From NCBI GenBank assembly GCA_965178125.1, contig OZ237741.1, positions 1,364,001 to 1,428,000 on the forward strand: DNA of 64,000 nt, read 5' to 3'. Made by a program: the position numbers and the translations under genes. Shown here piece by piece: positions 1 through 64,000 of the stretch (the stretch's first letter is position 1; the number at the start of each line of letters is the position of its first letter). The stretch is from Bilabrum cf. latius. Its lineage: Eukaryota. The notes under the pieces were generated by a model. It saw nothing but the letters and a program-made list of their open reading frames with translations, did no database searches and had not been told where the DNA came from.

Positions 1-432
1 TATAGGAAGTTCATGAGCAAAGTGCACCCGGACCTGTTCACAAAGTACCCAGAGTTGCAAGAGACGAACGAAACTAGCCTACAAAGCCTGAACGAGGTAC
101 TGCAAGGCGCCAAGAGTGGAGTCGTGGACTCCGTTCTCAAGCCAACGAGGATGGATTTGGATTTCTTCGTCCGCACAGACAACGACCACGAGTTTCTCAA
201 AGTGCCCCTCCGGCTGCGCCTGGCCGGCGGCTACTGCAAGCGCCAGGCCGGAGAGTAGATGGGCGCGCTGTTCCACAAGTGTGGACTACCCAGAGTGTTT
301 GACTGGGGCAAGGATTACTGGTATCAGCGCATCCGGCCCGCCGCCCCGGAGCGCAAGGAGGACGGCAGCGTGGACGAGGAGGCCGAGCAGAGAGCGCAGG
401 CATAGAGGGAGGCCTATCGTCAGCGCGGGTGA
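1..432 (+). CDS. DUF4460/TCAIM N-terminal-like protein, 5'-truncated by window edge
   Basis: YRKFMSKVHPDLFTKYPELQETNETSLQSLN resembles the DUF4460 'F..VHPDLF..P....N..SL..L' pattern. In-frame TAG at 256 and 403; first TGA at 430-432 (could instead be an intron donor). Confidence 0.6.
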
Positions 433-646
433 ATGGCAGCAATGCACAGCATACCAGGTATTATGGTTCTCTGACATGCACACAGAACCCACCCAGTCAG
501 CCGTTTGGATGACTTGCATCGCCCTGCACATGCACTGCCAAGCGGTGGACTATCCATCTCGCGGGGGGCCCCCCGGGCGCGTGGCCGGCACCATCACAAT
601 AGCTTCGAGCGTACTGTATTCACGCTATTGATTACCACTGCAATCC

Positions 647-2002
647 TCACGACTTCCACACGAGCACTTTATGCGCCGCGCCCGCCGCCCTCGACAGCAG
701 CACGGCAGCCGCGGAACCGGCCCCGAGACCCCCTCCCTCCTTGGCGAACGAGCTCGCTCGCGCCGCCGCCTCGTGCCCTTTCAGCTCCAGCGCCTGCGCG
801 CGGGCGGTGGGCAGTGCACACATGGCGGACACGGCCCTGCAAGCCTGCGCCGAGGCAACGCCGGCGGCCCTCGCGGCTGCACGGGGGGCCTCCGCTGCGG
901 TGGTGCGCGCTAGCTGCGAGCCGGCGATGGACGCCGGCGACGCAGCGGAGACCGCAGATCCCGCCGCGCCATCGCCGCTGCTTGCCGCCAGGAGCTTGGA
1001 GGGGTCAAGCACCCCCACCAGCGCACTCGTCACACCTGCCTCGTGGAACGCACGCTTGGCGTCGTCGTCCACCGCCGCCAGCGACACCAGGGAACACAGC
1101 TGGCCCAGGGCACGCACCGCTCCCATCCAGGCCGCCGCCCCCGCACTACCCCCCGCTCCCCGCGCCGCCTCGGCCCATGCCTGGAGCTGTGTCCCCACCG
1201 TGGGGCAGCCCCCCTCCTTGACGAAGGCAGCCTTGCCCCCCGACGGCACGGTGAGGCCCACGAGGGCCCTGGCCGCTGCCTCCACGATCCCTGCATCGGC
1301 TCCGGGTCCCCCTTTCTCCCTCGCGGCCAGCAGCCGCAGCACCGCGTCGATGGCACCCGCGGCCAGCGCCCCCTCGCAGCCGCTCCCACTTGCCGCCTGG
1401 GAGCAGCCGGCAAGCGATTCCAGCACTAGCCGCAGGCACCGAAGATCTTTCTCCGTGCCACACCGCTCGCAAAGCAGCTTGGGATATTCTGCGTCCACTA
1501 GGCTGTCGCAGGCGTCCCCCTGGGCCCTGGCCATCGCCTCGACGCCGGTCAGGGCCGAGAGGCGGGTGGCGGGGTCGCCATCCACAACGAATTTCCCGAG
1601 CCCAGAAAGAATGGCGCCCCTATGTTTACTTTCAACCAACCACATCCTACCTGTGGACTGCGCCATGGCGTCTCGCAAGCAATCAGAGGCTCGTCGGCGC
1701 GCCTCAACCGCAGCGAGCTGGTGCAGCTCCGAAATCAAAGTCAACATTCCGGCATCCGCCGCCTCCCTGCAAGCAGTTGGCCCTGGTATTAATCTCTAGC
1801 TGCGCTGGAGCGCGTTCAATATTACAATTTTGTCGCGTTTTGCGACCGCGGTGCGTAATCTTGACACAAGCTCTGGAAACCTGTCTCGCTCGAAGGCGAG
1901 GGTAACCGTGGAGGCCCCTTGCGGCTTGAAGTTGGACCTAGTGGCATGAACCGCATATACATCGCTAACAAATGCATCTGGAGGCCCGCCTGCAGCCGCC
2001 AT
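647..2002 (-). CDS. RSPH14: Radial spoke head protein 14-like armadillo-repeat protein
   Basis: ORFs 1796..2233 and 647..1747 are in the same frame, joined across TAG at 1796-1798. Recognised segments: N-terminal 'TVTLAFERDRFPELV', 'AAARALVGLTVPSGGK' and C-terminal 'AAHKVLVWKS'. Ends TGA. Confidence 0.7.
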
Positions 2003-2113
2003 GGGAGCAATTTTGAAGTCTCCAATCCATCCGTTGAGAACGGTATGTGACGAGTGCGCGTGAACGGAAATCTGCGTGAATGAAACAGGCATAATCTTGG
2101 TTTGATAGGCTAG

Positions 2114-3214
2114 ATGGACACTGTTACGGCAGCTGGCACGAAAGATGTTGGGAAGATTCACGCCATGTTCGAAAAGTACGACCGAGATGGCAGCGGGGCG
2201 CTGGGAATGGGCGAGGTTCGTGCGCTGATGCACGACCTTGGCCGCGACAACGAATCTGACCTCGCCCTGATGTTTGCCGAGATGAATGGAAGCTACAGGT
2301 AGGCATAGACATCAGTTACAAAGTCAGAGTTTACTCGGTGGTGGATCCGAAAATTCAAGGGGCAGCCTGGGCAGAAGCTGAACCGGCTGCTCGTCAGGGA
2401 CAGCCTGGGCAGGCCGAAGGCGTCCTCGTATAAGCTGCCCCCGGAAGATTTCTCGTTTGGTGTAAAGGCTGGAAAAGACAAGTACGACGCCGGCGCCACT
2501 CTGCACGGTTGGAACAGTAAGGAGGGCCCCAGCCCGCACGACGTGCTCGCCGCCAAAAAGCCCAAGATCCCCAGGGGCAAGGCAGGCACCATGTTCGGAC
2601 GGCCCATGCCGCGGGATAACACAGACACAAGCAAGGTAATGGCTCACCAGTACGGCGGCTCCGAATCCAGAGACGACCCGGAGTACCCCCTCCGGTCCGC
2701 CCTCACCAAGCCAAAGGCGGCCAAGGGGGCCGGCGGCGTGCGCGGCACCAAGGCGCAGACGCTCCGCGCGCAGGTCACGCACGAGGCAATCGCCGCGGTG
2801 GAGGCCCCTCCCTCCGACTGGAAGATCCGGAGGTACCAGGGCATCGGCAAGCGGCTGGACACCTCCGCGCACAAGCAGCCAGACGCCTTCAAGGAGATGC
2901 TGCGCCGTCGCAAGGAAGCAGACAAGAGGAGAGCCGAGCAGACGCAGCTGTTCAGCAAGGCGGGGCCCAAGGCCATCCGCAGGGCTGCAGAGGCGCATGC
3001 AAGAGAGAAGATCGGAGCAGCCAGGAGGGGCGAGCGGGAGGCGGCGCGCAGGCACGCGGAGGCCATGGCGGCTAGTTCCGGTTACGTGCCCGGGGGCGCG
3101 GAGGCAGAGGAGGAGGAGGCGCGCATGGAGGCAGAGGAGGAGGCCGCTGCAGGAGGGGCGGGCAGCGCGGAGCATGGTGAGCTGGCCAGCGCGGAGGAGC
3201 GTAAGGGGGATTGA
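2114..3214 (+). CDS. CFAP77: EF-hand + CFAP77 (DUF4483)-like axonemal protein
   Basis: EF-hand 'FEKYDRDGSGALGMGEV', then TAGs at 2300 and 2306, then 'LLVRDSLGRPKASSYKLPPEDFSFG' (CFAP77-type). One continuous frame to TGA at 3212-3214. Confidence 0.65.
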
Positions 3215-3449
3215 GAGGGGCAGCGTGCGTGGGGCAGGGCTTGGATTTGCAGTGGGGGTCTAGCTAGACCTCCCCAGTCCAGCCCTTAGCCAGTCTCTTG
3301 AAATCGTGTATTTGGGACCGAGTAAAATTTTCTCTAAAGAATCCTTCTATCACTCAATGCTCAGCACATGCATTCAACTAGTAGCTCTACTGACGACTGC
3401 CACTCCACCCAACCCAGGGACTCTGTGCTTGCAGTTCACTGCACCTGCC

Positions 3450-5322
3450 TCAGGTGGCCTCGGGCAGGGTCCAGTTCTCAGGGAGCGGGCCCTGGTCGTG
3501 GATGATCTCGCGATGGTGGGACCACACGAGCTGGATGGCCTCGGGTGTCCCTATGCCCGCCCCCCTGGGATCCCCCGAGGGACCGAACCAGTGGTTCTGG
3601 GGGGCGCCAGTGGTGCGGGCCCGGATCCCAGTGTAAGTGGTCCCGTTCACGGTGGACTGCAGGATCCTGTTCTGGAAATCCATGTCCCTGCTGACCACCG
3701 CGGCGGTCAGGTGCTGCTCCATGCGCTCGAGGCACTCAAGGACCTTGTCCTCGTCGTCAGGCCCGTCCCCCCACTCCACCACCACCTGCATGGGCCCGAA
3801 CACCTCCGTGGTGCACAGCTCGAAATGATCCTCCGAGGCGAATACCTCCAGCGGGACCTTGACCGCGGTGGGCTCGATGAGCCCGTACCTCTTGGGGACA
3901 GAGTGCGCGCCCCCGTGGAGCTCCTTGCCCCCGAAGAGAACCTCCGCCCCCGGAAGGGCAGCCAGCTTGTTGGCGTGCTCCAGCATCGCCTCGGTGGTCC
4001 ACGTGAGCACGGGGCCCACGGTCAGGTCGTCCAGTCTCCTGCGGCCCGCGAGCTGGCCCATGGTGTCGAGGAGGGCAGAGTCGCGGGACCACTTGGTGTG
4101 CGCGAACAGCACCGACTGGGCCGAGCATTTCTGGCCCGAGCATGCGTAGGCGTCCTGATCGCACTGCCACGCCACGTACTGCGTGTCGGTGTCGTCCCGG
4201 GGCCCGTCGGGGCCAAGCACCTTCCAGTCGAAGCCCGCGTCCTCGGTGCGCATCTTGCCGCCGGTCACCTGGAAGAGCTTCTCGCTGACCTTGCTGCTTC
4301 CAGTGAACAGCAGCGTGCGGGGCTTGGCCTTCTCCAAGAAAATCTGCGTGACGGGCCCCGAGGCGTGGAGCAGGTCCGCGTCCTGGGCCGGGAGGCCGCA
4401 CTCGGAAACGCACATGCGCAGGAACTGCTCGATCACGATCGAGACCTTCGAGTCGATCTTCAGGGTCGGACGGTTACCCATGAGCAGAGCGCCCATCAGT
4501 TGCTGCGGAAATGGAGGAGCAGGGAACAAGGGGTCGCATAATATGGCTTTCACGCAGATGGAAAGGCATCGGTGCAGTCATCCGGGCTGGAGCAGCTGCC
4601 TCCCTTCTCACGAGCACGGGGATCTCGATGGGAAAGCTGCGAAGCGAAAACAAGGGGCGTCTTTGTTACTACTGAGATTCCAAGTGCACGCAAAAAGGCT
4701 GAGGCAATCAATGCGGACACGGTTCTCACTTGAAAGGGAGGACAAGGCCGACGTGGCCGTACGGGAAACGATAGCCGCGGCTCTCCTGGCCAGCATGATC
4801 ACCTGGTACGCCAAACGAACGAGCCAAGAAACGTCCATTGTCGCTAGCAAAGTTTTCTAGGAACTTTCGGGTCACGACGACCTCCTTTTGGGCCTCGGCG
4901 TACGACTTTGGGGAAACCCGCTGGACAAGCCTTGTGAAGAAGTCGAGCGTCTCTTCATCCCTGAGCTTCTGTCCAGCCGCGTTGCAGACGTTCGAAATCA
5001 GCTGGTACCGCTCGGGGTTTTTCAAGGGGTTGTGAAGACCAGTCTTCGGGCAAGATCGGGCGGCATCCACGAACTCCTGCACCTCTGCCTCGCTGGTGTC
5101 TGGGATCTGCAGAAATTCCTCCCCATTCAGGGGATCCACGACCGTTTCAGAAGCAGCAGTGTCCTTCCAGCGCCCTGCCACGAGGTTCTGGGCCCTTCCA
5201 GGGTTGGAGCCGCACAAGGTGCGAGGATCCACAGTCGCCCAGCCGGAAACGCAGCGCAACCCACGAAGGGCAGAAACTTGCAGCCCGCGGTGTGCAGCAA
5301 CTCGTCGTAGCTGGCTGAACAT
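3450..5322 (-). CDS. ALDH12: Delta-1-pyrroline-5-carboxylate dehydrogenase, ALDH12 type, with mitochondrial-like N-terminus
   Basis: Motifs 'TGLHNPLKNPERY', 'PFNFPIEIPVLQLMGAL', 'FTGSS', 'EDAGFDWKVLGP', 'AYACSGQKCSAQS', 'RARTTGAPQNHWFGP'. Introns at 4637-4729 and 4503-4611 flank a 25-nt exon. No in-frame TAG; ends TGA. Confidence 0.92.
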
Positions 5323-5863
5323 GTCTTGCGCGTCTACAGGTGTGCTGGAAAATGAATGGCACCGCGAGGATTCCGGTCCCACGCGTTCGCGAGGTGACGA
5401 TTGTTCCGGCCTGGCCGCGCAAAATCCAGGATACGATCCATCATCGTGCAGTCGCCGGCGGTTCCGCAACACTGGCAGCAGCTGCACCACAGTGCTCGAT
5501 CGCGCGAGAAGCGGTCCAGACTAATCATAGACAAATTGAACTTCATTCGTACCTCGCAGGACAGCTGTCCTGGTCTGTGCCCCCCTTTCCACACCACTGG
5601 TGGCCACGCGGGCAGCTGCGGCGAAATCGGTCTACATTCGCTGCACCTACTGGTGGAATGGGCCTCCCCAAGCCACCACAGGCTGCCTGCGCTGTTGTAA
5701 GCCCCCCTCTTGACACCGCCTCACGCTCCATTCTGGCCACGTTCGACATGCTTCATGCCAGCTTGCCCGTGTTGTTATTGCATTGCACTGTGGCACCCAC
5801 AATCCAGGATATCTAGCATTATGCTAAATGCTGCATGCTGATTAGTCACAACAAGTCGTAATT

Positions 5864-6582
5864 ATGGCTGCTGCTGCGGTGAGCGTTCCAGTTTCTGCAT
5901 GATTGTGTGCTTGCATGAGTGTCTGCATCCTCGGCTTGTACCGCACGAATTGCCAGAGTCTCCATTCCGTCCGTATGCGCAGGGTAGCCACGCAGGTGAT
6001 GGCGACGACAGGCTTTCAGAGCGCCATTTGCGTAGCAAACCCTCAAAAGCTTCGAGTGGCAGCGCTGCCGGAGAGCGGAGTGCAAAGGGCCGTGGGACCT
6101 CCGAAAGAGTAGTTGATGCGGAGGAAAGCATGGATTGCCGCCTCGGGCGTGAGCTGGCCTCATCTTCCACTTCTGCAAATTGGAGCACGCTTCCCGCAGT
6201 CGCAAAGAAGGTCAGCAAGCGCTTGGGGTGGACCATAACTCCCCGAGAATTAGATGCTTTCATGATAGCCGTTGGAGACAAGGAGCTGGAGATGCACGGA
6301 GTATGGCGGCACAGCTTTGGCAAAAAGTACATGCCCATTGTTGCGGTGAATCCAGCGTGTGGAAGGCAGAAGCAGGTCCATGGAATGGTATGCATGTGCG
6401 GCGTCGCAGCGGGCGCCAAGGCTGCCAAGGAGGGCGGGCGGGCCGCCCGGTACTTTGGGAGCCACGACTACAACGCTGGGCGCCACTCTGCCACTATCAG
6501 TAGCCATAAAATATCGTGCCCAATGTGGGCTCCTTCGGATGCCGGGCATCAGCACAGCTGGCGGAGAGGCTTCGAAGACTGA
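5864..6582 (+). CDS. Hypothetical protein (~200 aa)
   Basis: ATG 5864 (MAAAA), gtgagc donor at 5879, cgcag acceptor ending 5982, then an open frame to TGA at 6580-6582. No family recognised. Confidence 0.5.
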
Positions 6583-6744
6583 AGGGCCTGCTGAAGCGGT
6601 GCTCTTCTTGCATTGATTCGTTCGTTGTGCCGAATCGGTTCTAGAGGTATACTAAATCAGCTAATTGTCTGTGTGAACACAATCACTTCAAAACAACCGC
6701 ATCGCTCTCCTACCATCACATCACCCACATCATCCGTCCCGTCA

Positions 6745-9155
6745 TCACGAGGACCCTTGGAAGAACGGCTTGAGAGTCTTCTCGTACTGCCCCAGCAGCG
6801 TCTCCTCCCATCCCTTGATGATCTTGCCCCTCTCCTCCTTCTCCGCCGGGCCCAGCACCTCTTTGGCTGACAGCTCGCAGAACCGCGACAGCTCGGGCCC
6901 TGGCTTGAGCACCTCGCCGAGGTCGATCGCCTTCTCGTCCTTCTTGTAATAGAACCTCTCCTGGGACAGCAGCTCCACTAGCCCGCTCTCCTCCCTCGTC
7001 GTGACGACGTTGAACACAACGCCCTTCTTGTCATTGCGGCCCGTGCGCGCGCACCTGTGCCTGAACTGCACAAAGTCGGGCTTGCCCCTGTGCGGCCCAT
7101 CGAACTGCACGGGCATCGTCAGGTTCACCACGCACTGGCAGTTCTTGAAATCAACCCCGCGGCTGTACGCATCCGGGGCCACCAGCACCTTGGCCCTGTT
7201 CTCCCTGAAGGCGCGCAGGGCGTTCAGCCGCTGCATGCGCTTGGGGAAGCTGGGCATGCCCCTGGTGATGCGCGGGAAGGCCACGTTCCTATCGGCCGCC
7301 TGCTTGGCCGCACTCTTCAGGATCGCTCCCGTGCTGCTGACCGTCTCGTAGAGACCCATGGGCTTGCCGGGCATGTCCCGCTCCACACCCTGGAACACCA
7401 TGACCTGGTTGCCCAGAGTCACGCCCAGCCCCGACAGCAGGGCGGCGCACGTAGTCTTGGCAAACTGCACGGCCCCTGCACCTGCCAGTGGAGGTGCCCC
7501 CACAACCTTGCTCGCAGCCTCCAGCATCGCATCGGGTACCACGCAGCGCACCATGGTCAGAGTGGGGAGCTTGTTGTCAGTCACCTGGATCTCCACCCAG
7601 GGCATGGGGTTCTCTTTGCCCCCGCGCTCCTGCACCCTGAAGTTGTCCGTGCCAGCCACCAGGAACTCGCTCGAGTGCTTGCCCATCAGTACGTCCACCA
7701 CCTGCCGCACCGAAGGGTCGGCCAGCTTCTTTGTCTTCTCGTCGGGCTCCAGGGCGTCAAAGGTGGCGGAGAAGAGCATCCACTGGCAGGGCGCGCACTT
7801 GGACCACTCGGAGGACTTCATCCTAGCCTTCTCCAGCGCGGTGCAGATCTTCTTCAGGTCATCTCGCTCGCCGGGGTTCTTCAGAAGATCGTCTGCCTCA
7901 TCCACTACCAGCATGCGAAGGGAGGAAAGGTCGGCCTTCGCGGCCGAACCGCCGCGATCCCCCCCTCCCCTGCCGCCTCCTCGACCTCCACCCCGGCCTC
8001 CCCTGCCGCCTCTGCGGCCCCCTCTTCCGCCCGGTGGCGTCCCAATCCCGATGGCCTGCTTGAAGAACCCCTGGGTGCTCACCACGATCTGGCAGGGAGC
8101 CCCCGAGGACAGCTGCTTCAGGTCCTTGCCCTCGTCTATGCGCACCACACCGATGGGCTCCTTGCCCTCCTCCTTCAGCTTCTCGTTCACCTGCTTCAAC
8201 AGGCCGTTCACTATCTCGGCTACGCCGGCCGCGCCCCCACTGGCGGCGCCAGGGTCCGCCGCCCCGCACGCTGCCTCGCCGCCCGCCTCCTCCAGCAGCG
8301 TGTTGTACGCGTTGTCGATGAGCTCGGCGTTCGGGACGTAGATCCAAGCCAGAGGCACCGGCTTCAGCAGGTGCTTGCTCCCCGGCGGCGCCCTGCAGGA
8401 GGGGTCCGTGAGCAGCTTGCGGATGACGGACAGCGTAAAGGCGCCCGTCTTGCCCTCGCCGCCCTCTGCCTGGGCCAGCGTGTGAGGAGGCATATTGTAA
8501 GTGCCTTTAGGACTGCGGTACAGGGATGGGTGGGAAAGGGAAAAGGGGGGGGAGGGAGGTGGTAGAGATAGAGAGTGGCAAATCATACCGAAGCGAAGCA
8601 AGACGGGCTGCGCGAAGGTGGCAATCGGGTGAGGACTGGCCCGTCGGCGCGTCTGTGAGACATGCATCCGTTCCGCCGGCTCAACCGTGCACGACCCATG
8701 CGGATTACCATGCACACGATCGACAAGCTCACTGGGTGATGCTGGCCATCTGAGGCCCCAGCACCTGCACTTGCACCGCCTTTGGCGTGGGCCACTGCAT
8801 CTCATCCTCGCCCTCTCCCACGAGCTGAGAGATCACAGCATCCATGTATGCTTTCATCGGATCGCCATCCATGCCTGCCAGCAATACCTCCTCCCAATCC
8901 TTGCCACCACCCTGCATCAGCTCCTTCACCTCATCCTTTGTGAGGTTCACGGCCTCCACACCAGCAGAGCACGACACCTCCACGCTGTACTTGCTATGAT
9001 CAGCATCACCGCTTGCACCAGCTCCAGCAGCACCTGCAACAAGGAAATCGGGGAAGCTATGGTCAGCGGCAAAACATGGATGGAAGGCAAATTCTCGCGA
9101 CCGCTAGCTCCTGTTGCGAGCGCTTACCAGGATCGGCACCTGCTACACTTGCCAT
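6745..9155 (-). CDS. DEAD-box RNA helicase, DBP5/DDX19-like (divergent)
   Basis: Q motif 'MQWPTPKAVQ', motif I 'AQAEGGEGKTGAF', 'VVDEAD', 'LFSATF', 'SRGVD', 'PDFVQFRHRCARTGR', plus an RGG insert. Introns at 9034-9127 and 8513-8732. Ends TGA. Confidence 0.8.
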
Positions 9156-9350
9156 AGCAAGTCAGTTCAAGAATAATACGCTATGAAAACGAATCACTTG
9201 GCTACCTGCAAGCACGAATTAAAGCACTTCGCAGATGTGCAGCGTTCGCACAAATTGGCAGAGTGTTGTTTTGTGGATTGTGCAGTGTGGTTACTAGTCA
9301 TTCGGAGCCAAAACTCGACGAAAACTGAGCGAGATAAATATTCGTGCAAG

Positions 9351-11116
9351 ATGGTGTCATCTAGCAAGTTTCGGGACAGTTTCCTGTCGGAGTCTGTACA
9401 GATTGCAGCTCGGGGCTCTCGCCTTCGGTCTCCTGATGTATCTTAGCTCGGGATCGTGCCATCACCACGGCTTCGCGACTTGGAGGGAGAGTTGAGGGAT
9501 ATAAAGGCCAATATAGCGCGAGTAAGCGCAACTTGCCGCGCAGCTGATAGCGCTATCAAGCAGATCGAGAAAGCAACGGACCTTGGGATGCAGAGGTGTG
9601 CTAGAACGGAAAGACACAGTAGATCGATGGGAGCGTCGGTGAGACCCAATTCAGCCTAGTAGTAGTGCTAGTCGCACTGGCATCGCTATGCTGAAATCGC
9701 ATGCTACCGCGCGGATTATTGGCACACATGAGCTCTCCTACTCTCATGTCGCAGATTCAAGAGCTCATCACGCTCCTGGTTGAGGTGGAGAGGGCCTCAG
9801 CTGCGGCGAGCAGCAACGATCCGCACGCTCAGATTCGCTCCGATGTAACTGCCGGAGGTACTGCGCTCAAAATGCTAGACAGAGTGGCAGCCACTAGTAC
9901 TGGGGCTTCGAAATCCGCGGCCAACGGCCAGGGGGGACCTGGCGGCGAATCTGGGACGTCATCCACAAAGTGTGCCAGTGGGCGGCAGGACATGCACAGG
10001 CAACTGAGTGAATCACCTGCTAGCGCCAGCGCCAAATAGCTTCAAACAGCACCCGGGGCGGATTTCGGTGGATCCATAATAGCTCGTGCAGCCATGGATG
10101 CTGCGAAATCATCATCATCCCCGTCCTCATCAGCTTCTGCATCAGCGACTGCATCCGCCTCCGAGTCTGCAGCTGCCAGTGCGTTTCCATCGCTGCCTGC
10201 CGCTCACGGAGATGCCGCGCCGCACCGTACCATTGCAGCATTTCCTAGCCTTGCCGCACTCCTGGGTGGCGAGCATGAGCGCTAGCACTAGCACACTCAG
10301 CACAAGCAGATGATTCAACCCCCTCGCGCGAGCGGCGAAGCATCGCAAACGGGCAAGGGCGCTGCTGCACTCGGTGGCTCGGGTGCGGTAAGCCCTGGCG
10401 TTGGTCTTAGTCCTGGCCGGGGGAGTGATGCACCTACCGCCGGGATGGGCGGGATAGAAGCTGTCGGCGGTGCTGCGGGCTCGGCAGCTGTGAAAGGCAA
10501 CCTTGGCCCTGGCCTGTCAGGGCGCGAGCTGGTGGAGGCGCTTGACCGAGACACGGAGAGGCTGCGGAGGGCCGCGCTGCAGGAGCTGGAGAACAGCAGG
10601 AGCGGGAGCGGAGGTGGGGGTGGCAATGATTCGACGACTGGGAGCGCAGGGACTGGTGGAGAGCGGCTGACGTCCCTTGTTGGACACACTGGAACTGCTG
10701 GAACTGGGCATGCTGCAGCCACTCGTCCTGCGGGAGCCGGGACTGACGCTCTTCTGGCCAAGCTGCAGCAGCTGTCGGACGAAGTGACGAATGGCCCGGC
10801 GGGTAAGGCAGCGGCGCATAGGCTAGCCATAGACAGGGCACAGGAAATGGGTGCCTCAGCCAAGAGAGCTGGCCCCTCCACTCGCGGTGAAAGCACTGGC
10901 AGCGGCAGTGGCAGTTAGTAGCCAGCCATCAACCTGCGCGACTTTACCCCGGCACCTGTTCTTAGCTCCAACTTTGGCTCTGGCTCTGGCTCGCACCTGG
11001 ACGCCACTGTGGATGCCCTCGCAGCCCGGATGGAGGGGTTCAGCGAGACTCTACGGCTACTGGAGGAGAAGGCCGCCGCGGCGAGTGGGCGGGCAGCCAG
11101 GGAGGCCATGCAGTGA
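9351..11116 (+). CDS. Hypothetical low-complexity/coiled-coil protein
   Basis: ORFs 9701, 10094 and 10310 are in one frame, joined by TAGs at 10037, 10283, 10289, 10916 and 10919. First exon has TAG at 9444. Probable intron at about 9639-9754. Ends TGA 11114-11116. Confidence 0.55.
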
Positions 11117-11208
11117 GTATACGGGCATGTGCTGATGCACTGCAAGAACGATTTCTAGCGCGTGAAAGGTTTCTTTTTGGTTCACACACCCCACACCCTT
11201 GGGTTATG

Positions 11209-13066
11209 TCACGCGCACGCCCACTTTGTAGCAAACGTCGTGAGCGCCACACCGAACGCAGCCGCGGGTGAGAGCGGCGCCCTGAAGTCCAGCGAGAACA
11301 CGTCCTTGCCCCGCTTGCCGAACAGCAGACATACGCGGCCGCCTGACTCGCCCCCGTCCTCCCGCCCACCGGCCCCGTCTGCCTCCTTGCCCGCCGCGGC
11401 GGCCCCGTCGATCAGCTGGAAGTTCTTCTTGGACGACAGCGTTACCCGCCCTCGGAAATCCATCGTCCAGCTGCGGGTGCGCGGGCTCCACACGGGCTGG
11501 CGACTCAGCAGCTCCACTGGCTTGCTCGGCTCGAACCTGGCCGCCGAACCCTCTCCCCCCTCTGCTGCACCTGCGCCGGCATGGGGTGGGGAACCATCGG
11601 CACCCGTCTCACCACGCCCACCACCATCCGTGCTCCCCCCTGCCAGCCCCTCGGCATGCCTGAATGCCTGCGAGCTCGGTCCCCCGCCCACGGCCTCCTG
11701 CAAGCTCCCCACCATCCCGCCCACCGAGGCAGCCGCCGCCTGCACAGCCCTGGCCACCCCCTCTTCCCACCTGTCCTCGCCCACCTCGCTCGCTTCCGCA
11801 GGTAGCAGGGCATCCGCCTCGGGGTTGGCAGGCGCGGGCAGCACCCGGACCTTGCAGCTGTTGGGCACCGCCTGCATCGCGTTCCAGTCGTACCGCACCT
11901 CGCACAGGCACCGCCGGGCGGCAGGCGGCACACACTCGCACACTGCCCTAGAAGCGCCCCCGGCGTCGGGGCTCAGCCCGCTGTCGTACACCCGAGCCAC
12001 AGTGCCCAGCGTCGCCGCGTCAGTGACCGCCACAAACGCCGCCCCATGCTCCTCCAAATCGGCCGCGGTGCGTGCCATCACGAAGCGCCCGTCCTGCTGC
12101 GCGCAGCTGGCCACCAGCACCAGCGAGTCGTCGCTCTCCCGACGAAGCTCGTACACGTGCCGAAGGGAACGCCCCCCGTCGGTGTCGGACCAGGAGTCAG
12201 ACCCTTGTGCGGCAGCTGCACTCGCGCTGACCCCCTGTTCCCCGCTCCACATGGGCAGCCCCAGCCGCCAGTGAGCCCCGTCCTCCACCAGCACAGAGCG
12301 AGGGGGCACCGGCCCTGCCCCCTCCTCGTCTCCTGTCTCGCGATGGCCCTTCTCCTCCTCCCCGCTCGCCTTGATACCATCCTTCCGCTTGCCATTCCCG
12401 CCGAATTGCGTACCCCAAGCTCTGCCCACCCACTCGCCCTTGCGCCTGTCACGCACCGCCTGGCTCGGCGGGATGCGCACCCTGCCCTCTGGCTGCACCC
12501 GCGCCTCGATCTGCTTCTGTGGCAGTCCGCGGCCCTGCCAACCAACCAGGGAACAGGCGGCGTCCCGGCCAAGCTCACCCACGGGAAAGCTGCACCGGTC
12601 GCGCCAAGGCACGCGCTCATCCCCGCCGCTGTCACTCACCCCATCCTTCTTCTCTCCGCTAGAGATGGGCGCATCCCCCGCCCGCAGGTGCACCAGGGCG
12701 CTGGCCCGGCGCCAGGCCTCGTCCTCCGAAGGGTCCTGGCACGGCCCAGCGCCCAGCCGATATCTCCGGACGTAGTACCGAGCTAGACCTGGGAATCCTG
12801 CGTCCCGTCTGACCTCCCCGGAGGCTCTCGGTCCACTGGACTCTGCCCCTTCTTTGTCGCTCCCTTTGTCTGCCTCTGGCTCCGTCTTGCGCTCTTCCGC
12901 AGAGCTCTTGTCTGGGCCACTTGACGACGATGATGATGATGATGATGACGGTGGCGGTGGTACCCTCACGTGTCCCAGCTCGAGCTCAAAGCCTCCACTA
13001 CCGACAGTCCGTCCAGAGACAGCCCCACCAGCAGCCTTCTACCTTGCTCCTGCACCTGCTCCCGCG

Positions 13067-13109
<43 letters not shown>

Positions 13110-14220
13110 CTTCACCCTCACCTCCACCCATGCACGATGGGTCCTCCACCGCGGCATGCACCGGGAGGTAGAACGGCCGATTCGCATCCCTCTCCCTCTC
13201 TGCCGCCTGATACAGCCCCCGCATGGACGCCGATGCAACACCCAGCACGAGGGTCCCCTCAACAGAGTCTACCCCAACCGTGGGGGCAGCCCCCACCCCT
13301 CCCTCCAGGGTCCCCAGCCCCCGGCCGTCTCCCATGTCCCCGGTCCCCCTGTGGCCCATGCACGCAGCTAGCATTCCCCTGGCGGCATGTCCCACAGCGG
13401 AAGAATCCTCGCCCCCGGCCCCCGGCACCCCTGCACTCCCCGCGGGCCCCTGGGCCTCCTCGCTCTCCCGCACTGCCTCCGAAACAGGGGCATCGTCGTC
13501 GTAGAAAGAGGACAGAGACAGCTGGTCCGCAGCCCAACCGAGCACCCCCAGGCCAGTACCAACCCATGTTGATGTGCTCGTGGTCGCAGATTCAATGGCA
13601 GAAGGGGGCTTGGACTTGGACCAGCCGCGGGAGCCACCGCATGTGAGAGCATCGAAGCCCGCGTCCTCGCGCAGGTGAGCGTCCTGCACCTGTCGCTTGG
13701 GCGATATACGGGCGCCTAGTGCGGTTCGTTTTGCCCATAGGTACAACAAGTCCTGTAGAGCCGCGTCATTGCGGCTAGATGCGAGATTCATAGCAGGAAT
13801 GAAGCTCTGGGCGGAGAGGGTTGTGGCAAGCAGCCGAATCGCCTGCACACGAGCTACATTGACCCCCAGAAGCTTGCATGCCGCAATAAGGGGAAGAATC
13901 GAAGCAGATCGCACACCAACGATCGGTGTTGGCATGTGCAGCTGGTGCAAAGCAATGGCAAAGGCTTCAACGTGAGCAGTTGTCGGGACAGTGATGTGCA
14001 CCGAGTCCTTGTCCTTCCATTCCGCTTCCAGCTTTGATCTGTATACATGTACACCTGCAAGGGTCTCTCGGGGGACTCGCACTTCGGCCGAGCCACCAAG
14101 TTCTTGCAGCTGAATGCCATCGGAACCGCCGCCGCTCTCGCTCCCTGAACCTAATGAAGCATGCGCAGCCTTTGGGTTCGCCTTAATGTAGAATGTAAAC
14201 ATTTCCTGTTCGAACTCCAT
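11209..14220 (-). CDS. BTB/BACK-like domain + C-terminal Tubby domain protein (~1003 aa)
   Basis: ORFs 13039..14220 and 11209..12969 are in the same frame, joined across TAG at 13039. Tubby C-terminus: 'PVWSPRTRSWTMDFRGRVTLSSKKNFQL...LLFGKRGKDVFSLDFRAPLSPAAAFGVALTTFATKWAC'. N-terminal helical region has a BTB/BACK-like pattern. Ends TGA. Confidence 0.75.
13067..13128. repeat. (CCCTCA)n hexanucleotide microsatellite encoding (GE)n in the BTB-Tubby gene
   Basis: About 10 near-perfect copies seen directly. Confidence 0.9.
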
Positions 14221-14388
14221 CAGCTAGGTATCAGTGCAGCGCTCATTCACGCTGTCGAGTGCGCACAACGGCTGGAGCCGGCGCTGGGTTGAATGAGGTG
14301 ATGAGTGGCCGCCGGGCCCCAAGCCTTGAAGGTCACCCGTGCTCGAATCCCTTGGTCCACACAATAAACCATCGCCGCAAAGCACACA

Positions 14389-16653
14389 TCAGCTCCCCTC
14401 AGGCTGCTCGCTCTCCATCTTCCACCGCGCCGCCTGCTCCTCGGCCCTTCTCCGCAGCTCCCTGTCCATGACTCGGTACTCCGCCAGCGCGGGGGACAGC
14501 CACGGGTGGGTCAGAGCCTCCAGGGCAGTGGGACGCCGCACGGGATCTGGATGGGTCAGCCACAGGTACAGGGAGCGCCAGCACCGGGCGGAGTCGCCAC
14601 CGCCGCCACTGCCACTGCCGCTGGTTCCAGGCGGTGGCGCGCAGAGGGGGTGCAGCCGAGGCATCCCGTCGGGGCCCAGGGCACTCCACTCGTCCTGGTC
14701 TAGAGCGCTCGATATCCCACCGGAGGGAACAAGAACGCCGCCGACCGATGATGAAGACGAGTCAGAGGGACCACCAACACTCGTCACACCAGATTCATCG
14801 CTGCATCTGCCCTCATTCCCACTGTCACCCTCGCCCTTGCTCGTGCTAGCCCCATCCCCCGCCCCCTCCAGCTCAGCCACCTGCCCCGCCCACCGCTCGC
14901 CCAGCCCCCGCGCCTCCTCCAGCATATAGCCCTCCTCCAGCCTCCCGTGCGGGGCGTCACTCGTCATCATGCAGTGCAGCGTGATGCCCGCCGCCCACAC
15001 GTCCCCCGCGCACAGGTCCCTGGGCTCATCCTGCTCGGGGGGCCAGAACAACGAGGTGCCCTGCCCGAGGGGGGGCTGCTCCCGCACCTGGCGGGCCCGC
15101 AGGTCGGGATACCAGTCGAGCAGGCCCGCAGACGAACCTTCACCGGGCCCCGACGAACCCTTCTCCGTGCCACATGTATCCCCGGTGTGTCCCCGCCCAA
15201 GCGCCTCGCTGACTCGCCGGCTCTCCTCCGGTGCCAGCACCAGTCGCTTGGCTAGTCCAAAGTCGCCGATGCAGACGAGGCCTCGCTTGTTCAGCAGCAG
15301 GTTATCAGGCTTGATGTCGTTGTGCGCAACCCCCGCCATGTGAAGCCTAGAGAGGCCCATGAGCACCTCCAGGATCGCCTTTCGGGCGCGGGGCTCGGCC
15401 ATGGGTCCCCTCTCGCCGCTCGCTGCGAGTCGCTGCGAGCACACGTACAGCTGTCTACTGGTTCGCTTTTGCGCACCGCTCGAACCTTCCATGCCATCTA
15501 CCGTTTTGACTCCTGTGGTATCAACTGCCTTTCCATCTCCGACCTCGCTCCCTGTCCCTGGCTATTCTAATTCCACCGAAGAAGCCCCGGCCCCGGCCCC
15601 AGCACCAGCACCAGCACCAGCACCAGCACCAGCACCAGCACCAGCACCAGCACCAGAGCCCTCACCAGCACCAAAGCCAGCAGAGCTACCAGCAGACTCA
15701 CCCGCACGCCCCGCCTCTCCTCCTGCCCCACCATCCCCCCATGCACCGGGCCCAGAGCCCTCACCACATATAGATCCACTAGGCAGGGCCAGTCCCGCCA
15801 GCACGCCCTGGGATAGAGGAGCAGTGTCGCCACTGGCACGGTGCTCCTCTTGTGCTCCCTCCTTGGTTTCCTCTGGATCCGGCCACTGCTCCGCGCCACC
15901 CTCCGCCTCCCCCTCCCACGACTGTGCCGATGCACCCATCTCCCGGGCATCCAGATCAACCAGTGTGCCGAGTCCGAGGCCATCTTCTGCCTCCCCACCG
16001 ATATGCTGCGCTACATCCGCACTCGCGTCCGCATGCGGAGTGTCACCGGGGTTGCCTGTCGCTGTTGGAAGGCACTGCTCTCCCGAGCTCGGCTCAAACT
16101 CAATCTCGTCTACAGCTTGCATGAGCTGTCCCCCATTCATGTATTCCTGGGCTACCACCAGCCATTCGTCGTCCAGCTGCCAGCTCTCGGACGTCTTCAC
16201 CGGTTCCAGAACGGGAGCTCCAACCATGACGTCCAAAGCGCAACGGTCACCCGCCGTGTCAGAATCAAGTACGTGATAGACCATGGGAGCATGTCGTATA
16301 AGCATGTCCCAGGTTGCTTCTACTTCGCTGTACGCCAGATCAAGAGCAGACTGTGACTTGCCCAACACTCGCAGGTCGCGCCGTAGCCTACCTTTTTCAA
16401 ATACTTTAAGAGCAACGGACCGGTTCGTCACACGAAGACTTCCATCTGCACAATCGACAACCCTGGCCAGGTACACAGTTCCGTATGCACCGGTCCCAAG
16501 CTGTTTTACGACTTCGAACTCATCCAAACCGAATATGGACACCTCAACACCGCCTTCAAACTCATACTCGCGCCCCTTGCGCTGCCAAACTGATTTAGTC
16601 AGGGCAGCACAATGGTTTGGGTACAGCCTTGCAATATGAGACTCGCTATTCAT
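14389..16653 (-). CDS. Ser/Thr protein kinase (CaMKK-like) with long low-complexity inserts
   Basis: Motifs 'LGTGAYGTVY', 'VALKVFEK', 'HNDIKPDNLLL', 'IGDFGLA', 'GTSLFWPPE', 'DVWAAGITL', 'RPTALEALTHPW'. The N- and C-lobe ORFs are in one frame, joined across TAG at 15562. Ends TGA. Confidence 0.85.
15584..15656. repeat. (GCACCA)n microsatellite encoding (GA)n in the kinase
   Basis: Tandem hexamer seen directly. Confidence 0.9.
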
Positions 16654-16772
16654 GCTGCTATGGCCTTTGCGATTTCTTGCGATCAACCGCTCCGGATCAA
16701 ACTGCTTCTCGACCTAAATATGAGCTGAAGGCATACTGGACGAGCAAATAACAGTCCCGATGTCGTGAAACT

Positions 16773-17465
16773 ATGTATCGGGCGAGTTGCAGCACGCGAG
16801 ACAGCATATCAAGACTCTTGCACGCTGTTGATGTGGCTGTCGAGCAGACCACCGGAGGACGGTTTGATTGGGAGTTCATTGCAACTGGCGGGCGATCGTC
16901 TGATCTGCCAAGCGTATTCATTTCTAGATTTGTTCGAGAGAACCCGCGTCTGGCTCCAATCCGTGTTTCTTTTGTAAGTAACTGGGCAGGCCCGTCTGCT
17001 GCCGCTGCCATTGCGGCAATGATTGAATCCACGGGGCAGCATCCCGGTGCGACAGGTCCAACCCAGTATTTTCTGGGTAACAACAGATTTGGGGGCGAAG
17101 GGATCCGAGCGATTTGCGCTGCGCTCTCTAATAGCAAGCTGGTGCACACTTGCTCGGGAATCCCGATCCCACCGAGCATTTAGGATTTGATGCGGGCAAA
17201 CCGACGGAGGCAAATGCGAATTCGATGCTTACGGCTGTTCAGAGCCGGAGCCGTTGTCCGTGCAATGGGTCGCCCAAGCGCTGCAGTGCTCGGCTCGCGG
17301 GTGGGCTCCGCTGCCGGGCAGTCTCAAGAAGCAGCGCCTGCCAGTACCAGTGCCAGCGCCAGCGGTCACGATCATGATGCTACTGACATAACAGCGGCAT
17401 CATTACTTCAAAGAGCTGTTCAATCCGGTAGTCGCCGAGCGAAGAAGCGCAGAAGAATCGGATGA
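16773..17465 (+). CDS. Small RNI-like leucine-rich-repeat-related protein
   Basis: 'YFLGNNRFGGEGIRAICAAL' is an RNI-type LRR unit. The frame continues across TAG at 17181 to TGA at 17463-17465, with a basic C-terminus (KKRRR). Confidence 0.5.
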
Positions 17466-17828
17466 GCAGTCAGAACACTCCCTGACAGGAGGCGTGAGAT
17501 GGTCCTGCCAGTGCCAGTGGGGTGGACAGCTGCTGCTGTGCCAGTGCCAGTGGCTGGCTGGTAGTCCTGGCCGATTGCTCGGGCAACTTGATCTAGCTAG
17601 AGAGCGCACTGCAGGACCAAGTACTACTCTGCATATTTCGCAGCATGATTCTACCATGGAGTGCGACTATCATTGCGACCGACCGTGCCGGCACAATCAG
17701 CTGCCCGCGTGACGGACTCCACCATACCGGAACAAGGCTCATCATGCCCTTCCGATCCTCGTCGCGGCCATGCTTGCTCACAATCCAAAGCCTAAATCAC
17801 AAAGCGAGCACAGTAGTCGAGATACACT

Positions 17829-18960
17829 ATGGCATCTTCATCTACCTCCGTCAAGACTCCGACCCCTCTGCCGATCGGCAGCGTGCTGGAGCCGATCGAG
17901 CTGGACACGGTGAGTGATACGTCGAGCAGCCACATGCTCCTGATCCTGAATCGGCACGATTATCTGCATCGAAACTTGCTGTGCTGTGCATACTTACTAC
18001 AGTCGTATGTAAAAGTCGATTCACAGTCACGCATGCTGCCAGTTCTTGGGCTTTGCCCTGTTTTCTGGTTACCGTGTTGCCACGTCTCCAAATCCGCACT
18101 TCGCCTCACTTTGCGCTTTCGCAGGTATCGGGCGACAAGCTGATCATCGGCGGGGAGTCCAAGTCATACTTCAGGGTTTACATCGTGTAGTGAGACTAGC
18201 ACACATTTTAGCTTGCCTCCCGAGGCTGCGAGAACTTGTGGATGCAGCCTTGTAGCCAACAGCGTCACACCAGATCGTTGCCGTGCCCTTGCGTATAATG
18301 CTGCCAGTGTCTCGGCGACGGTTCTTGATGAACCCCGCGACCTTTGGATAAATGTGTGAAACCATCAAATTATGCATCACCGAAAAACATCGCAAACTTG
18401 GCCCCGCCACCTCCCGCAGCCGTGGCATCCATTGCGTGAGATGACCTGATGTGCAGCACCCGCCCTACCCCCTGCCCCCCCCAACCCCGATGCAGCGATC
18501 GCCCGCGCTCCACTAGTACTCGCCATCGTTCATGACAGTATTTGACGCCCCATCCCTCGCCCATCTCTGCTCGCAGCCCATCTGCGCGGGCTACTCGCAC
18601 AAAGTGCAGGCGCTCAAGGGTGCCATGGAGGAGGCAGGCTTCGAGGTGGCGCTGCTGTCCACAGACTCGGGGGACAAGGCTAAGGCATTCGCGGAGGCCA
18701 ACAAGCTCACTGTGCCCGTGGGGTATGGCCTCACTGAGTCCCAGGCCAGGGGGCTTGGGCTGTACCTGTCCAAGGGCAGGGAAGGCACCAAGGAGCCGGC
18801 GCTCTTCGCCGAGCCAGGCATGTACGTGCTCAACAGCAAGGGGCAGCTGGCAGTGGTGGACGTGGCCAACAATCCTATCGTGCGGCCAGAGCTGGGGTCG
18901 CTCGTGGGGACGCTGCAGTTCCTGCAGAGCAACGACTATCCGCTGAGGGGTCAGGACTAA
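17829..18960 (+). CDS. Peroxiredoxin-like / AhpC-TSA redoxin with CxxC motif
   Basis: Exons 17829-17909, 18125-18189, 18420-18435 and 18577-18960 splice to give 'VYIVYRGIHCPICAGY...FAEPGMYVLN...PIVRPEL...DYPLRG'. Ends TAA at the family-typical C-terminus. Confidence 0.85.
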
Positions 18961-19451
18961 TGTCCGTGTTCGGGAGGTTGTGCTCAGACCAGTCAGTGAC
19001 ATGCCTTGTTGAATCAAATGATTTATTTGTAGGAGTGGCGAATTTGACTTGCACTGATTCATATTGTGTGGTGAAAGCATCCACCAGGGTCGGTGCGCGC
19101 CTCACAGCGGGTAATGCAATGCCATGGGCACACTCGCCGTCGACATCGCAAGCGAGAGGTCGGCGGCCCGAGCGAAAAATATTTCGACTAAACAGGTCCG
19201 AAGACCTGGATCACTAGTCGAAGTGATCTAAACGTTAAAACAAACTACAATCGAAGCCAAAAAGGCAACGAAAGGGTTATTTACCAATGGTTGGTAGTTT
19301 TGTATTCATTGCTGCGATGTATGAATGCTGTTTTACCAAATCACAGCTTGAAAAGCCTGCCACGTCAATTTTGAATTGCTTCTCAATCTCCTTTACCACG
19401 GCAACTGAGCAGTAACATAGCTGCCAATAACAACAATAATATAGAAATCAA

Positions 19452-20775
19452 TCACAATACTCCCTGATCTGAGCGATTTTGGGATTGCAAAAGCTGATGA
19501 AGACCAGCGACTTCCTCGCGTCTCAAAACTGAGACGTCTGGCCCTTCTGGTCGCTCCCAGCTCGTCTCTTTCGATACGGCGTGATAAAAGTAGGATCCAT
19601 GCCCTGATCCAGATGCAGAAGGTACCTCGACCCATAGCTGGGTTCCAGGTCTCGGTAGCAGAGCCTCTGTTGGCGTGGGCAATGCTACAGCAGCTGCCTT
19701 GCTCTGCATAATCAGCTTCTTCGCCGCTTGCGCCGCAGCTTGCTGCATCCTCGATGACCTCGCTTGTCTTGGGCCGGCATCTGAACCTCGTGCTTGGCTG
19801 CTGGCGCTGGGACTGGCTGCCGCTCCACCATGCAGCAGTGCAGCCCTTGAGGCATCTGCCAGGCCACCGGCCCCCATTGCTGGCGAGGCGACCGGCGGTG
19901 TTTGCGCTGGCGAAACACGAGATGCCAGCATGGATTTTTCCTGGGCCTGCCTCGCGGCACTTGCCTCTGCGATGGCCCCCAGCAAGCTCGTCTCCCGCGC
20001 GGCATCCACCGCAGCTGAGCCCCCATGCAGCTGCCGCGCCCGCCTCACCACTTCGGCTGCACCCTAAAGGGCTGCCGTGCGGTCCATGCCCATGCCCATG
20101 CCCATGCCTATGCCCATGCCCATGTCCGGCTCTACCTTCCTGCCAGTGGCCTTGCCGCCTTGCCCGCTCACTCTTCCCGTTCCCCTCCCCCTCACCCCCA
20201 CCTGCGCCTCCACCGCGGCCACCTCCCTCTCCCTCCTCCTGAGAGCCTCCTCCTCCCGCCGCAGCGCCTGCACGGCCCCCTGCAGCGCCTCTTGCTGCCT
20301 CTTCAGGGCCTCTGCCTGCCGATGGGCCTGATCCTGCGCCCGCAGTGCCTCTCGCGCCAGCACCGCAGCGTCATCCTCGGACACCTTGACTTCACCTGGA
20401 CCGCTGCCCCTGGGGCTTGCCCAGCCCTCCCCCTTCCTTTCCTCCTCCTCCTTGTCCTTATCCTGCTCGGCCTGCACCTTTGTGCTCGAGTTCCAAGGGA
20501 CCCGAGGGGAGGCGTGCTTGCCGCTGCCAGCGGGCTGGAAATGCCTGCCTCGTCGGGCTCGCACCGGCCTAGTGCGAGGCGAGGATCGAGCCCTCGCCGA
20601 GTTCGAGGGCGAGGACGCAAGCAGCACGTCGCTGGCCCTGGCAGGGCTCGGGAGGCCGATCCCCGCGGCCCGCAGCCGCCTCCGGACGGCCCTAGCCGCT
20701 GCTCCCCGGGGCACCTTGGCTTCTTCATCCGTGGGGACGGGAAGCGGACCTGTGTGTGCCTGTGCCTGAGCCTGA

Positions 20776-20811
<36 letters not shown>

Positions 20812-23800
20812 TCACCCTCCTCGATCCCATCTGCAGGCGGACCCCCCATGGATCCCATCTCGGGGAGAACCAGGGAGGACGAGGCAGTGGAGGAGGACGA
20901 GGACACGCCTGCTGCCCCCAAGGAGCTCGACGGCCCAGCAGCCCCTGTGGAGGCCTGTCGCCCCGCGGTCCGGCTGCCCAGCCTCAGTCGCTGGGCCACT
21001 GCCAGGTCCACTAGCCCACTGCTGGCGGGGCTTAGGGCACTGCTGCCACCGAGCCCAGGGTCGGCGCTGCTCTTGCCTTTGTTTTTTCTGTTGCCCCTGC
21101 TCTTGCTCCTGCTGCGCTTGAGCAGCGTTGTCCCCGCCAGTCCAGTGTCCACTCGAGAAACCACGTGGTCATAGCTGTCCGCGCCTCCTGCAGCGACACG
21201 ACGAGCGGGCGACTGCCCCTTGCCTTTGCTGCTGCCCCCACTCTCCCCCTGGTCTTTGGCCTTGGCCTCAGCCGCCCTCTAGGCCGCGTGCTCGATCACT
21301 GCCCTCAGCTGGCTCAGCAGCTCGGGGGAAGGCCTCGCCCTACCCTCCCGGGCCGCCCTCTCCACCTCCTCCAGCATGGACCGCGCTCGACGCACTGCCT
21401 GGGCCCTCCTGTCGGCCAGATCGCTCCCGGCCCCCGCTCTGTTTCCAGCCCTGCCAGTGGGACTCGCCGAGGAGAGGGCGGCTTTGCCCCTGCTCCTGCC
21501 CCTGCTGCCCCTGCCTCTGCCCCTGCCCCTCGCCGCCGGGCTGCGGCTCGCGGCAGGCCGCAGCATCTTGCTCCTGACCTCTCGTGCAGCTGCAAGACTG
21601 TCCCCTGTCCTCGGGCTGCGCCTCGCAAACATGCTGCCGACCCTCCCGCGACGTCCCCGCTGCCCCTGCCCACCCCCATCGTCCTCTTCATCCTGCACCA
21701 TGGGCGACACCTCCTCTTCCACCTGGCCCGCCCCGAGCACGTCCTGCTCCCGGTACCACGAGGGAACGCCACTCGTCACACCGAGCGCCTCCTCACCGGC
21801 ACCCAGCACGACACCGCTGCCGTCGCCACGTCCAGCCGCGCCCGCCCTAGCGTGCCCTTGGGCTCGCTGCTTGCTCGGGGGCGGCACCAGCCCGCCCGAG
21901 GGCACGATCCTCCTCGACCTGGCGGGCAGAGAGCCCTCCTGCACCAGCCTACCGACCCACCCGGGCACATCTCCCTCCCCTTTGCTCCCCCTGGCCCCCT
22001 TGCCCCCGTGCTCCTCCACGGCGGGCACGTCCGCCACCCTGAACACCAGCTCGAACACCCTGTCGCTGTCCTGGGGTCTGCTGCGAGGGGAGGCCTGCGC
22101 GCTGGCCATGGCCCGAGAGTGGGCCTAGTCTCTCTGCGCGGGGAGAGGGGGCGGGGCTGCACCCTCTAGCCCTGCACTTGTGCCTGCCCCTGCCCCAACG
22201 CCCGCTCCTTGCGCCGCACTCGCCAGACCTCCCTGAGCCCCCGGGAGGTCACTGTCGGCCAGCTGCTGCTCGGCCATGGCCAACTCGGCCCTCTGCTGCA
22301 GCCGCCTCGTGTTCGCCACCACCGCCGCCGGACCCGTGGGCACGCGGGATGGAGGGTGTGGCGCCCGCCCCTGGGACCCGGCCTACGGGGACCTGGCTTG
22401 CTCCGCTGCGGCAACTGTGTAAGACGGGTGGGACGAGGCTGAGGCCGAAGCGGGGGCGGCCATTGTAGGGAACAGAGGGTCCACGGCCAGCTGCACCGCC
22501 TCGCGCATCATCGCCTGGACGCTTGCCTCCGCAGCGGGGGTGGGCGCGTCAAGGCTTGGGTTCTACCCGAAGCCCAGCAGCCATGGCCGCAGCTCCTCAT
22601 CCAGGGCGAAGTCTACTCCCAGCAGCTGGAAGCACCTGCGCCCCGCGCACCCCTTTCGCAGCTGCGGGGCGGCTGCCCTGACTGCATCCGCCACCATGCG
22701 CCGCACCCTGGGAAGCACGAAGGACCGCACGGCGTGCCGAGGCAGCTGGCCCCCGCTTTGCACGTACTGCTCCAGCTCCATCAGCGTCATCTAGTTGCCC
22801 GTGGCTGCCCTGCCGTAGTCAGGGCAGTCCGTCTGGGCTTGCCGCGAGGTCACCTGGCTCCACCGAGCACGAGTCGAGGAAAGCGGGCCTGTCGCAGTGC
22901 CTGAGGAGTCCCCGGCTGTTGCTGTCGCTCCTGCAGTGGGTGCGCCCTGCCCTTCAGCTGCCCCGCGAGCAAGCTTCTCGCGTTTCCCGCCTGCTTGGTC
23001 CCCACCATGCTCCGATTCGCTCTTCTCCCTTTCTTCCTCCTTCTCCTTTGACTCCTCCTGCCCCGGCCTCGCTCCCTGTACGGCCGCTGCACCGAACACC
23101 GATGTGCTTGCAGATCCAGATCCAGATCCAGGTGCCTGACCACTGGAGGCTAGTCCCTCCGTCTCCGCGCACGCATCCAGCGAGTACCTCTGCGAGGCCA
23201 GCCGCACCACTGCATCCCTCCACACGTACGCATCCAGCGTGTCTGTCACCAGGACGAAGGTGTGCAGAGTGGCCTTGCGCCCCCGCACCAGCAGCGGCCT
23301 CTCCACGCACTTGCTCAACACCCACTCCCCAGATCGACGCTTGAGCGCCTACTCGATGGCGGGCAGCGAGCGGAACAGCATGACCCCCTCTCCATCGGCC
23401 CCCTTGGCTGGCTTGAGGAACCAGAGATTCGACTGGCAGTGCTTGAGGGGCATGCGCAGCGAGTGCCGGCCCCGGGCGAGCTCCCTGTAGCGAGACGCGA
23501 ACTCGCCCCAAGGGGTCTAAGTGGGCTGTGGTGTGGACTGCTGCTCACCCCCTGTCACAATGAATGCAGTGGGACACACGTCAAACACGTGGCAGTCCGG
23601 CCTCGAGCTGCGGTAGTACAGGTGTAGGCTGCGGAGGAGCGCAGCCTTGCTCGTGAGGTGCTCGGAGCCCGGCAAGTGGTTCACGCACTGAAAGGCCGGC
23701 CAAATGCGCCCCGTTTTTGACAGCAGATGTCTGCGAAGGGGGGTGATCGGTGCGCAGCTTGTGATAGCACTGCTGCGGCGGCTGAGCTGCAAGCACTCTG

Positions 23801-24154
23801 GGTGGCACTGTGAGCACGGGCTCACTGGAAGATATTCTCAATCCCTGCTCCAGCCTCGTAGTTTGCAGTGTCCATCCAAAGTAAATTCCAAGAACCAGAT
23901 CGAGCTGCTGCTTCAGATTCACTGTTTGAAGCCGGCTGCGATCAATAATCGGGGACAAAATCGCGGGACCGCGGCTTTCGGTACGCCACACGGCAACCAC
24001 GGGCGCTGTGAGCAAATAGGGCGCATTTACTTACCTACTACCACCATGGCCTACCGCTTTGCAATGCATCGAGGAACAGGGCTCCTGAATGGCTCGCCTA
24101 CCAGCTGGCAATGACCACATATGGCGGCAAAGCTTGCCTAGAAACCAACTCCAT
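19452..24154 (-). CDS. Tubulin-tyrosine-ligase-like (TTLL) protein with long low-complexity tail and C-terminal WW domain
   Basis: Motifs 'WNLLWMD', 'VNHLPGSEHLTSK', 'WFLKPAKGADGEG', 'KCVERPLLVRGRK', 'FQLLGVDFALDEELRPWLL'; WW domain 'WVEV...YFYHAVSKETSWERP'. Introns at 23936-24034 and 23731-23825. Eleven in-frame TAGs join the same-frame ORFs. Ends TGA. Confidence 0.75.
20755..20810. repeat. (TGTGCC)n microsatellite encoding (QA)n in the TTLL tail; a (CCCATG)n (MG)n tract lies at 20084-20124
   Basis: Tandem hexamers seen directly. Confidence 0.85.
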
Positions 24155-24321
24155 CCCTTCAAAGCACCGCAACGCGGCTATTTCTACCTTTTGACAAGCA
24201 AATGAAGAAATATTACGCTCTAACCCTCGGGTATGAAGAGCTCTGGTCAATAGTTTCGTCGGCCGCGCGACTCAATCAGTTATGTAACGTGTCATCATTC
24301 ACCGGCAACTAAAATACAGAC

Positions 24322-25157
24322 ATGGCGCTGGAATGGATGCAATCCGTTTCTCCAACTGCTACTTTGGACGATATGGCAGGGATAGGCAGCCATATGATGA
24401 TGCGCCGCATTGCAAAAGAGCTTGGCGCTGTCTAGAAGGATGGAAGCACGGGTGTTACAGCGCACGCCGCATCTGAGGGTGACCTCACCCACCTCATCTG
24501 CTCGATCGAAGGTACGTGTCGCTATTTGCCGCCCGTGATCGAGTTGATTGGCTGTGTCCCAATTCTTTCATGTTTGCTGGGTTCTTCTTCAACTCGAAAC
24601 GCGCAGGTCCCAAAGACACTGTCTGTAAGTTCTGCTGGCACTGAATGTCGGCATCCCTGCGAATGCATCAGTCCGTGCTTACTGTCCATCCACGAACTTT
24701 TATTCGCATTTATGTTGCAGATGAAGAGGGCTTGTTCTTCATTGATTGCAAGTTCCCCTCAGAGTACCCCATGAAGCCACCAATTATGAAATTCCTGTCG
24801 CACGTCTGGCACCCCAACATCTCCAGTGCTACCGGGGCGATCTGTGTCGACATCCTGAAAGACGAGTGGTCCCCGGCAATTACTCTAATGAAAACGCTGC
24901 AGAGTCTGCAGGCATTGCTGTGCGCTCCTGAGCCCAAGGACCCCCAAGACGCAGTTGTCGCAAAGCAGTACATGGAGGACCAGGAGGCCTTCGCCGCCAA
25001 GGCCAAGGAGTGGACCAAGAAGTACGCCGGGCCCCTGGACGAGAAGGTAGACTAGCTGGCCAGCATGGGCTTCGACAAGGACAAGTCTAGGGCGGCGCTC
25101 ATGCAGGCGGGCGGGGACGTGGAGCAGGCGGCGGGCGCACTGCTTGCGGCTGCGTGA
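24322..25157 (+). CDS. UBE2K: Ubiquitin-conjugating enzyme E2 with C-terminal UBA (UBE2K/Ubc1 type)
   Basis: 'RRIAKELGAV*KD', 'GPKDTVYEEG', 'YPMKPP', 'WHPNISSATGAICVDILKDEWSPA', 'PEPKDPQDAVVA'; UBA 'KVD*LASMGF'. Introns at 24512-24606 and 24625-24720 (18-nt exon). TAGs at 24433 and 25053. Ends TGA. The start may be a downstream ATG (24373 or later). Confidence 0.9.
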
Positions 25158-25818
25158 GGTGGACGGGCAGACGCAAAGAGGGAGGCATGGTCTTGGCAGA
25201 GGAAGGTCTTGGCAGAGGAAGTAGGTCGTTATGTGTCACTGCCCTGGGTGACGCACGAGGTCTCCTTGAAATGGCAAAGAAGCCAGACGGCGCTGCTCGG
25301 CAGGTGCCACTCTCTCTCGGCTGCCGCTGCTGCTCTACTGCATCGTGCAGGCATCTAGGCCTGAGGTAGGGCCTAGGCATGACCACGCACGTGCCTGTAT
25401 CCTCCGGACAAGCGCCGGACGCAAGCGGCCTGGATGCCAACCGCCAAAGGAGAGGGGAGGCTTTGGCAGGCAGTCTGCCTGCATCCAGGATTGGGCGAGC
25501 GATGGGGGTGCTGGGCAAATAGCGCAAGCCCGTGCTTCCGGTAGTACGGGTCTCAGACAGCCGCATGGCGATGCGAGGTTGCCCAGTGGCAGTGGCAGTG
25601 CCACCCGTTCCTTCCCCAGCGAGGCATTGCAAGCAAGTCGACTGGGTAACGGGGAAAATGCCGACTGACCAGGCAGTGGCCTGGCAGTGTTGGCTCATTC
25701 CACTTTCAGACTTTCAGACAGATTGAACCCAATAAGGATGATACGAAATAGGTTTCTCTGTGCTCAACGGCATGCCAGTGGTGGGTTAGTCGCCATCCCA
25801 AGGACAAGCTCTTCCAGG

Positions 25819-26521
25819 TCACTTCACCGATAGTTCCTTTACAATTTCCTTTACCTTCGCCTCATACTTCTTGGGCTCGTATTTCGCTAGTGAGTGGGCT
25901 CCACTGTTAGCTGGGTCATCCAGGTTTGGTGTCGAGAGTAGAGTCTGCACTCCCTACAGAATAGACTTCATGTTGATGCCTGGGGCCCAACCCTTTTCAT
26001 CAAGAATGCTCAGGCAAACCTTCCCGCTCGGATACACTGCAGGGGCATGATATTTGAATACAACCGAAGCGACTTGGGCCAGAGAGGATCTACCTACGCT
26101 TGCCAATCGTCGCAAGACAGACATTCAACTCACCGTTAGGGTGGAACAAGGGAGGAACGAAAGACACTTTCGGCGGTTTCGTCGGGTATTCAGTATCAAA
26201 TTCTATTTTCAAGGTGAACTGGGCTCCTTCCCAAATTGTCTGCGAAGTTGTGGCAATACTGGTGGAATCCAAATAAGACCCTTGTCAAATGTGTGGCAGC
26301 TGCCGCGCAGTACGCACACAAGGGGGCCACAATTAAAGTTCACGCACCCGTGGAGATCCAGGGATCTTAGCCTCCCAGTTCATCCAGTCTGTCCCTCCTG
26401 AAGCCGTCTTCATGGGCTTTGCAACCATGCCATACGGGTGGTCCTTCTTCCAGGCCTTTCTCTCGAGAACAAGCCGCTCTCTCGCCATACTTGAAGCTGC
26501 TGATCCGGCAGCTGCTGCCAT
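25819..26521 (-). CDS. UBC9: SUMO-conjugating enzyme Ubc9
   Basis: 'RLVLERKAWKKDHPYG', 'WEAKIPG', 'YPTKPPK', 'LFHPNVYPSGKVCLSIL'. Introns at 26240-26347 and 26037-26133. TAG at 25954. Ends TGA. Confidence 0.88.
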
Positions 26522-26712
26522 TTTGCCAGGTGTTGTGCACTTTTCCGGGACACCGTCACAGCTGTAGCCAGTTATTGTTGATCGACAACTTTTTCAAGAT
26601 TAGTAAGGTGCGAAATTACAAATTCCGTCCGTTGTGTTGGATCTGCAAGTGGCCACTGGCAGGCGTGGTAGCGGTAGCCTGGACGCGAACGGACCGGATA
26701 TTACTCTTAACT

Positions 26713-29700
26713 ATGCAGGAAAACGACCTGGAATCGAACGTAAGACCTAGTTCGTTGACGGCACAACTCCTGCACCTTGTGATGTACGCAATTGCCGCTC
26801 CTTGCTCAGAAAAATTTTGTTCTCACAGGTCAGTTGGCTTAGGAATTTACTGCCGGCAAGTTCTACGTTGAATGCGTCGGCCCCTTGGCCGAACGAGCAC
26901 GATCGTAGGTGCCTATCGTTTGCCTGCGCTAGGGTCCGAGCCTCTTTGCTCAGCGCTGGCGAGTCTCCTGGCGATATACCCCGGCCAAAAACAGGATCAA
27001 TGGAAGTAATAGAGGCTTTCAATTGGATCACACGGGTTGTTCCGGAGTCGGAGCTGCCGATCGAGCTTCGCACGTCAATGTCAAACGAGCTTGTTGCTGC
27101 GAGCGACCAGGTAGCTGAAGGCGCAGTGCTGGGCACCCTCAGGCTTTGGAGCCAGGGGAAGCAAGGGATCGATTCTTTGATGGCATCCAGACTAAGCATG
27201 TCTGCGAGTCGGTCCTCGTTTGCGAGGGGAGAGCGGCAGCAGCAGCAGGATGAGGATGCCCCAGAGCGGACCCAGACACCGGCCAGTAGGGCATGGCAGC
27301 ATGGGCGTGGCGGTGGGAATAGGGAACAAGATTTGATGGACAGTTTGTAGCACGAGTCTTATCATGCTGGCAGTGACGTCAGGCGGTCCGTTGGCTGGTA
27401 GGACGAGGGCGAGGGCAAGGGCGCGAGGACCGGGCCACTGGGGGAGGGAGATACCGTTGGGCAGCAGGCAGCCAGTCCCTTGCATCGCCACATATCTGGG
27501 CAATCCAGGACAGCAAGCGAGATGCCAGAGCTGCCTTCCAGTCGCACACACGGCAGGACAGACACAAGAAAGGGCAGGGCCACTGGCAGCGGAGAGGCTG
27601 GCACAAGCACAAGGACCAGGAGCGGGAGGACGGGCCGATAGACAGGTAGCGAGAGCAAGAGCGAGATGCAGGACGCTCCCCGCCCCGGATGGAACAAGAG
27701 CACCTGGGTGGACAGCAAGGTGCGCAAAAGGGACGCCATCCGGCGGGACGTAACGCTATTGGGCAGGGACGAGGGCGGTGATGCGGGTGTGACGAGTGAG
27801 GCTAAGGACCGGCTAGCACTGGTGGAGCGGCGACTGCCGGCGCGTCCATTTCGGCTGGGCTCTATGGTAGACCCAGGGGCAGGAGGGTCAGTCGGGGGAG
27901 GCATTGGGCGAGGGGCGCGAGTAGGCACACAGCGAGGAGGCAGGTCTAGGGGACGTGCATCGAAGCAAGAGGGTATCGGACAGAGGGGGGCTGCTCGCAC
28001 GCTGCCCCGGCAGCTGGTGGGGGCTAGTGGCAGCAGCCGTGCCTCGGGCAGGAGACCACCGCTCGCGGGGCCGCAGGAAGGGGGTGCCTTGGGAGGGGGT
28101 TCCAGCCGGCCGACTTCGGCACACTCGTCACAGGTAGGCGCCTCCCTGGCCGGAGTCCTGTTGCCAATCTAGCCTAGCGGCGGGCCATCTACGGGCGGGC
28201 AGCTGGTGGTCGATGGGCTCCATACCGAGGGCAAGGGAAACGGGGAGCTGGCGGCCGTGAGCCCCGCAGCCCAGGCGGCTCTGTGGTGCGACACCCTGGC
28301 CCGTCGACTCGCCGTGATCGCATGGATGGCGGCTCCTGCCCATGGGTCGGATGGTCCTGCTGCCGGGCCCGGTCCTGTCGACGGGGACACCGAGGACCCT
28401 AGGAGCGTGCTGTGGGCCGGGGTGCGGCACGCGCTGGGAGGGCAGTCCAGGCCGCTGCGGGCTCTGCTGCCCAGGCCTGACGATGCCGACAAGTCGTTCG
28501 TGGCGTGGAGGCGGGAGCTGCGGCGGTTCATTGCGAGCGAACAGCAGCAGGAGCAGGAGCAGAAGAAGAGGGTGGCATGGGGCGAGGAGGGTGAGGGGCC
28601 GGATGGGCTGGTGCCTGGTGGTGTTGCGGAGGGCAAGCAGGACGAGGGAGCGCACGGGGGAAGCCCGCCGTCGCCTCCCCGCCCCATCAGCGATCGCATT
28701 ATGAGCTTGGTTAGGGAGACTGACCATTTCGCCGCGCATGCCTCCAGCGGGCTCCTATTGTCTGCCATCGCGGCAAGCATCGCAGGCGAGCTGGCGGGCC
28801 GCATGCCCGAGCGCGAGGTGCGCAGGGAACACGATGGGGCACACCGCAGGCCGGCCCATCGCGGGCCCTCGACGAGTCTCTCGCAGGCCCAGTCATTCGT
28901 TGAGGCAGGTCGGCTGCACCCCGCGAGTCGCTTAGTCAGGTTTGGGGCCCTGGATCCAGCCGGGGGGGCGCAGGGGAAGCAGGGCCGGGGGCGCGGCGCC
29001 AGGGACAGGCAGGCTGCGAGGGCGCGCATGCACCCCTGCAGGCTGCTGCCGGGGACGGACGTGCACGGCAAGACCGTAGGGGGGCGGGTGGCCACGCTGC
29101 GTGCGGCGGTGGGTGCGATCCGCGGTAGCTCCATCGGGGCCCAGGTGGACCGGTGCAGTGAGGGCGGGTCTGCCTGGCTGTGCGCGCGTCCCGGCGGCCA
29201 GCCCTCTGCGGCGGAGAGGAAAGAGGCTACCAGCGCGCTGGGCGAGGAGGCGGGCGATCTCATGGCTGAGGGGGGCACGCCGGGGTGCGGGGTCTTCTGG
29301 AGGCTCGCGTGGGGGGTGGCGGCGGCGGCTGGTGGCGGGCAGCCTGCGGGCGGGCCCCGGCATTCGAATGGCGGTGCTTCGATCGGGGGAACTACGATGG
29401 GAGCCACGGGGCCTGTTAGTGATGCGGATGAAGAGCCCTTTCTGTCCGCCTTTGTGCGGTCCAGCATGCGGTTGCTGGGGGCGGGGCTCGCGTGGGAGGC
29501 GGAGCGCGCCGGGGACCCGTTCGCGGAGGCGTGCGCAGATGCGGTGCGGGAGGGTCACGCGGTGCGGGTGCCCTCCCTCGTGGTGGGCTGGCAGGAGACG
29601 GAGATGAGGCGGGCGCACGATTTGGGGATCGGATCATCGTCGAGGGCCTCCTCTGTGGCTGGCTCCGAGGATGGCGAGTGGGGGAGAGACGGTGGGGATC

Positions 29701-32700
29701 GGCGGGGAGGGGCCGCTGCCCTGGGGCACACGAGCGGGGCACCGCCAGGCTCCACACAGGTGCTGCGGCCGATCGCGCGTCCGTTCCCCGAGGACTCCGA
29801 GTGGTGTCTGCTGGAGCATGCGGCCGCGGGGGCGGAGGAGGCGGCGGCGCAGCTGTCGGCGTCCAGGGACAGGCACCTTTGGCGAGCCATCCGGGAGCTG
29901 GGCGCGGCCGCCTCCTCTTCCATGGGCGTCCCCGCCGAGGCCATGGTGCGCATGGCTAGGCATGAGCACGAGGCCGGGGCCGTGGATCTGGGCGCGTGGG
30001 CCGTGTGCGCCGGCGCTCTGTGCGCTGCACGGCTGGCCCAGACCCACGGGAGCCGTGGTGGGGGTGGGGGTGGTGCAGGCTCCACCCAGGTGCGAGACAC
30101 CGCCACTGCGGCCCGGTCGGCCGGCATGCTCGTGTCTGCATGGATCGGGGCGGCAGCGCGGCGGTCGGCCTACCTCCGGCGCGAGGCCTCCATCCGCAGG
30201 GAGGGCGCCGGCGAGGATCGGCGGGTGAGTGGGGGTGGGGCGGGTGGGGTTGTGCCCTCCTCTGTGGGAGATGAGCGCGGCAGGGTGCAGCTGCTTGACT
30301 TGTTGAGGGGCTTGGGCTGCCTGGAGCTGGAGCACGCGGGGCACGACGCGCCTGCACTCGGGACCGGGTCCGGGTCCGCAGGGGGCGCGGGCTCTCTGCT
30401 GCACCACCCGCTCGCTGGCGGGCCTGGGGGGGTCACGGCGGCGGCATGTCTGCGGGGGGCCGTGGATTTGCCTGCTGTGGACAAGGTCTTCACGCTGGCC
30501 AGCGGGGCAGAGACTGCTGGCGAGCAGCACCGTGGGGGCGGACCTGGTGGCTAGACGCCGGGACAGCCGCGGTGGGCCCGCCGAGACCCCTCCTCCCTCG
30601 GTGAGGCGAGAGCGAATGCGGCCGCCCTCTCCGTGCTGGCAGCCGATGCAGCGGGGAGGTCAGCCGCGTCGTTGGCCGTGTACCTGGCTGTGGCGGGCGA
30701 GAGCCCCGGCTCCGGGGACATGCCAGGCACTGGCGCGGGTGGGGAGAAGCAGGGCGCGTCTGCGGGAAGCCTCTGGCGGGTGGCCCGAGCCAGTGCCATG
30801 CTGGTGGGGCACAACCGAGAGCAGGCGCTGCGAGGTGACACCAGCGGGGCCTGGTCTGCGCTCGTGGATCTGCAGAGCGGCGTGCGGGGTGCTCGGGAGG
30901 CTCTGTCCTCCCTTGGCCTGCTGGATGGGGGGGCCGGCGGGGGGGTGGGCCCGCTGATGGATGGGGGTGTCTCTGAGCGCGGGGGGGGACTGGCAGGTGC
31001 GGCGCACGGTACTTGGTGGGAGCTCCGCGTGGCCTCGGCGCTGTACAGCTGGGCCAGTGCGCCGCAGGGCATGCAGGACACGCTCGTCATGCAGTGGATG
31101 CAGGCAGTCGGGGTCATGGACAGCAATGGCAGCAACAGTGCCAGTGCCAGTAGGTCCCAGAGGGAGTGGGAGACAGTGCCAAGCACCGTGCCGCCGGGGA
31201 GCGGATCTATCGGGGGCGGGGTATCTGCATCGGAGCGCGGGTGCATCCTGCCGCCCGCCCGTGCCGTGTCGCAGCTCAAAGAGTACCTGTGCTCGGGCCT
31301 GGCCCTTGCGGCTGTCGCGCTGGCGGTGGCTCGGAGGGAGGATGCCCGCAGGAGGGCCAGGCAGGAGCACGCTGCTGCCACTGCGGCAAGGTCTGTGTGC
31401 AGGGAGGGTCCCGCGGAGGCTGCGGCCGGCGCGACTCTGCGCGTTGCTTCCACCGATGAGTCCGGTGGCTCGCTGGAGCAGGAGGTGCGAGGGACCATCG
31501 GGCTGGAGGCGGACGCCATCGGCTCCTGGCACCTGGGCCAGCTCTCGGCCAGGAAGGCGTGCGCGAGGGCGTCTGCGGCAGCGGCCGGTCTCTTTGCCGC
31601 GATGGCAGCACAGCCGGGGCGACCAGGGGCGGTGGAGGGGCTGTGTGCCGTGGCCTTCGAGTCATTTCCGAACGATTCTGTCGAGACGGGGGCGGCGTGC
31701 GCGGAGCTACTAGGGGCCCCCCGGCGGCGGCGGCCCGCAGATCCTGGGGACGAGGACGAGGGCGAGGCTCAGACGAGGGAGGTGCAGCAGTTCCTGGGCA
31801 GGCAGGGGGAGGCCCTGCGGAAGGGATTGTTCCCCGGGGTGGCAGCCTAGCGAGCCATCTGCAGGCTGGACGCGGGGCGGTTCAGGAGGACCCTTGGAGC
31901 GCTGGGTCTGGACTCGGAGCGGCCGCACGGGCGTGCCACTGGCGGGCTGAGTGTGGTTGAGCTGCAGGACGTGCAGGGGCCCATGAGGGCCTCTACTTTC
32001 CTTCCGCCTGCTGCTGCCGTGGATCGCATCAGGGAGGCAGCTCTGACGGCTGGAACCAGTGGTAGTGCCGGGGGCAGGGGGGACACGGTGTCGGGCGGGG
32101 GCGTGTCGGGGACGACCATGTGGCTGCAGCTGGCCAGGGCGGCGGCTGCGGGCGACGTGTCGTGCGCGTGGTCTGCCATCACGGAGCTGGTGCTGCTGGA
32201 CTGCTGCGCACAGGTGGGTGCGCGGGTTTTCGAGGCGAGGACCAGGGCGACAGATGCAGCCGATCTGGATGAGTCCTTCGTCGGTGGGTCTGCGACTCGC
32301 AGGGGGTGGGCAGGGGGCCTTGGGGGGACTCGCGAGGCAGACGCCAGCGGGGATTTGGGTGATGGACAGGGCATGGGGGAGGGGCCGGGCAGGAGCAGGA
32401 GACCTGCCAATGGCAGCACGCCATTCTCACCCGTGCGGCGGACAGGGGCAGTGGGTGCGTCTCGGCGGGCCTTCGCTTCATCCATGGAGAGAGAGGCGAT
32501 GGCGGTCGGGCTGGGAGGCACCACAGACGGTGCCCCGCCCATGCACATGCTGCAGGCCGGCTCATTGGTGCGGCCTGCAGCGGAGAGCGCGCCCGGGAGC
32601 AGGCTAGGCAGCCCCAGGGAACAGGCCTCCAGACGTGTGCCGGATAGCCGCGGAGCAAATGAAGCTGACGGTCGTCAGATTGCTGGAGGGATCGGCCCCA

Positions 32701-33191
32701 CGGAGGCTCCCCTGGGAACGCAACAGGGTGATGGTGTGGGTGCGCCGGGCCGGGGGTCTCTGGCCGAGGCATCCGCGCGTCGGCTGTCCAAGTTCCTGGG
32801 CTCGCTGAAGCTGGGCGTCCCCTCCGAGGCGCTGGAGGACATCGCGGGGCTGCTGGAGGGCGCGCCGGGGGCCAGTCGCACGCACGAGGCGCAGCGGGCT
32901 GCCCGGGATCTGCTGTCCTCGGGCCAGCTGATCGAGGCGCTGGCGGAGCGGGGCAACGAGAGGCTGGGCAGGAGCCGGCGGTCGGGCCTGTTCGGGGGCG
33001 GCAAGGGAAACAAGGGGCATGCGGTTGCTCTCCAGAGGATCCGCAAGAGCCTAGCAGTGCTTCGGGACCTGCCCAAGTTTCCCCCCGACTGGCTGTGGAG
33101 CGACCGGGCCCTGCTGGAGTGCGATCTGACGGCATGGAAGGGCTTGCTTGGGCACGCGAGGGGTGTGTTCAGGAGGCCCAAGCAGAGATGA
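26713..33191 (+). CDS. Very large (~2100 aa) Gly/Ala-rich hypothetical protein
   Basis: ORFs 26802, 27666, 28206, 30633 and 31953 share one frame and are separated only by TAGs (about 6). Probable short first exon 26713-26739 and intron 26740-26828. Ends TGA. No family recognised. Confidence 0.6.
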
Positions 33192-33295
33192 CCCGGATGG
33201 CTCTCCATCACGGGGTGTTTGTGTCTGTCATAGTTTGGTTAGGCTTATACAGATCAAGCTATCCAAAGCGAGGTCACCTCATGTCTAGTACTGGG

Positions 33296-35972
33296 TCACT
33301 GCCGCTGGGCCGCCGCCTCCACCAATCGATCCATTCGCTCCAGTAGCCCCGCAAGGCCATTCGTCGGGACTACCCTCTCTCTTAGTCCACAGTGCTCGTC
33401 ATCTCGCCAGTGCAAAGGTTTCTTCGCGCGAAGGGCTGCTGCTGCATCGGGCGACTCGCCGGGCAAGGTACCACGCTGAGAAGGTAGAAGCAAGGCGGGG
33501 CAAGGAGCGGAATAGAAACGCGGAAACTGGTGCAAAACCATTTTGGGTTTGTATTACGGGCCAGACTTTTGGGTCGAAACATCGACTCACCCAGTTGGGG
33601 GAGGCGCGCAGCGCTGCAGCCCGGGCCCCGAGCGAGGCGTCCAGCAGGGACGCGATCTGCTCGCGGTGGGGGTGCGCTGGCTGTGGCTGTGCCAAGAGGT
33701 GGTGGTATACGGTGGATCCATCGCACTGCGGGGTCTTAAGGCGGACATAACCAGGAACATGGGCTCATACGCACAGTGTAGGCAGCAGCACATCGGGCGG
33801 TGGTGACCCTTACCAGAGTGGCGAGGGCGGGGTCAGCCCCGCACGCAAGCAGGGCTTGCACCGCCGACACGTTCAACTGATCGACGGCTGCATGTAAAGG
33901 CCGCATGCCATCTAGCAGACGCACTGTGTTTGGCCTTGCTCCCGCCCGGCAGAGGGTGGACACAGCCTGGGACACGTCCTCCTCCGGAGAGCACCGACTC
34001 ACCACGGTCAGCAGCCTAGAGTCAGATACGGCCCCGGCGTTCAGAGAGATGGCGCCAGAGAGGGACTGCTGTATGCGCCTATAGACGGCCACCCCGGTGA
34101 TGGCTACTTTGCCCACTTGTTGGTGCAGGGTCTCGAAACGGTCGGGGCACAGCACCGGCACGGCGGGGTGCCGCCCGATCACCTGGTCCAGGCCCTGGAC
34201 GTCTGTCCTCGCCACGGCACCCTCGAGGTCGTCCATGGTGCTGGAGGCGGCTGCAGCCAGTGCAGACTGCAGGCAGTCCACCATGTCTGCATTCTCCCTC
34301 TGCCTGGCGTAGTCAAGGCCAGTCATGCCGGAGCGATCCCTCGAGTCGGGCTGGGCCCCCGCATTCAGCAAGAACCTGACCATGGACTGGTCCCCATTGA
34401 TTGCTGCGTAGTGAAGTGCAGACAAGCCGCGCTTATCGCTAATATCCGTAGCTTCCTTCTTGCTCTTTGAGGCTGGTGTGGTGGCATGGCTCCCATCTGC
34501 ACTCCCCCGGGCTGCATGCCCTGCATCGGCAACCAGCACGGATGATGCCGCCTCTAGGACAAGCTCAGCGCACGACACAGCCCCATGCTGCGCGCAGATA
34601 TGCAGGGGGGCACTCGCTGCATGGAAGACACGGCAAGCGGATCTGCCCCCGCTGCAAGCAGCACCTGCACCGAGTCCCGGCTCCCCGCCGCGCACGCCAG
34701 GTGCAGAGGCGTCATCCCGTCCATGCCGCTAGGCAGAGAAGCGGCCGCTGCGCTGTCCTCGGACATGGCCAGCAGCTCCTTGACGGTCGCGGAGCTGCCT
34801 CTCAGGGCGGCTGCGTGCAGGCTGCTGTCCCCGCCCAAACACTCGTGCCTCCTCAGCACGGCCCCGGGCATTGAGTGCTCCTCGGTGAAGCCCGCCGTGA
34901 GGGAGGCAGGCCACTGCTGGAGGGCCCCGGCTCTTCCAATCGCGCGCTGGGCCGTGGCGATAATGCGGAGGGACTCGGCGCTGCCGGCGGCCGCCGCCGC
35001 AAGGACTGCCGAGGCACCGCCGCCGCCTGGCGCCCCCTGCACGTCGGTGCTGGCCGTGCAGTCCGCGCCATACAGCTTCATCTGCTCTGAGATGCGCTCT
35101 GCGTCCGGATCGCTTGTCACAACGAGACGGACCAGATCTCTGGCTCTCCTGTGGAAGAGCTGCAGCATGCACTGGTCCACCGCACCAACTACACTGGGCG
35201 GGCTAGCCTCACGCAGCTATGCCAGCTCATCTGCCCCGGAGAAGTCAGCAGCTCCAGAGTTTACCAGCAGCTAGAACGCTGTAGGCATCCCGGCACTGAC
35301 TGCCATGGCCATTGGTGTGTTGTTCTCGGCGTCGCGGCCATCAACGGCAGCTCCTGCGGCTAGCAAAATGCGCATACAGTCGATCGAGCCGCTCTCAGCA
35401 GCGTAGTGCATTGGGGACCGCCTTAGTGAATCCAAGACATCTGGTTGTAGCGCGTGGTTTTCTTGAAGCATCTACATCGCCTGTACGTTGCCGTAGAGAC
35501 ATGCGACGTGGGTCAGCGTCCTAGAGTCTTCAGAGATGCAGTGCGATATCTTTCTTGGCGGACCAAGAGCAGCCTGCAAGCCAGTAATACGACGCACTGG
35601 ACCCCTTAATTGACACGTGCGGAGAATCAATGTTCGAATTCTGGCGCGTGCCACCTTTTCCGATGCCAGCAGCAGCTCCTCTACTTCGCGATGGCCAGCG
35701 GAGTGAGCTATCTGACTGCAGAGCTGTACCCGGCCGTCCGTATCGACAACTTTGTGCAAAGGATTTGCTGCTGCACCATGGAGCAGCACTATGCACGCTT
35801 CTAGGTCCCCCTCGTGAGCACACTGTGCAAGTATGGTCCATTGCGCGTCTGCTGCAACGCCCGCTGTAAATGCCTCCAGTTCAACGTCTTGCCCGGGCTG
35901 TAGCTTCAAACCAGTTTCGCCCAATGTAATTGTTCCCAATGCTTCGCGCGGGGTATCCTCAGACGATTCCAT
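33296..35972 (-). CDS. Ankyrin-repeat protein
   Basis: Many ANK units (SPMHYAAESG, TPMAMAVSAG, SSLHAAALRG, TPLHLACAAG, SALHYAAING, RPLHAAVDQL). Three in-frame TAGs (35472, 35271, one near 35220). Introns at 33726-33813 and 33476-33590. One apparent frameshift at 34605-34610. Ends TGA. Confidence 0.8.
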
Positions 35973-36116
35973 GCAGTACTGAATGGATGTGGCAAATTGC
36001 TCGAAACTCGTGCTCCGCTCCGAGCATGGGCAGTGTGATGAAGGCAACGACTCTGCAGAGACAGTGCACAGTGTGTGAAAGCTGCCTGCCTGCCATGTTT
36101 GCCTTCATATAGCAAC

Positions 36117-39100
36117 TCAAGAGGCTCCAATTTTGAGGCCTGCACAAGCCAACTCCACCAATTGAGCTGCCTCCGGTGTACTCGCACTCTTCAGGCACTC
36201 CACAGCTGCCTCGCGCACCTAGGGTGAGGGCGGCTGCGGGCCACCCCCCGGGCTGCTCCTTGTCACATCCCGCATTGGTGTCCCAGCGGCGATGGCCCCA
36301 ATCAATCGCAGCGGGGCGAACTCCCACCCCTTGTCCCCTTGACCTCCATCACCATCCGCCTCTTCCTCTCCCAGCGCCGAGGCAGCGGCAGACGCAACTG
36401 CGAGCCTTGCCCTCGCTGCAGTCGCGCTGGCCCCTCCTTTTTCGCTTGCCTCTGATTGTGCCCGTGCCTATGCCTCGCTTGCTTCTTCCACCTCCTTGCG
36501 AGCCTCTGCGCCTACATTCACAGGCCGAGACAGCGCCTCCCAGCCCCCGGGCACTGTCGCCATCTACTCTAACGAGGCGATAGCACGCAGCTGCAGGCCA
36601 GGCGCACCGCTGGCCAGCAGCTCGGTCATAGCAGGCACGCCCCCGCCCTCGAGCAAACGAGCCGCGGCCTCCTCGTCACACGAAGCAGCTGTCGCCAAGG
36701 CACCCGCCGCCGCCTCTGCAGTCTTGAGGTCGGCCCCGTCCCACCCACTTTCGCTGTCGTGCGGCACTCTGGCGTGGGCTTGTGCTGTCGACGGTGATGA
36801 TGACCCGCTGCTGCCCGCCCCAGATGCAGGCCCTTTATCCCCCTCCCCTTGCCCAATCGAAGCTTGGGGGTCCGTCTCTCCGAATGCCTTGGCCATGGCC
36901 AGCCACAGCTTGAGGTACTGCCCGGTGACCGCCTCGATCACTGCCGGGTGGAAGGACATGTTGCACAGCGCCTCGGTGCCCGCCCGCCTCAGCAGCCGGT
37001 GGTCCTCGAAGACGAGGGCCTGTAGCGCCGATACCCCGCCGCTGCCCACGACCCTCTCGGTCGCATCCTCGCCCATGGAAGACACGTTGGTCAGCGCCAC
37101 CGCCGCCTCGAATTGCTGCATCCCGTCCCTGCCCCGGCACACGAACAGCAGGGGAGGCACTGCATCCATGACCTGGCTCTCGGGAAGCAGGTTCGGGTTG
37201 CAGGCCATCAGCAGCAGCGCGAGGCAGTGCGATGCCGCCTGCCTCCCCGCCAGCGAGTTGCCGGACAGCTCCGACGACAGCGTGTTGAGCAGGGGCAGCG
37301 CCCCCGACTGCAGCAGCTCGGCCCTGCTCCAGCGCCCCCGGACCGCCACCTTCTCCAGCACGGTGGAGATGGCCTGCAGCACGCCCGCCCCTGGCCCCCG
37401 GTTCCTCTCCTCCTGCTGCCTCCTCAAGTGCTCGTCTGCCTCGCTCAGCGGCTGCCACTGAGAGCGCGCCAGCCCAAAGAGCGGGTTCACTGCGCCGCTG
37501 TCCCGGACTGCTTGGATAGACCCGCCCTGCGCCCCCCTGCCCAGCGACTCCATAGCCAGCGAGTGGATGCCCCTCGCCGCCTGCGCCAGCGCGTGCAGCA
37601 TGGGGATCACCTTGAAGGAGATAGACGCGTGCTCGGCAGCAGACCCATCCACCCTTGCCCCGATGCCGAGGAGGAGTCTCACTCTGCGATCGACCTCATC
37701 CTTCGGGTCCGGGTCAGGGGCAGCGGCCTGCTGCGACAGCGTCAGTCGCTGGAACTCTTCCCACTGCTTGACCGAGATGTCTTTGTCTGCCAGTGCCTGC
37801 AGCCTCTCTTCCTCTTCGCTCCTCACGATGGACAGCACGATGAAGCACGCGCCCAGCGCGATGGGTCCCCACTCCTGCTCCAGCGCCCCCGATGTGGCAT
37901 GGCTCCGCCCGGCAGAACCCCCCTCGCTGGTCTCGTGCTGGGACCGGAGGGCCCGGGACTGCTCCTCGGCTGCCCTGCTCGCCAGTCGCAGCACGGCCCC
38001 GATCGTGTGGGGGTCCTCCACGATCCGCTTTTTGATGGGCACCTTGTTGCTGATGCACGCCAGAGCCTCCATGCTGCGAGAGGCCGTCCGGAGAGCAACA
38101 CGGCTGCCAGTCGAACGCGCCAGCTTGCTACTGTCCTCCTCCCTGGTGCTGCCCGCTCCACTGCTGGGCGCGGCACTAGAGCCGGACCCCGAGTCCGCCA
38201 GAGCATCATCGGCAAGCACGAGGGCATCAGCCACGCCCTCGTACAGTTCCATGATCGCGCGGTCGTCTGCTTCCTTCATGGCTGCTTCCCTGGAAGCTCG
38301 CCGGGAAGACGATCCAGCAGACGAGGCGGCCGCTCCCGCGGCGGACAATCCCGAGCCCTTGCCCCCTCCCTCCTCCGCCTCTTCCGCTGCCTTGGCCTCC
38401 TCGCCAGTCATCGGCTTGGCCAGGTCCACGCCTGCGCCAGCGGGACCTGCCGCTGCCTTGCGCTGGGCCGCTGCGGTGGCCAAAGTCTTGGCGATTGACA
38501 CTGCCGCCGCTGCTCGTACCCCCGAGTGCTCCGACTTGGCCAGCACCCCCAGCATGTCGTACACCTCGGCAGACATGAGGGCGCGGCCCGCATCGTCCGC
38601 GCACATGTGTCCAATTACGTCTGCCACGACCTCCTTCCAGGCATCGCTCGGGCTGAGGGCCAGGGAACACACGGCGGGCAGCACGCCGGTCTCCTCGAGC
38701 ATCGACAGTGCGGCCTGCCTGTCAACCAAAAAGGCTGCGCCGATGACCACGGCAGCCCGCGCGCACAGATCGTAGCGCTCCTCGGGGGCGCGCATCTTGG
38801 CAATTCTCCACGCCTGCTCCTGGACCCGAGCTCGCCTCTCCTCCTCTGCCTGCTCGCGCTTGGCCTTGTCCTACTGGTGCAACTGCAGCGCTTCGGCGGG
38901 GGAGCGAGGCACCACTTCGCCGCCTGCTGCCCCACCCGCAGCCCCATCTGTCTTGCTCTCTGCCTCGGCGGCTGCTTCTGTAAGCCCCCCTGATGCTGTG
39001 TCCTCCCCTCGCCCCAGCTCCACGACCAGACCCTTCATGTGAGCCCGCAGTGCAGCCGCCAGGTCCTTGGACGCAATCTGTGCATTGGGGTCGTGCCTCT

Positions 39101-40817
39101 CAAGCATCCTGCGCCCGCGCACGCTGTCCACGTCAGAGGCGTCCGGCAGCTGCTGCGGCTGCTACTGGCCCGTCTTGCCATCTGCCCGTCCGCCATCGCT
39201 CGACCGCAGCTTTGCGACAGCCCTCGCCACGTCAGCCCTCGACCGTGCCAGCAGCAGTGGCATGTAATCATCCGGCAGCTCCCGCGTCCTGCTGCGCCGC
39301 TCGACGATCCTGGCCAGTGCTGAACGGGCCGCCAGTCGCACGTCCTCGGTCTGACCGCTGGCCGCATGCCGCACCACCGCCCGCACCAGACCGTACTGCT
39401 CGCAGGCATCGGCCCCCATCCTAGTGCATGCGATCCTGCCGACGGCGCGGAGGGCAGCCACAAATACGTGGTCCAGCTCCAAGACATCCCTATCTTTCTC
39501 TACCTTGCCCTCTGACACAGGCACTGGCACTGGCACCATCCCCACGGATCGACTCAGGACTTCGTCCGCAGCGGCGGCCGCTCGCCGCAGTACCGCCCCC
39601 ACCGTCTCTAGCCCGATACTTCCGCCCGCCGCCGACTCTGCCTTGGACGCACCACCGCGCCCAGCCCCCCTGCTGGCCATCCGCAGCGCCTCTGCCCTAT
39701 GCTTGAGCAAAAGGGCCTGCCCCTACTACGCGGCCTCGCTCAGCAGCGTGACCCTGCTGCTCTCGTGGTCTCGAGCCGCCCACGAGCAGCCCGGCGGCAG
39801 CTGCCAGGCCTTCCCAGTGTGACTAGCCTCAGGCGTGCTGGCTCCGCCGCTGGCTCCCGATGAGGCAGAGGAGGAAGCCGCTGGCCTCGCCTCCCACACG
39901 GCAGACCCGAGGGGCCCAGCCAGAGCCTCCACCACGGACTGGGCGGACGGGTCACCACTGCGGAGGGCCTGGGCTAGCACGCCCACGCATGGTGCAGGGA
40001 CGACTGGCCTCGAGAATCTTCCTTTGTATGCTCCCTTGCCTGCTGCAGGGGGCAGTTTTGAGCTGTCCAGGGCAGCCTCGGCATCGGCAGGAGCGGTCGC
40101 AAAGGTGCCGAGCGGCTTGGGTGCGGCCGGGGCTGTATCCAGCAAGCGCCGCCCCCCGTCTGCAGACGCAAACTCGGAACAAGCGATTTCAGGCTGGGTG
40201 CGCAGCAAATGCACAAGCATGCTGAGGCCCTCCTGCCCGTCCTTGGCGCTTGGTGCCGTCCCCACAAAGCCCTTCTGTACCAGCTCAAGGGCGCCCTTCA
40301 CGCTAACCTTTGAAGCCACGCTTCGAGACTAGTCGTATACCTACTTTGCTAAGGCTGCAAGCTCTGTATTCCCGGGGTTCTCTTTGGCTAGCTGTCCCGC
40401 CTCAACAGTAGCATCGTGCATCTTGCCTAGCCCGACCAGTGCCTGCAGCGTGTGGAATAATTCGGACGATCAGATCATGTGAGCTAGTAAATCAAAGTCA
40501 ACGTGTTCGAATACGATCTGCTGCTGCTAAGTCAATGTAAACCTCACTTGAACTCGCCTGAAGCGAGCTTTTAATCTGGATGGATCGACCAAGAGTACAA
40601 GGTCGCAGTCCTCAATGCAAGATTCATGTTTACCGGCTCGGAGGTACGCTGCTGCTCTGTTTAGACGAATTGATAGCTCCAGCTCGAGCACATCATCGGC
40701 ACTACCATCGCTATTGGTACAAATCTCCAAAGCCTTGGAGTAGTGCAATACGGCATTGCTTGCATCTCCTGCTCTAAAGCGCTCGTCGCCAGCCTTTTTC
40801 TCGATGGCAGCACTCAT
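36117..40817 (-). CDS. UNC45: UNC-45-like TPR + armadillo (UCS) myosin co-chaperone
   Basis: N-terminal TPRs ('KKAGDERFRAGD..AVLHYSKAL', 'LNRAAAYL', 'KARFRR') and UCS motifs 'QQFEAAVALTNVSS' and 'FEDHRLLRRAGTEALCNM'. Intron at 40443-40547. About 9 in-frame TAGs join the same-frame ORFs. Ends TGA. Confidence 0.8.
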
Positions 40818-40985
40818 CCAGATAAATTTCAATCAGATACTGTAGCCAAATCTTGTCAATCTTTGACTGCAGCTTTCTTTTAACAGCAACGATGTGGGTC
40901 CTGCAGTCAATGTGTGACGACTGCCACTCAGTGACGAGGAATTTTGGCAGGGGAGCGATGCACAGCACATAGTGAACATGCTTGG

Positions 40986-42287
40986 ATGAAAGTTGGAAAG
41001 GTCGCAGTGAGATCCTGGCGCTTGAGTAGCGCTAAGCTGCCCAGAGACTGGGCTAGGGCATTGGCTGCAACCGTCGGCTCAGAGACTGCTAGAAACCATA
41101 CTATTGGCCATCGTGACACAGCATGCGGGTCAGTTGGTCACTACGGTATAGATATTGATGAGATACATTCGACACAAGATGCTGCCGTGGTATTCGCGCG
41201 TCGGGTGGGAGCGGTAGAGTCGCACGGAGCTGTCATATCAGCTCGCCGATAGACAGCAGGCCGCGGGAGAGGCAAGCATGAATGGCATAGTCCACTTGGT
41301 TGCTACATGAGCTCAATGTGTGTCCGTGTTCCAAGCACCAGCGTTGCATCGTTGCCGATCGTGCAGCACTTGGCGGCGATCGCATCGTGCCGGGCAGCCC
41401 AGCAGCTCGCTCAAATGCAGTCCGAGCGCGCCGGCGGCCGATCACTTGACGTCCGAATCAAATGGCCAAATGACATATACGCATGCCCCATTGATCACAG
41501 TGAGGCTTCCACTGCTGCAAGCAGCGCGAGCAGCAGCAGCTCGCTGCCCGCGCCCAGGTCGTCGTACAGCAAGGTGGGCGGCATCCTGTGCACCACGGAG
41601 CTGGTGCACGACCTTCCTGTACCTGCACAAGGCAGCACGAGCGGCGCGGGCAGTGCGGTCTCGCCGCGAGGCGCGCGCTCTGGCTCTTCGTCCTACGTTG
41701 TGGTGGTGGGGCTCGGGCTGAACGTGTGGGGCACCAGCCCATTCGAGTCCTTGCGATCGCTGGCTTTCAGAGACGATGCAAGGGTCTGTGCATTGGAGGA
41801 TAGGGGAGGAGAGGCATCAGGTGGAGCGGGGGAAGAAGTGGCGAGGGGATAGACGGCAGGGGAAGACGAATTTAGATACGAAACAGGAGGGGAGCTGCTG
41901 CACAGCGAACTGAGAGAGCTGCTCTCGATTGAGTGGGGCCGGGTCTGGGATCAGTTCATGCCACCGGGGGGCGGTGGAGAAATGGCGGGTGTGCTGCCAA
42001 CGAGGGAATACGAGTCTTTGTGGCTGCATTCGGGCCAAGAGGTGGCAGCCTGCGCCCCGGAGGACGTGCCTGCTGCGGGCGAGCCGGAGGACCCCGAGGC
42101 GGCTTCCAGCAAAGGGTCGGCTACCAGCGGCTCCATGCTACGAATGAGAGTGGAAGGCGTTAGTCCTACGGGTGGGTTGATGGCCACATGCATGGAGGGC
42201 ATGCAGAAGGGGACGACCTGGGAGCTGACAGCACACGGGCACTCGTTTGACCTGATGAAAGGACTTGTAAGGCGGCGAGTGACATGA
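40986..42287 (+). CDS. BPL1: Biotin--protein ligase (holocarboxylase synthetase/BirA catalytic domain)
   Basis: 'IHSTQD', 'ARR*TAGRGRGKHEWHSPLG', 'IKWPNDIY', 'KVGGIL', 'VVGLGLNV', C-terminal 'GHSFDLMKGLV'. TAGs at 41250 and 41850. Ends TGA. Confidence 0.9.
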
Positions 42288-42432
42288 GAGGGTGCAGCAG
42301 CTTATAGCTAGAAGCTCACGGTTCGGTTTGCGAGGGGCTGCCTGTTCAGCCTGTGATGAGCGGTCGCAAATGCACACCACAGCATTGCGTTGGTCTGCGG
42401 GGTCGTGCCTGCTACGTCAATCTAGTTTGTTC

Positions 42433-43543
42433 ATGGCAACTACTGCATCTACTGATACATGGAGTAGCAAGTGGAGACAACTGGCTTCGTTTGAGAGTTA
42501 GGTTGAGTTAGGCATCCGCAAGACCTAGAGGACGATACAAAAGATTCTTCCAGTAAGCGCTATGCACGAATGGTGCCATCAGTATATCAGAATGCTGCAG
42601 GCACTCTTTTCTATTCAGTTCAGTCTTGCATTCGCAGACAGGGCTGGCAGCAGATTTGAATTCTGGCCGTGCCCGAACACACTTTCAGCACCGCGACGGA
42701 ATCAGAGATGAATTGTCAGTCATTTATGGCACACGAGATACACAACACGATCCATTGGCAATTGCTGAGCGTTTTCGAAGCTGCAGAGAAGCTTTGGGGG
42801 AGCACTACACGGAGATACTAGCCAAGTTGCGCGACGAGGAAACAGAGCTCGCGAAGTTTGCCCCACTAGACTAGACCCGTCCCGCTGATGCTATAAAATA
42901 TAGTGTAAGGAAATTAGATTAGAGCACGGGTCAAGTGGCTGCCACTCTGGACCCCTCACCAATAAAAGTCGATCATGACCGAGCACAACCTGCTGTGCCA
43001 ACCGCGGCCGAGGCCCCCACAAGGGAACGGAAAGGCCCAGCAAAATTCTCTGCAAGCTCTCGTCTGGAAACCAAGGAGTTTGGATTGCGAGCTGCCCTCA
43101 AGCGGATCAGCGGGGTACGCTGGCGCGCCAGGGACCGAGCCTGCTGGCCTGCAGCTCTCGAGGCTGCCGCAGCTGTACGGGTCTCCAGGCAGCAGCACCA
43201 GCCCCTGGCCCACTGGATCACAGGCATGCTTCAAAAAGGGTAGAGCTTTGCAGTGGGCGACTCATCCCGCCGACACGGAGAGACTGGCGGCGGGCACCAC
43301 CCGATCGCGGTGCAGTGGACTGCCGAGGACCGTGACATCGTCCACACCCAGGTGCTGGCCGTGCTGCGCCAGAACCTGCAGGTTCCGGTTGCATCCTCTG
43401 CAGAATCCCCAGAGGAGCCCCTCTCCTTGCCCTCGCTGGCATCCTAGCTGGGGGCCTCTCTCTGCGTGCAGCTGCCTGCCTCTCTCCTCGTGGGACTGGC
43501 TGGCGCTGGCACTGGCAGTTGTGTCACAAGTGGCGGGGAGGGC

Positions 43544-43601
<58 letters not shown>

Positions 43602-44677
43602 GCGAGGGCAAGGTCGCGGTGCCGGGCCATGCCGAGCGCTCTGTTCGCCTCGCTGCTGCCCTCCTGCGCATGGACACCTGGCATGCGATGCGGCTGGCAG
43701 CCTCAATCCAGCGCAGGGTCGTTCACCACAGCACCGACGCCGTGTTGGCCGAGCTGCTCTGCCTCGGTTTGCAGATGGCGGCTGACGCCCTGTCTGGTCT
43801 CTGCTCTGCCACGGCACGCGCACGAACCCTTGCCGAGCGGAGACAGGCGGCGGCACTCCGAGCTGCGCAGGACGAGACCAGTGAAGGAGCAGCCAACAGC
43901 GGCCCGCAGGCGGCCGTGCGTGCCCCGTCCCCAGGCGAACGCAAGCGGAGGGCGCGCACCACTGCCAAGCTGGCGGTGTGGCGAGCGTAGAAGGAGCAGG
44001 CACAGGCCAGTCGGGAAGCTGAGGCTAAAGAGTAGGCCGCTCACCGCAGGGCGCACTCGCGAGCCAGAATCGAGGCTCGCCGCCAGGCATTCAAGCAAGC
44101 TCTGCAGAGCGCTGGGCGAGATCCGAAGCAGACTACGGTTGCCAGCAGATCTGGCGCAAGGGTGCTGCCAAAGACCGGTCCTCCTCCCAGCGCCGAGGAA
44201 CTTGCAGCCAGGCAAAAGGCTGCTCTGGAAACAGCCCGCAAGCGCAGAGCCACTCTTTAGGCACGGCACGCTCGCCAAGAAGCCGCACGGCTCGCAAGCC
44301 GAGGCCTTGTGGCACGCGTATCATGCCCTCCTGCCCCTGGCGAGGATAGCAGCACAGCGGCTGGGCACTCTGAGAATATGCCCTCACTCTCCTCTCCTAT
44401 CAAGGTGGTCGCCAGAGCCCCCAAGGCGGTGGTACAAGCCAAACGGTCTCGAGGCCGGGTGCTTAGAGCCACGGCCTCTCGCAAGACTGCAGCTGTGACC
44501 ACTACGGAGCTGAGGGATCGTCTTCGTGCGCTCAGCTAGGCTGCCACGCACGACCGGCAGATCGCATCCAGCGCAGGCTCACTCATGTCGGAGCGCGCTG
44601 CATTCGGTGTGGGCGGCAGGATCGACTTTGCCCGGGGTCCTGGCTCCAGGCGGGGCACAGCCTCCTGGATGCTGTGA
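42433..44677 (+). CDS. Coiled-coil protein, weakly CCDC112-like
   Basis: Exon 42433-42552, intron to 42636, then one frame with TAGs only (about 10 in total) to TGA at 44675-44677. The charged helical C-terminal half and 'RSRGRVLRAT...RRGTASWM' ending only loosely recall CCDC112. Confidence 0.5.
43538..43609. repeat. (GAGGGC)n microsatellite encoding (GE)n
   Basis: About 11 copies seen directly. Confidence 0.9.
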
Positions 44678-44737
44678 TGGAGCTAGTCTAACTGGGGAGC
44701 CTCCAGTCCATGTGGTTGATATAAATCTCGGCAGCCT

Positions 44738-46147
44738 TCACACTCCAGCACCAGATGCAGCAGGCCCACCGCTGGAGTGGGCAACAGGCAAACCACCAGG
44801 CTCGGCTGCACCTTTCGATGGAGGATCCCGCGAACACTCAGCCTCGTACCCAACCGCACCCGATCCAGAGACATACCGCACGGTAGACGCTCTGCCGGTC
44901 ACCCCAGGACCAGCACCAGCCCCATCGCCAGCGCGTGCACCCCCGGATCCGATGCCTCCGAACCTGCAGCTTACCCGGTACTCCCTGGCCTTGATCAACT
45001 ATCGGATGCGGGGGAACAGCCCAAGCGCTGTCTTGGTGGTGGCAGCCGCCACCTCCTCCACGCCAATGCCCTTGATCGCTGCGAGTCCGGCCAGCGCGAT
45101 GGACGTGTTTTCGGGGGCATTCGTCTCTTTGCCATCTGTCGGGTGCAGCGCTGGACTGTCTGTCTCGAGGCACAGGGCATCCATTGGCAGCAGTCGCGCC
45201 ATCTTTTGCAGGCACCTATCTCTGCCCAGGCAGGCCGCCACGGAGAACTTGAGGCCCAGGGACGCGCCCCTCACTGCGTGCTTGGCTTTGCCGTCGAATG
45301 CGTGCAGCAGGGCACGACACTTGGGTGCGGGGTGTGGGGTTGTTGTGTCTGTCCCACCATGACTGGCAGTGGCAGCGGGTGCCTTGCTCTCTACCCTGGG
45401 GTCCTGCAGGAGCATGTCGATGGCGTAGTGGCCTGCCTGCCGGCTGTGTACGTTGACAGCTAGGCCGGCACTCACGGCGTGATCTATCTAGGCTGAGAAG
45501 ACCCGTGCTTGATTGCTCTTGACCTCCACTGCATCCACTCTGGACCGAGCTGGACCAAGGGAAGGCACGCAGGTTGCAGCCTGCATTGAGCCACGTGCGG
45601 GCTGGTCCGCAAGCTCGCCAGTTCCAGTTGCTGATTTGGCGGTGCTAGTAGTCTATATGGCGCACTTCAACGTTCGCGGGCAGTAGTCCAGCCCGCACTC
45701 GCCGACGCCAACCACCATTTCAGCGTGCAGCTGCAGCATACCCATGACCTCGTCCAGTTCGGCAGCCGTAGGGTGTGTCCAGCCCGGTTGTACTGGGTGC
45801 AATCCAATGCATGGCGCCATTATACTCCACTCAATAGGATCGTTCGCGGACAAAACGCCCCCAGGCTTGCGCTCGGCAGCGAAGTCTGGTGCAGCCGCGT
45901 CCAAGGAGGCATCGACTGTCGACTTTGAGGGTACACACCAAGCCTTCTACTGTACATCTGCCCGACCAAAAAGTTCAACTGCTTGCTTTGCATTTTCGAC
46001 AACAGCTACGAGCGCACCAACGCTGTGGGCTGCAGCAGAAGAAAGACTGACGTCCCAATCCCCCATGGCTGGATCCACAAGGTGGCAGTGCGAGTCAATG
46101 ATTGTACTTGAATCCCATACCCACGGCTCCTTTTGTACTCTTGCCAT
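44738..46147 (-). CDS. TatD-family deoxyribonuclease (TATDN3-like)
   Basis: 'IDSHCHL', 'CIGLHP', 'VGVGECGLDY', 'NQARVFSA*I', 'VNVHSR', 'LLHAFDG', 'LCLETDSP'. TAGs at 45947, 45653, 45488 and 44999. First TGA at 44738. Confidence 0.88.
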
Positions 46148-46318
46148 GCCGCCAGAGCTCTTGGCGCGGCGCGAGCCCGACTGCCCCTCTTCGTTCTGGG
46201 CACACCGTGTGACAGTTGCACTTTGGGCGCACCGCGGCACTGCAGTGCTGTCTAGCAAACAATTACTCGGCAAAAACAGCAACATTCCCAGGCACCGAAT
46301 CATGCTATCGTCTTGAAT

Positions 46319-48859
46319 ATGGCATTTAGATTCAATTATTTGTAGCGTAGGCAAGCATTGTGCCTGCATAAGCTACGGTGGATCTCATGCAGTGCCTCGA
46401 ACTATCGAGCGAACAAGAAGCCTATTCTACCTAAGAAGCCCTCTTTGAAGGACTCTTTGGTGCACGCATCGTTGGCTAGCCTCCGCACAGACTACGAAAA
46501 AGCAGTTGCCCGCGCTACCGCTCCTACGGATGCCACCTCGGCAAAAGCAGGCTCCTCACAGCTGCTGGAGCGAGCAGATGGAGCCGAGACGCCTGCGTCC
46601 GGCAGCGATACTCCGAAATCTACAGCAGTAGACTCGAGAAAGCTTTTGTCAAGAGGGTCAATGGTTGATAGATAGAGACGAGGTGGTGGCAGATCTCTGG
46701 ATTTCACGGCAATTGACCCGATGCACGTCCCGAAACCCAAGTCGTATTTGAAGACTCACTCAGACAAGATTATGGACTATGAGGAAGAGTCCCCTTTGCC
46801 TGAAATGCACGAAGCGGATGAGTAGGGGCCTGATAGCCCGATGCATGTGATTCGCTCGTATGTCGTGGATGCTGTGTCGGACGACGAGGCGGGCTACGAC
46901 ACCACCGTGGGGGACGAGACCGACCTGGATTTTAGCTCCGACGATGCACTTGTTGATCCTGAGAGCGGGTACCACGAGGGAGGGGCCCTCTCGCACCAGG
47001 CGGGATAGAGCAGCAAGGGTGCAGCAGGAGGCACGCGAGCCCCCGACTCCACAGCCAAGGCGTTCTACGAGATGCGAAAGGCGCAGCGGGAGGCGGCCAT
47101 GGCTCGGCTGGAGAGGAGCGTCAGGGATGGGCCCCGCTCCTAGCTGCTGATTGACGAGCGCGTGGAGGGCAACGAGGACGAGCAGGCAGGCGGCTCTGGA
47201 GCAGGGGCTCGCGCTCGCAGGGGCCGCTCCCTCTGGTCCGCGAATCGGCGCAGCGCCGCGGAGGTGCAGCTCCGGTGGCTTCCCTTCGACGTGAAGCGCA
47301 GGCGGAGCAAGCGACTAGTGCCCCTCGGGGCCGTCAGACCGCCGCGGTACCTGGGCAGGGGGCGCGGCATGCAGCAGTTCCAGGCCAGGGTGGCCAGGGT
47401 GTTCCCTGAGGTGCTGCAGCGGGCAGCCAGGGGGATGGCGAGGCGCAGGGAGGAGCAGGGTGAGAGGGAGGCGGGCAGGCGGGCGGCAGTGGGGGCAGAT
47501 GCAGCGGCGCTGGTGGCGCCTGGCCAGGCTCAGCTGGAGACTGGGACCGATCTCGTGGATGGGGGTGGGACCGGCCTGGCGGACTCTGGGCTGCAGCGGG
47601 TCGGAAGCGGGAGCGGGTCTGCTGATGCCTTGGAAGACATCTTCAGCACGCCCGATGAGCTGGCTGCGTCTACCGCCCGGCAGCTGCAGGTGCCAAGCAG
47701 CATGGCCCTGTCTGCCTCTCAGCGGCAGGGGGCCCTCATGGGTGCACTGGCGCACCCGTCCATCCTGCCTCCGCCTCCAGACGGCCGGTCCAGGGTGCGT
47801 GCGTCTGACGTGGCCAGGCAGCTGACCGTGGTGGCCCCTCAGTGGGTGGGGATCACGCCGGCCAACCAGCAGGAGGTGATGGACATGATGCCGGTGACGA
47901 TCCCGGACCCCCCTCGCGAGGACATGGATTGGGTGTGGCTGCCAGAGGTCAGGTCGGCGGTGCTCATGCCCATGGACGGGTGGAGCACGTACAAGGGCTG
48001 GGCGGTGCAGACGGGCATGTCAACGTTCCACGCGGTAGTGTGCCCCAGCGGAGAGCATCCCGCGAGACACATGCTCGGGCTGGACCTTAGAGTGATCCAC
48101 GGGGTGGCCTCGCATCCGTTCCACGACGGGGGCCCGGCTGCCTTCGCGGAGCACATGGTGGGCCACTTCATGCGGGAGCTCGAGACGGGGGCCAGCATCG
48201 GATCCACCGCACCAGAGGGCCACAAGGAGGATATTGATGCGCTGAGGGCCATGGCGCTCTAGGACAGTCCGGCGGGCAACGCGGTGGACGCAGTGGACTC
48301 GTGGTCGCACTCTCCCGTGGAGGGCGTCACGGCCTACGGTCTTGAATTCGTCTGCAGGCGACCCCTCGGCCGGGCTCGCAAGCGTATGAAGGGCGACTTA
48401 AACCCAAGCTTCGTGCGGGCCAGCGGTGAATTGGTGCAGCTGACTCTCGATGGGGGCAACGGGAGTGGGTCTGGCGATGGTGCCCTGGACGATGACGCCA
48501 TCGCGGGGCTCTCCGCGGAGGAGATCTTGCGCATGGACGAGTTCACGCGACCCACGGAGGATGCACTCGAGACCGCATTCCAGCAGGTGGCTCGCGAGCA
48601 GGACCGGGCCGACAGGGATGCAAAGGCGTACGGCTTCAACGAGTCCAACGAGGACCGTGCCGCTCGGATGGCTGTGCTGCAGGCTGGTCTCAGGGTCAGC
48701 TTGACTGTGACGGTGAACGAAGTGAATGACTTGGCCTCGGTGGTTGCGTTCAGCGCCCCAACCGGTGTCTGGGTGGACGCCTGGGAGCAACACGGCCGGG
48801 ACATGGTGGATCACTGCTACGTCAACTGGGCCGACCTGTCGCCGGACAAGTTCGAGTGA
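46319..48859 (+). CDS. Hypothetical protein with Arg-rich, acid-free N-terminus (possible mitochondrial targeting)
   Basis: ORFs 46358, 47162 and 48284 are in one frame, joined by about 6 TAGs. Begins MAFRFNYL*RRQALCLHKLRWISCS. Ends TGA. Confidence 0.55.
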
Positions 48860-48934
48860 GTGGCTGACCAGCGAATTGCATCTAGATATGTATCTGTACA
48901 GGCATTCAAAAAGACCACACAAGGCTCCCAACTC

Positions 48935-50560
<1,626 letters not shown>

Positions 50561-50917
50561 GAATACAACCTTATTATTGATTGCAGCGAACGAAGTATGG
50601 CTGAAGAGCAAACAGCCTGCGTTGTCAATCGAGAATGAGAAGCAAAACTTACGGGGTGGTGCCACGTCGCCATCGTGTAGAATTTGGCGGTTGCAATCTA
50701 ACCGTTGCGCAAGGGCGCTTGATAACTTGATGCAAGATAACAATGCAGTGTGCTCAATGACAAGGTGACTCAGTAACACTGCCAAGCAGGCATGGTCCAC
50801 CAGCACCGGTGCTCCGTCTGCGCGGGGAACAGGAAGCGATGGATACCTCAAGGGTCGGTCACCGTTCATGAGTGCTACCCAACACTCAAATCTAGTTGAA
50901 TTCAAGCCCCTTGAACT

Positions 50918-50973
50918 CCACGCGGAGCGACCACGCGGAGCGACCACGCGGAGCGACCACGCGGAGCGACCAC
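50918..50973. repeat. Perfect tandem repeat, 13-bp unit CCACGCGGAGCGA x4 (+CCAC)
   Basis: Seen directly, in the divergent intergenic region between GSR and the giant surface-protein gene. Confidence 0.95.
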
Positions 50974-51141
50974 AGTTTTGGTTCCGCAACAACAGGCTGC
51001 GGCGCCGATTCTCAACTGCAACTGACGTCCTTGTGGGCGCGTCACTCTACAAGCCGCCGAAACTGCACTGGCTTGGCAGATCTTTTCGTTAAAGAACATC
51101 AGTTTGGCTAGATTGGGATCAAGTTTATCTGAGAGCACCAA

Positions 51142-54100
51142 ATGGTGACCGTCAAGGCGAAAGCAGTGGCAGTCCGAGGGATTTTCCTCGTAACGGTAGT
51201 TGCGATCGTGTTAGCCGCACCCATCGCACGGGCCTAGATCAGCGAGCTTTCGTGCTCCGCTACATTCGAAGATCTTGCGGTACCGACCATTGGGAGCGAA
51301 GTTGAGGTTCGTTGCCCCGGAGAGTGCCCCGCGGCCGAAGCGGATACCCTGGGTGGGTGTGGCCCTGTCTACAGCCAGGGTCCCGTTTGCTCCGGAGCTG
51401 CCCTCCAACTGTTTGGAAGCGCGTTCATGCGCCTTCGAAGATCATTTTTAATCCGCCGAGTTGACTTGTCAGGGCAGCTGGAAGGCTGCACAGCGCACAG
51501 TGTGCAGAGCTCCTCGGACACTTCACCATCTCAGGCGTTTGAGATCGTGGACGTCGAACGAAGTAAGCAAGGTTGTCAGATAAAATCGTAATTCCGTTTT
51601 ATTCGGCCTTGGATCGCCTAAAGCGCGGTTCACTGACAAAAGCCAAACCCGCGAATTCGCATGGATATTGATCGCGTTCTTGCTCTATCTTGGGGACTCT
51701 ACATTCCATCCCTTACTGTCGACTTCGCAGTCACGATTTTGAACTGTGATGCACGTATGAATCAGACCGAGCTTAGTTCCAGCAACCCAGCCGGATCGAG
51801 CCAGGCCTACGTGTGTCCCGCTAGCTGCCCGGCGAGCATCACCCCCGTGGTAGAGGGCTGCAGCACCTACTCGGATCGATCCTCTGTGTGCGCCGCTGCG
51901 GCGCATGATTTTGGTGGATTTGGCAGCTCGGGCGCTTTCGTGGCCACCACGCGGGCTGGACTCCCGTCCTACGGGGGTTAGTGCTCGAGGAACGGCGTAT
52001 CACCTCAGGAGGGCATTGCCAGTGCCCTAGCCTTTGAGCTGGACAACGCGTGGACGCTGCCTGCGCGCGTACCGTCCGTGGACGTGCAACGCATCTCGGG
52101 AGAGGAGAGCAAGGTCCGTGTGAGCGCCCGAGTGCCCTCCTCGGGTGCAGCCGTGTCCTACATGCAGATCGAGGCCGAGCCCCTCTGCTTCCAGGACGAA
52201 TTCGAGGGGGCCACAGCCGACTTACAGGACAGGCACTGGACCTGGCACGCCCCGGCATGCCAGACAAACGCGCAGACATCCGGCAGCCGCTGTTTTCATT
52301 CCACCTCGCGCGCCTCGGGGGTGCTCACCATCAAGGCGGGGCCGGGGCTGCAAGTCTACCACAACGACGACTTCGCACGACGCCGAGGCAACGCACCCAT
52401 GCTCAAGAGACCGGAGGCATTTGAGCACTGGCACGACTGGAGCGTGGAGACGTACATCGATCCGACTAGTGGCAACGACGGTGGGCGGGTGGTGTCCAAC
52501 ATATGGGGCGGCATCATGATCCTGGACGCCGAGAGGAACGACGCACCCATCATCACATGCTTCATCGCGGTCTGGAGGAACAACGGCATCCGCGCGTGTA
52601 GGATCATGAATTCCCAAGCATCGTCTATCGCCACCGGTCCCGTCCCTACGAATCGCCGAGGATGGATCCGTATATACTATAGCGCTGCCGCCCAGCGCTT
52701 CTCCTTCCAGTCTAAGGCTTCCATTAACGCGGACTGGGCCGAGTTTGGGACCCGTAATGCCGAATCTGCTGGTAACAACGGGCGTATCAACCGGTATCGT
52801 CCGGCGCTGTTCGTGAGAAACTGGAACGGGGGCACTCTTGCCTCTGCTAACACCGTGTACGTGCGCTTCGACCATTTCAGGACCCATGTGGCAGGTGCGT
52901 GTGGGGAAGAAGGCGTCAAGAATACGCTTGTGCACGTCCTGCCCGTCCCCCCTGGCACCCAGCCTGGCGCTTTGCTGCAGATGGACGTAACTGCCCCCGA
53001 GCGGGTACCCCACACATACCGAGTGGCAGCAGTGGGCGAGGTGGGCGTGGCAGGGCCGCTGTCCGAGATACCCACTGCTGGTGATGCGCCTAGCCGCCAG
53101 ATTGGCTTTCCCCTCAGCTAGGCCGCCATTTCGAACCGAGGCCTCCGGTTTTGGTGGGACTTCACGAGGTTCAGGGGCCGCCTTACGGACGGTATCGGCA
53201 GCCCTGGTCTTCGACGGATTCAAAACGAGTTTGGCACCACGCACGCCTACCAAGGCGACCCAAACCGACGGCCAAAGCTGCGTACGGGGCTGCTCGGGCC
53301 CAACGCGGGCATCGTGACCACGAGTAGCGCGCAATTTCTCATCTCTGCACATCAGGACAACACCGTCATCAACGGACCCAGGAATACGTTCTTTTTGATT
53401 GCTCGGTTCCGCAACCCAGGGGCCTGGACATGGATCTTTTCCAAAGGGAACGGAGCGGGTGCTGGTGACCAGGCGTACGGAGCCCTTCTCGGGGCGGGAT
53501 AGCATTACGCGTTCAGGTTCTCCGGGAGGAGGGCTCCTCAGTACGGGCTAACCTCCAATGACGGAACCATCCGCCAAACGTCTTTCTCCAACAATCAGAT
53601 GGTGGCTCTCATCGAGTACAGGACCGATTATTCGTTCTGCATCCACTGCCGCTCAATGTGGATGCGTCTAAACGAGCGCGGTGCGAGCATTGCTGACGGA
53701 TTTGGTGCATCCCCCATCTTTCCTGGCGGCCCACGCAACAGCTACAAAGCCATGCAGCACATCAGCGGGCCCATGTCACCCGCTGGACGATTCTTCAACG
53801 TGCAGCCGACCAACACGGACCCGTTCCATTTCCTCGCCAATGAAGCGGGGCAGGCCACGCCCCAGGCCGAGGTGCTCGAGTTCATTCACTTTAAGGGCGG
53901 GAACGCAAACGTGTGGGGGGCGGATTACACTGCAATGAAGCAGTACTTTGACGACAAATACGGGCGTCCTTCCCGCTGCAGCGTCCCAGAGCTGATGCTG
54001 GCGAGCAACTGGTCCTCACATGCGTCCTGGTCCGACTGCAGCTCGCGCACCAACCCTGAAGGTGGGTAGCGATGCCCGATGCGCTGCGTTCGCGAAGATC

Positions 54101-57100
54101 ACACCATCATCGCAGGTACTCCCGACGCTTTGCGCTGCGAATTCGGGGGCTGGATGGGGTCCATGCCGTTCTGTGGCCCAACCTGCCCGGCCCTGTCGAG
54201 AGGCCAGTCGAACGCAGCTACATGCACCGAGGACCTGTGGCACGATGATTTCGTCCTTCACTTTAGGCAAGGGGCTACCAATCCGGCTGCCATCGCTGCA
54301 CGCGGTGCGGCTGCCTTCGAGGGGTACCGCGTACTCCCCCACATGCCAGACGATTTCCGCAGGCAGCTGGCTACCCTCGGTTCTGATGCCAACGAGACGG
54401 AGCCGCACCATCGGGAGTTTCTTGAGCTGAACGGAGCTCAGAGAGTCGCGCAGCATGGCCTCAAGGAACTTGCCGAAGACGTGATCTTGACCCCGTTGTA
54501 GCCGCAGTACACCGGTCGCACCACGGGAACTGAGCCCATCCGTGTAGAGGCCGAGATGCGAGTGGTGAGCGGGCACGGGGGTGTGGTGTGGCACTTACAG
54601 GACGGGGGTTTCTCGGACGAGATGCTGGCGGGCAGCTACTAGAACTACTACCGATTCAAGTTCTCGTCTGCTGCGCGCTCTGGGCTTGCCGTGCACTCGA
54701 TCGAGAGGGTGAGCAGACCCACGCAGCGGGACAGGTTTCCTACAACTCGCGTGCTGGCCTCCACCTCGGGGGTCCTGGACAATCCGGGTGGCTGGCACCA
54801 TGTGCAGGTGATTTTGTCTTACGGCATGGCCGAGTCCGGGGGTCCGGGTTCGATCCGCATGGAGGCCTTCATCGACGGGAGGCACATCCTGACCGCTGAC
54901 GAGGGGCCGGCAGCCAACCCGCTCCCGTCCACTGCAAGCACAGGCGTAGCTGCCAGCCAGGGCAACGTGAGAGTGCGCTCCTTCACGGTGGCAAGGGAGT
55001 GCCCCGAGGGGGGCATCATCAACGACGCCCCGCGAGGAGAGAGGGTCCGCATGAGCTGCGCGCCCGGCTTTTCCGGTGTGGGCTCCGCCGCGCGAACTTG
55101 CAATGTGTACGGTGAGTGGACAGGAGAGCCGTTTGTGTGCCGGACGGATCCACCCGTGTTCGGCAACACCACCCGATACGTGGACGAGCACAGTCCTGTT
55201 GAAACGCTGGTTGGCCCGCCGCTCGAGGCACGGTCGCCCCTTCCCGTGACGTACGAGCTGTTCGAGCCTGGCAATGACAACGCGTTCGGGATCGATCCGT
55301 GCACCGGTCAGATCTACGTGCGGAACAACGTGCTTGACTTCGAGCGGACGCCCTCGTACCGGCTCCGGATCTTGGCAAAGGCGAATAATGACGCCTTTGC
55401 CGTGAGCGAAGGCTTCGTGACGGTGCGGCTGAACAACATCAACGACCCTCCAAGGTTTCCCGGGGGGTAGACGCTGGTGCTAGAGGAGAACGCACCGGCT
55501 GGCACCTTGTCCAACTAGGCAGTGGTTGCGACAGACGATGAGGGCAGCCCCCTGCTATTCAACGTGACCGTAGTGGGTTCCCTTGGCTCTGACGCCGCCC
55601 TCGGGCCTCTACTGGGAATGCAGCGAGTGAACGATACCGCCGCCCAGCTGCAGGTGCTCCGAGAAGACGCGCTAGGTCTGCTGGACTTCGAGTCGAGGGA
55701 GACGATCCTTCTCATTGTGCGAGCTTACGACGCCCAGGACCACTCTTTGTTCAGCGATGGACTTGTCACGCTCTATCTGCTCGATGGTGCCGATCCGCCG
55801 AGGATCTTGCCGTCCCAGTTTATCACGATCGACGAGGACACCCTGCAGGCGGGGCCCTTCCCGCTGGCTCTGTCTACCGCGGTGCAGGTATACGATGAAG
55901 ACGCGCAGAGCTCCGGGGGCACCTCTGGCTCAGGTACTAACACGACATCCGGTGGAGCTGGCGGTCAGACTGTGGGAAGCGTGCGCCTGTTCTTTGACCA
56001 GGGCACTGCCGCTGCTTCCACGTTTGGTGGGTTGTACACCGATGGAACCACCAGGCTGCAAGGCCCGTCGGTCTTCAGTCTCAACAGCTCCTCCTACCTC
56101 ATCTCGTTCACGCAAGCACCGGTGATCAGCAGCAATGACGAGGTCTTAGTCCGCGACGACAGCACGGACACCACGTACATCGCCCGCGGGGCCTACAACC
56201 TCCAGCTGCGTGCCAGGGACGGGGACGGTTTGGACTCCAGCCCGCGCAATATCACGGTGCTTGTGACGGTAAACACGACGGGTGTGGGCGGTGCGTCGGT
56301 GGATCGCGTTGACGCAGATGGGCCCGAAGGCTTGCTGGCGACGGATGGCTCGAGCACTATCGTGATCAGCGGCGTGGGCTTGGAGAGCATAACTGGGTCC
56401 ATCGCCGTGGCGTATGGTCCGTACACAGCCACGAGCTGCGCCACCGTGCGAGAAGCCGTGCCTGATTCCGAGGACATTGTCTCGATCCAGTGCCAGTCGG
56501 TGCCAGGCCACGGAAAGGATCACCGCCTGCACATCGTGGCGGAGGGCCGGGTACTCCGTGCCCCCTCGCTGCTGCTGCTGAGCTACCAGCCCCCTGCCCT
56601 GGATGGTGTGACCGGCGTCAGGGCGAACGACACGCTGGGCGTGGGCGGGCTGGATGTGTCCCGGTTGCTTACCGCGGGTGGACAGGCTGTCTTCTTGCAA
56701 GGCTCGGGATTTTCCAGCAACTCCACTGCTGTTCGTGCCTTTTATGGCCCGCAGAACCCAGCCTGGATCGATCCAGAAGGTGACGAGGTCGATCGAGAGG
56801 ACGAGTCGTTCGACGCCACGGACCCAGTCCAGAACCCCAGGTACCTCTACGAAACGCTCGAGGCAGACATCGTGTCGGTGTCTGACACCGAGATTGCCGT
56901 GCGCACCGCTGCCGGGATTGGAACCAATCTTGGCTGGAAGGTAGTTGTGGATGGTCAGGTGGCGTACGGCTCCGAGCAGGCTGAAGTCGGCTACGGGTTA
57001 GCTATCGTAACGAGTCTTGAGCCTACCTCGAATCTGGCAGCCTCTCGCTTTGAGCTGCCGACGCGCGGAAGTGCCGGAGTCTCTAGTCGCCGCCTCAATG

Positions 57101-60100
57101 TCCTCGGTCACAACTTCGGTCCAGTGTCGTGGCTGGGCCAGGACGTGCAGGTTCAGATTCGCTACGGGCCGACGCCCGACGGCAAGCTTTACCAGGCCCC
57201 TTGCAGCAAGCCCTCGGCTTCTGGCAACTAGCCGCATATGGAGGTGTCGTGCGCGGTGGCAGAGGGTGTGGGCACCAACTTGACAGTTGCGGTTGGTATT
57301 AACGGCCGCTGGTCTGTGCCAGAGATGGGCAGCGATCTCCTCGTGCTCGGGGCCACGATTCCAGACGACGGCAGCGCGTCGCCTCCTGCACCGCTGCAGC
57401 ATGAGGCGCTGCAGATCGCCCTAGAGGATTCCTTGGCAGCTGCTGATGGCGTCGGTGCTGTCTCTGCAGACGCCGCCTCCCTCGGCTACAGGCCCCCGAG
57501 CGTGTCTGCTGTTGAAGGGGAGAGCATCCAGGAAGCCGTGACGCCCGGTGGCCAGATCTTTCGCGTGCTCGGCCAGGACTTTGGCCCTCCCGACACATCA
57601 GGGCAATCAGTAGACTGGGTGCGTTATGGCGGGGGAGGCCTCGCAGCGGGCGAAGCGTATGCTGCCGGAGGTCGTCTCGCAGGCATGGGCGGCATGGTGC
57701 GTGGAGACGGGGGCGCGCTCTCTGGTGCTCTGCAGTCCATGGACTGGTTTGCCGCGCAAGACTGTGAAGTCCGTTCCCACGAAGAGCTCAGGTGCTAGAC
57801 CTCGGAGGGCACCGGCAGAGACCATGCCCTGGCGGTGAGCGTCGGCGGGTAGGCCTCAAGCGTGCTTGGACAGCCTGTGATCTCGTACCAGCCGCCATCC
57901 GTCGCTGCATTTGAGGGACCGGGGGCAGAGGACGCGGCTACGGTCGGGAGTGAGACTGTCATTATCCGAGGGCGTAACCTAGGCCCATCTTCTCGGTTCG
58001 CAGCCGTCGCGAGGCTGTTCTACGAAGTCGAAATCAGCGAGGACGGTCAGGGCGGCGGCGCTAGGCGCACGATTCTGTTCGAGGCAGAGTCTTGCAGCAT
58101 GACTACAGGAGCCGAAGAGCACGTGGCCGTGACTTGTCAGACGGCCGAAGGAGCGGGTGAGGCTCTGGAGTGGATTGTCAGCGTGGATGGACAGAACAGC
58201 TCCTACCCGGTGACTAGCTACCAGCAGCCGTCCATTGCCAGCGTCGGCGCCGTTAGTGACATGTCTGCCATCGAGAGCGCGCCGACTGATGGTGGAACCA
58301 GAGTTCGCATACTGGGCAGCAACTTTGGGCCAGCGACCCTCTCGTTTATGCTGCAGCGGGTCATATACGGTACGCGCGAAGCAATCGCGCGAGACCTTGG
58401 CGATTCATCCCAGTCGGGTGGAAGCAGTGCCGGTGCCGGGGACAGTTTCCCTGGGTACGTGTACGAGGCCACGAACATTGAGCTGGTTTCTCACTCCGAA
58501 ATACGGGCTACTATGGTGCCCGGCGTAGGTAGGGATCTGGTGTTTGTCGTCACGGTGGCAGACCAATCGTCCCTGCCCTCTGAAGTAGGCGTGGGCTCGG
58601 TGTCGTATGCCCGCCCCACCGTCGAGTCGATCACTCCAGCTTCGTGGTTCCCCAACACAATCGCTGACCCCACGGCAGTCACGGTGGTAGGGCGAGATTT
58701 TGGCCTACTCCATGCGGCCTCCGATGTGGCCGTGTCCTTTGGCAACCCGGCCGACTACTCATCCCAGGGTGCTCTCATCTAGCCACGGTCCACGCGGATT
58801 CTGCAGGACGGCAGGCACCAGGTCGTCTTTGATCTCCCGGCAAGTCACGGTCTGGACCGCGCGGTGAGGATCGCAGCTTACCCCCGAGGCGTAGCCCTGG
58901 ATCGAGCAGCCGACGTGGCTGTGTTTAGTGACCCCATCGTGGATGGCCCATCTTCGTTGTTCGACTACTACGACCCGGTGCTGGACTACCTGGCGCTCAA
59001 CTCCCCCTCTCGACCCGAGGAGATTAGCTTCATCGCAAACACGTCGTCCCTTGGCTGTCCCGAGCCATCTGGCATCAACGCGTACTGCGGCCTTCGGATC
59101 CTCAGTCTATTTGGCCGAAACATGGGTACGTTTGAGCCACCGATCGCGCCGAGCATTTTCCTGTCCTTCCGTGATTTCCCGACAATTGCCATGCCAGACC
59201 AGGACCGGCTCGTGGTGCTCTCTTGGAAGGACGATGAGATTGTCTTGCTCACCAAGGCAGCCGAGGGGGGCGTGCAGGTCCAGATCAACTCGATGGGGTA
59301 CCAGGACCCGCAGGACGCTGGGACTGGACCAGCACCCCTTATGCAGCGCAGCGCCAGGTTGATCTTCTAGTCTGTAGCTCCCGACATTTCTGAGCTAAAC
59401 GGCCCCTCCGAGGTCCCCACCGTGGGAGGCGAGGACATCACCATGGAGGTGGAGAACCTCAACGTGGGGCAGCGGGTGGCGGTACTGGTGGGCACTGGTG
59501 GCAGGGAGAGAGTGTGTCGGCTGTACAGCTCCAACGGTGCATCACTGTTCAATGGAGAAGCAGATGGCGGCGTGGATGACCCCGCCACTGCTGCACTGGC
59601 GACGTCCACGGCGCAGACAACGCTGAGGTGCCAGCTTCCGGAGGGCGAGGGCTCCGCGGTGCCTGTGACTGTCTAGACGTGGACAGGGACCGACTGGAAG
59701 CGGTCCCGTGTCGGCGGAACGATTCGCTACAGCAGCCCGACAATTTTGCGAGCCTAGCTGCTCGGTGGGCCCGCTTCCGGGCTGGGGACTGCAGGAGCAG
59801 CACAGGACCCGACCCGCCCGCTGGCGTCCGAGAGCGGTGTACCCGGGGCTGGCTTGCCCACCGTGGGGGGCGTACTGAGAGTAGTAGGCGAGAACCTGGG
59901 ATTGTGTCCTACCATCCTGTTCGGCGCACACGACCCAATCCGATCATGCGATGGAAATGGCCTCCCGTTCAGTCCGCCATCCTCGCTGTCACAGCCTGGC
60001 ATACTCTCTAGGAGCCACAGTTTCATTGAGGTTCGCTTGCCGGCAGGTCATGGGGCTATGCTCAGGCTAGATGTTGACGTGGCCGGTCAGCTCCCGAGTG

Positions 60101-63100
60101 CCAATGGTGCAGGCGCTCGATTTCTTCGAGCCTCCTACGACCAAGCCACGATCCAGGACATTGGTCCTAAGCTCGCGAGCGATGGTATGCCAACCAGCGG
60201 TGGTTCTAGGATTAAATTGATCGGTCGAAACCTTGGAGCACCCGACGGCAGCGGCGGATTCGCCGGCGGGCCGCTCGTGGTGCTGGATGTTTCTGGAGGT
60301 AGTGCCAATGCCTCCTCTTCGAACGGAACCAGCGTCTCAGGCAACAACCCCCCTGCGTTGGTGGCACCAGACGGAGGGCCCCTGTACCGTGATCGCGTGG
60401 TGGAAATGAGGTCGCTGTCAGGGACAGGGGCAGCTTGGATCAGCTGCGGGGCCGTGCTCTGGGTTTCCCACGAGGAGCTCGAGTGCGTCCTCCCGGAGGG
60501 TATGGGCAAGACGGTCGATGTTCGCATCCGAGTTGGCAACGCCCCTCCTGTTGTAGTGCGAGGCGCTGCATCGTACGACCCTCCTGTTGTCAGCTCCATG
60601 GCCGTGTACCAGCCCATCCCGGGGATGGCTGCGGCGCAGATGGGCAGGGCTGGGCTACTGAGCGCGGGCGGGCCCGAGACGGTGGCATCTCCAGGAGGAG
60701 AACCACTGCAGGGCAACACAACGGGGGGCTACGTCGTGCAACTGCTCGGCGAGAACTTTGGCCGGCCCTTTGGCGCGTCAGCCGGGTCGCCGTCCCTTTG
60801 CGTGTTTCTTGCCCACGTGTACCGAGCTAGACCAGACAGCATGCCCTCGTGCGACAACCGGGAGTCGTTCCTCGGGGAGGGCGAGATCGAGGCTGCCTCG
60901 ATCTTGCACTGGTGGCATGATGAGGTCATGTTCATCGTGCCAATCGGGGCTGGCACTCGCGAGATTCGCCTGTTTGTCGCTGGCAACCTGCTGGCCGCGG
61001 ACAGGGCCGTGCTGGCCAACACCACCGCTTCGCCTGCCACCCCTGCTGTGCCATCCATGCCCGGCTTCTCGTACCGGGCCCCATGGATCGAGCCGGGCGG
61101 CTTGCGGCCGGACCGAGGGTCCACAGATGGCGGTGACTTAGTGACTGTGTTCGCACGGAACCTGCCGCCTCCCCTGCTGGAGGGTGCAGAGGCGCAGGCC
61201 GCGGCGGATGCGCTGGCTTCCGGCATGGGCGTTCCGATTTCGCTGGCGCCGTTCCTGCCAGTGGCTTGGCTGCGAGTGGATTTCTGGAAGGACTGCATCA
61301 CGAACGCAAGGACGATCGACGGGTTGTTCCCCAACGACCCACGGGTGTCCAGCTGCTACCCCCGGAGAGACGATCGCATCGACATCCGGCAGCAAGATAT
61401 GGAGTCGATCGTGTTCAACTCGGCGCCTGGCGTCGGGAAGGACCGCCACATCTATCTCACGATTGTCGAGGGCAACATGGGAGCAAACACGAGCAGTGTG
61501 AACTCTGCCCAATGGAACTACGATCCTCCTCAGATTGATGGTGCCGACCCCTCCGGTCTAGAAGTAACGGGCAATGTCGTGGATGAGATCGACCTTGTGG
61601 CTACCATGCAGGATGAGTACCAGGCAAAGTTCGTGGGTCGCAACTTCGGTTATGATGCTGACGCAGACCGACAACGCTGGACGCCGGAAGAGCGGCGGCT
61701 CGTGCTGCGTATCGGAGGGCAGGAGTGCCTGCCAAACACCACTATCCGCGCCCGTGAAACCATCCGCAGAGGGGATGGTGTCGTCGGCTTCCGGCCCACC
61801 GTGTCGTGCGTCATACCCGAGCTCTCGGTAGGGTACAAATCGATCGAAGTCGAAGCAGCGGGCTAGAACGGCACTTCCGAGGATATCCTCCTGTTCGCGT
61901 GCGACGGAGGCTTCTTCGGGGATGCCACTGAGCTTTGCCTACCATGCCCCATGGGTGCTGACTGCTTCGGGCACCTGAGACTGGTGCCACAGCTGCATGA
62001 TGATCTGATTCAGCAGCGCAACATCGAAATTCAGTAGCTGCGCGAAGCTATTGTGCAGCTTCAGGCGGACGCAGAGGGGACCACCTTAGACTCGTCTCGT
62101 CGCGCACTGCAGGACGCCGGCGGCGGATCCGACGAGCGGGACAGTGGCGAGCTGCGGTCGCCTGCCAATGCGAGAAGCCTGGGTGCGTCTCTTGACCACC
62201 CGAGGTACTTGACGGTCGACATCGACCTGGACGACGGCCCCTGGCAGCCGAAGTACTCTACCGTGCTGTTCCACCGCCCTAGGCCGCAGCCTGGTTGGTT
62301 CAACCTGAACGACACGGAGCAGCTGTCCGAATGCCCCGAGCTTTTCCGCATCGAAGATCGTGCGTAGTGCGTCGTGCCTTGTGACCCTATATGGGCGTGT
62401 ACCGGGGACAACTTCTGCGCCACAGGCTACAGAAGCGTCGGTCCCGAGTGGAGATGCAACGCCTGCGACGAGGGCTACTACCGCCGGGCTGGGGAATGCG
62501 TAGAGTGCCCCGACAATCCGTGGATCCTGATCGCAGTATTCATCATCATCATGATCTGTGGCGTGGGGTTCGTTTACTTTCTGGCCAAGTACAACATCAA
62601 CCTGGTTCTGACCACACTGGGAATGGACTTTTTCCAGGTACTCGCTTTATTCGCCCAGTCACGGGTTCCCTGGCCCCCTGTGCTGGAGGAGATCCTGCAC
62701 GTGCTGTCCGCGTTCAACCTCAACATTGAGATCACCGCACCCGAGTGCACGGTGCCCGACCTCAGCTACATGTCCAAGTGGGTGTTCATCATGATGCTGC
62801 CCGTAGCCGGTCTCGTGTGCCTCTCGCTCGTGTACTTCAGCGTGTCCGTGTACGAGCACTGCATCAAGGGCAAGACCAGGACCGAGGCATGGTACGGTCA
62901 GCACCTGAACAGGTGCATCTCCATGTTCCTCGTTGGCGGGTACATCTTGTATCTCATCCTCTCCAGGACGTCCTTTGACGTGCTCAACTGCTAGGTGAGG
63001 CGCTTGAGTTTGCTGCTGCCTGTTGCTTTGACCACTTTGTGCTTGCCTGTGTACCGTGACTCTATCGCGTCGTTCGAAATTCCCGTATCTCGCAGCCGAC

Positions 63101-64000
63101 GACCCCTCCAGATGGCCGCCTGTACCTCCAGGTTGTGTTCGAGCCGTGCAGCAAGCCCGGCGGGGTGCATCGCACGCTTCTTGGCCCCGCCATTATCACC
63201 ATGCTGGTGTACGGCTTGGGGTTCCCCGCGATCGTGTTCTACGTGCTGTACACCAACCATGACCTCATCATGGAGGACCAGCTGCTGCGTGCCATGAGGA
63301 TGGGCGAGGACACTGTGACAAACCCTCACGCGCACACGATTCGCAGGAGGTACTCTAAGATGTACTTCGCATTCAAGCCCATCGGTTACCGCATCTACTG
63401 GATGCTGGCGCTGATTGCTCGCAAGTTCTTCTTCGCGCTGACGTCACTGCTGTTCGTGCGCAACGCGGTGATGCAGCTGTCCATGTCTCTCCTCGTGATG
63501 TTCGCCGCCTTCGCGGCTCAGACGAGGTTCCACCCTTTCATGTCACCGGACGAGATGGAGGACACGCTTAGGCAGCACAAGCGGCTGTCATTCGACCCCA
63601 GCTCGCCCCACTCCAAGCTGGCAGCAACCATCAAGTCGGTGGTGCAGAAGGGCAGGAAGCGGGCCACGTACGGACAGGGCTTCCAGAGGCTGACCGAGTC
63701 ACCCAACCTGCTCGTGCAGTTCGGTGGCACAGTGATGGGGGCCGCCATTAACTACAACACCATCGAGTCCGTGCTGCTAGGATCTGCCGTGCTGGTCAAC
63801 CTGAGCGGCATTATGTTCAGCTCGGGCCAGCTTAACACGGACGAGACGGGTGAGTACTATGCTGGGTACAGGGACACTCTCATCGCGCTGACTCTGGTGA
63901 TTATTTTCGGCACACTGATCTACTTCTTTGCGGTGTTTGCGTACGACATCTACACGCTCTGTGCGTCGGCCCAGGAGGCAGAGGCAGGGGCCGGGAAGAG
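51142..64000 (+). CDS. Giant (>4100 aa) cell-surface multi-pass protein: signal peptide, 2 LCCL, lectin/LamG-like regions, Sushi/CCP, cadherin-like, many IPT/TIG-like repeats, Cys-rich region, multiple TM helices; 3'-truncated by window edge
   Basis: Exon 1 51142-51562 (hydrophobic signal ending ARA), intron 51563-51730, exon 2 51731-62994, intron 62995-63095. LCCL 'GCSTYSDRSSVCAAAAH'; Sushi 'CAPGF...RTCNVYGEWTGEPFVC'; cadherin 'FGIDPCTGQIYV..LDFE...NINDPPRF'; repeated 'GG..V.I.G.NFG'; TM segments from about 62520. Twenty in-frame TAGs and no TAA or TGA. Confidence 0.85.

Follow-up and report, generated by a model that had tools for sequence, protein, structure and literature searches.

The window analysed here, by which we mean the whole stretch of 64,000 nt from Bilabrum cf. 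latius (GCA_965178125.1 OZ237741.1:1364001-1428000), has a GC content of 62.6% according to the base counts and carries genes on both strands. Introns with GT..AG ends, as seen from spliced contigs, are present together with a U2 snRNA gene, which shows that the window is nuclear. Nucleotide composition and the lengths of ORFs, compared between four genetic codes, indicate that over its entire length (1..64000, both strands) TAG is used as an in-frame sense codon.

Several of the genes belong to conserved families. The glutathione reductase gene (48938..50560, minus strand) contains five TAGs (50483, 50363, 50285, 50084 and 50078) and ends at a TGA. Its product matches Pfam Pyr_redox_2 (1e-64) as well as PDB entries (E = 3e-124), the alignment running unbroken over two of the TAGs, and TAG sites face G/A-rich and A/T-rich columns in the homologues. 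A 1699-nt contig of sequencing run X5 spans 48877-50575 without a differing letter. The glutathione reductase also has an N-terminal extension.

The biotin protein ligase gene (40986..42284, plus strand, Pfam BPL_LplA_LipB) has TAGs at 41250 and 41850 and a terminal TGA. Here, TAG 41250 occupies the conserved Q position of the Q-T-x-G-R-G-R motif and faces Q in 5/5 PDB alignments among the matches listed; in the best 150 library homologues, 141 of which cover the column, Q is present in 136. The TatD-family gene (TATDN3-like, 44741..46099, minus strand, Pfam TatD_DNase, E = 2e-32 against PDB 2y1h) contains TAGs at 45947, 45653, 45488 and 44999, ends at a TGA and is covered by an X5 contig with no differing letter. 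Its TAG 45488 faces Q in both PDB alignments covering the site, and TAG 44999 faces H.

Two ubiquitin-conjugating enzymes are represented by their last exons, each closed by a TGA. The exon of the SUMO E2 Ubc9 (25822..26055, minus strand, PDB Ubc9 matches with E = 3e-16) carries TAG 25954, which faces I, L, V, L and L in five alignments among the matches listed. The UBE2K-like exon (24702..25154, plus strand), consisting of a UBC core and a UBA domain (Pfam UQ_con and UBA; E = 2e-39 against PDB UBE2K), carries TAG 25053, which faces N of human UBE2K. All enzymes named in the preliminary description of this DNA as conserved proteins with in-frame TAG (glutathione reductase, biotin ligase, Ubc9, UBE2K and TatD) are thus present, each with TAG inside an uninterrupted alignment.

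Larger genes show the same habit. A tubulin-tyrosine-ligase-like gene (19455..23453, minus strand, Pfam TTL 2e-29) contains seven in-frame TAGs, three of which are spanned by PDB alignments to TTL and face D, E and G, and an UNC45/armadillo-like gene (36120..40421, minus strand, Pfam UNC45-central and Arm) contains nine; both end at a TGA. Two modelled genes are free of TAG, namely the P5C dehydrogenase exon (ALDH12-type, 3453..4577, minus strand, 375 codons, GC3 0.89, Pfam Aldedh) and the DEAD-box helicase (6748..8805, minus strand, 686 codons, GC3 0.83, Pfam DEAD and Helicase_C).

The most extended gene encodes a giant membrane protein with LCCL, Sushi, cadherin and TIG domains (Pfam; 51058..64000, plus strand). 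Exon 1 reaches to 51562 and contains a signal peptide and one TAG, exon 2 (51731-62994) contains 19 TAGs, the last of them at 62992-62994, and exon 3 starts at 63096 and leaves the window. The two introns (51563-51730 and 62995-63095) are 168 and 101 nt long.

Three further genes on the plus strand, all ending at a TGA, are without a known family. A 2063-codon gene (27000..33188) with six in-frame TAGs is open only if TAG is sense, and no family was matched in a Pfam search. An 846-codon gene (46319..48856), also with six TAGs, is covered by contigs of run X7 over 46285-47471 and 47520-48667 without a differing letter. For a 706-codon ORF with eight TAGs (42557..44674) the Pfam search gave no convincing family; its only support is the coding score, which is +0.14 compared with -0.10 for the competing TAG-free frame 42966-44495.

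Taken over 19 coding segments of 18 genes on both strands, 16,256 codons contain 79 in-frame TAGs (4.9 per 1000 codons) and neither TAA nor TGA, and at least one TAG is found in 16 of the 18 modelled genes. Beyond these 79, four more TAGs come from an ankyrin-repeat gene and one from the first exon of the giant gene. The preliminary description had counted about 90 in-frame TAGs in 19 of 23 genes, which is close to the total obtained here once unsupported ORFs are added; its statement that in-frame TAA and TGA are absent is borne out as well, although the zero is partly built in, since the frames were first delimited by TAA and TGA. This concern is addressed by the count of gene ends and by the drop of the coding score behind the stops, both described below. 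In an earlier, smaller gene set of 15,552 codons the reading frame contains 69 TAGs and no TAA or TGA, compared with 97 and 93 TAGs, 31 and 39 TAAs as well as 232 and 257 TGAs in the two off-frames. If TAG is taken as sense, the longest stop-to-stop frames reach 3886, 2194, 1461 and 1450 codons, whereas with the standard code no frame exceeds 793. Taking TAA as sense leaves the longest frame at 793 codons, and taking TGA as sense extends it to at most 924.

The letters themselves were compared with contigs from four runs of four studies, which agree with the window; only two differing positions are listed over 18.6 kb, neither of them at a TAG. This evidence consists of assembled contigs and not of raw reads, and contigs hide minor variants. 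The contigs of runs X1 and X6, which are DNA-like and come from two studies, retain the two introns of the giant gene. In contrast, X5 contigs splice out both introns and X7 contigs the second, in each case at GT..AG ends. Run X5 is labelled "RNA? (probably DNA)" and none of the runs is recorded as RNA; X5 is taken as RNA here because of its two spliced joints. Within 44700-63300, 33 of the 34 TAGs lie inside the listed X5 and X7 pieces with no differing letter, and the 34th sits on a splice joint.

The identity of the inserted amino acid was deduced from close relatives of the giant protein. Fragments that are 94-96% identical to it have Q at 6/6 of the window TAG sites which they span, and they stop exactly before two further TAG sites. 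In L001, a metagenome contig encoding a 71% identical orthologue, 11 of 13 window TAG sites are CAA or CAG, one is GAA and one GCC. Conversely, L001 has 12 compared TAG sites of its own, of which seven are CAG or CAA in the window and five are non-Gln codons, and no TAG site is common to both (0/25). At least 10 Q in 12 would arise by chance with a probability of 5e-14, and a likelihood ranking places Gln ahead of the runner-up Glu by 42 natural-log units. Compared with distant homologues, most TAG sites fall into variable columns or face non-Gln residues (Ubc9, UBE2K, TTL, TatD 44999 and glutathione reductase). The assignment of UAG to Gln made in the preliminary description is therefore supported by the 6/6 and 11/13 sites in close orthologues, and the proposed enrichment at conserved Gln columns was found there as well as in the two deeply conserved columns of biotin ligase (136/141) and TatD (2/2). 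Since L001 has in-frame TAG too, the code is common to a clade. Leu and Ser were also considered as the meaning of UAG and were rejected: neither occurs at the window TAG sites in the 94-96% identical copy (0/6) or in L001 (0/13), that is at 0/19 sites in two close relatives, and both fall outside the six residues that fit best in the likelihood ranking. The sole site of I/L/V type against distant homologues is the TAG of Ubc9.

Regarding termination, 18 genes end at TGA and two at TAA (n = 20; three ORF ends within introns and one ORF leaving the window are left out of this count). The first TAA (18958..18960, plus strand) closes an AhpC/TSA-like gene with the Pfam AhpC-TSA domain upstream. 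Here, the coding score drops from +0.57 in the 60 codons before to -0.32 in the 60 codons after, and the next TGA follows 12 codons on. The second (33736..33738, minus strand) closes the ankyrin-repeat gene, whose Ank repeats lie upstream; the score falls from +0.17 to -0.05, and downstream no frame stands out. Of the three stop triplets, TAA is the least frequent in each frame (44-61 per frame). UGA is clearly a stop, and UAA is probably one, as it ends 2/20 genes and never occurs in frame, which rests on only two genes in the window. The preliminary description had held that both remain stops; for UGA this agrees with 18/20 gene ends and no in-frame TGA, and for UAA the two gene ends, the score drop behind them and the lack of in-frame TAA argue in the same direction, at the grade of probably.

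Taken together, we consider it likely, with a probability of about 0.88, that the window belongs to the nuclear genome of a cilium-bearing protist, rich in GC and poor in introns, in whose cytoplasm UAG is read as Gln, with UGA as the common and UAA as a rare terminator. The resulting codon table is identical to NCBI table 15.

Several other explanations have to be weighed against this reading. The TAGs might not be translated as written, being assembly or sequencing errors, sites of U-to-C mRNA editing or parts of pseudogenes. Here, contigs alone were compared and no run is recorded as RNA, and since Logan contigs drop rare variants, partial editing could stay hidden. Nevertheless, the letters are identical in four runs of four studies. 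In two further studies, DNA-like contigs agree with the window, and the spliced, RNA-like contigs keep the T at 33/34 TAGs, so that recoding is favoured over the assembly artefact as well as over the editing raised in the preliminary description. Pseudogenes would require 16 of 18 genes to be dead, yet there are frames of thousands of codons without TAA or TGA, and in a separate metagenome contig TAG is again used in frame, at other positions. This possibility is already largely refuted and is given next to no weight. A code in which both UAA and UAG mean Gln, as in table 6, and UAG only appears alone because UAA is too rare at 63% GC, would leave UGA as the sole stop. It would fit the 18/20 genes ending at TGA, the rarity of TAA in every frame, and the fact that the two codons change together in most known cases (PMC11687900). 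From the ratio CAA/CAG in the window genes (0.18, similar to GAA/GAG with 0.22 and AAA/AAG with 0.21), however, about 12.5 in-frame TAAs are expected in the 15,552-codon set (12-15 beside the 69 TAGs) and none is observed (P = 4e-6; at most 4e-6 over that range). Furthermore, a sense TAA would leave many ORF pieces ending in TAA, and only two do; the coding score collapses past TAA 18958 and falls past TAA 33736. L001 contains 15 TAGs and no TAA in 3,082 codons despite a CAA/CAG ratio of 26/78 (0.33). This makes a joint reassignment very improbable.

It is also conceivable that UAG means Gln within genes and nevertheless serves as a terminator near some 3' ends. TAG 44999 of the TatD gene lies about four residues before the end of human TATDN3 and is followed by an 86-codon tail of low complexity, and a terminal TAG would escape notice, because the ORFs used here read through every TAG. 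On the other hand, the TatD alignment runs three residues beyond this TAG (LIK vs LLQ), the TGA stops of glutathione reductase, Ubc9 and UBE2K lie close to where the homologous proteins end, without a TAG in the vicinity, and no gene in the window requires TAG as a stop. Such a dual use is considered improbable, although the tail of the TatD gene is ambiguous. A last variant concerns the mechanism and leaves the code the same: UAG could be read by the normal tRNA-Gln(CUG) through a first-position mismatch, together with an eRF1 that lacks UAG recognition. TAG is indeed a weak, non-preferred codon that is avoided in the genes of highest GC3, and near-cognate readthrough of UAG by tRNA-Gln is mentioned for standard-code organisms (PMC13192750). 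But the reported UAG-only cases in which tRNAs were found have CUA anticodons (PMC11687900), and mismatch decoding would be costly for a codon that occurs 4.9 times per 1000 codons in 16/18 genes. We therefore regard it as unlikely, less so than the explanations above.

The preferred reading, a dedicated reassignment of UAG to Gln, is accompanied by a graded codon usage. UAG accounts for about 11% of the Gln codons, and its share drops with rising GC3 (Spearman -0.64, p = 0.006, 17 segments); UAG is a codon that behaves as a non-preferred synonym of CAG and CAA. By analogy to other stop-to-Gln codes, UAG would be decoded by a tRNA-Gln whose anticodon CUA differs from the normal CUG by a single base, and eRF1 would have lost recognition of UAG. 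An anticodon CUA is presumably unable to wobble onto UAA, which would explain why UAA stays a stop. A search for tRNA genes returned none in the window, in L001 or in L002, and no eRF1 gene is among the Pfam matches of the window.

A UAG-only change to Gln has been reported for the fornicate Iotanema spirale, with UAA as the primary terminator (PMC5304391), as well as for the ciliates Protocruzia tuzeti, Hartmannula sinica and Trochilia petrani (PMC11687900). The preliminary description had correctly listed Iotanema as a precedent and had missed the three ciliates. Iotanema is similar in that only UAG is reassigned, to Gln, in a non-ciliate flagellate. It differs in its main stop, since the window genes end with 18/20 TGA and two TAA, and it lives anaerobically and is known from transcriptome data, whereas the window is genomic DNA of 62.6% GC with genes for glutathione reductase and P5C dehydrogenase. 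In five UAG-reassigned phyllopharyngeans (two species with UAG as Gln, three genomes with UAG as Leu) sense UAG is found in 78-91% of genes; in the UAG = Gln ciliates UAA makes up 87-98% of the stops, and phyllopharyngean genomes have 27-54% GC (PMC11687900). The UAG = Gln ciliates share the table and the wide use of sense UAG (16/18 genes in the window). In contrast, the window has a dominant UGA, 63% GC, introns of 168 and 101 nt and many genes on one contig.

The codes in which both UAA and UAG mean Gln (NCBI table 6: many ciliates, Ulvophyceae, Hexamita, Streblomastix and Amoeboaphelidium protococcarum) have the change from stop to Gln in common with the window, and probably also the step from the anticodon CUG; UAA is sense there and never occurs in frame here. 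Amoeboaphelidium was rejected as the source of the window, because its genomes have about 40% GC (PMC10608142). UAG is likewise split from UAA, with another amino acid, where it means Leu, as in the rhizarian exLh (PMC5304391) and in TARA phyllopharyngean genomes, or Ser, as in Scotinosphaera (both PMC11687900). Finally, TAG-recoded bacteriophages ("code 15") read TAG as Gln (PMC9523058). They have the same formal table, but are phage genomes translated in bacteria, in contrast to the window, a eukaryotic nuclear locus in which spliceosomal introns and a U2 snRNA gene are present.

Outside ciliates, nuclear code changes are known from a handful of lineages, and a split between UAG and UAA is rarer still (PMC5304391, PMC11687900). 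The organism studied here is a further lineage with a rare code change that has already been reported in a few other protists. Whether it goes beyond this is evenly balanced: it might represent an unreported independent origin of UAG as Gln in a clade of GC-rich, aerobic flagellates outside ciliates and fornicates (at least two lineages, the organism of the window and L001), which would be the first such code with UGA instead of UAA as main terminator and would have arisen without AT mutational pressure. The combination of UGA as main stop and a GC-rich genome contrasts with the UAG-only Gln cases in the reports considered here, which all favour UAA. Codon-capture models invoke AT mutational pressure for the loss of UAG, and such an origin, if true, would have done without it.

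With contigs of genomic DNA, transcript-like data and a relative from the environment available for comparison, the lineage allows testing whether code changes need an AT-driven loss of UAG, which changes in eRF1 separate the recognition of UAG from that of UAA, and the speed at which new UAG codons spread; in the present case 0/25 TAG sites are common to the window and the 71% identical relative. On the practical side, standard-code gene callers truncate most proteins of this organism; among the resulting fragments are the database entries P0001, P0121-P0125 and P0253.

The window has a G+C content of 62.6% and contains around 23 protein-coding genes on both strands, which carry few introns. 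With the stops of the standard code, no stop-to-stop frame exceeds 793 codons. If TAG is read as a sense codon, frames of 3886, 2194, 1461 and 1450 codons appear, and hardly any difference is seen with TAA as sense, the maximum staying at 793 codons. With TGA as sense, 40,431 codons are found across 88 frames of at least 300 codons, none of which exceeds 924 codons; here, the larger number of medium-sized frames is due to TGA being the most frequent stop triplet at the GC content of the window. Many of the long frames harbor Pfam domains on both sides of the TAGs, namely those of the CFAP77/EF-hand, Tub, protein kinase, TTL, ankyrin, UNC45/Arm, biotin ligase, TatD and glutathione reductase genes as well as the giant gene, which encodes an LCCL/Sushi/cadherin/TIG membrane protein (51058-64000, +). 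The UBE2K-like and Ubc9 genes of the preliminary description were both recovered by six-frame Pfam scans of two gaps, together with an AhpC/TSA-like gene. Six ORFs (1-780, 5842-6579, 8633-9325, 16752-17462, 18373-19101 and 24932-25723) matched no Pfam family and were excluded from the gene counts.

Within 19 segments of 18 genes, corresponding to 16,256 codons, 79 in-frame TAGs are present, which are distributed over 16 of the 18 genes. A P5C dehydrogenase exon (3453-4577, -) and a DEAD-box helicase gene (6748-8805, -) contain none, and further in-frame TAGs are found in the ankyrin gene (four) and in exon 1 of the giant gene (one). Within the uncertainty of the gene starts, this confirms the earlier figure of about 90 TAGs in 19 of 23 genes, and the reported lack of in-frame TAA and TGA holds, with zero of each across the 16,256 codons. 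In a smaller set of 15,552 codons, whose frames begin at the first ATG and which includes two doubtful TAGs 5' of the likely P5C dehydrogenase start, the reading frame contains 69 TAG, 0 TAA and 0 TGA. The two off-frames contain 97 and 93 TAG, 31 and 39 TAA, and 232 and 257 TGA. A count of stop triplets flanked on either side by long open stretches was non-discriminating, since random and antisense frames are already long at 63% GC.

In the 15,552-codon set the Gln codons are 69 TAG, 479 CAG and 87 CAA, giving TAG a share of approximately 11%. This share drops with higher GC3 (Spearman -0.64, p = 0.006, 17 segments), and it is zero in the three segments ranking highest in GC3 (0.83-0.89), namely the P5C dehydrogenase exon, the DEAD-box gene and exon 3 of the giant gene. 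The usage of TAG thereby resembles that of a non-preferred synonymous codon.

The strongest indication of the amino acid at TAG is given by close relatives of the giant protein. A search of shorter proteins with this protein as query, in which TAG was written as X, returned five proteins. Four of them are Logan fragments with 94-96% identity, which cover six TAG sites of the window and display Q at all six. Furthermore, two Logan fragments stop exactly ahead of two further TAG sites and one begins just past a TAG site, and therefore that copy also carries stop-like codons at these positions. The fifth match, 71% identical and derived from a JGI metagenome contig, has Q at both TAG sites covered. 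In 13.3 kb of this contig (L001, 57% GC) the orthologous frame of 2555 codons is open only with TAG as sense and contains 12 TAG and no TAA; the next exon adds three more TAGs, resulting in 15 TAG and 0 TAA in 3,082 codons (1-9295, +), and the intron lies at the position of the window intron 62995-63095.

Within the aligned part, 13 TAG sites of the window are covered by L001, which has CAA or CAG at 11 of them, including the exon-final TAG, and GAA and GCC at one each. Conversely, the 12 TAG sites of L001 correspond in the window to CAG/CAA (seven), Leu (two), Asp, Glu and Ser (one each), and no TAG site is common to both. In the same alignment, ordinary Gln codons of the window match Q in 45% of cases, and the value for every other residue is at most 7%. 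At least 10 Q in 12 would arise by chance with a probability of 5e-14, and using a substitution table from this alignment Gln outscores the runner-up, Glu, by 42 natural-log units. Together with the six Q residues in the Logan fragments, this supports the initial assignment of UAG to Gln.

The evidence from distant homologues is weaker than that from the close relatives and is mixed. The biotin-ligase TAG at 41250 corresponds to the Q of the Q-T-x-G-R-G-R motif; this residue is Q in five of five PDB alignments listed and in 136 of the 141 homologues covering the column among the best 150 of the library, the others being three gaps, one L and one H. Both PDB alignments covering the TatD TAG at 45488 likewise place it opposite Q. 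Within PDB homologues, a further TatD TAG (44999) is aligned to H and three TTL TAGs to D, E and G. The UBE2K TAG is aligned to N, that of Ubc9 to I, L, V, L and L, and the ankyrin-repeat TAGs occupy variable polar positions. The other biotin-ligase TAG falls in a variable column or insertion, and the glutathione-reductase TAGs, two in variable columns and two inside an insertion, are uninformative on the residue. Solely at the Ubc9 site is the column conserved for residues of another kind. Here, the matching helix position of the organism's own UBE2K, which is L in human UBE2K, is a Q encoded by CAG, and therefore Q is tolerable at the Ubc9 site as well. Since new sense codons are expected first at variable sites, the distribution of the TAGs fits Gln, although such a pattern is no proof on its own.

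UGA is the main terminator: 18 of 20 gene ends are TGA and two are TAA, leaving out three ORF ends located in introns (P5C dehydrogenase exon 1, the first ankyrin frame and giant exon 2) and one ORF running off the window. The conserved C-termini of glutathione reductase, Ubc9 and UBE2K end at TGA in ORF models that read every TAG through, and the tail of TatD is ambiguous as to a TAG or TGA ending. UAA is very probably a minor terminator. Ratios of A- to G-ending codons are 0.18 for CAA/CAG, 0.22 for GAA/GAG and 0.21 for AAA/AAG, and a TAA synonymous with TAG would be expected 12-15 times in frame beside the 69 TAGs, whereas none is observed (P <= 4e-6). This result is not purely circular, since sense TAAs would split genes into many TAA-ended pieces, and only two such ends exist. 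A stop-blind codon-usage coding score, which is only partly specific because antisense frames are also positive, was applied solely to these two ends. It falls from +0.57 to -0.32 at TAA 18958 of the AhpC-like gene and from +0.17 to -0.05 at TAA 33736 of the ankyrin gene, with no frame prominent downstream. In L001, where CAA/CAG is 26/78, approximately five TAAs would be expected beside the 15 TAGs, and none is present.

An assembly artefact or U-to-C editing restoring CAG in the transcripts would also account for TAGs within genes. At least 13 runs from 8 studies carry part of the stretch, and among the 13 listed none is recorded as RNA. Contigs of four runs from four studies (X1, X5, X6 and X7) were compared over 44700-63300; these are Logan contigs rather than reads, from which minor variants have been dropped. 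The X1 and X6 contigs span both giant-gene introns without a break. One contig of X5, a run labelled 'RNA? (probably DNA)', omits 51563-51730, and those of X5 and X7 omit the 101-nt intron, placed by sequence at 62995-63095; both omitted stretches are bounded by GT..AG. Across these 18.6 kb the only listed differences are at 63260 and 63267, neither of which is a TAG site. Of the 34 gene-model TAGs in this region, 33 lie within listed pieces of X5 and X7, the runs with spliced contigs, that have no differing letter, and the remaining one is the last codon of giant exon 2, located on the splice joint. Within the limits of contig data, both an assembly error and complete editing are therefore excluded, which supports recoding of UAG.

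UAG as Gln with UAA retained as stop has been described for Iotanema spirale (PMC5304391) and for the ciliates Hartmannula sinica, Trochilia petrani and Protocruzia tuzeti (PMC11687900), the latter source also listing UAG variants for Leu and Ser. The code of the window is therefore of a known kind. In contrast to its main stop UGA, UAA is the primary stop in Iotanema (PMC5304391) and terminates 87-98% of the genes in phyllopharyngeans, whose GC content of 27-54% differs from the 63% found here (PMC11687900). The window further differs from the known UAG = Gln systems by its introns of 101 and 168 nt, its long multi-gene contigs and an aerobic-looking gene set. The aphelid Amoeboaphelidium, in which UAR encodes Gln, was excluded as the source of the window due to its GC content of ~40% (PMC10608142). 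A literature search, with subscription journals and supplements outside its reach, found no GC-rich, non-ciliate UAG = Gln lineage besides Iotanema. The reassignment may well have arisen independently in this lineage.

Mechanistically, a single change of the tRNA-Gln anticodon from CUG to CUA, which has been offered as an explanation of UAG-only codes (PMC11687900), would allow pairing with UAG and not with UAA. An eRF1 sparing UAG yet still reading UAA and UGA would complete this scheme. ARAGORN detected no tRNA gene in the window, in L001 or in a further contig, L002.

The best named matches of glutathione reductase are scattered over Vitrella, diatoms, a haptophyte, an oomycete, fungi and bacteria at 44-52% identity. 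The P5C dehydrogenase belongs to the ALDH12 type of plants and green algae, and its best named matches (Polytomella 64%, land plants and Chlorokybus 59-62%, a Woeseiaceae bacterium 61%) give no clear hint of the affinity of the organism.

In the runs covering 44700-63300, these genes are also present as a second copy that has diverged. One contig leaves the window at 63297 and continues with synonymous-looking differences, encoding K-Q-G-E-D-T-V-T-N-P like L001; this loose end and positions 63260 and 63267 are examples of the divergence. Seven database protein fragments (P0001, P0121-P0125 and P0253) are 92-98% identical to window proteins. The second copy could represent a second haplotype, a duplication of recent origin or a sister strain occurring alongside.

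In the TTL-like gene (22278-23696, -), the motif W-L-I-E-V-N-G-A-P reads W-L-L-G-F-G-(TAG)-N-P in the PDB alignment. With both the Glu and the Asn of the motif replaced by Gly, the protein may be catalytically altered or inactive. Glutathione reductase has an N-terminal extension, which includes a TAG, and its C-terminus (48938-49010, -) extends ~23 residues past the end of all PDB glutathione reductases.

One full-length U2 spliceosomal snRNA gene (19088-19277, -; Rfam RF00004, 68 bits, model positions 1-192) is located between the AhpC-like and TTL-like genes. Hexanucleotide microsatellites within coding frames (13067-13129, 15599-15682, 20084-20124, 20755-20811 and 43538-43613) are read as dipeptide runs: the Tub gene has (GE)n, the kinase gene (GA)n, the TTL gene both (GM)n and (AQ)n, and a 706-codon ORF (EG)n. 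The short spacer between the glutathione reductase and giant genes, which are transcribed divergently on either side, harbors a perfect 13-bp tandem repeat of 4.3 copies, CCACGCGGAGCGA (50918-50973).

Follow-up and report, generated by a model that had tools for sequence, protein, structure and literature searches.

In-frame TAG codons probably read as glutamine in a biotin protein ligase gene and its neighbours in GC-rich eukaryotic DNA

The biotin protein ligase gene and its neighbours

The window analysed here is a stretch of 64,000 nucleotides (62.6% G+C, without N). It holds a biotin protein ligase gene on the forward strand with a divergent gene upstream and further genes downstream, several of which carry in-frame TAG codons. 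The features used in this work are given below in window coordinates.

19088-19277: U2 snRNA gene (Rfam, gathering threshold)
36117-40832, minus strand: gene for a protein with TPR, UNC45-central and Arm-repeat regions (Pfam), the divergent upstream neighbour; 9 in-frame TAG
40548-40832 and 36117-40442, minus strand: exons 1 and 2 of the TPR-UNC45-Arm gene
40443-40547, minus strand: intron of the same gene, GTGAGG..AG, 105 nt; absent from the X5 and X7 contigs
40986-42287, plus strand: biotin protein ligase gene, ATG at 40986, 433 codons plus TGA; 2 in-frame TAG
41250-41252, plus strand: TAG, codon 89 of the ligase, on a near-invariant Gln column just 5' of GRGR
41259-41270, plus strand: GRGR, the biotin/ATP-binding loop, residues 92-95 (homologue alignment)
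41460-41474, plus strand: KWPND, which includes the catalytic lysine; residues 159-163 (homologue alignment)
41850-41852, plus strand: TAG, codon 289, the second in the ligase, within a variable low-complexity insertion
42285-42287, plus strand: TGA that closes the ligase gene; the L001 orthologue has the same end point, also TGA
42553-42637, plus strand: intron at the 5' end of the gene downstream of the ligase, GTAAGC..CAG, 85 nt
42638-44677, plus strand: exon 2 of the gene downstream of the ligase; 8 in-frame TAG
44738-46369, minus strand: TatD-family (TATDN3-like) gene, PF01026 E 1.8e-31; 4 in-frame TAG
48935-50482, minus strand: glutathione reductase gene, E 3e-124 to the human enzyme; 4 in-frame TAG, otherwise complete

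Further long frames are likewise eukaryotic genes and encode tubulin-tyrosine-ligase (TTL) family, Tub-domain, kinase and ankyrin-repeat proteins, and the long frames of the window also include a CFAP77/EF-hand protein, an aldehyde dehydrogenase and a 3878-residue LCCL-Sushi-cadherin-TIG protein. The frames for the ligase, glutathione reductase, TatD, TTL, Tub and kinase proteins, among others, are intact save for TAG. The nearest named ligases (33-47% identity) come from chlorophytes, Symbiodinium (HCS2) and Ustilaginomycotina. Among glutathione reductases with an organism name, the closest (~50% identity) are a mixed set from diatoms, Vitrella, a haptophyte, fungi, animals and proteobacteria, and the Tub domain gave no match carrying an organism name.

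The segment 41241-41300 contains the codons GCT CGC CGA TAG ACA GCA GGC CGC GGG AGA GGC AAG CAT GAA TGG CAT AGT CCA, which translate in frame as A-R-R-(TAG)-T-A-G-R-G-R-G-K-H-E-W-H-S-P. Both the letters and the translation are as the first-pass annotation had described them, and the TAG lies in the frame that runs from the ATG at 40986 to the TGA ending at 42287. The same annotation had stated that a stop at this position would remove the catalytic core. This is borne out: only 88 residues would be left, and GRGR, KWPND and the C-terminal domain would be lost.

When the TAG codons are read through, the ligase matches the Pfam BPL_LplA_LipB profile (PF03099) with 63.7 bits (cut-off 21; E 2.1e-17) over residues 95-218 of a 447-aa reading. 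NCBIfam biotin-protein ligase models also match the protein, all below their cut-offs, as is expected for equivalog models and a divergent eukaryotic form of the enzyme. In the best sequence match among solved structures, 6jhu, the TAG residue stands opposite the Q of a-e-Q-T-A-G-R-G. The protein consists of a catalytic domain and, after it, a small C-terminal domain, and it contains long low-complexity insertions. It was modelled with AlphaFold from a 67-row alignment (mean pLDDT 79.3, pTM 0.82). In the model, 214 residues reach a pLDDT of at least 90; confidence is low at the N-terminus and in the low-complexity insertions, with pLDDT below 50 at residues 266-283. The region of the second TAG (codon 289) is also modelled at pLDDT below 50 and is not conserved in L001. 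In a Foldseek search against the PDB, the best 50 listed matches were all biotin protein ligases (top E 1.3e-10), with TM scores of 0.76-0.78 (normalised on the 235 residues of the P. horikoshii enzyme) and with the C-terminal domain included. We concluded that the read-through protein is predicted to fold as a complete biotin protein ligase, and that the gene product is probably a full-length, active enzyme.

The glutamine columns and a syntenic relative

To collect homologues, 1.84 billion representative sequences were searched by HMMER, which gave 1725 matches at E <= 0.001. The best 150 of the 1725 were re-aligned to a query carrying X at both TAGs, so that this alignment was blind to the residue; the query that had collected the hits carried Q at the TAG position (1 of 433 positions), and the resulting bias was regarded as negligible. 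Five of the 150 re-aligned homologues are fragments ending short of column 89. In the 145 that reach the TAG site, column 89 is Q in 143, H in one (P0059) and a gap in one (P0113). The first-pass annotation had called the Gln of this motif near-invariant and had considered the case of a column that is not Gln in homologues; the counts agree with the former. The Gln of this motif contacts biotin in BirA, and residue 89 of the ligase may do the same.

Column 89 ties for tenth place in conservation among the 88 columns with at least 100 homologues, and the positions ranked just ahead of it are G94, R95, W100, G105 and the K-W-P-N-D residues. In the loop, G92 is found in 142/145 homologues, R or K at position 93 in 135/145, and G94 and R95 in all 145; each residue of KWPND is found in 143 of 144. 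The ligase itself fits columns that are 93-100% conserved (144-145 homologues) at G92-R95, W100, S102, P103 and K159-D163. It departs from the consensus at H98 (N in 141/145), Y107 (L in 125) and S109 (F in 130). Of the 88 columns, only 89 and 127 are at least 90% Gln.

A metagenome scan with a two-row alignment recovered two related contigs, L001 (8168 nt, 53% G+C) and L002 (5130 nt). L001 is syntenic with the window and carries, in the same order, the 5' part of the UNC45-like gene, the ligase, the next ORF, TatD and a 908-residue ORF. The proteins are 34-58% identical to their orthologues in the window (53% for the ligase). Its ligase frame (1035-2528) ends with TGA and has five in-frame TAGs. 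One of them is at column 89, in the codons ATT TAG GAC TCC GGG CGT GGT CGA (ISAGI-TAG-DSGRGRG). Another is at column 127, where the homologues have Q in 136/146 and N in 9/146 and the window codon is CAG. A third lies in LHSG-TAG-EV; the window codon there is CAA, and the environmental sequence P0072 has Q. The remaining two are on variable columns. Thus TAG occupies one of the two Gln columns in the window ligase (89) and both in L001, which is more than expected by chance given that only two columns are at least 90% Gln.

Relatives at 40-90% identity are environmental sequences. One of them, P0001 from an environmental assembly, is a 121-aa gene call that is 90% identical to ligase residues 1-88 and stops at ...GAVVSARR, exactly before TAG codon 89. 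P0106/P0166, P0014 and P0072 are pieces of relatives' ligases. Public gene calls of this clade end at every TAG (P0001, P0106, P0184), so its proteins will be systematically truncated in databases until translation table 15 is applied.

Next, the amino acid encoded by TAG was examined beyond the ligase. Alignment of the window with L001 gave 29 orthologue-aligned TAG sites, at which the partner residue was Q in 7, R in 5, S in 4, A, K, L and T in 2 each, and D, V, E, N and H in 1 each; the alignments also hold one TAG-TAG pair. The background of Q in these alignments is 2.8% of aligned residues, and true CAG/CAA codons of L001 stand opposite Q in 13 of 48 cases. Scoring the 29 sites with BLOSUM62 conditional probabilities makes Q the most likely meaning of TAG; R trails it by 2.5 natural-log units, K by 5.9, E by 8.8 and S by 9.1. 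In the TatD protein, three solved structures (2y1h, 2gzx, 6l25) have alignments that reach the TAG in F-S-A-TAG-I-D-H-A, and each of them has Q there. All four TAGs of the glutathione reductase fall on variable or gapped columns and are for that reason uninformative on the residue. We also observed that the majority of TAG sites sit on variable columns.

UAG has other sense meanings in eukaryotes, among them Glu. Published cases include UAG = Leu and UAG = Ser (PMC5304391, PMC11687900). A sense codon for another residue such as Arg, Lys, Glu, Ser or Leu would fit the frequent R (5) and S (4) partners at the 29 sites, and R is just 2.5 log units below Q. Each of R, K, E, S and L is found in none of the 145 homologues at ligase column 89, however, and TAG also stands in L001 at column 127, where the homologues have Q or, in nine of 146, N. 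The TatD column is Q in every structure covering it, and at 7 sites one species has TAG where the other has CAG or CAA. We consider it highly improbable that UAG encodes a residue other than glutamine. The assignment of UAG to Gln made by the first-pass annotation is supported by column 89, by the exchange of TAG with CAG and CAA in L001, by the TatD column and by the likelihood over the 29 sites.

Stop and sense codons across the window and transcript-like contigs

If TAG is taken as sense, the longest stop-free frames of the window increase from 793 aa to 3886, 2194, 1461 and 1450 aa; taking TAA as sense does not lengthen the longest frames. In 17 ORFs of the window (16,879 codons) we counted 86 TAG, 0 TAA and 0 TGA in frame, and in the two other frames of the same ORFs 104 and 105 TAG, 37 and 41 TAA, and 249 and 275 TGA. 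The 17 ORFs were drawn free of TAA and TGA, so the zero counts arise partly by construction; the lengths of the ORFs and their homology indicate that the zeros are nonetheless real. In TGA-bounded frames of the window, TAA is found at the edges only.

L001 gave the same result, with 0 TAA and 25 TAG in frame over 2,478 codons. Codons ending in A and in G are about equally frequent in this contig (CAA 40, CAG 38; AAA 47, AAG 41), and the lack of in-frame TAA despite similar numbers of CAA and CAG argues that TAA is not a Gln codon. By these counts, TAA is evidently not a sense codon. A code in which both UAA and UAG (UAR) mean Gln (table 6) was ruled out, since TAA is absent from the frames of both species.

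Gene ends were examined in two ORF lists of the window and in L001. TGA ends 14 of 15 and 5 of 6 ORFs in the two window lists and all three complete ORFs of L001. The sole TAA end, common to both window lists, closes the ORF at 33736-35172 (minus strand) and lies ~70 nt downstream of GTAAGG, which resembles a 5' splice site; this TAA is probably intronic. UGA is the working stop, and TGA closes every credible ORF. UAA is kept out of frames like a stop and ends no credible gene among those examined.

TAG ended none of the ~20 ORFs whose ends were examined in the window and L001. That number is small enough for rare TAG terminators to have escaped notice, in which case UAG might have two meanings, with read-through as Gln in part and context-dependent termination of some genes, as in ciliates with ambiguous codes. 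Against this, TAG is about as frequent in frame as out of frame (86 versus 104 and 105), and two species carry it within the catalytic core of an enzyme that is essential, besides its absence from the gene ends. A two-meaning UAG is very unlikely on this evidence. The base 3' of in-frame TAG is A in 28, C in 25, G in 21 and T in 11 cases, with no strong bias; this flat usage speaks neither for nor against a context rule.

Sequence contigs from other runs were compared with the ligase region. A contig from a DNA-type run (X1) is collinear with window positions 36000-43529 and keeps both introns. The X5 contig (record 10) joins 41030-42552 to 42638-43529 and covers TAG codon 89, as does the X6 contig (record 16), which spans 40994-41618. 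The joint 42552>42638 occurs in the X5 contig and in no contig of the DNA run X1. X5 contigs lack the GT..AG intron at 42553-42637, and X5 and X7 contigs lack that at 40443-40547, which makes these contigs transcript-like. None of the listed runs is recorded as RNA; the RNA labels of the runs with spliced contigs are guesses, one being "probably DNA", and they are taken as RNA on the strength of the two intron-less joints. At the ligase, the X1, X5 and X6 contigs all have TAG, with no differing letter. This agreement of transcript-like contigs with the genomic sequence argues against an assembly error and against UAG-to-CAG editing. The first-pass annotation had raised the case of an untranscribed gene beside another intact copy; with X5 and X6 transcript-like contigs over the ligase, the gene does not look untranscribed.

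In favour of a pseudogene, a nonsense allele, a sequencing error or RNA editing to CAG, the standard code cuts the ligase after 88 residues, and the gene calls of relatives are truncated at that point (P0001). The remaining frame is open, however, all catalytic motifs are present and the model folds well. The TAG is conserved in the 53%-identical orthologue, the 17 ORFs hold 86 in-frame TAG in all, and TAG is the only codon seen at the site in the X1, X5 and X6 contigs. Explanations of this type are scarcely credible. Recoding of the pyrrolysine or selenocysteine type was also considered and dropped: TAG pairs with Gln codons and, at 86 sites, is too frequent.

We concluded, with a probability of about 0.9, that UAG is read as Gln at 41250-41252. 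With UAG as Gln, this TAG encodes the glutamine that is nearly universal before GRGR in biotin protein ligases. The nuclear code is best read as of the table 15 type, with UAG = Gln, UGA as the working stop and UAA not sense. Of the code change proposed in the first-pass annotation, TAG = Gln stands, and we refine it to TAG only: TAA, with 0 in frame, is not reassigned. Judged from the aligned orthologues, the change is common to two species with 34-58% protein identity.

Interpretation and comparison with known systems

On the best reading, the window comes from the nuclear genome of a flagellated eukaryote that is GC-rich (62.6%) and intron-poor and that translates UAG as glutamine. The mechanism described for other eukaryotes with UAG = Gln is a tRNA-Gln(CUA) together with an eRF1 that has lost recognition of UAG. 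The decoding agent here would most likely be a tRNA-Gln with anticodon CUA, paired with an eRF1 blind to UAG. The tRNA scans found no tRNA genes in the window, L001 or L002, and Rfam at the gathering threshold gave the U2 snRNA only in the window, with no tRNA.

Nuclear genetic code changes are rare. Published cases of UAG alone changing to Gln, as given in PMC5304391 and PMC11687900, are Iotanema and a few ciliates. The type of code is thus already known (table 15), and what is unusual here is the high G+C, the TGA terminator and the presence in two species. A search of the literature, in open-access main texts, found no description of UAG = Gln in a GC-rich non-ciliate eukaryote. We suggest, tentatively and with some doubt, that the window may represent an as yet undescribed, free-living eukaryote lineage otherwise seen in metagenome fragments only, GC-rich, with UAG changed to Gln, UGA as the sole working stop and UAA unused. 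If true, this would be a code-15 variant with a compositional bias and a stop preference opposite to those of the published UAG-only cases. Another independent instance would help to show how UAG can be uncoupled from UAA, and a GC-rich one bears on whether stop-codon capture needs AT pressure.

The ligase resembles known biotin protein ligases and holocarboxylase synthetases in its catalytic fold with a C-terminal domain, in G-R-G-R...W-x-S-P and in KWPND; with UAG read as Gln, the first of these motifs would extend to Q-x-x-G-R-G-R...W-x-S-P. Solved examples are the enzymes of P. horikoshii (2deq), M. tuberculosis (9drn), Leishmania major (6jhu/7dbs) and E. coli (BirA, 2ewn). It differs from them in that the Gln codon is TAG, in its long low-complexity insertions and in H98 in place of N.

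High G+C is atypical of ciliates. Among ciliates, the phyllopharyngeans Hartmannula sinica and Trochilia petrani, and likewise Protocruzia tuzeti, have UAG = Gln (table 15) and prefer UAA as stop (PMC11687900). They share with the window TAG = Q and TAA and TGA that are not sense, and the meaning was inferred likewise from UAG on Gln-conserved columns. Unlike them, the window has TGA ends, and it looks like part of an ordinary long chromosome, in which GT..AG introns and a U2 snRNA gene occur.

The reading of both UAR codons as Gln (table 6) is known from many ciliates, Ulvophyceae, hexamitid diplomonads, Streblomastix and Amoeboaphelidium (PMC11687900). These lineages are like the window in UAG = Gln and in using UGA as the sole terminator; they also read TAA as Gln, whereas TAA is found in 0 of 16,879 in-frame codons of the window.

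Phages of the crAss-like and Lak groups have TAG = Gln (PMC9523058). The codon change is the same and TAA and TGA stay stops; these systems are viral, whereas the window is from a cellular eukaryote.

Iotanema spirale (Fornicata) has a nuclear code in which UAG = Gln and UAA is not reassigned and serves as the primary terminator (PMC5304391). It resembles the window in a change of UAG only, to Gln, with UAA not sense, in a non-ciliate eukaryote. It differs in having UAA as its main stop, where the window, at 62.6% G+C, ends its credible ORFs with TGA.

Residues near the biotin loop of the ligase

In the biotin protein ligase (BPL), three residues near the biotin loop were compared with those of 145 homologues (numbering of the BPL protein).

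41277-41279, plus strand: residue 98, H in the window; N in 141 of 145 homologues
41304-41306, plus strand: residue 107, Y in the window; L in 125 of 145 homologues
41310-41312, plus strand: residue 109, S in the window; F in 130 of 145 homologues

The ligase of L001, a syntenic metagenome contig from a relative, shares H98 and S109 with the window and has F instead of Y at 107.

Spliceosomal RNA, introns and changes of frame

19088-19277, minus strand: gene for the spliceosomal U2 snRNA, a full-length match to Rfam RF00004 at 68.3 bits
40443-40547, minus strand: 105-nt intron between the TPR exon and the main exon of the UNC45-like gene
3450-4553 and 4726-5802, minus strand: aldehyde dehydrogenase in two frames ~170 nt apart
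33736-36047, minus strand: ankyrin-repeat gene with a mid-gene change of frame

The U2 snRNA gene is located immediately downstream of the TTL-family gene, and its presence confirms that the window is nuclear DNA with a spliceosome. The 105-nt intron of the UNC45-like gene, the divergent upstream neighbour of the BPL gene, appears to be missing from L001, since both parts of the gene align there within a single uninterrupted minus-strand frame (7280-8167, reverse-complement coordinates). The split of the aldehyde dehydrogenase is probably due to a putative intron between the two frames. The ankyrin-repeat gene gave the sole ORF terminated by TAA; this TAA is found ~70 nt past a GTAAGG and is therefore probably intronic.

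Repeats and contig breaks

43538-43613: (GAGGGC)n hexamer array, 12.7 copies, in the gene downstream of BPL

The array codes for a Gly-Glu run and is a break point for contigs from all runs. Two-residue runs of like kind (GA, AQ, and GM) were also seen in further ORFs. Within the UNC45-like ORF, the contigs of X5 and X7, two sequencing runs with spliced, transcript-like contigs, lack one letter each at 37715 and 37717 and have loose ends at 37699 and 37731; this pattern may represent a variant or a related copy.

TAG codons in public gene calls and in other ORFs

The proteins of this clade are systematically truncated in public collections because gene calls start or stop at TAG codons, as in the fragments P0001, P0106, P0165, P0014, P0072, and P0184.

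51661-63297, plus strand: 3878-residue ORF; domains: LCCL, Sushi, cadherin, IPT/TIG
22500-22560, minus strand: stretch L-L-G-F-G-TAG-N-P-S-L in the TTL-domain protein

The 3878-residue ORF carries 19 in-frame TAG codons, and its C-terminal part is hydrophobic. The L-L-G-F-G-TAG-N-P-S-L stretch presumably occupies the place of the acidic and Asn metal-binding residues of TTL enzymes, and catalysis by this TTL-domain protein may be changed.

Follow-up and report, generated by a model that had tools for sequence, protein, structure and literature searches.

Very probable reassignment of UAG alone to glutamine in the nuclear DNA of a protist, probably a relative of Cafeteria

The stretch of DNA analysed here, 64,000 nucleotides long and hereafter called the window, carries genes on both strands, among them a giant gene that remains open at the end of the stretch (Table 1). 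The genes contain spliceosomal introns, a U2 snRNA gene is present, and the genome has a GC content of 63%. ARAGORN found no tRNA gene in the 64-kb window or in the divergent metagenome contig L001, and no rRNA gene was found within the window. We show that the giant gene is expressed, that its product is an LCCL/cadherin/IPT multi-pass membrane protein of more than 4,190 amino acids, and that the exon at 51731-62994 is its second.

Table 1. Genes and features of the window, with coordinates counted from its first nucleotide.
Feature	Position	Strand	Description
Four-gene block	1..5322	DUF4460 +, ARM-repeat -, CFAP77 +, P5C dehydrogenase (P5CDH) -	Genes arranged and oriented as in Cafeteria-like contig L003
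TTL-family gene	19452..23705	-	8 in-frame TAG
Ubiquitin-fold E2 pair	24397..26488	UBE2K-like +, UBC9 -	UBE2K-like, 2 TAG; UBC9, 1 TAG in last exon; both end TGA
UNC-45-like gene	36117..40442	-	This exon has 9 in-frame TAG, some within Gln runs
TatDN3-like gene	44738..46147	-	4 in-frame TAG
Glutathione reductase	48935..50482	-	4 in-frame TAG in first 135 codons; ends TGA
Giant gene, exon 1	51142..51562	+	ATG, hydrophobic signal peptide, first LCCL-like domain
Intron 1	51563..51730	+	168 nt, GT..AG, phase 1; X5 joint 51562 to 51731
Exon 2	51731..62994	+	11,264 nt; tiled by X5 contigs 10, 12, 13 and 14 with no other letters and no gaps
LCCL domain in exon 2	about 51739-52005	+	
Sushi domain in exon 2	55021-55140	+	
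Cadherin domain in exon 2	55246-55395	+	Second cadherin recognised by eye
IPT/TIG repeats in exon 2	about 56329-61890	+	At least 12
TAG in repeat	57850..57852	+	In conserved G-Q motif of IPT/TIG repeat
First membrane helices, following a Cys-rich segment	from about 62524	+	In exon 2
TAG as final exon 2 codon	62992..62994	+	TAG/GT; CAA in divergent spliced transcript (QPTTP against TAG-PTTP)
Intron 2	62995..63095	+	101 nt, GT..AG, phase 0
Exon 3	63096..64000	+	Multi-pass membrane domain; 301 codons without a TAG, the frame still open where the window ends

Exon 2 is predicted from its sequence to supply the larger part of a giant protein for adhesion or sensing at the cell surface, belonging to a family that is widespread in protists. 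A signal peptide, cadherin, tandem IPT/TIG repeats, a Cys-rich segment and C-terminal membrane helices were all found in the protein. This domain order is shared with giant protist proteins that combine cadherin, IPT/TIG, Cys-rich and multi-pass membrane regions (P0003-P0016), to which the membrane region is 28-41% identical; the giant protein differs from these in having fewer cadherin repeats and two N-terminal LCCL domains. The database records examined for P0003-P0016 give no known function. Exon 3 resembles TRP-like clusters, of whose members 12-24% carry PF06011, which is a lead only. When the full-length exon 2 protein was searched against JGI metagenomes, none of 94 pattern matches was confirmed as a relative.

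TAG is the only stop codon that occurs within exon 2. Read from 51733 on the forward strand, the exon comprises 3,754 codons with 19 TAG (51979, 53119, 53500, 54067, 54499, 54640, 55468, 55516, 57229, 57796, 57850, 58780, 59368, 59674, 59755, 61864, 62035, 62365 and 62992), no TAA and no TGA, beside glutamine codons numbering 108 CAG and 19 CAA. The other five frames each contain 24-106 TAA and TGA, and at their rate the chance of finding none is about 1e-28. An 11.3-kb exon with exactly these stop codons had been reported in a preliminary description of the locus; our codon count agrees, and spliced contigs make both borders exact. A 20th TAG lies in exon 1 at 51235, where it is residue 32, directly past the signal peptide.

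The TAGs are retained in spliced transcripts. We compared the window with four of 14 listed public sequencing runs, X5, X6, X8 and X10, of which X5 and X8 were taken as RNA from their spliced joints. Contigs from X5, an independent run, are spliced at both flanking GT-AG introns and keep all 20 TAGs without a single difference, contig 10 matching exon 1 in the same way. The joint across intron 2 (62994 to 63096) is present in both X5 and X8. Contig 18 of X6, from a separate study, is unspliced there and agrees with the window over 8,449 nt, including 11 TAGs. Because the identical X5 contigs are spliced only at the two flanking introns, the TAGs of exon 2 are neither intronic nor edited; contigs lose rare variants, which leaves room for partial editing. 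The preliminary description had named small in-frame introns around the TAGs, or lack of transcription, as findings that would count against it. Neither was observed: transcripts of the locus exist in spliced form, and these contigs keep every TAG with no gaps. A standard code in which U-to-C editing or the splicing of tiny in-frame introns takes the TAGs out of the message is extremely unlikely on this evidence, even though a second X5 transcript carries C at several TAG sites. That transcript differs from the window at 12-17% of positions and has states in common with X10, and thus represents another species or a paralog.

Divergent relatives carry glutamine codons at five sites where the window has TAG. 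We examined two such sets of sequences, the second X5 transcript (about 83-88% alike) and X10 (about 90-93% alike). Together they give 39 listed exon differences in 38 codons: four TAG to CAG, 31 synonymous and three non-synonymous. A fifth TAG site is CAA in a divergent relative. Among the listed differences, the relatives' state is visible at five of the 19 exon TAGs, and all five are glutamine codons (four CAG, one CAA). This bears on whether the locus has become a pseudogene in decay, or whether the TAGs reflect damage or miscalled bases, for instance through deamination at methylated CAG. Such a change from CAG to TAG takes one C-to-T step, and the window is richer in T/A than X10 at the sites where they differ (T>C 256 vs C>T 159). 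However, the same TAGs recur in runs from three studies (X5, X6 and X8), the transcripts are spliced, synonymous changes outnumber non-synonymous ones as counted above, and TAG also occurs in housekeeping genes (UBC9 and glutathione reductase) and in the same place in a species 79% identical in protein core (L001). Furthermore, as the preliminary description had argued, decay should also yield TAA and TGA: if CAG, CAA and CGA all underwent C-to-T change at the same rate, about three TAA and seven TGA would be expected, and the probability of seeing neither is 8e-5 (Fisher p=0.001). We regard decay or error as having a negligible probability.

The internal repeats of the giant protein are suggestive of glutamine at the TAGs, but are no proof of it. 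Every repeat motif quoted in the preliminary description was found in its place, and the reading of TAG as glutamine holds up on outside data. Its claim that the repeats identify TAG as glutamine without outside data was overstated, because the repeats were picked selectively and the column of TAG 57796 is mostly not glutamine. When the repeats were aligned with an HMM, glutamine filled the column of TAG 57850 in four of six other window repeats and 96 of 143 family repeats. For TAG 57796 the figures were 3/11 window repeats and 15/181 overall, and the columns of TAGs 57229, 58780 and 59674 proved variable. In a comparison with homologs, TAG 57850 faces glutamine at eight of 11 well-aligned positions. 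The decisive support for TAG as glutamine, as judged by sequence comparison, is orthologous CAG or CAA at TAG sites together with conserved glutamine columns in other genes.

The code change is genome-wide and not peculiar to the giant exon, which is a good reporter of the change, not its cause. TAG occurs in frame in 12 of the 15 other genes examined. Across 20 coding segments (12,714 codons) we counted 59 TAG, 397 CAG and 70 CAA; these segments were delimited by hand, are free of TAA and TGA by construction, and may in some cases conceal in-frame introns. GC3 around TAG is 0.69, against 0.75 around CAG (p=0.001), as for a synonymous choice. A TAG in the TatDN3-like gene (45490) falls in a conserved F-x-x-Q-I motif, with glutamine in all three PDB alignments covering the site (five shown). 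The glutathione reductase region 50000-50575 is matched without differences in X5; among 119 homologs, two of its TAG columns are variable (mostly Gly/Ala) and two are unaligned.

A second sequence shows the same pattern. Contig L001 has 10 TAG and no TAA or TGA in 791 codons. In its TTL gene, TAG stands where the window has CAG (22835), in a column that is glutamine in 44 of 44 other homologs. Both TTL genes have TAG at 22793, their proteins sharing the core identity given above. We conclude that L001 comes from a second, divergent species with the same code. Comparison of the TTL alignment with viral contigs found no relatives (0/41).

A few sites resemble residues other than glutamine, and so raise the reading of TAG as a sense codon for Glu, Leu, Tyr or pyrrolysine. 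TTL TAG 22565 faces Glu in 10 of 10 closest homologs checked, L001 among them, and the UBC9 TAG faces Leu/Ile/Val in all five alignments shown. A pooled Codetta-like score on distant homologs, which decoded 58 of 61 sense codons, is indecisive for TAG on 11 columns (Ala 3.5, Gln 3.3). Nuclear codes with UAG as Leu and with UAG as Glu are among those described in PMC11687900. However, the three most conserved columns bearing a TAG are all glutamine columns, and the changes visible in close relatives went to glutamine codons in every case. Another residue is very unlikely.

Genes in the window end in TGA and, once, in TAA. Among 14 gene ends, 13 are TGA and one is TAA, so that the evidence for TAA is a single gene. 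A variant of the glutamine reading would make UAG ambiguous, read as glutamine inside genes and as a terminator near the 3' end. Ambiguous stop/sense codes occur in karyorelict ciliates and Blastocrithidia. Two genes fit this variant: TatD TAG 45001 stands some four residues short of the point where human TatDN3 ends, and the 87 codons after it form an unconserved tail, and DUF4460 has a TAG nine codons ahead of its TGA, past the end of the L003 ortholog. However, the three residues following TAG 45001 still align with the human protein, and all seven homology-anchored ends, a small sample, are TGA and none TAG. We consider the ambiguous variant unlikely. In the ciliate-type table 6, UAA and UAG both encode glutamine; the window shares the second assignment and not the first. 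We rejected this code, as exon 2 has no TAA against its 19 CAA and one gene ends in TAA. L001 likewise has no TAA against nine CAA.

The window is, with high confidence, protist nuclear DNA in which UAG is a glutamine codon in every gene, with UAA and UGA kept as stops, the behaviour of NCBI table 15. TAG would then be a minor glutamine synonym (about 11% of glutamine codons), exchanged with CAG by one C/T change. UAG would be decoded by a tRNA-Gln bearing the anticodon CUA, which would have arisen from tRNA-Gln(CUG) and be unable to pair with UAA, and eRF1 would terminate poorly at UAG. For half of the ribosomes to reach the end of a frame that holds 20 TAGs, about 97% readthrough per TAG is needed by calculation, so near-cognate leakiness is insufficient.

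The source organism is probably a single-celled eukaryote related to the marine flagellate Cafeteria. Gene order and best matches suggest that it is a bicosoecid close to Cafeteria, which uses the standard code; support from trees is weak. Cafeteria burkhardae (roenbergensis) and the Cafeteria-like contigs L002 and L003 give the best protein matches (29-64% identity between window and Cafeteria proteins) and share gene order, the window having four-gene synteny with L003. At this level of identity the window does not belong to C. burkhardae itself. The best P5CDH match is a C. roenbergensis cluster, and the top TTL matches include a C. roenbergensis gene four locus tags from that species' P5CDH gene. 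The window and the Cafeteria sequences also have GC-rich, low-complexity proteins in common. In a TTL tree (52 rows, 139-residue core), window and L001 group together (100/99) within a 14-row clade (100/98) that holds Cafeteria, the sister link to Cafeteria receiving 90/51. In a P5CDH tree of 48 rows, hand-picked from homology matches, the window and Cafeteria do not fall together; the AU test keeps such a clade (p-AU 0.43). The accessible text of PMC6972860 mentions a non-standard code in Cafeteria for the mitochondrion only. Homologous frames of Cafeteria-like contigs have no TAG among their glutamine codons (L002 0/72, L003 0/64, L011 0/28), unlike the window. The change may have arisen after the split from the Cafeteria lineage, and the organism would be, with less certainty, a bicosoecid stramenopile.

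A UAG-only glutamine code is already known, and is rare, occurring in a few unrelated protists: Iotanema and three ciliates. Code changes are typically found in ciliates, whereas the window has no ciliate signal and shares gene order with a Cafeteria-like contig. The ciliates Hartmannula sinica, Trochilia petrani and Protocruzia tuzeti are described as reading UAG as glutamine (PMC11687900), the same code as in the window, through independent recent origins beside standard-code relatives. In the fornicate Iotanema spirale, UAG is reported as glutamine with UAA and UGA as stops (PMC5304391; PMC11687900), a tRNA-Gln with anticodon CUA is predicted, and an eRF1 change, T32G, is reported (PMC5304391). 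Iotanema and the window thus share a UAG uncoupled from UAA and the same predicted mechanism. However, Iotanema is an unrelated metamonad, whereas the window's host is an apparent bicosoecid stramenopile with 63% GC, public DNA and spliced RNA runs, and standard-code relatives with genomes. According to PMC5304391 and PMC11687900, UAA and UAG are nearly always reassigned jointly, UAG-only nuclear codes are confined to a handful of lineages, and the underlying changes in tRNAs and release factors are for the most part predicted and seldom shown. Table 15 is also described from phages (PMC9523058) and giant-virus MAGs (PMC13524828). Those are viral genomes, whereas the window belongs to a nuclear genome with spliceosomal introns and a U2 snRNA gene.

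A literature search found no stramenopile case of a UAG-only glutamine code. On balance we lean towards the view that this is the first nuclear code deviation in stramenopiles, in an unreported, GC-rich bicosoecid clade that reassigned UAG alone to glutamine beside standard-code Cafeteria and may host code-15 giant viruses. In a GC-rich stramenopile that has public DNA and RNA runs and a standard-code relative with a good genome sequence, tRNA-Gln and eRF1 could be compared directly before and after the change; such a case would also offer a natural eukaryotic eRF1 that ignores UAG, as is wanted for amber-suppression engineering. Standard-code gene callers shred the genes of this lineage (fragments P0293 and P0017), hiding it in databases. 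Since bicosoecids are hosts of giant viruses and virophages, viruses whose genomes are annotated with code 15 might infect hosts of this type. The clade would take in the organisms of the window and of L001, and probably the relatives seen as P0017 and in X5 and X10.

The giant gene carries a long frame that is interrupted by TAG alone. In the 3,754 codons of the frame from 51733, we counted 19 TAG, no TAA and no TGA, while each of the five other frames of the same stretch contained 24 to 106 TAA and TGA codons. If CAG, CAA and CGA had decayed at one rate, about 3 TAA and 7 TGA would be expected (probability of none, 8e-5). The encoded product, more than 4,190 amino acids long, comprises two LCCL-like domains, Sushi and cadherin domains, 12 or more IPT/TIG repeats, a Cys-rich region and six or more membrane helices. 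Fourteen full-length relatives (3,100-6,200 amino acids) align over the TAGs at 21-41% identity. From its architecture, the protein may serve in surface adhesion or sensing.

Features of the window and of related metagenome contigs
Feature	Location	Strand	Description	Source
Giant gene, exon 1	51142-51562	+	ATG, signal peptide, 1 further TAG	gene model
Giant gene, intron 1	between exon 1 and exon 2		168 nt	gene model
Giant gene, exon 2	51731-62994	+	19 TAG	gene model
Giant gene, intron 2			101 nt; begins after TAG (TAG/GT)	gene model
Giant gene, exon 3			still open at window end	gene model
U2 spliceosomal snRNA gene	19088-19277	-	68 bits; just downstream of TTL gene	Rfam RF00004
L001 TTL frame	L001:2-2374		TAG-only pattern as in window
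Long frame	26607-33191	+	2,194 codons, open only if TAG=Gln; 7 TAG; no Pfam match
Long frame	42557-44677	+	8 TAG; no informative Pfam match
Long frame	46112-48859	+	7 TAG; no informative Pfam match
Long frame	9695-11116	+	5 TAG; no informative Pfam match
DEAD-box helicase gene	6745-8832	-	divergent; RGG run
UBE2K-like and UBC9 genes	24397-26488		tail to tail; UBE2K-like gene apparently has a tiny middle exon at about 24608-24626
tRNA-Tyr(GTA)	L003:8636-8728		intron-length; between DUF4460 and TTL in Cafeteria-like contig

The TAGs are retained in spliced sequence. We compared four of 14 candidate sequencing runs with window positions 50000-64000. Contigs from one run, X5, labelled "RNA? (probably DNA)", are spliced exactly at both predicted introns, and four of them (10, 12, 13 and 14) together cover both exon 1 and exon 2, showing no other letters and no gaps. 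Thus, all 20 TAGs are present in spliced sequence, unedited and outside small introns, and the possibility that they lie in small in-frame introns, which the preliminary description had named as a finding that would refute TAG=Gln, falls away. Rare variants are lost in such contigs, which carry neither strand nor expression level. The second splice is also visible in run X8, and run X6, from a separate study, holds an unspliced 8,449-nt piece that spans 11 TAGs without a difference. X5 contains two versions of the giant-gene transcript (window 55728-63108): the first matches the window exactly, and the second, 83-88% alike, has many states in common with run X10 and could derive from either a second species or a paralog.

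We show that TAG is a sense codon that is translated through in practice and interchanges with Gln codons. Against the divergent X5 transcript (~83-88% alike) and X10 (~90-93% alike), of 40 differences listed, with a further 1,339 outside the listing, 39 fall in the exon, where they affect 38 codons: four are TAG to CAG (57796, 58780, 59674 and 61864), 31 other changes are synonymous and three are non-synonymous. The TAG at 62992, at the splice junction, is CAA in the divergent transcript, and the state in relatives is visible for five of the 19 exon TAGs. Gln stands opposite the TatD TAG (45490) in all three PDB alignments covering the site, and occupies the repeat column of 57850 in 96 of 143 repeats. 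On the other side, most TAGs fall at variable columns, and the pooled score from distant homologs (11 columns) did not decide the meaning of TAG (Ala 3.5 versus Gln 3.3), with 58 of 61 sense codons decoded correctly. Two sites also count against Gln: one in TTL, with Glu in 10/10 closest homologs, and one in UBC9, with Leu, Ile or Val in 5/5 alignments. The TAG positions and motifs described earlier are confirmed in the sequence; the window's own repeats, taken by themselves, are weaker evidence for Gln than was claimed there, as Gln fills the 57850 column in four of six other window repeats and that of 57796 in three of 11.

TAG is used across the window. Twenty coding segments contain 59 TAG, 397 CAG and 70 CAA in 12,714 codons, and 12 of 15 genes other than the giant gene have TAG. 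The surroundings of TAG are lower in GC3 than those of CAG (p=0.001), as a synonymous choice predicts. The 14 gene ends read comprise 13 TGA and one TAA, and TAG occurs at none of seven homology-anchored ends; a late TAG in TatD and another in DUF4460 could act as stops. Its absence among the Gln codons of the DEAD-box helicase (0/20) and P5CDH (0/28) suggests that TAG is avoided in some genes. Genes are richer in AT towards the 5' end than in their 3' parts, and TAGs cluster in these 5' regions (48935-50482, 36117-40442 and 24397-24510); all four glutathione-reductase TAGs lie within the first 135 of 515 codons.

A second species shares the code. Among 47 loci found, metagenome contig L001 (Ga0136560_1015630) encodes a TTL ortholog that is 79% identical to the window in its core, with 10 TAG and no TAA or TGA in 791 codons. 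One of these TAGs lies in a column where the window has CAG and all 44 other homologs in the alignment have Gln; a second coincides in position with a window TAG. The code is thus common to at least two well-separated species. L001 TAGs also occur within G-Q dipeptide runs and a tandem repeat. Outside these two, in-frame TAG was absent from relatives L002 (0/72 Gln codons), L011 (0/28) and L003 (0/64), the last being less informative since CAA is also absent there. A 98% identical glutathione reductase (P0017) begins past the last TAG of the window gene, which hints at a further recoded relative.

GT-AG introns, the U2 snRNA and the UBC9, UBE2K, UNC-45, Tubby, CFAP77 and TTL genes identify the window as eukaryotic, and its organism is likely a bicosoecid. 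The top P5CDH match among 2,356 is the Cafeteria roenbergensis FNF29_07484 cluster (64%), and FNF29_07488 is among the top TTL matches. L003, which groups with Cafeteria in both TTL and P5CDH trees, carries DUF4460, ARM, CFAP77 and P5CDH arranged and oriented as they are in the window, and TTL adjoins them. In the TTL tree, the window joins L001 (100/99) within a clade containing Cafeteria (100/98; sister link 90/51). The P5CDH tree does not resolve the window's placement, and grouping with Cafeteria is not rejected. Three entries labelled Symbiodinium sp. KB8 (P0139, P0269 and P0284) either match Cafeteria-type sequences exactly or cluster with them, pointing to bicosoecid contamination of that assembly.

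The window adds a well-supported case to a rare code that is already known, and this case is probably the first in stramenopiles. UAG-only Gln is known from Iotanema spirale, Hartmannula sinica, Trochilia petrani and Protocruzia tuzeti (PMC11687900, in part), and the accessible portion of that paper mentions no bicosoecid, Cafeteria or stramenopile. We found no stramenopile nuclear case in searches of the openly available literature, nor in the available text of PMC5304391, PMC12220804, PMC13768787, PMC10120064, PMC11412368, PMC13524828, PMC12574857, PMC12153298, PMC10767852, PMC6972860 and bioRxiv 10.64898/2026.06.25.734631. The last of these describes bicosoecid genomics as poorly covered, and the word "codon" does not appear in its accessible text. 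Drawing on part of PMC5304391 and on general knowledge, UAG, and not UAA, would be read by a tRNA-Gln with a CUA anticodon, and eRF1 would no longer grip a G in the third place of a stop codon. The window holds no tRNA genes. With 20 TAGs in one frame, readthrough of about 97% at each is needed for half of the ribosomes to finish.
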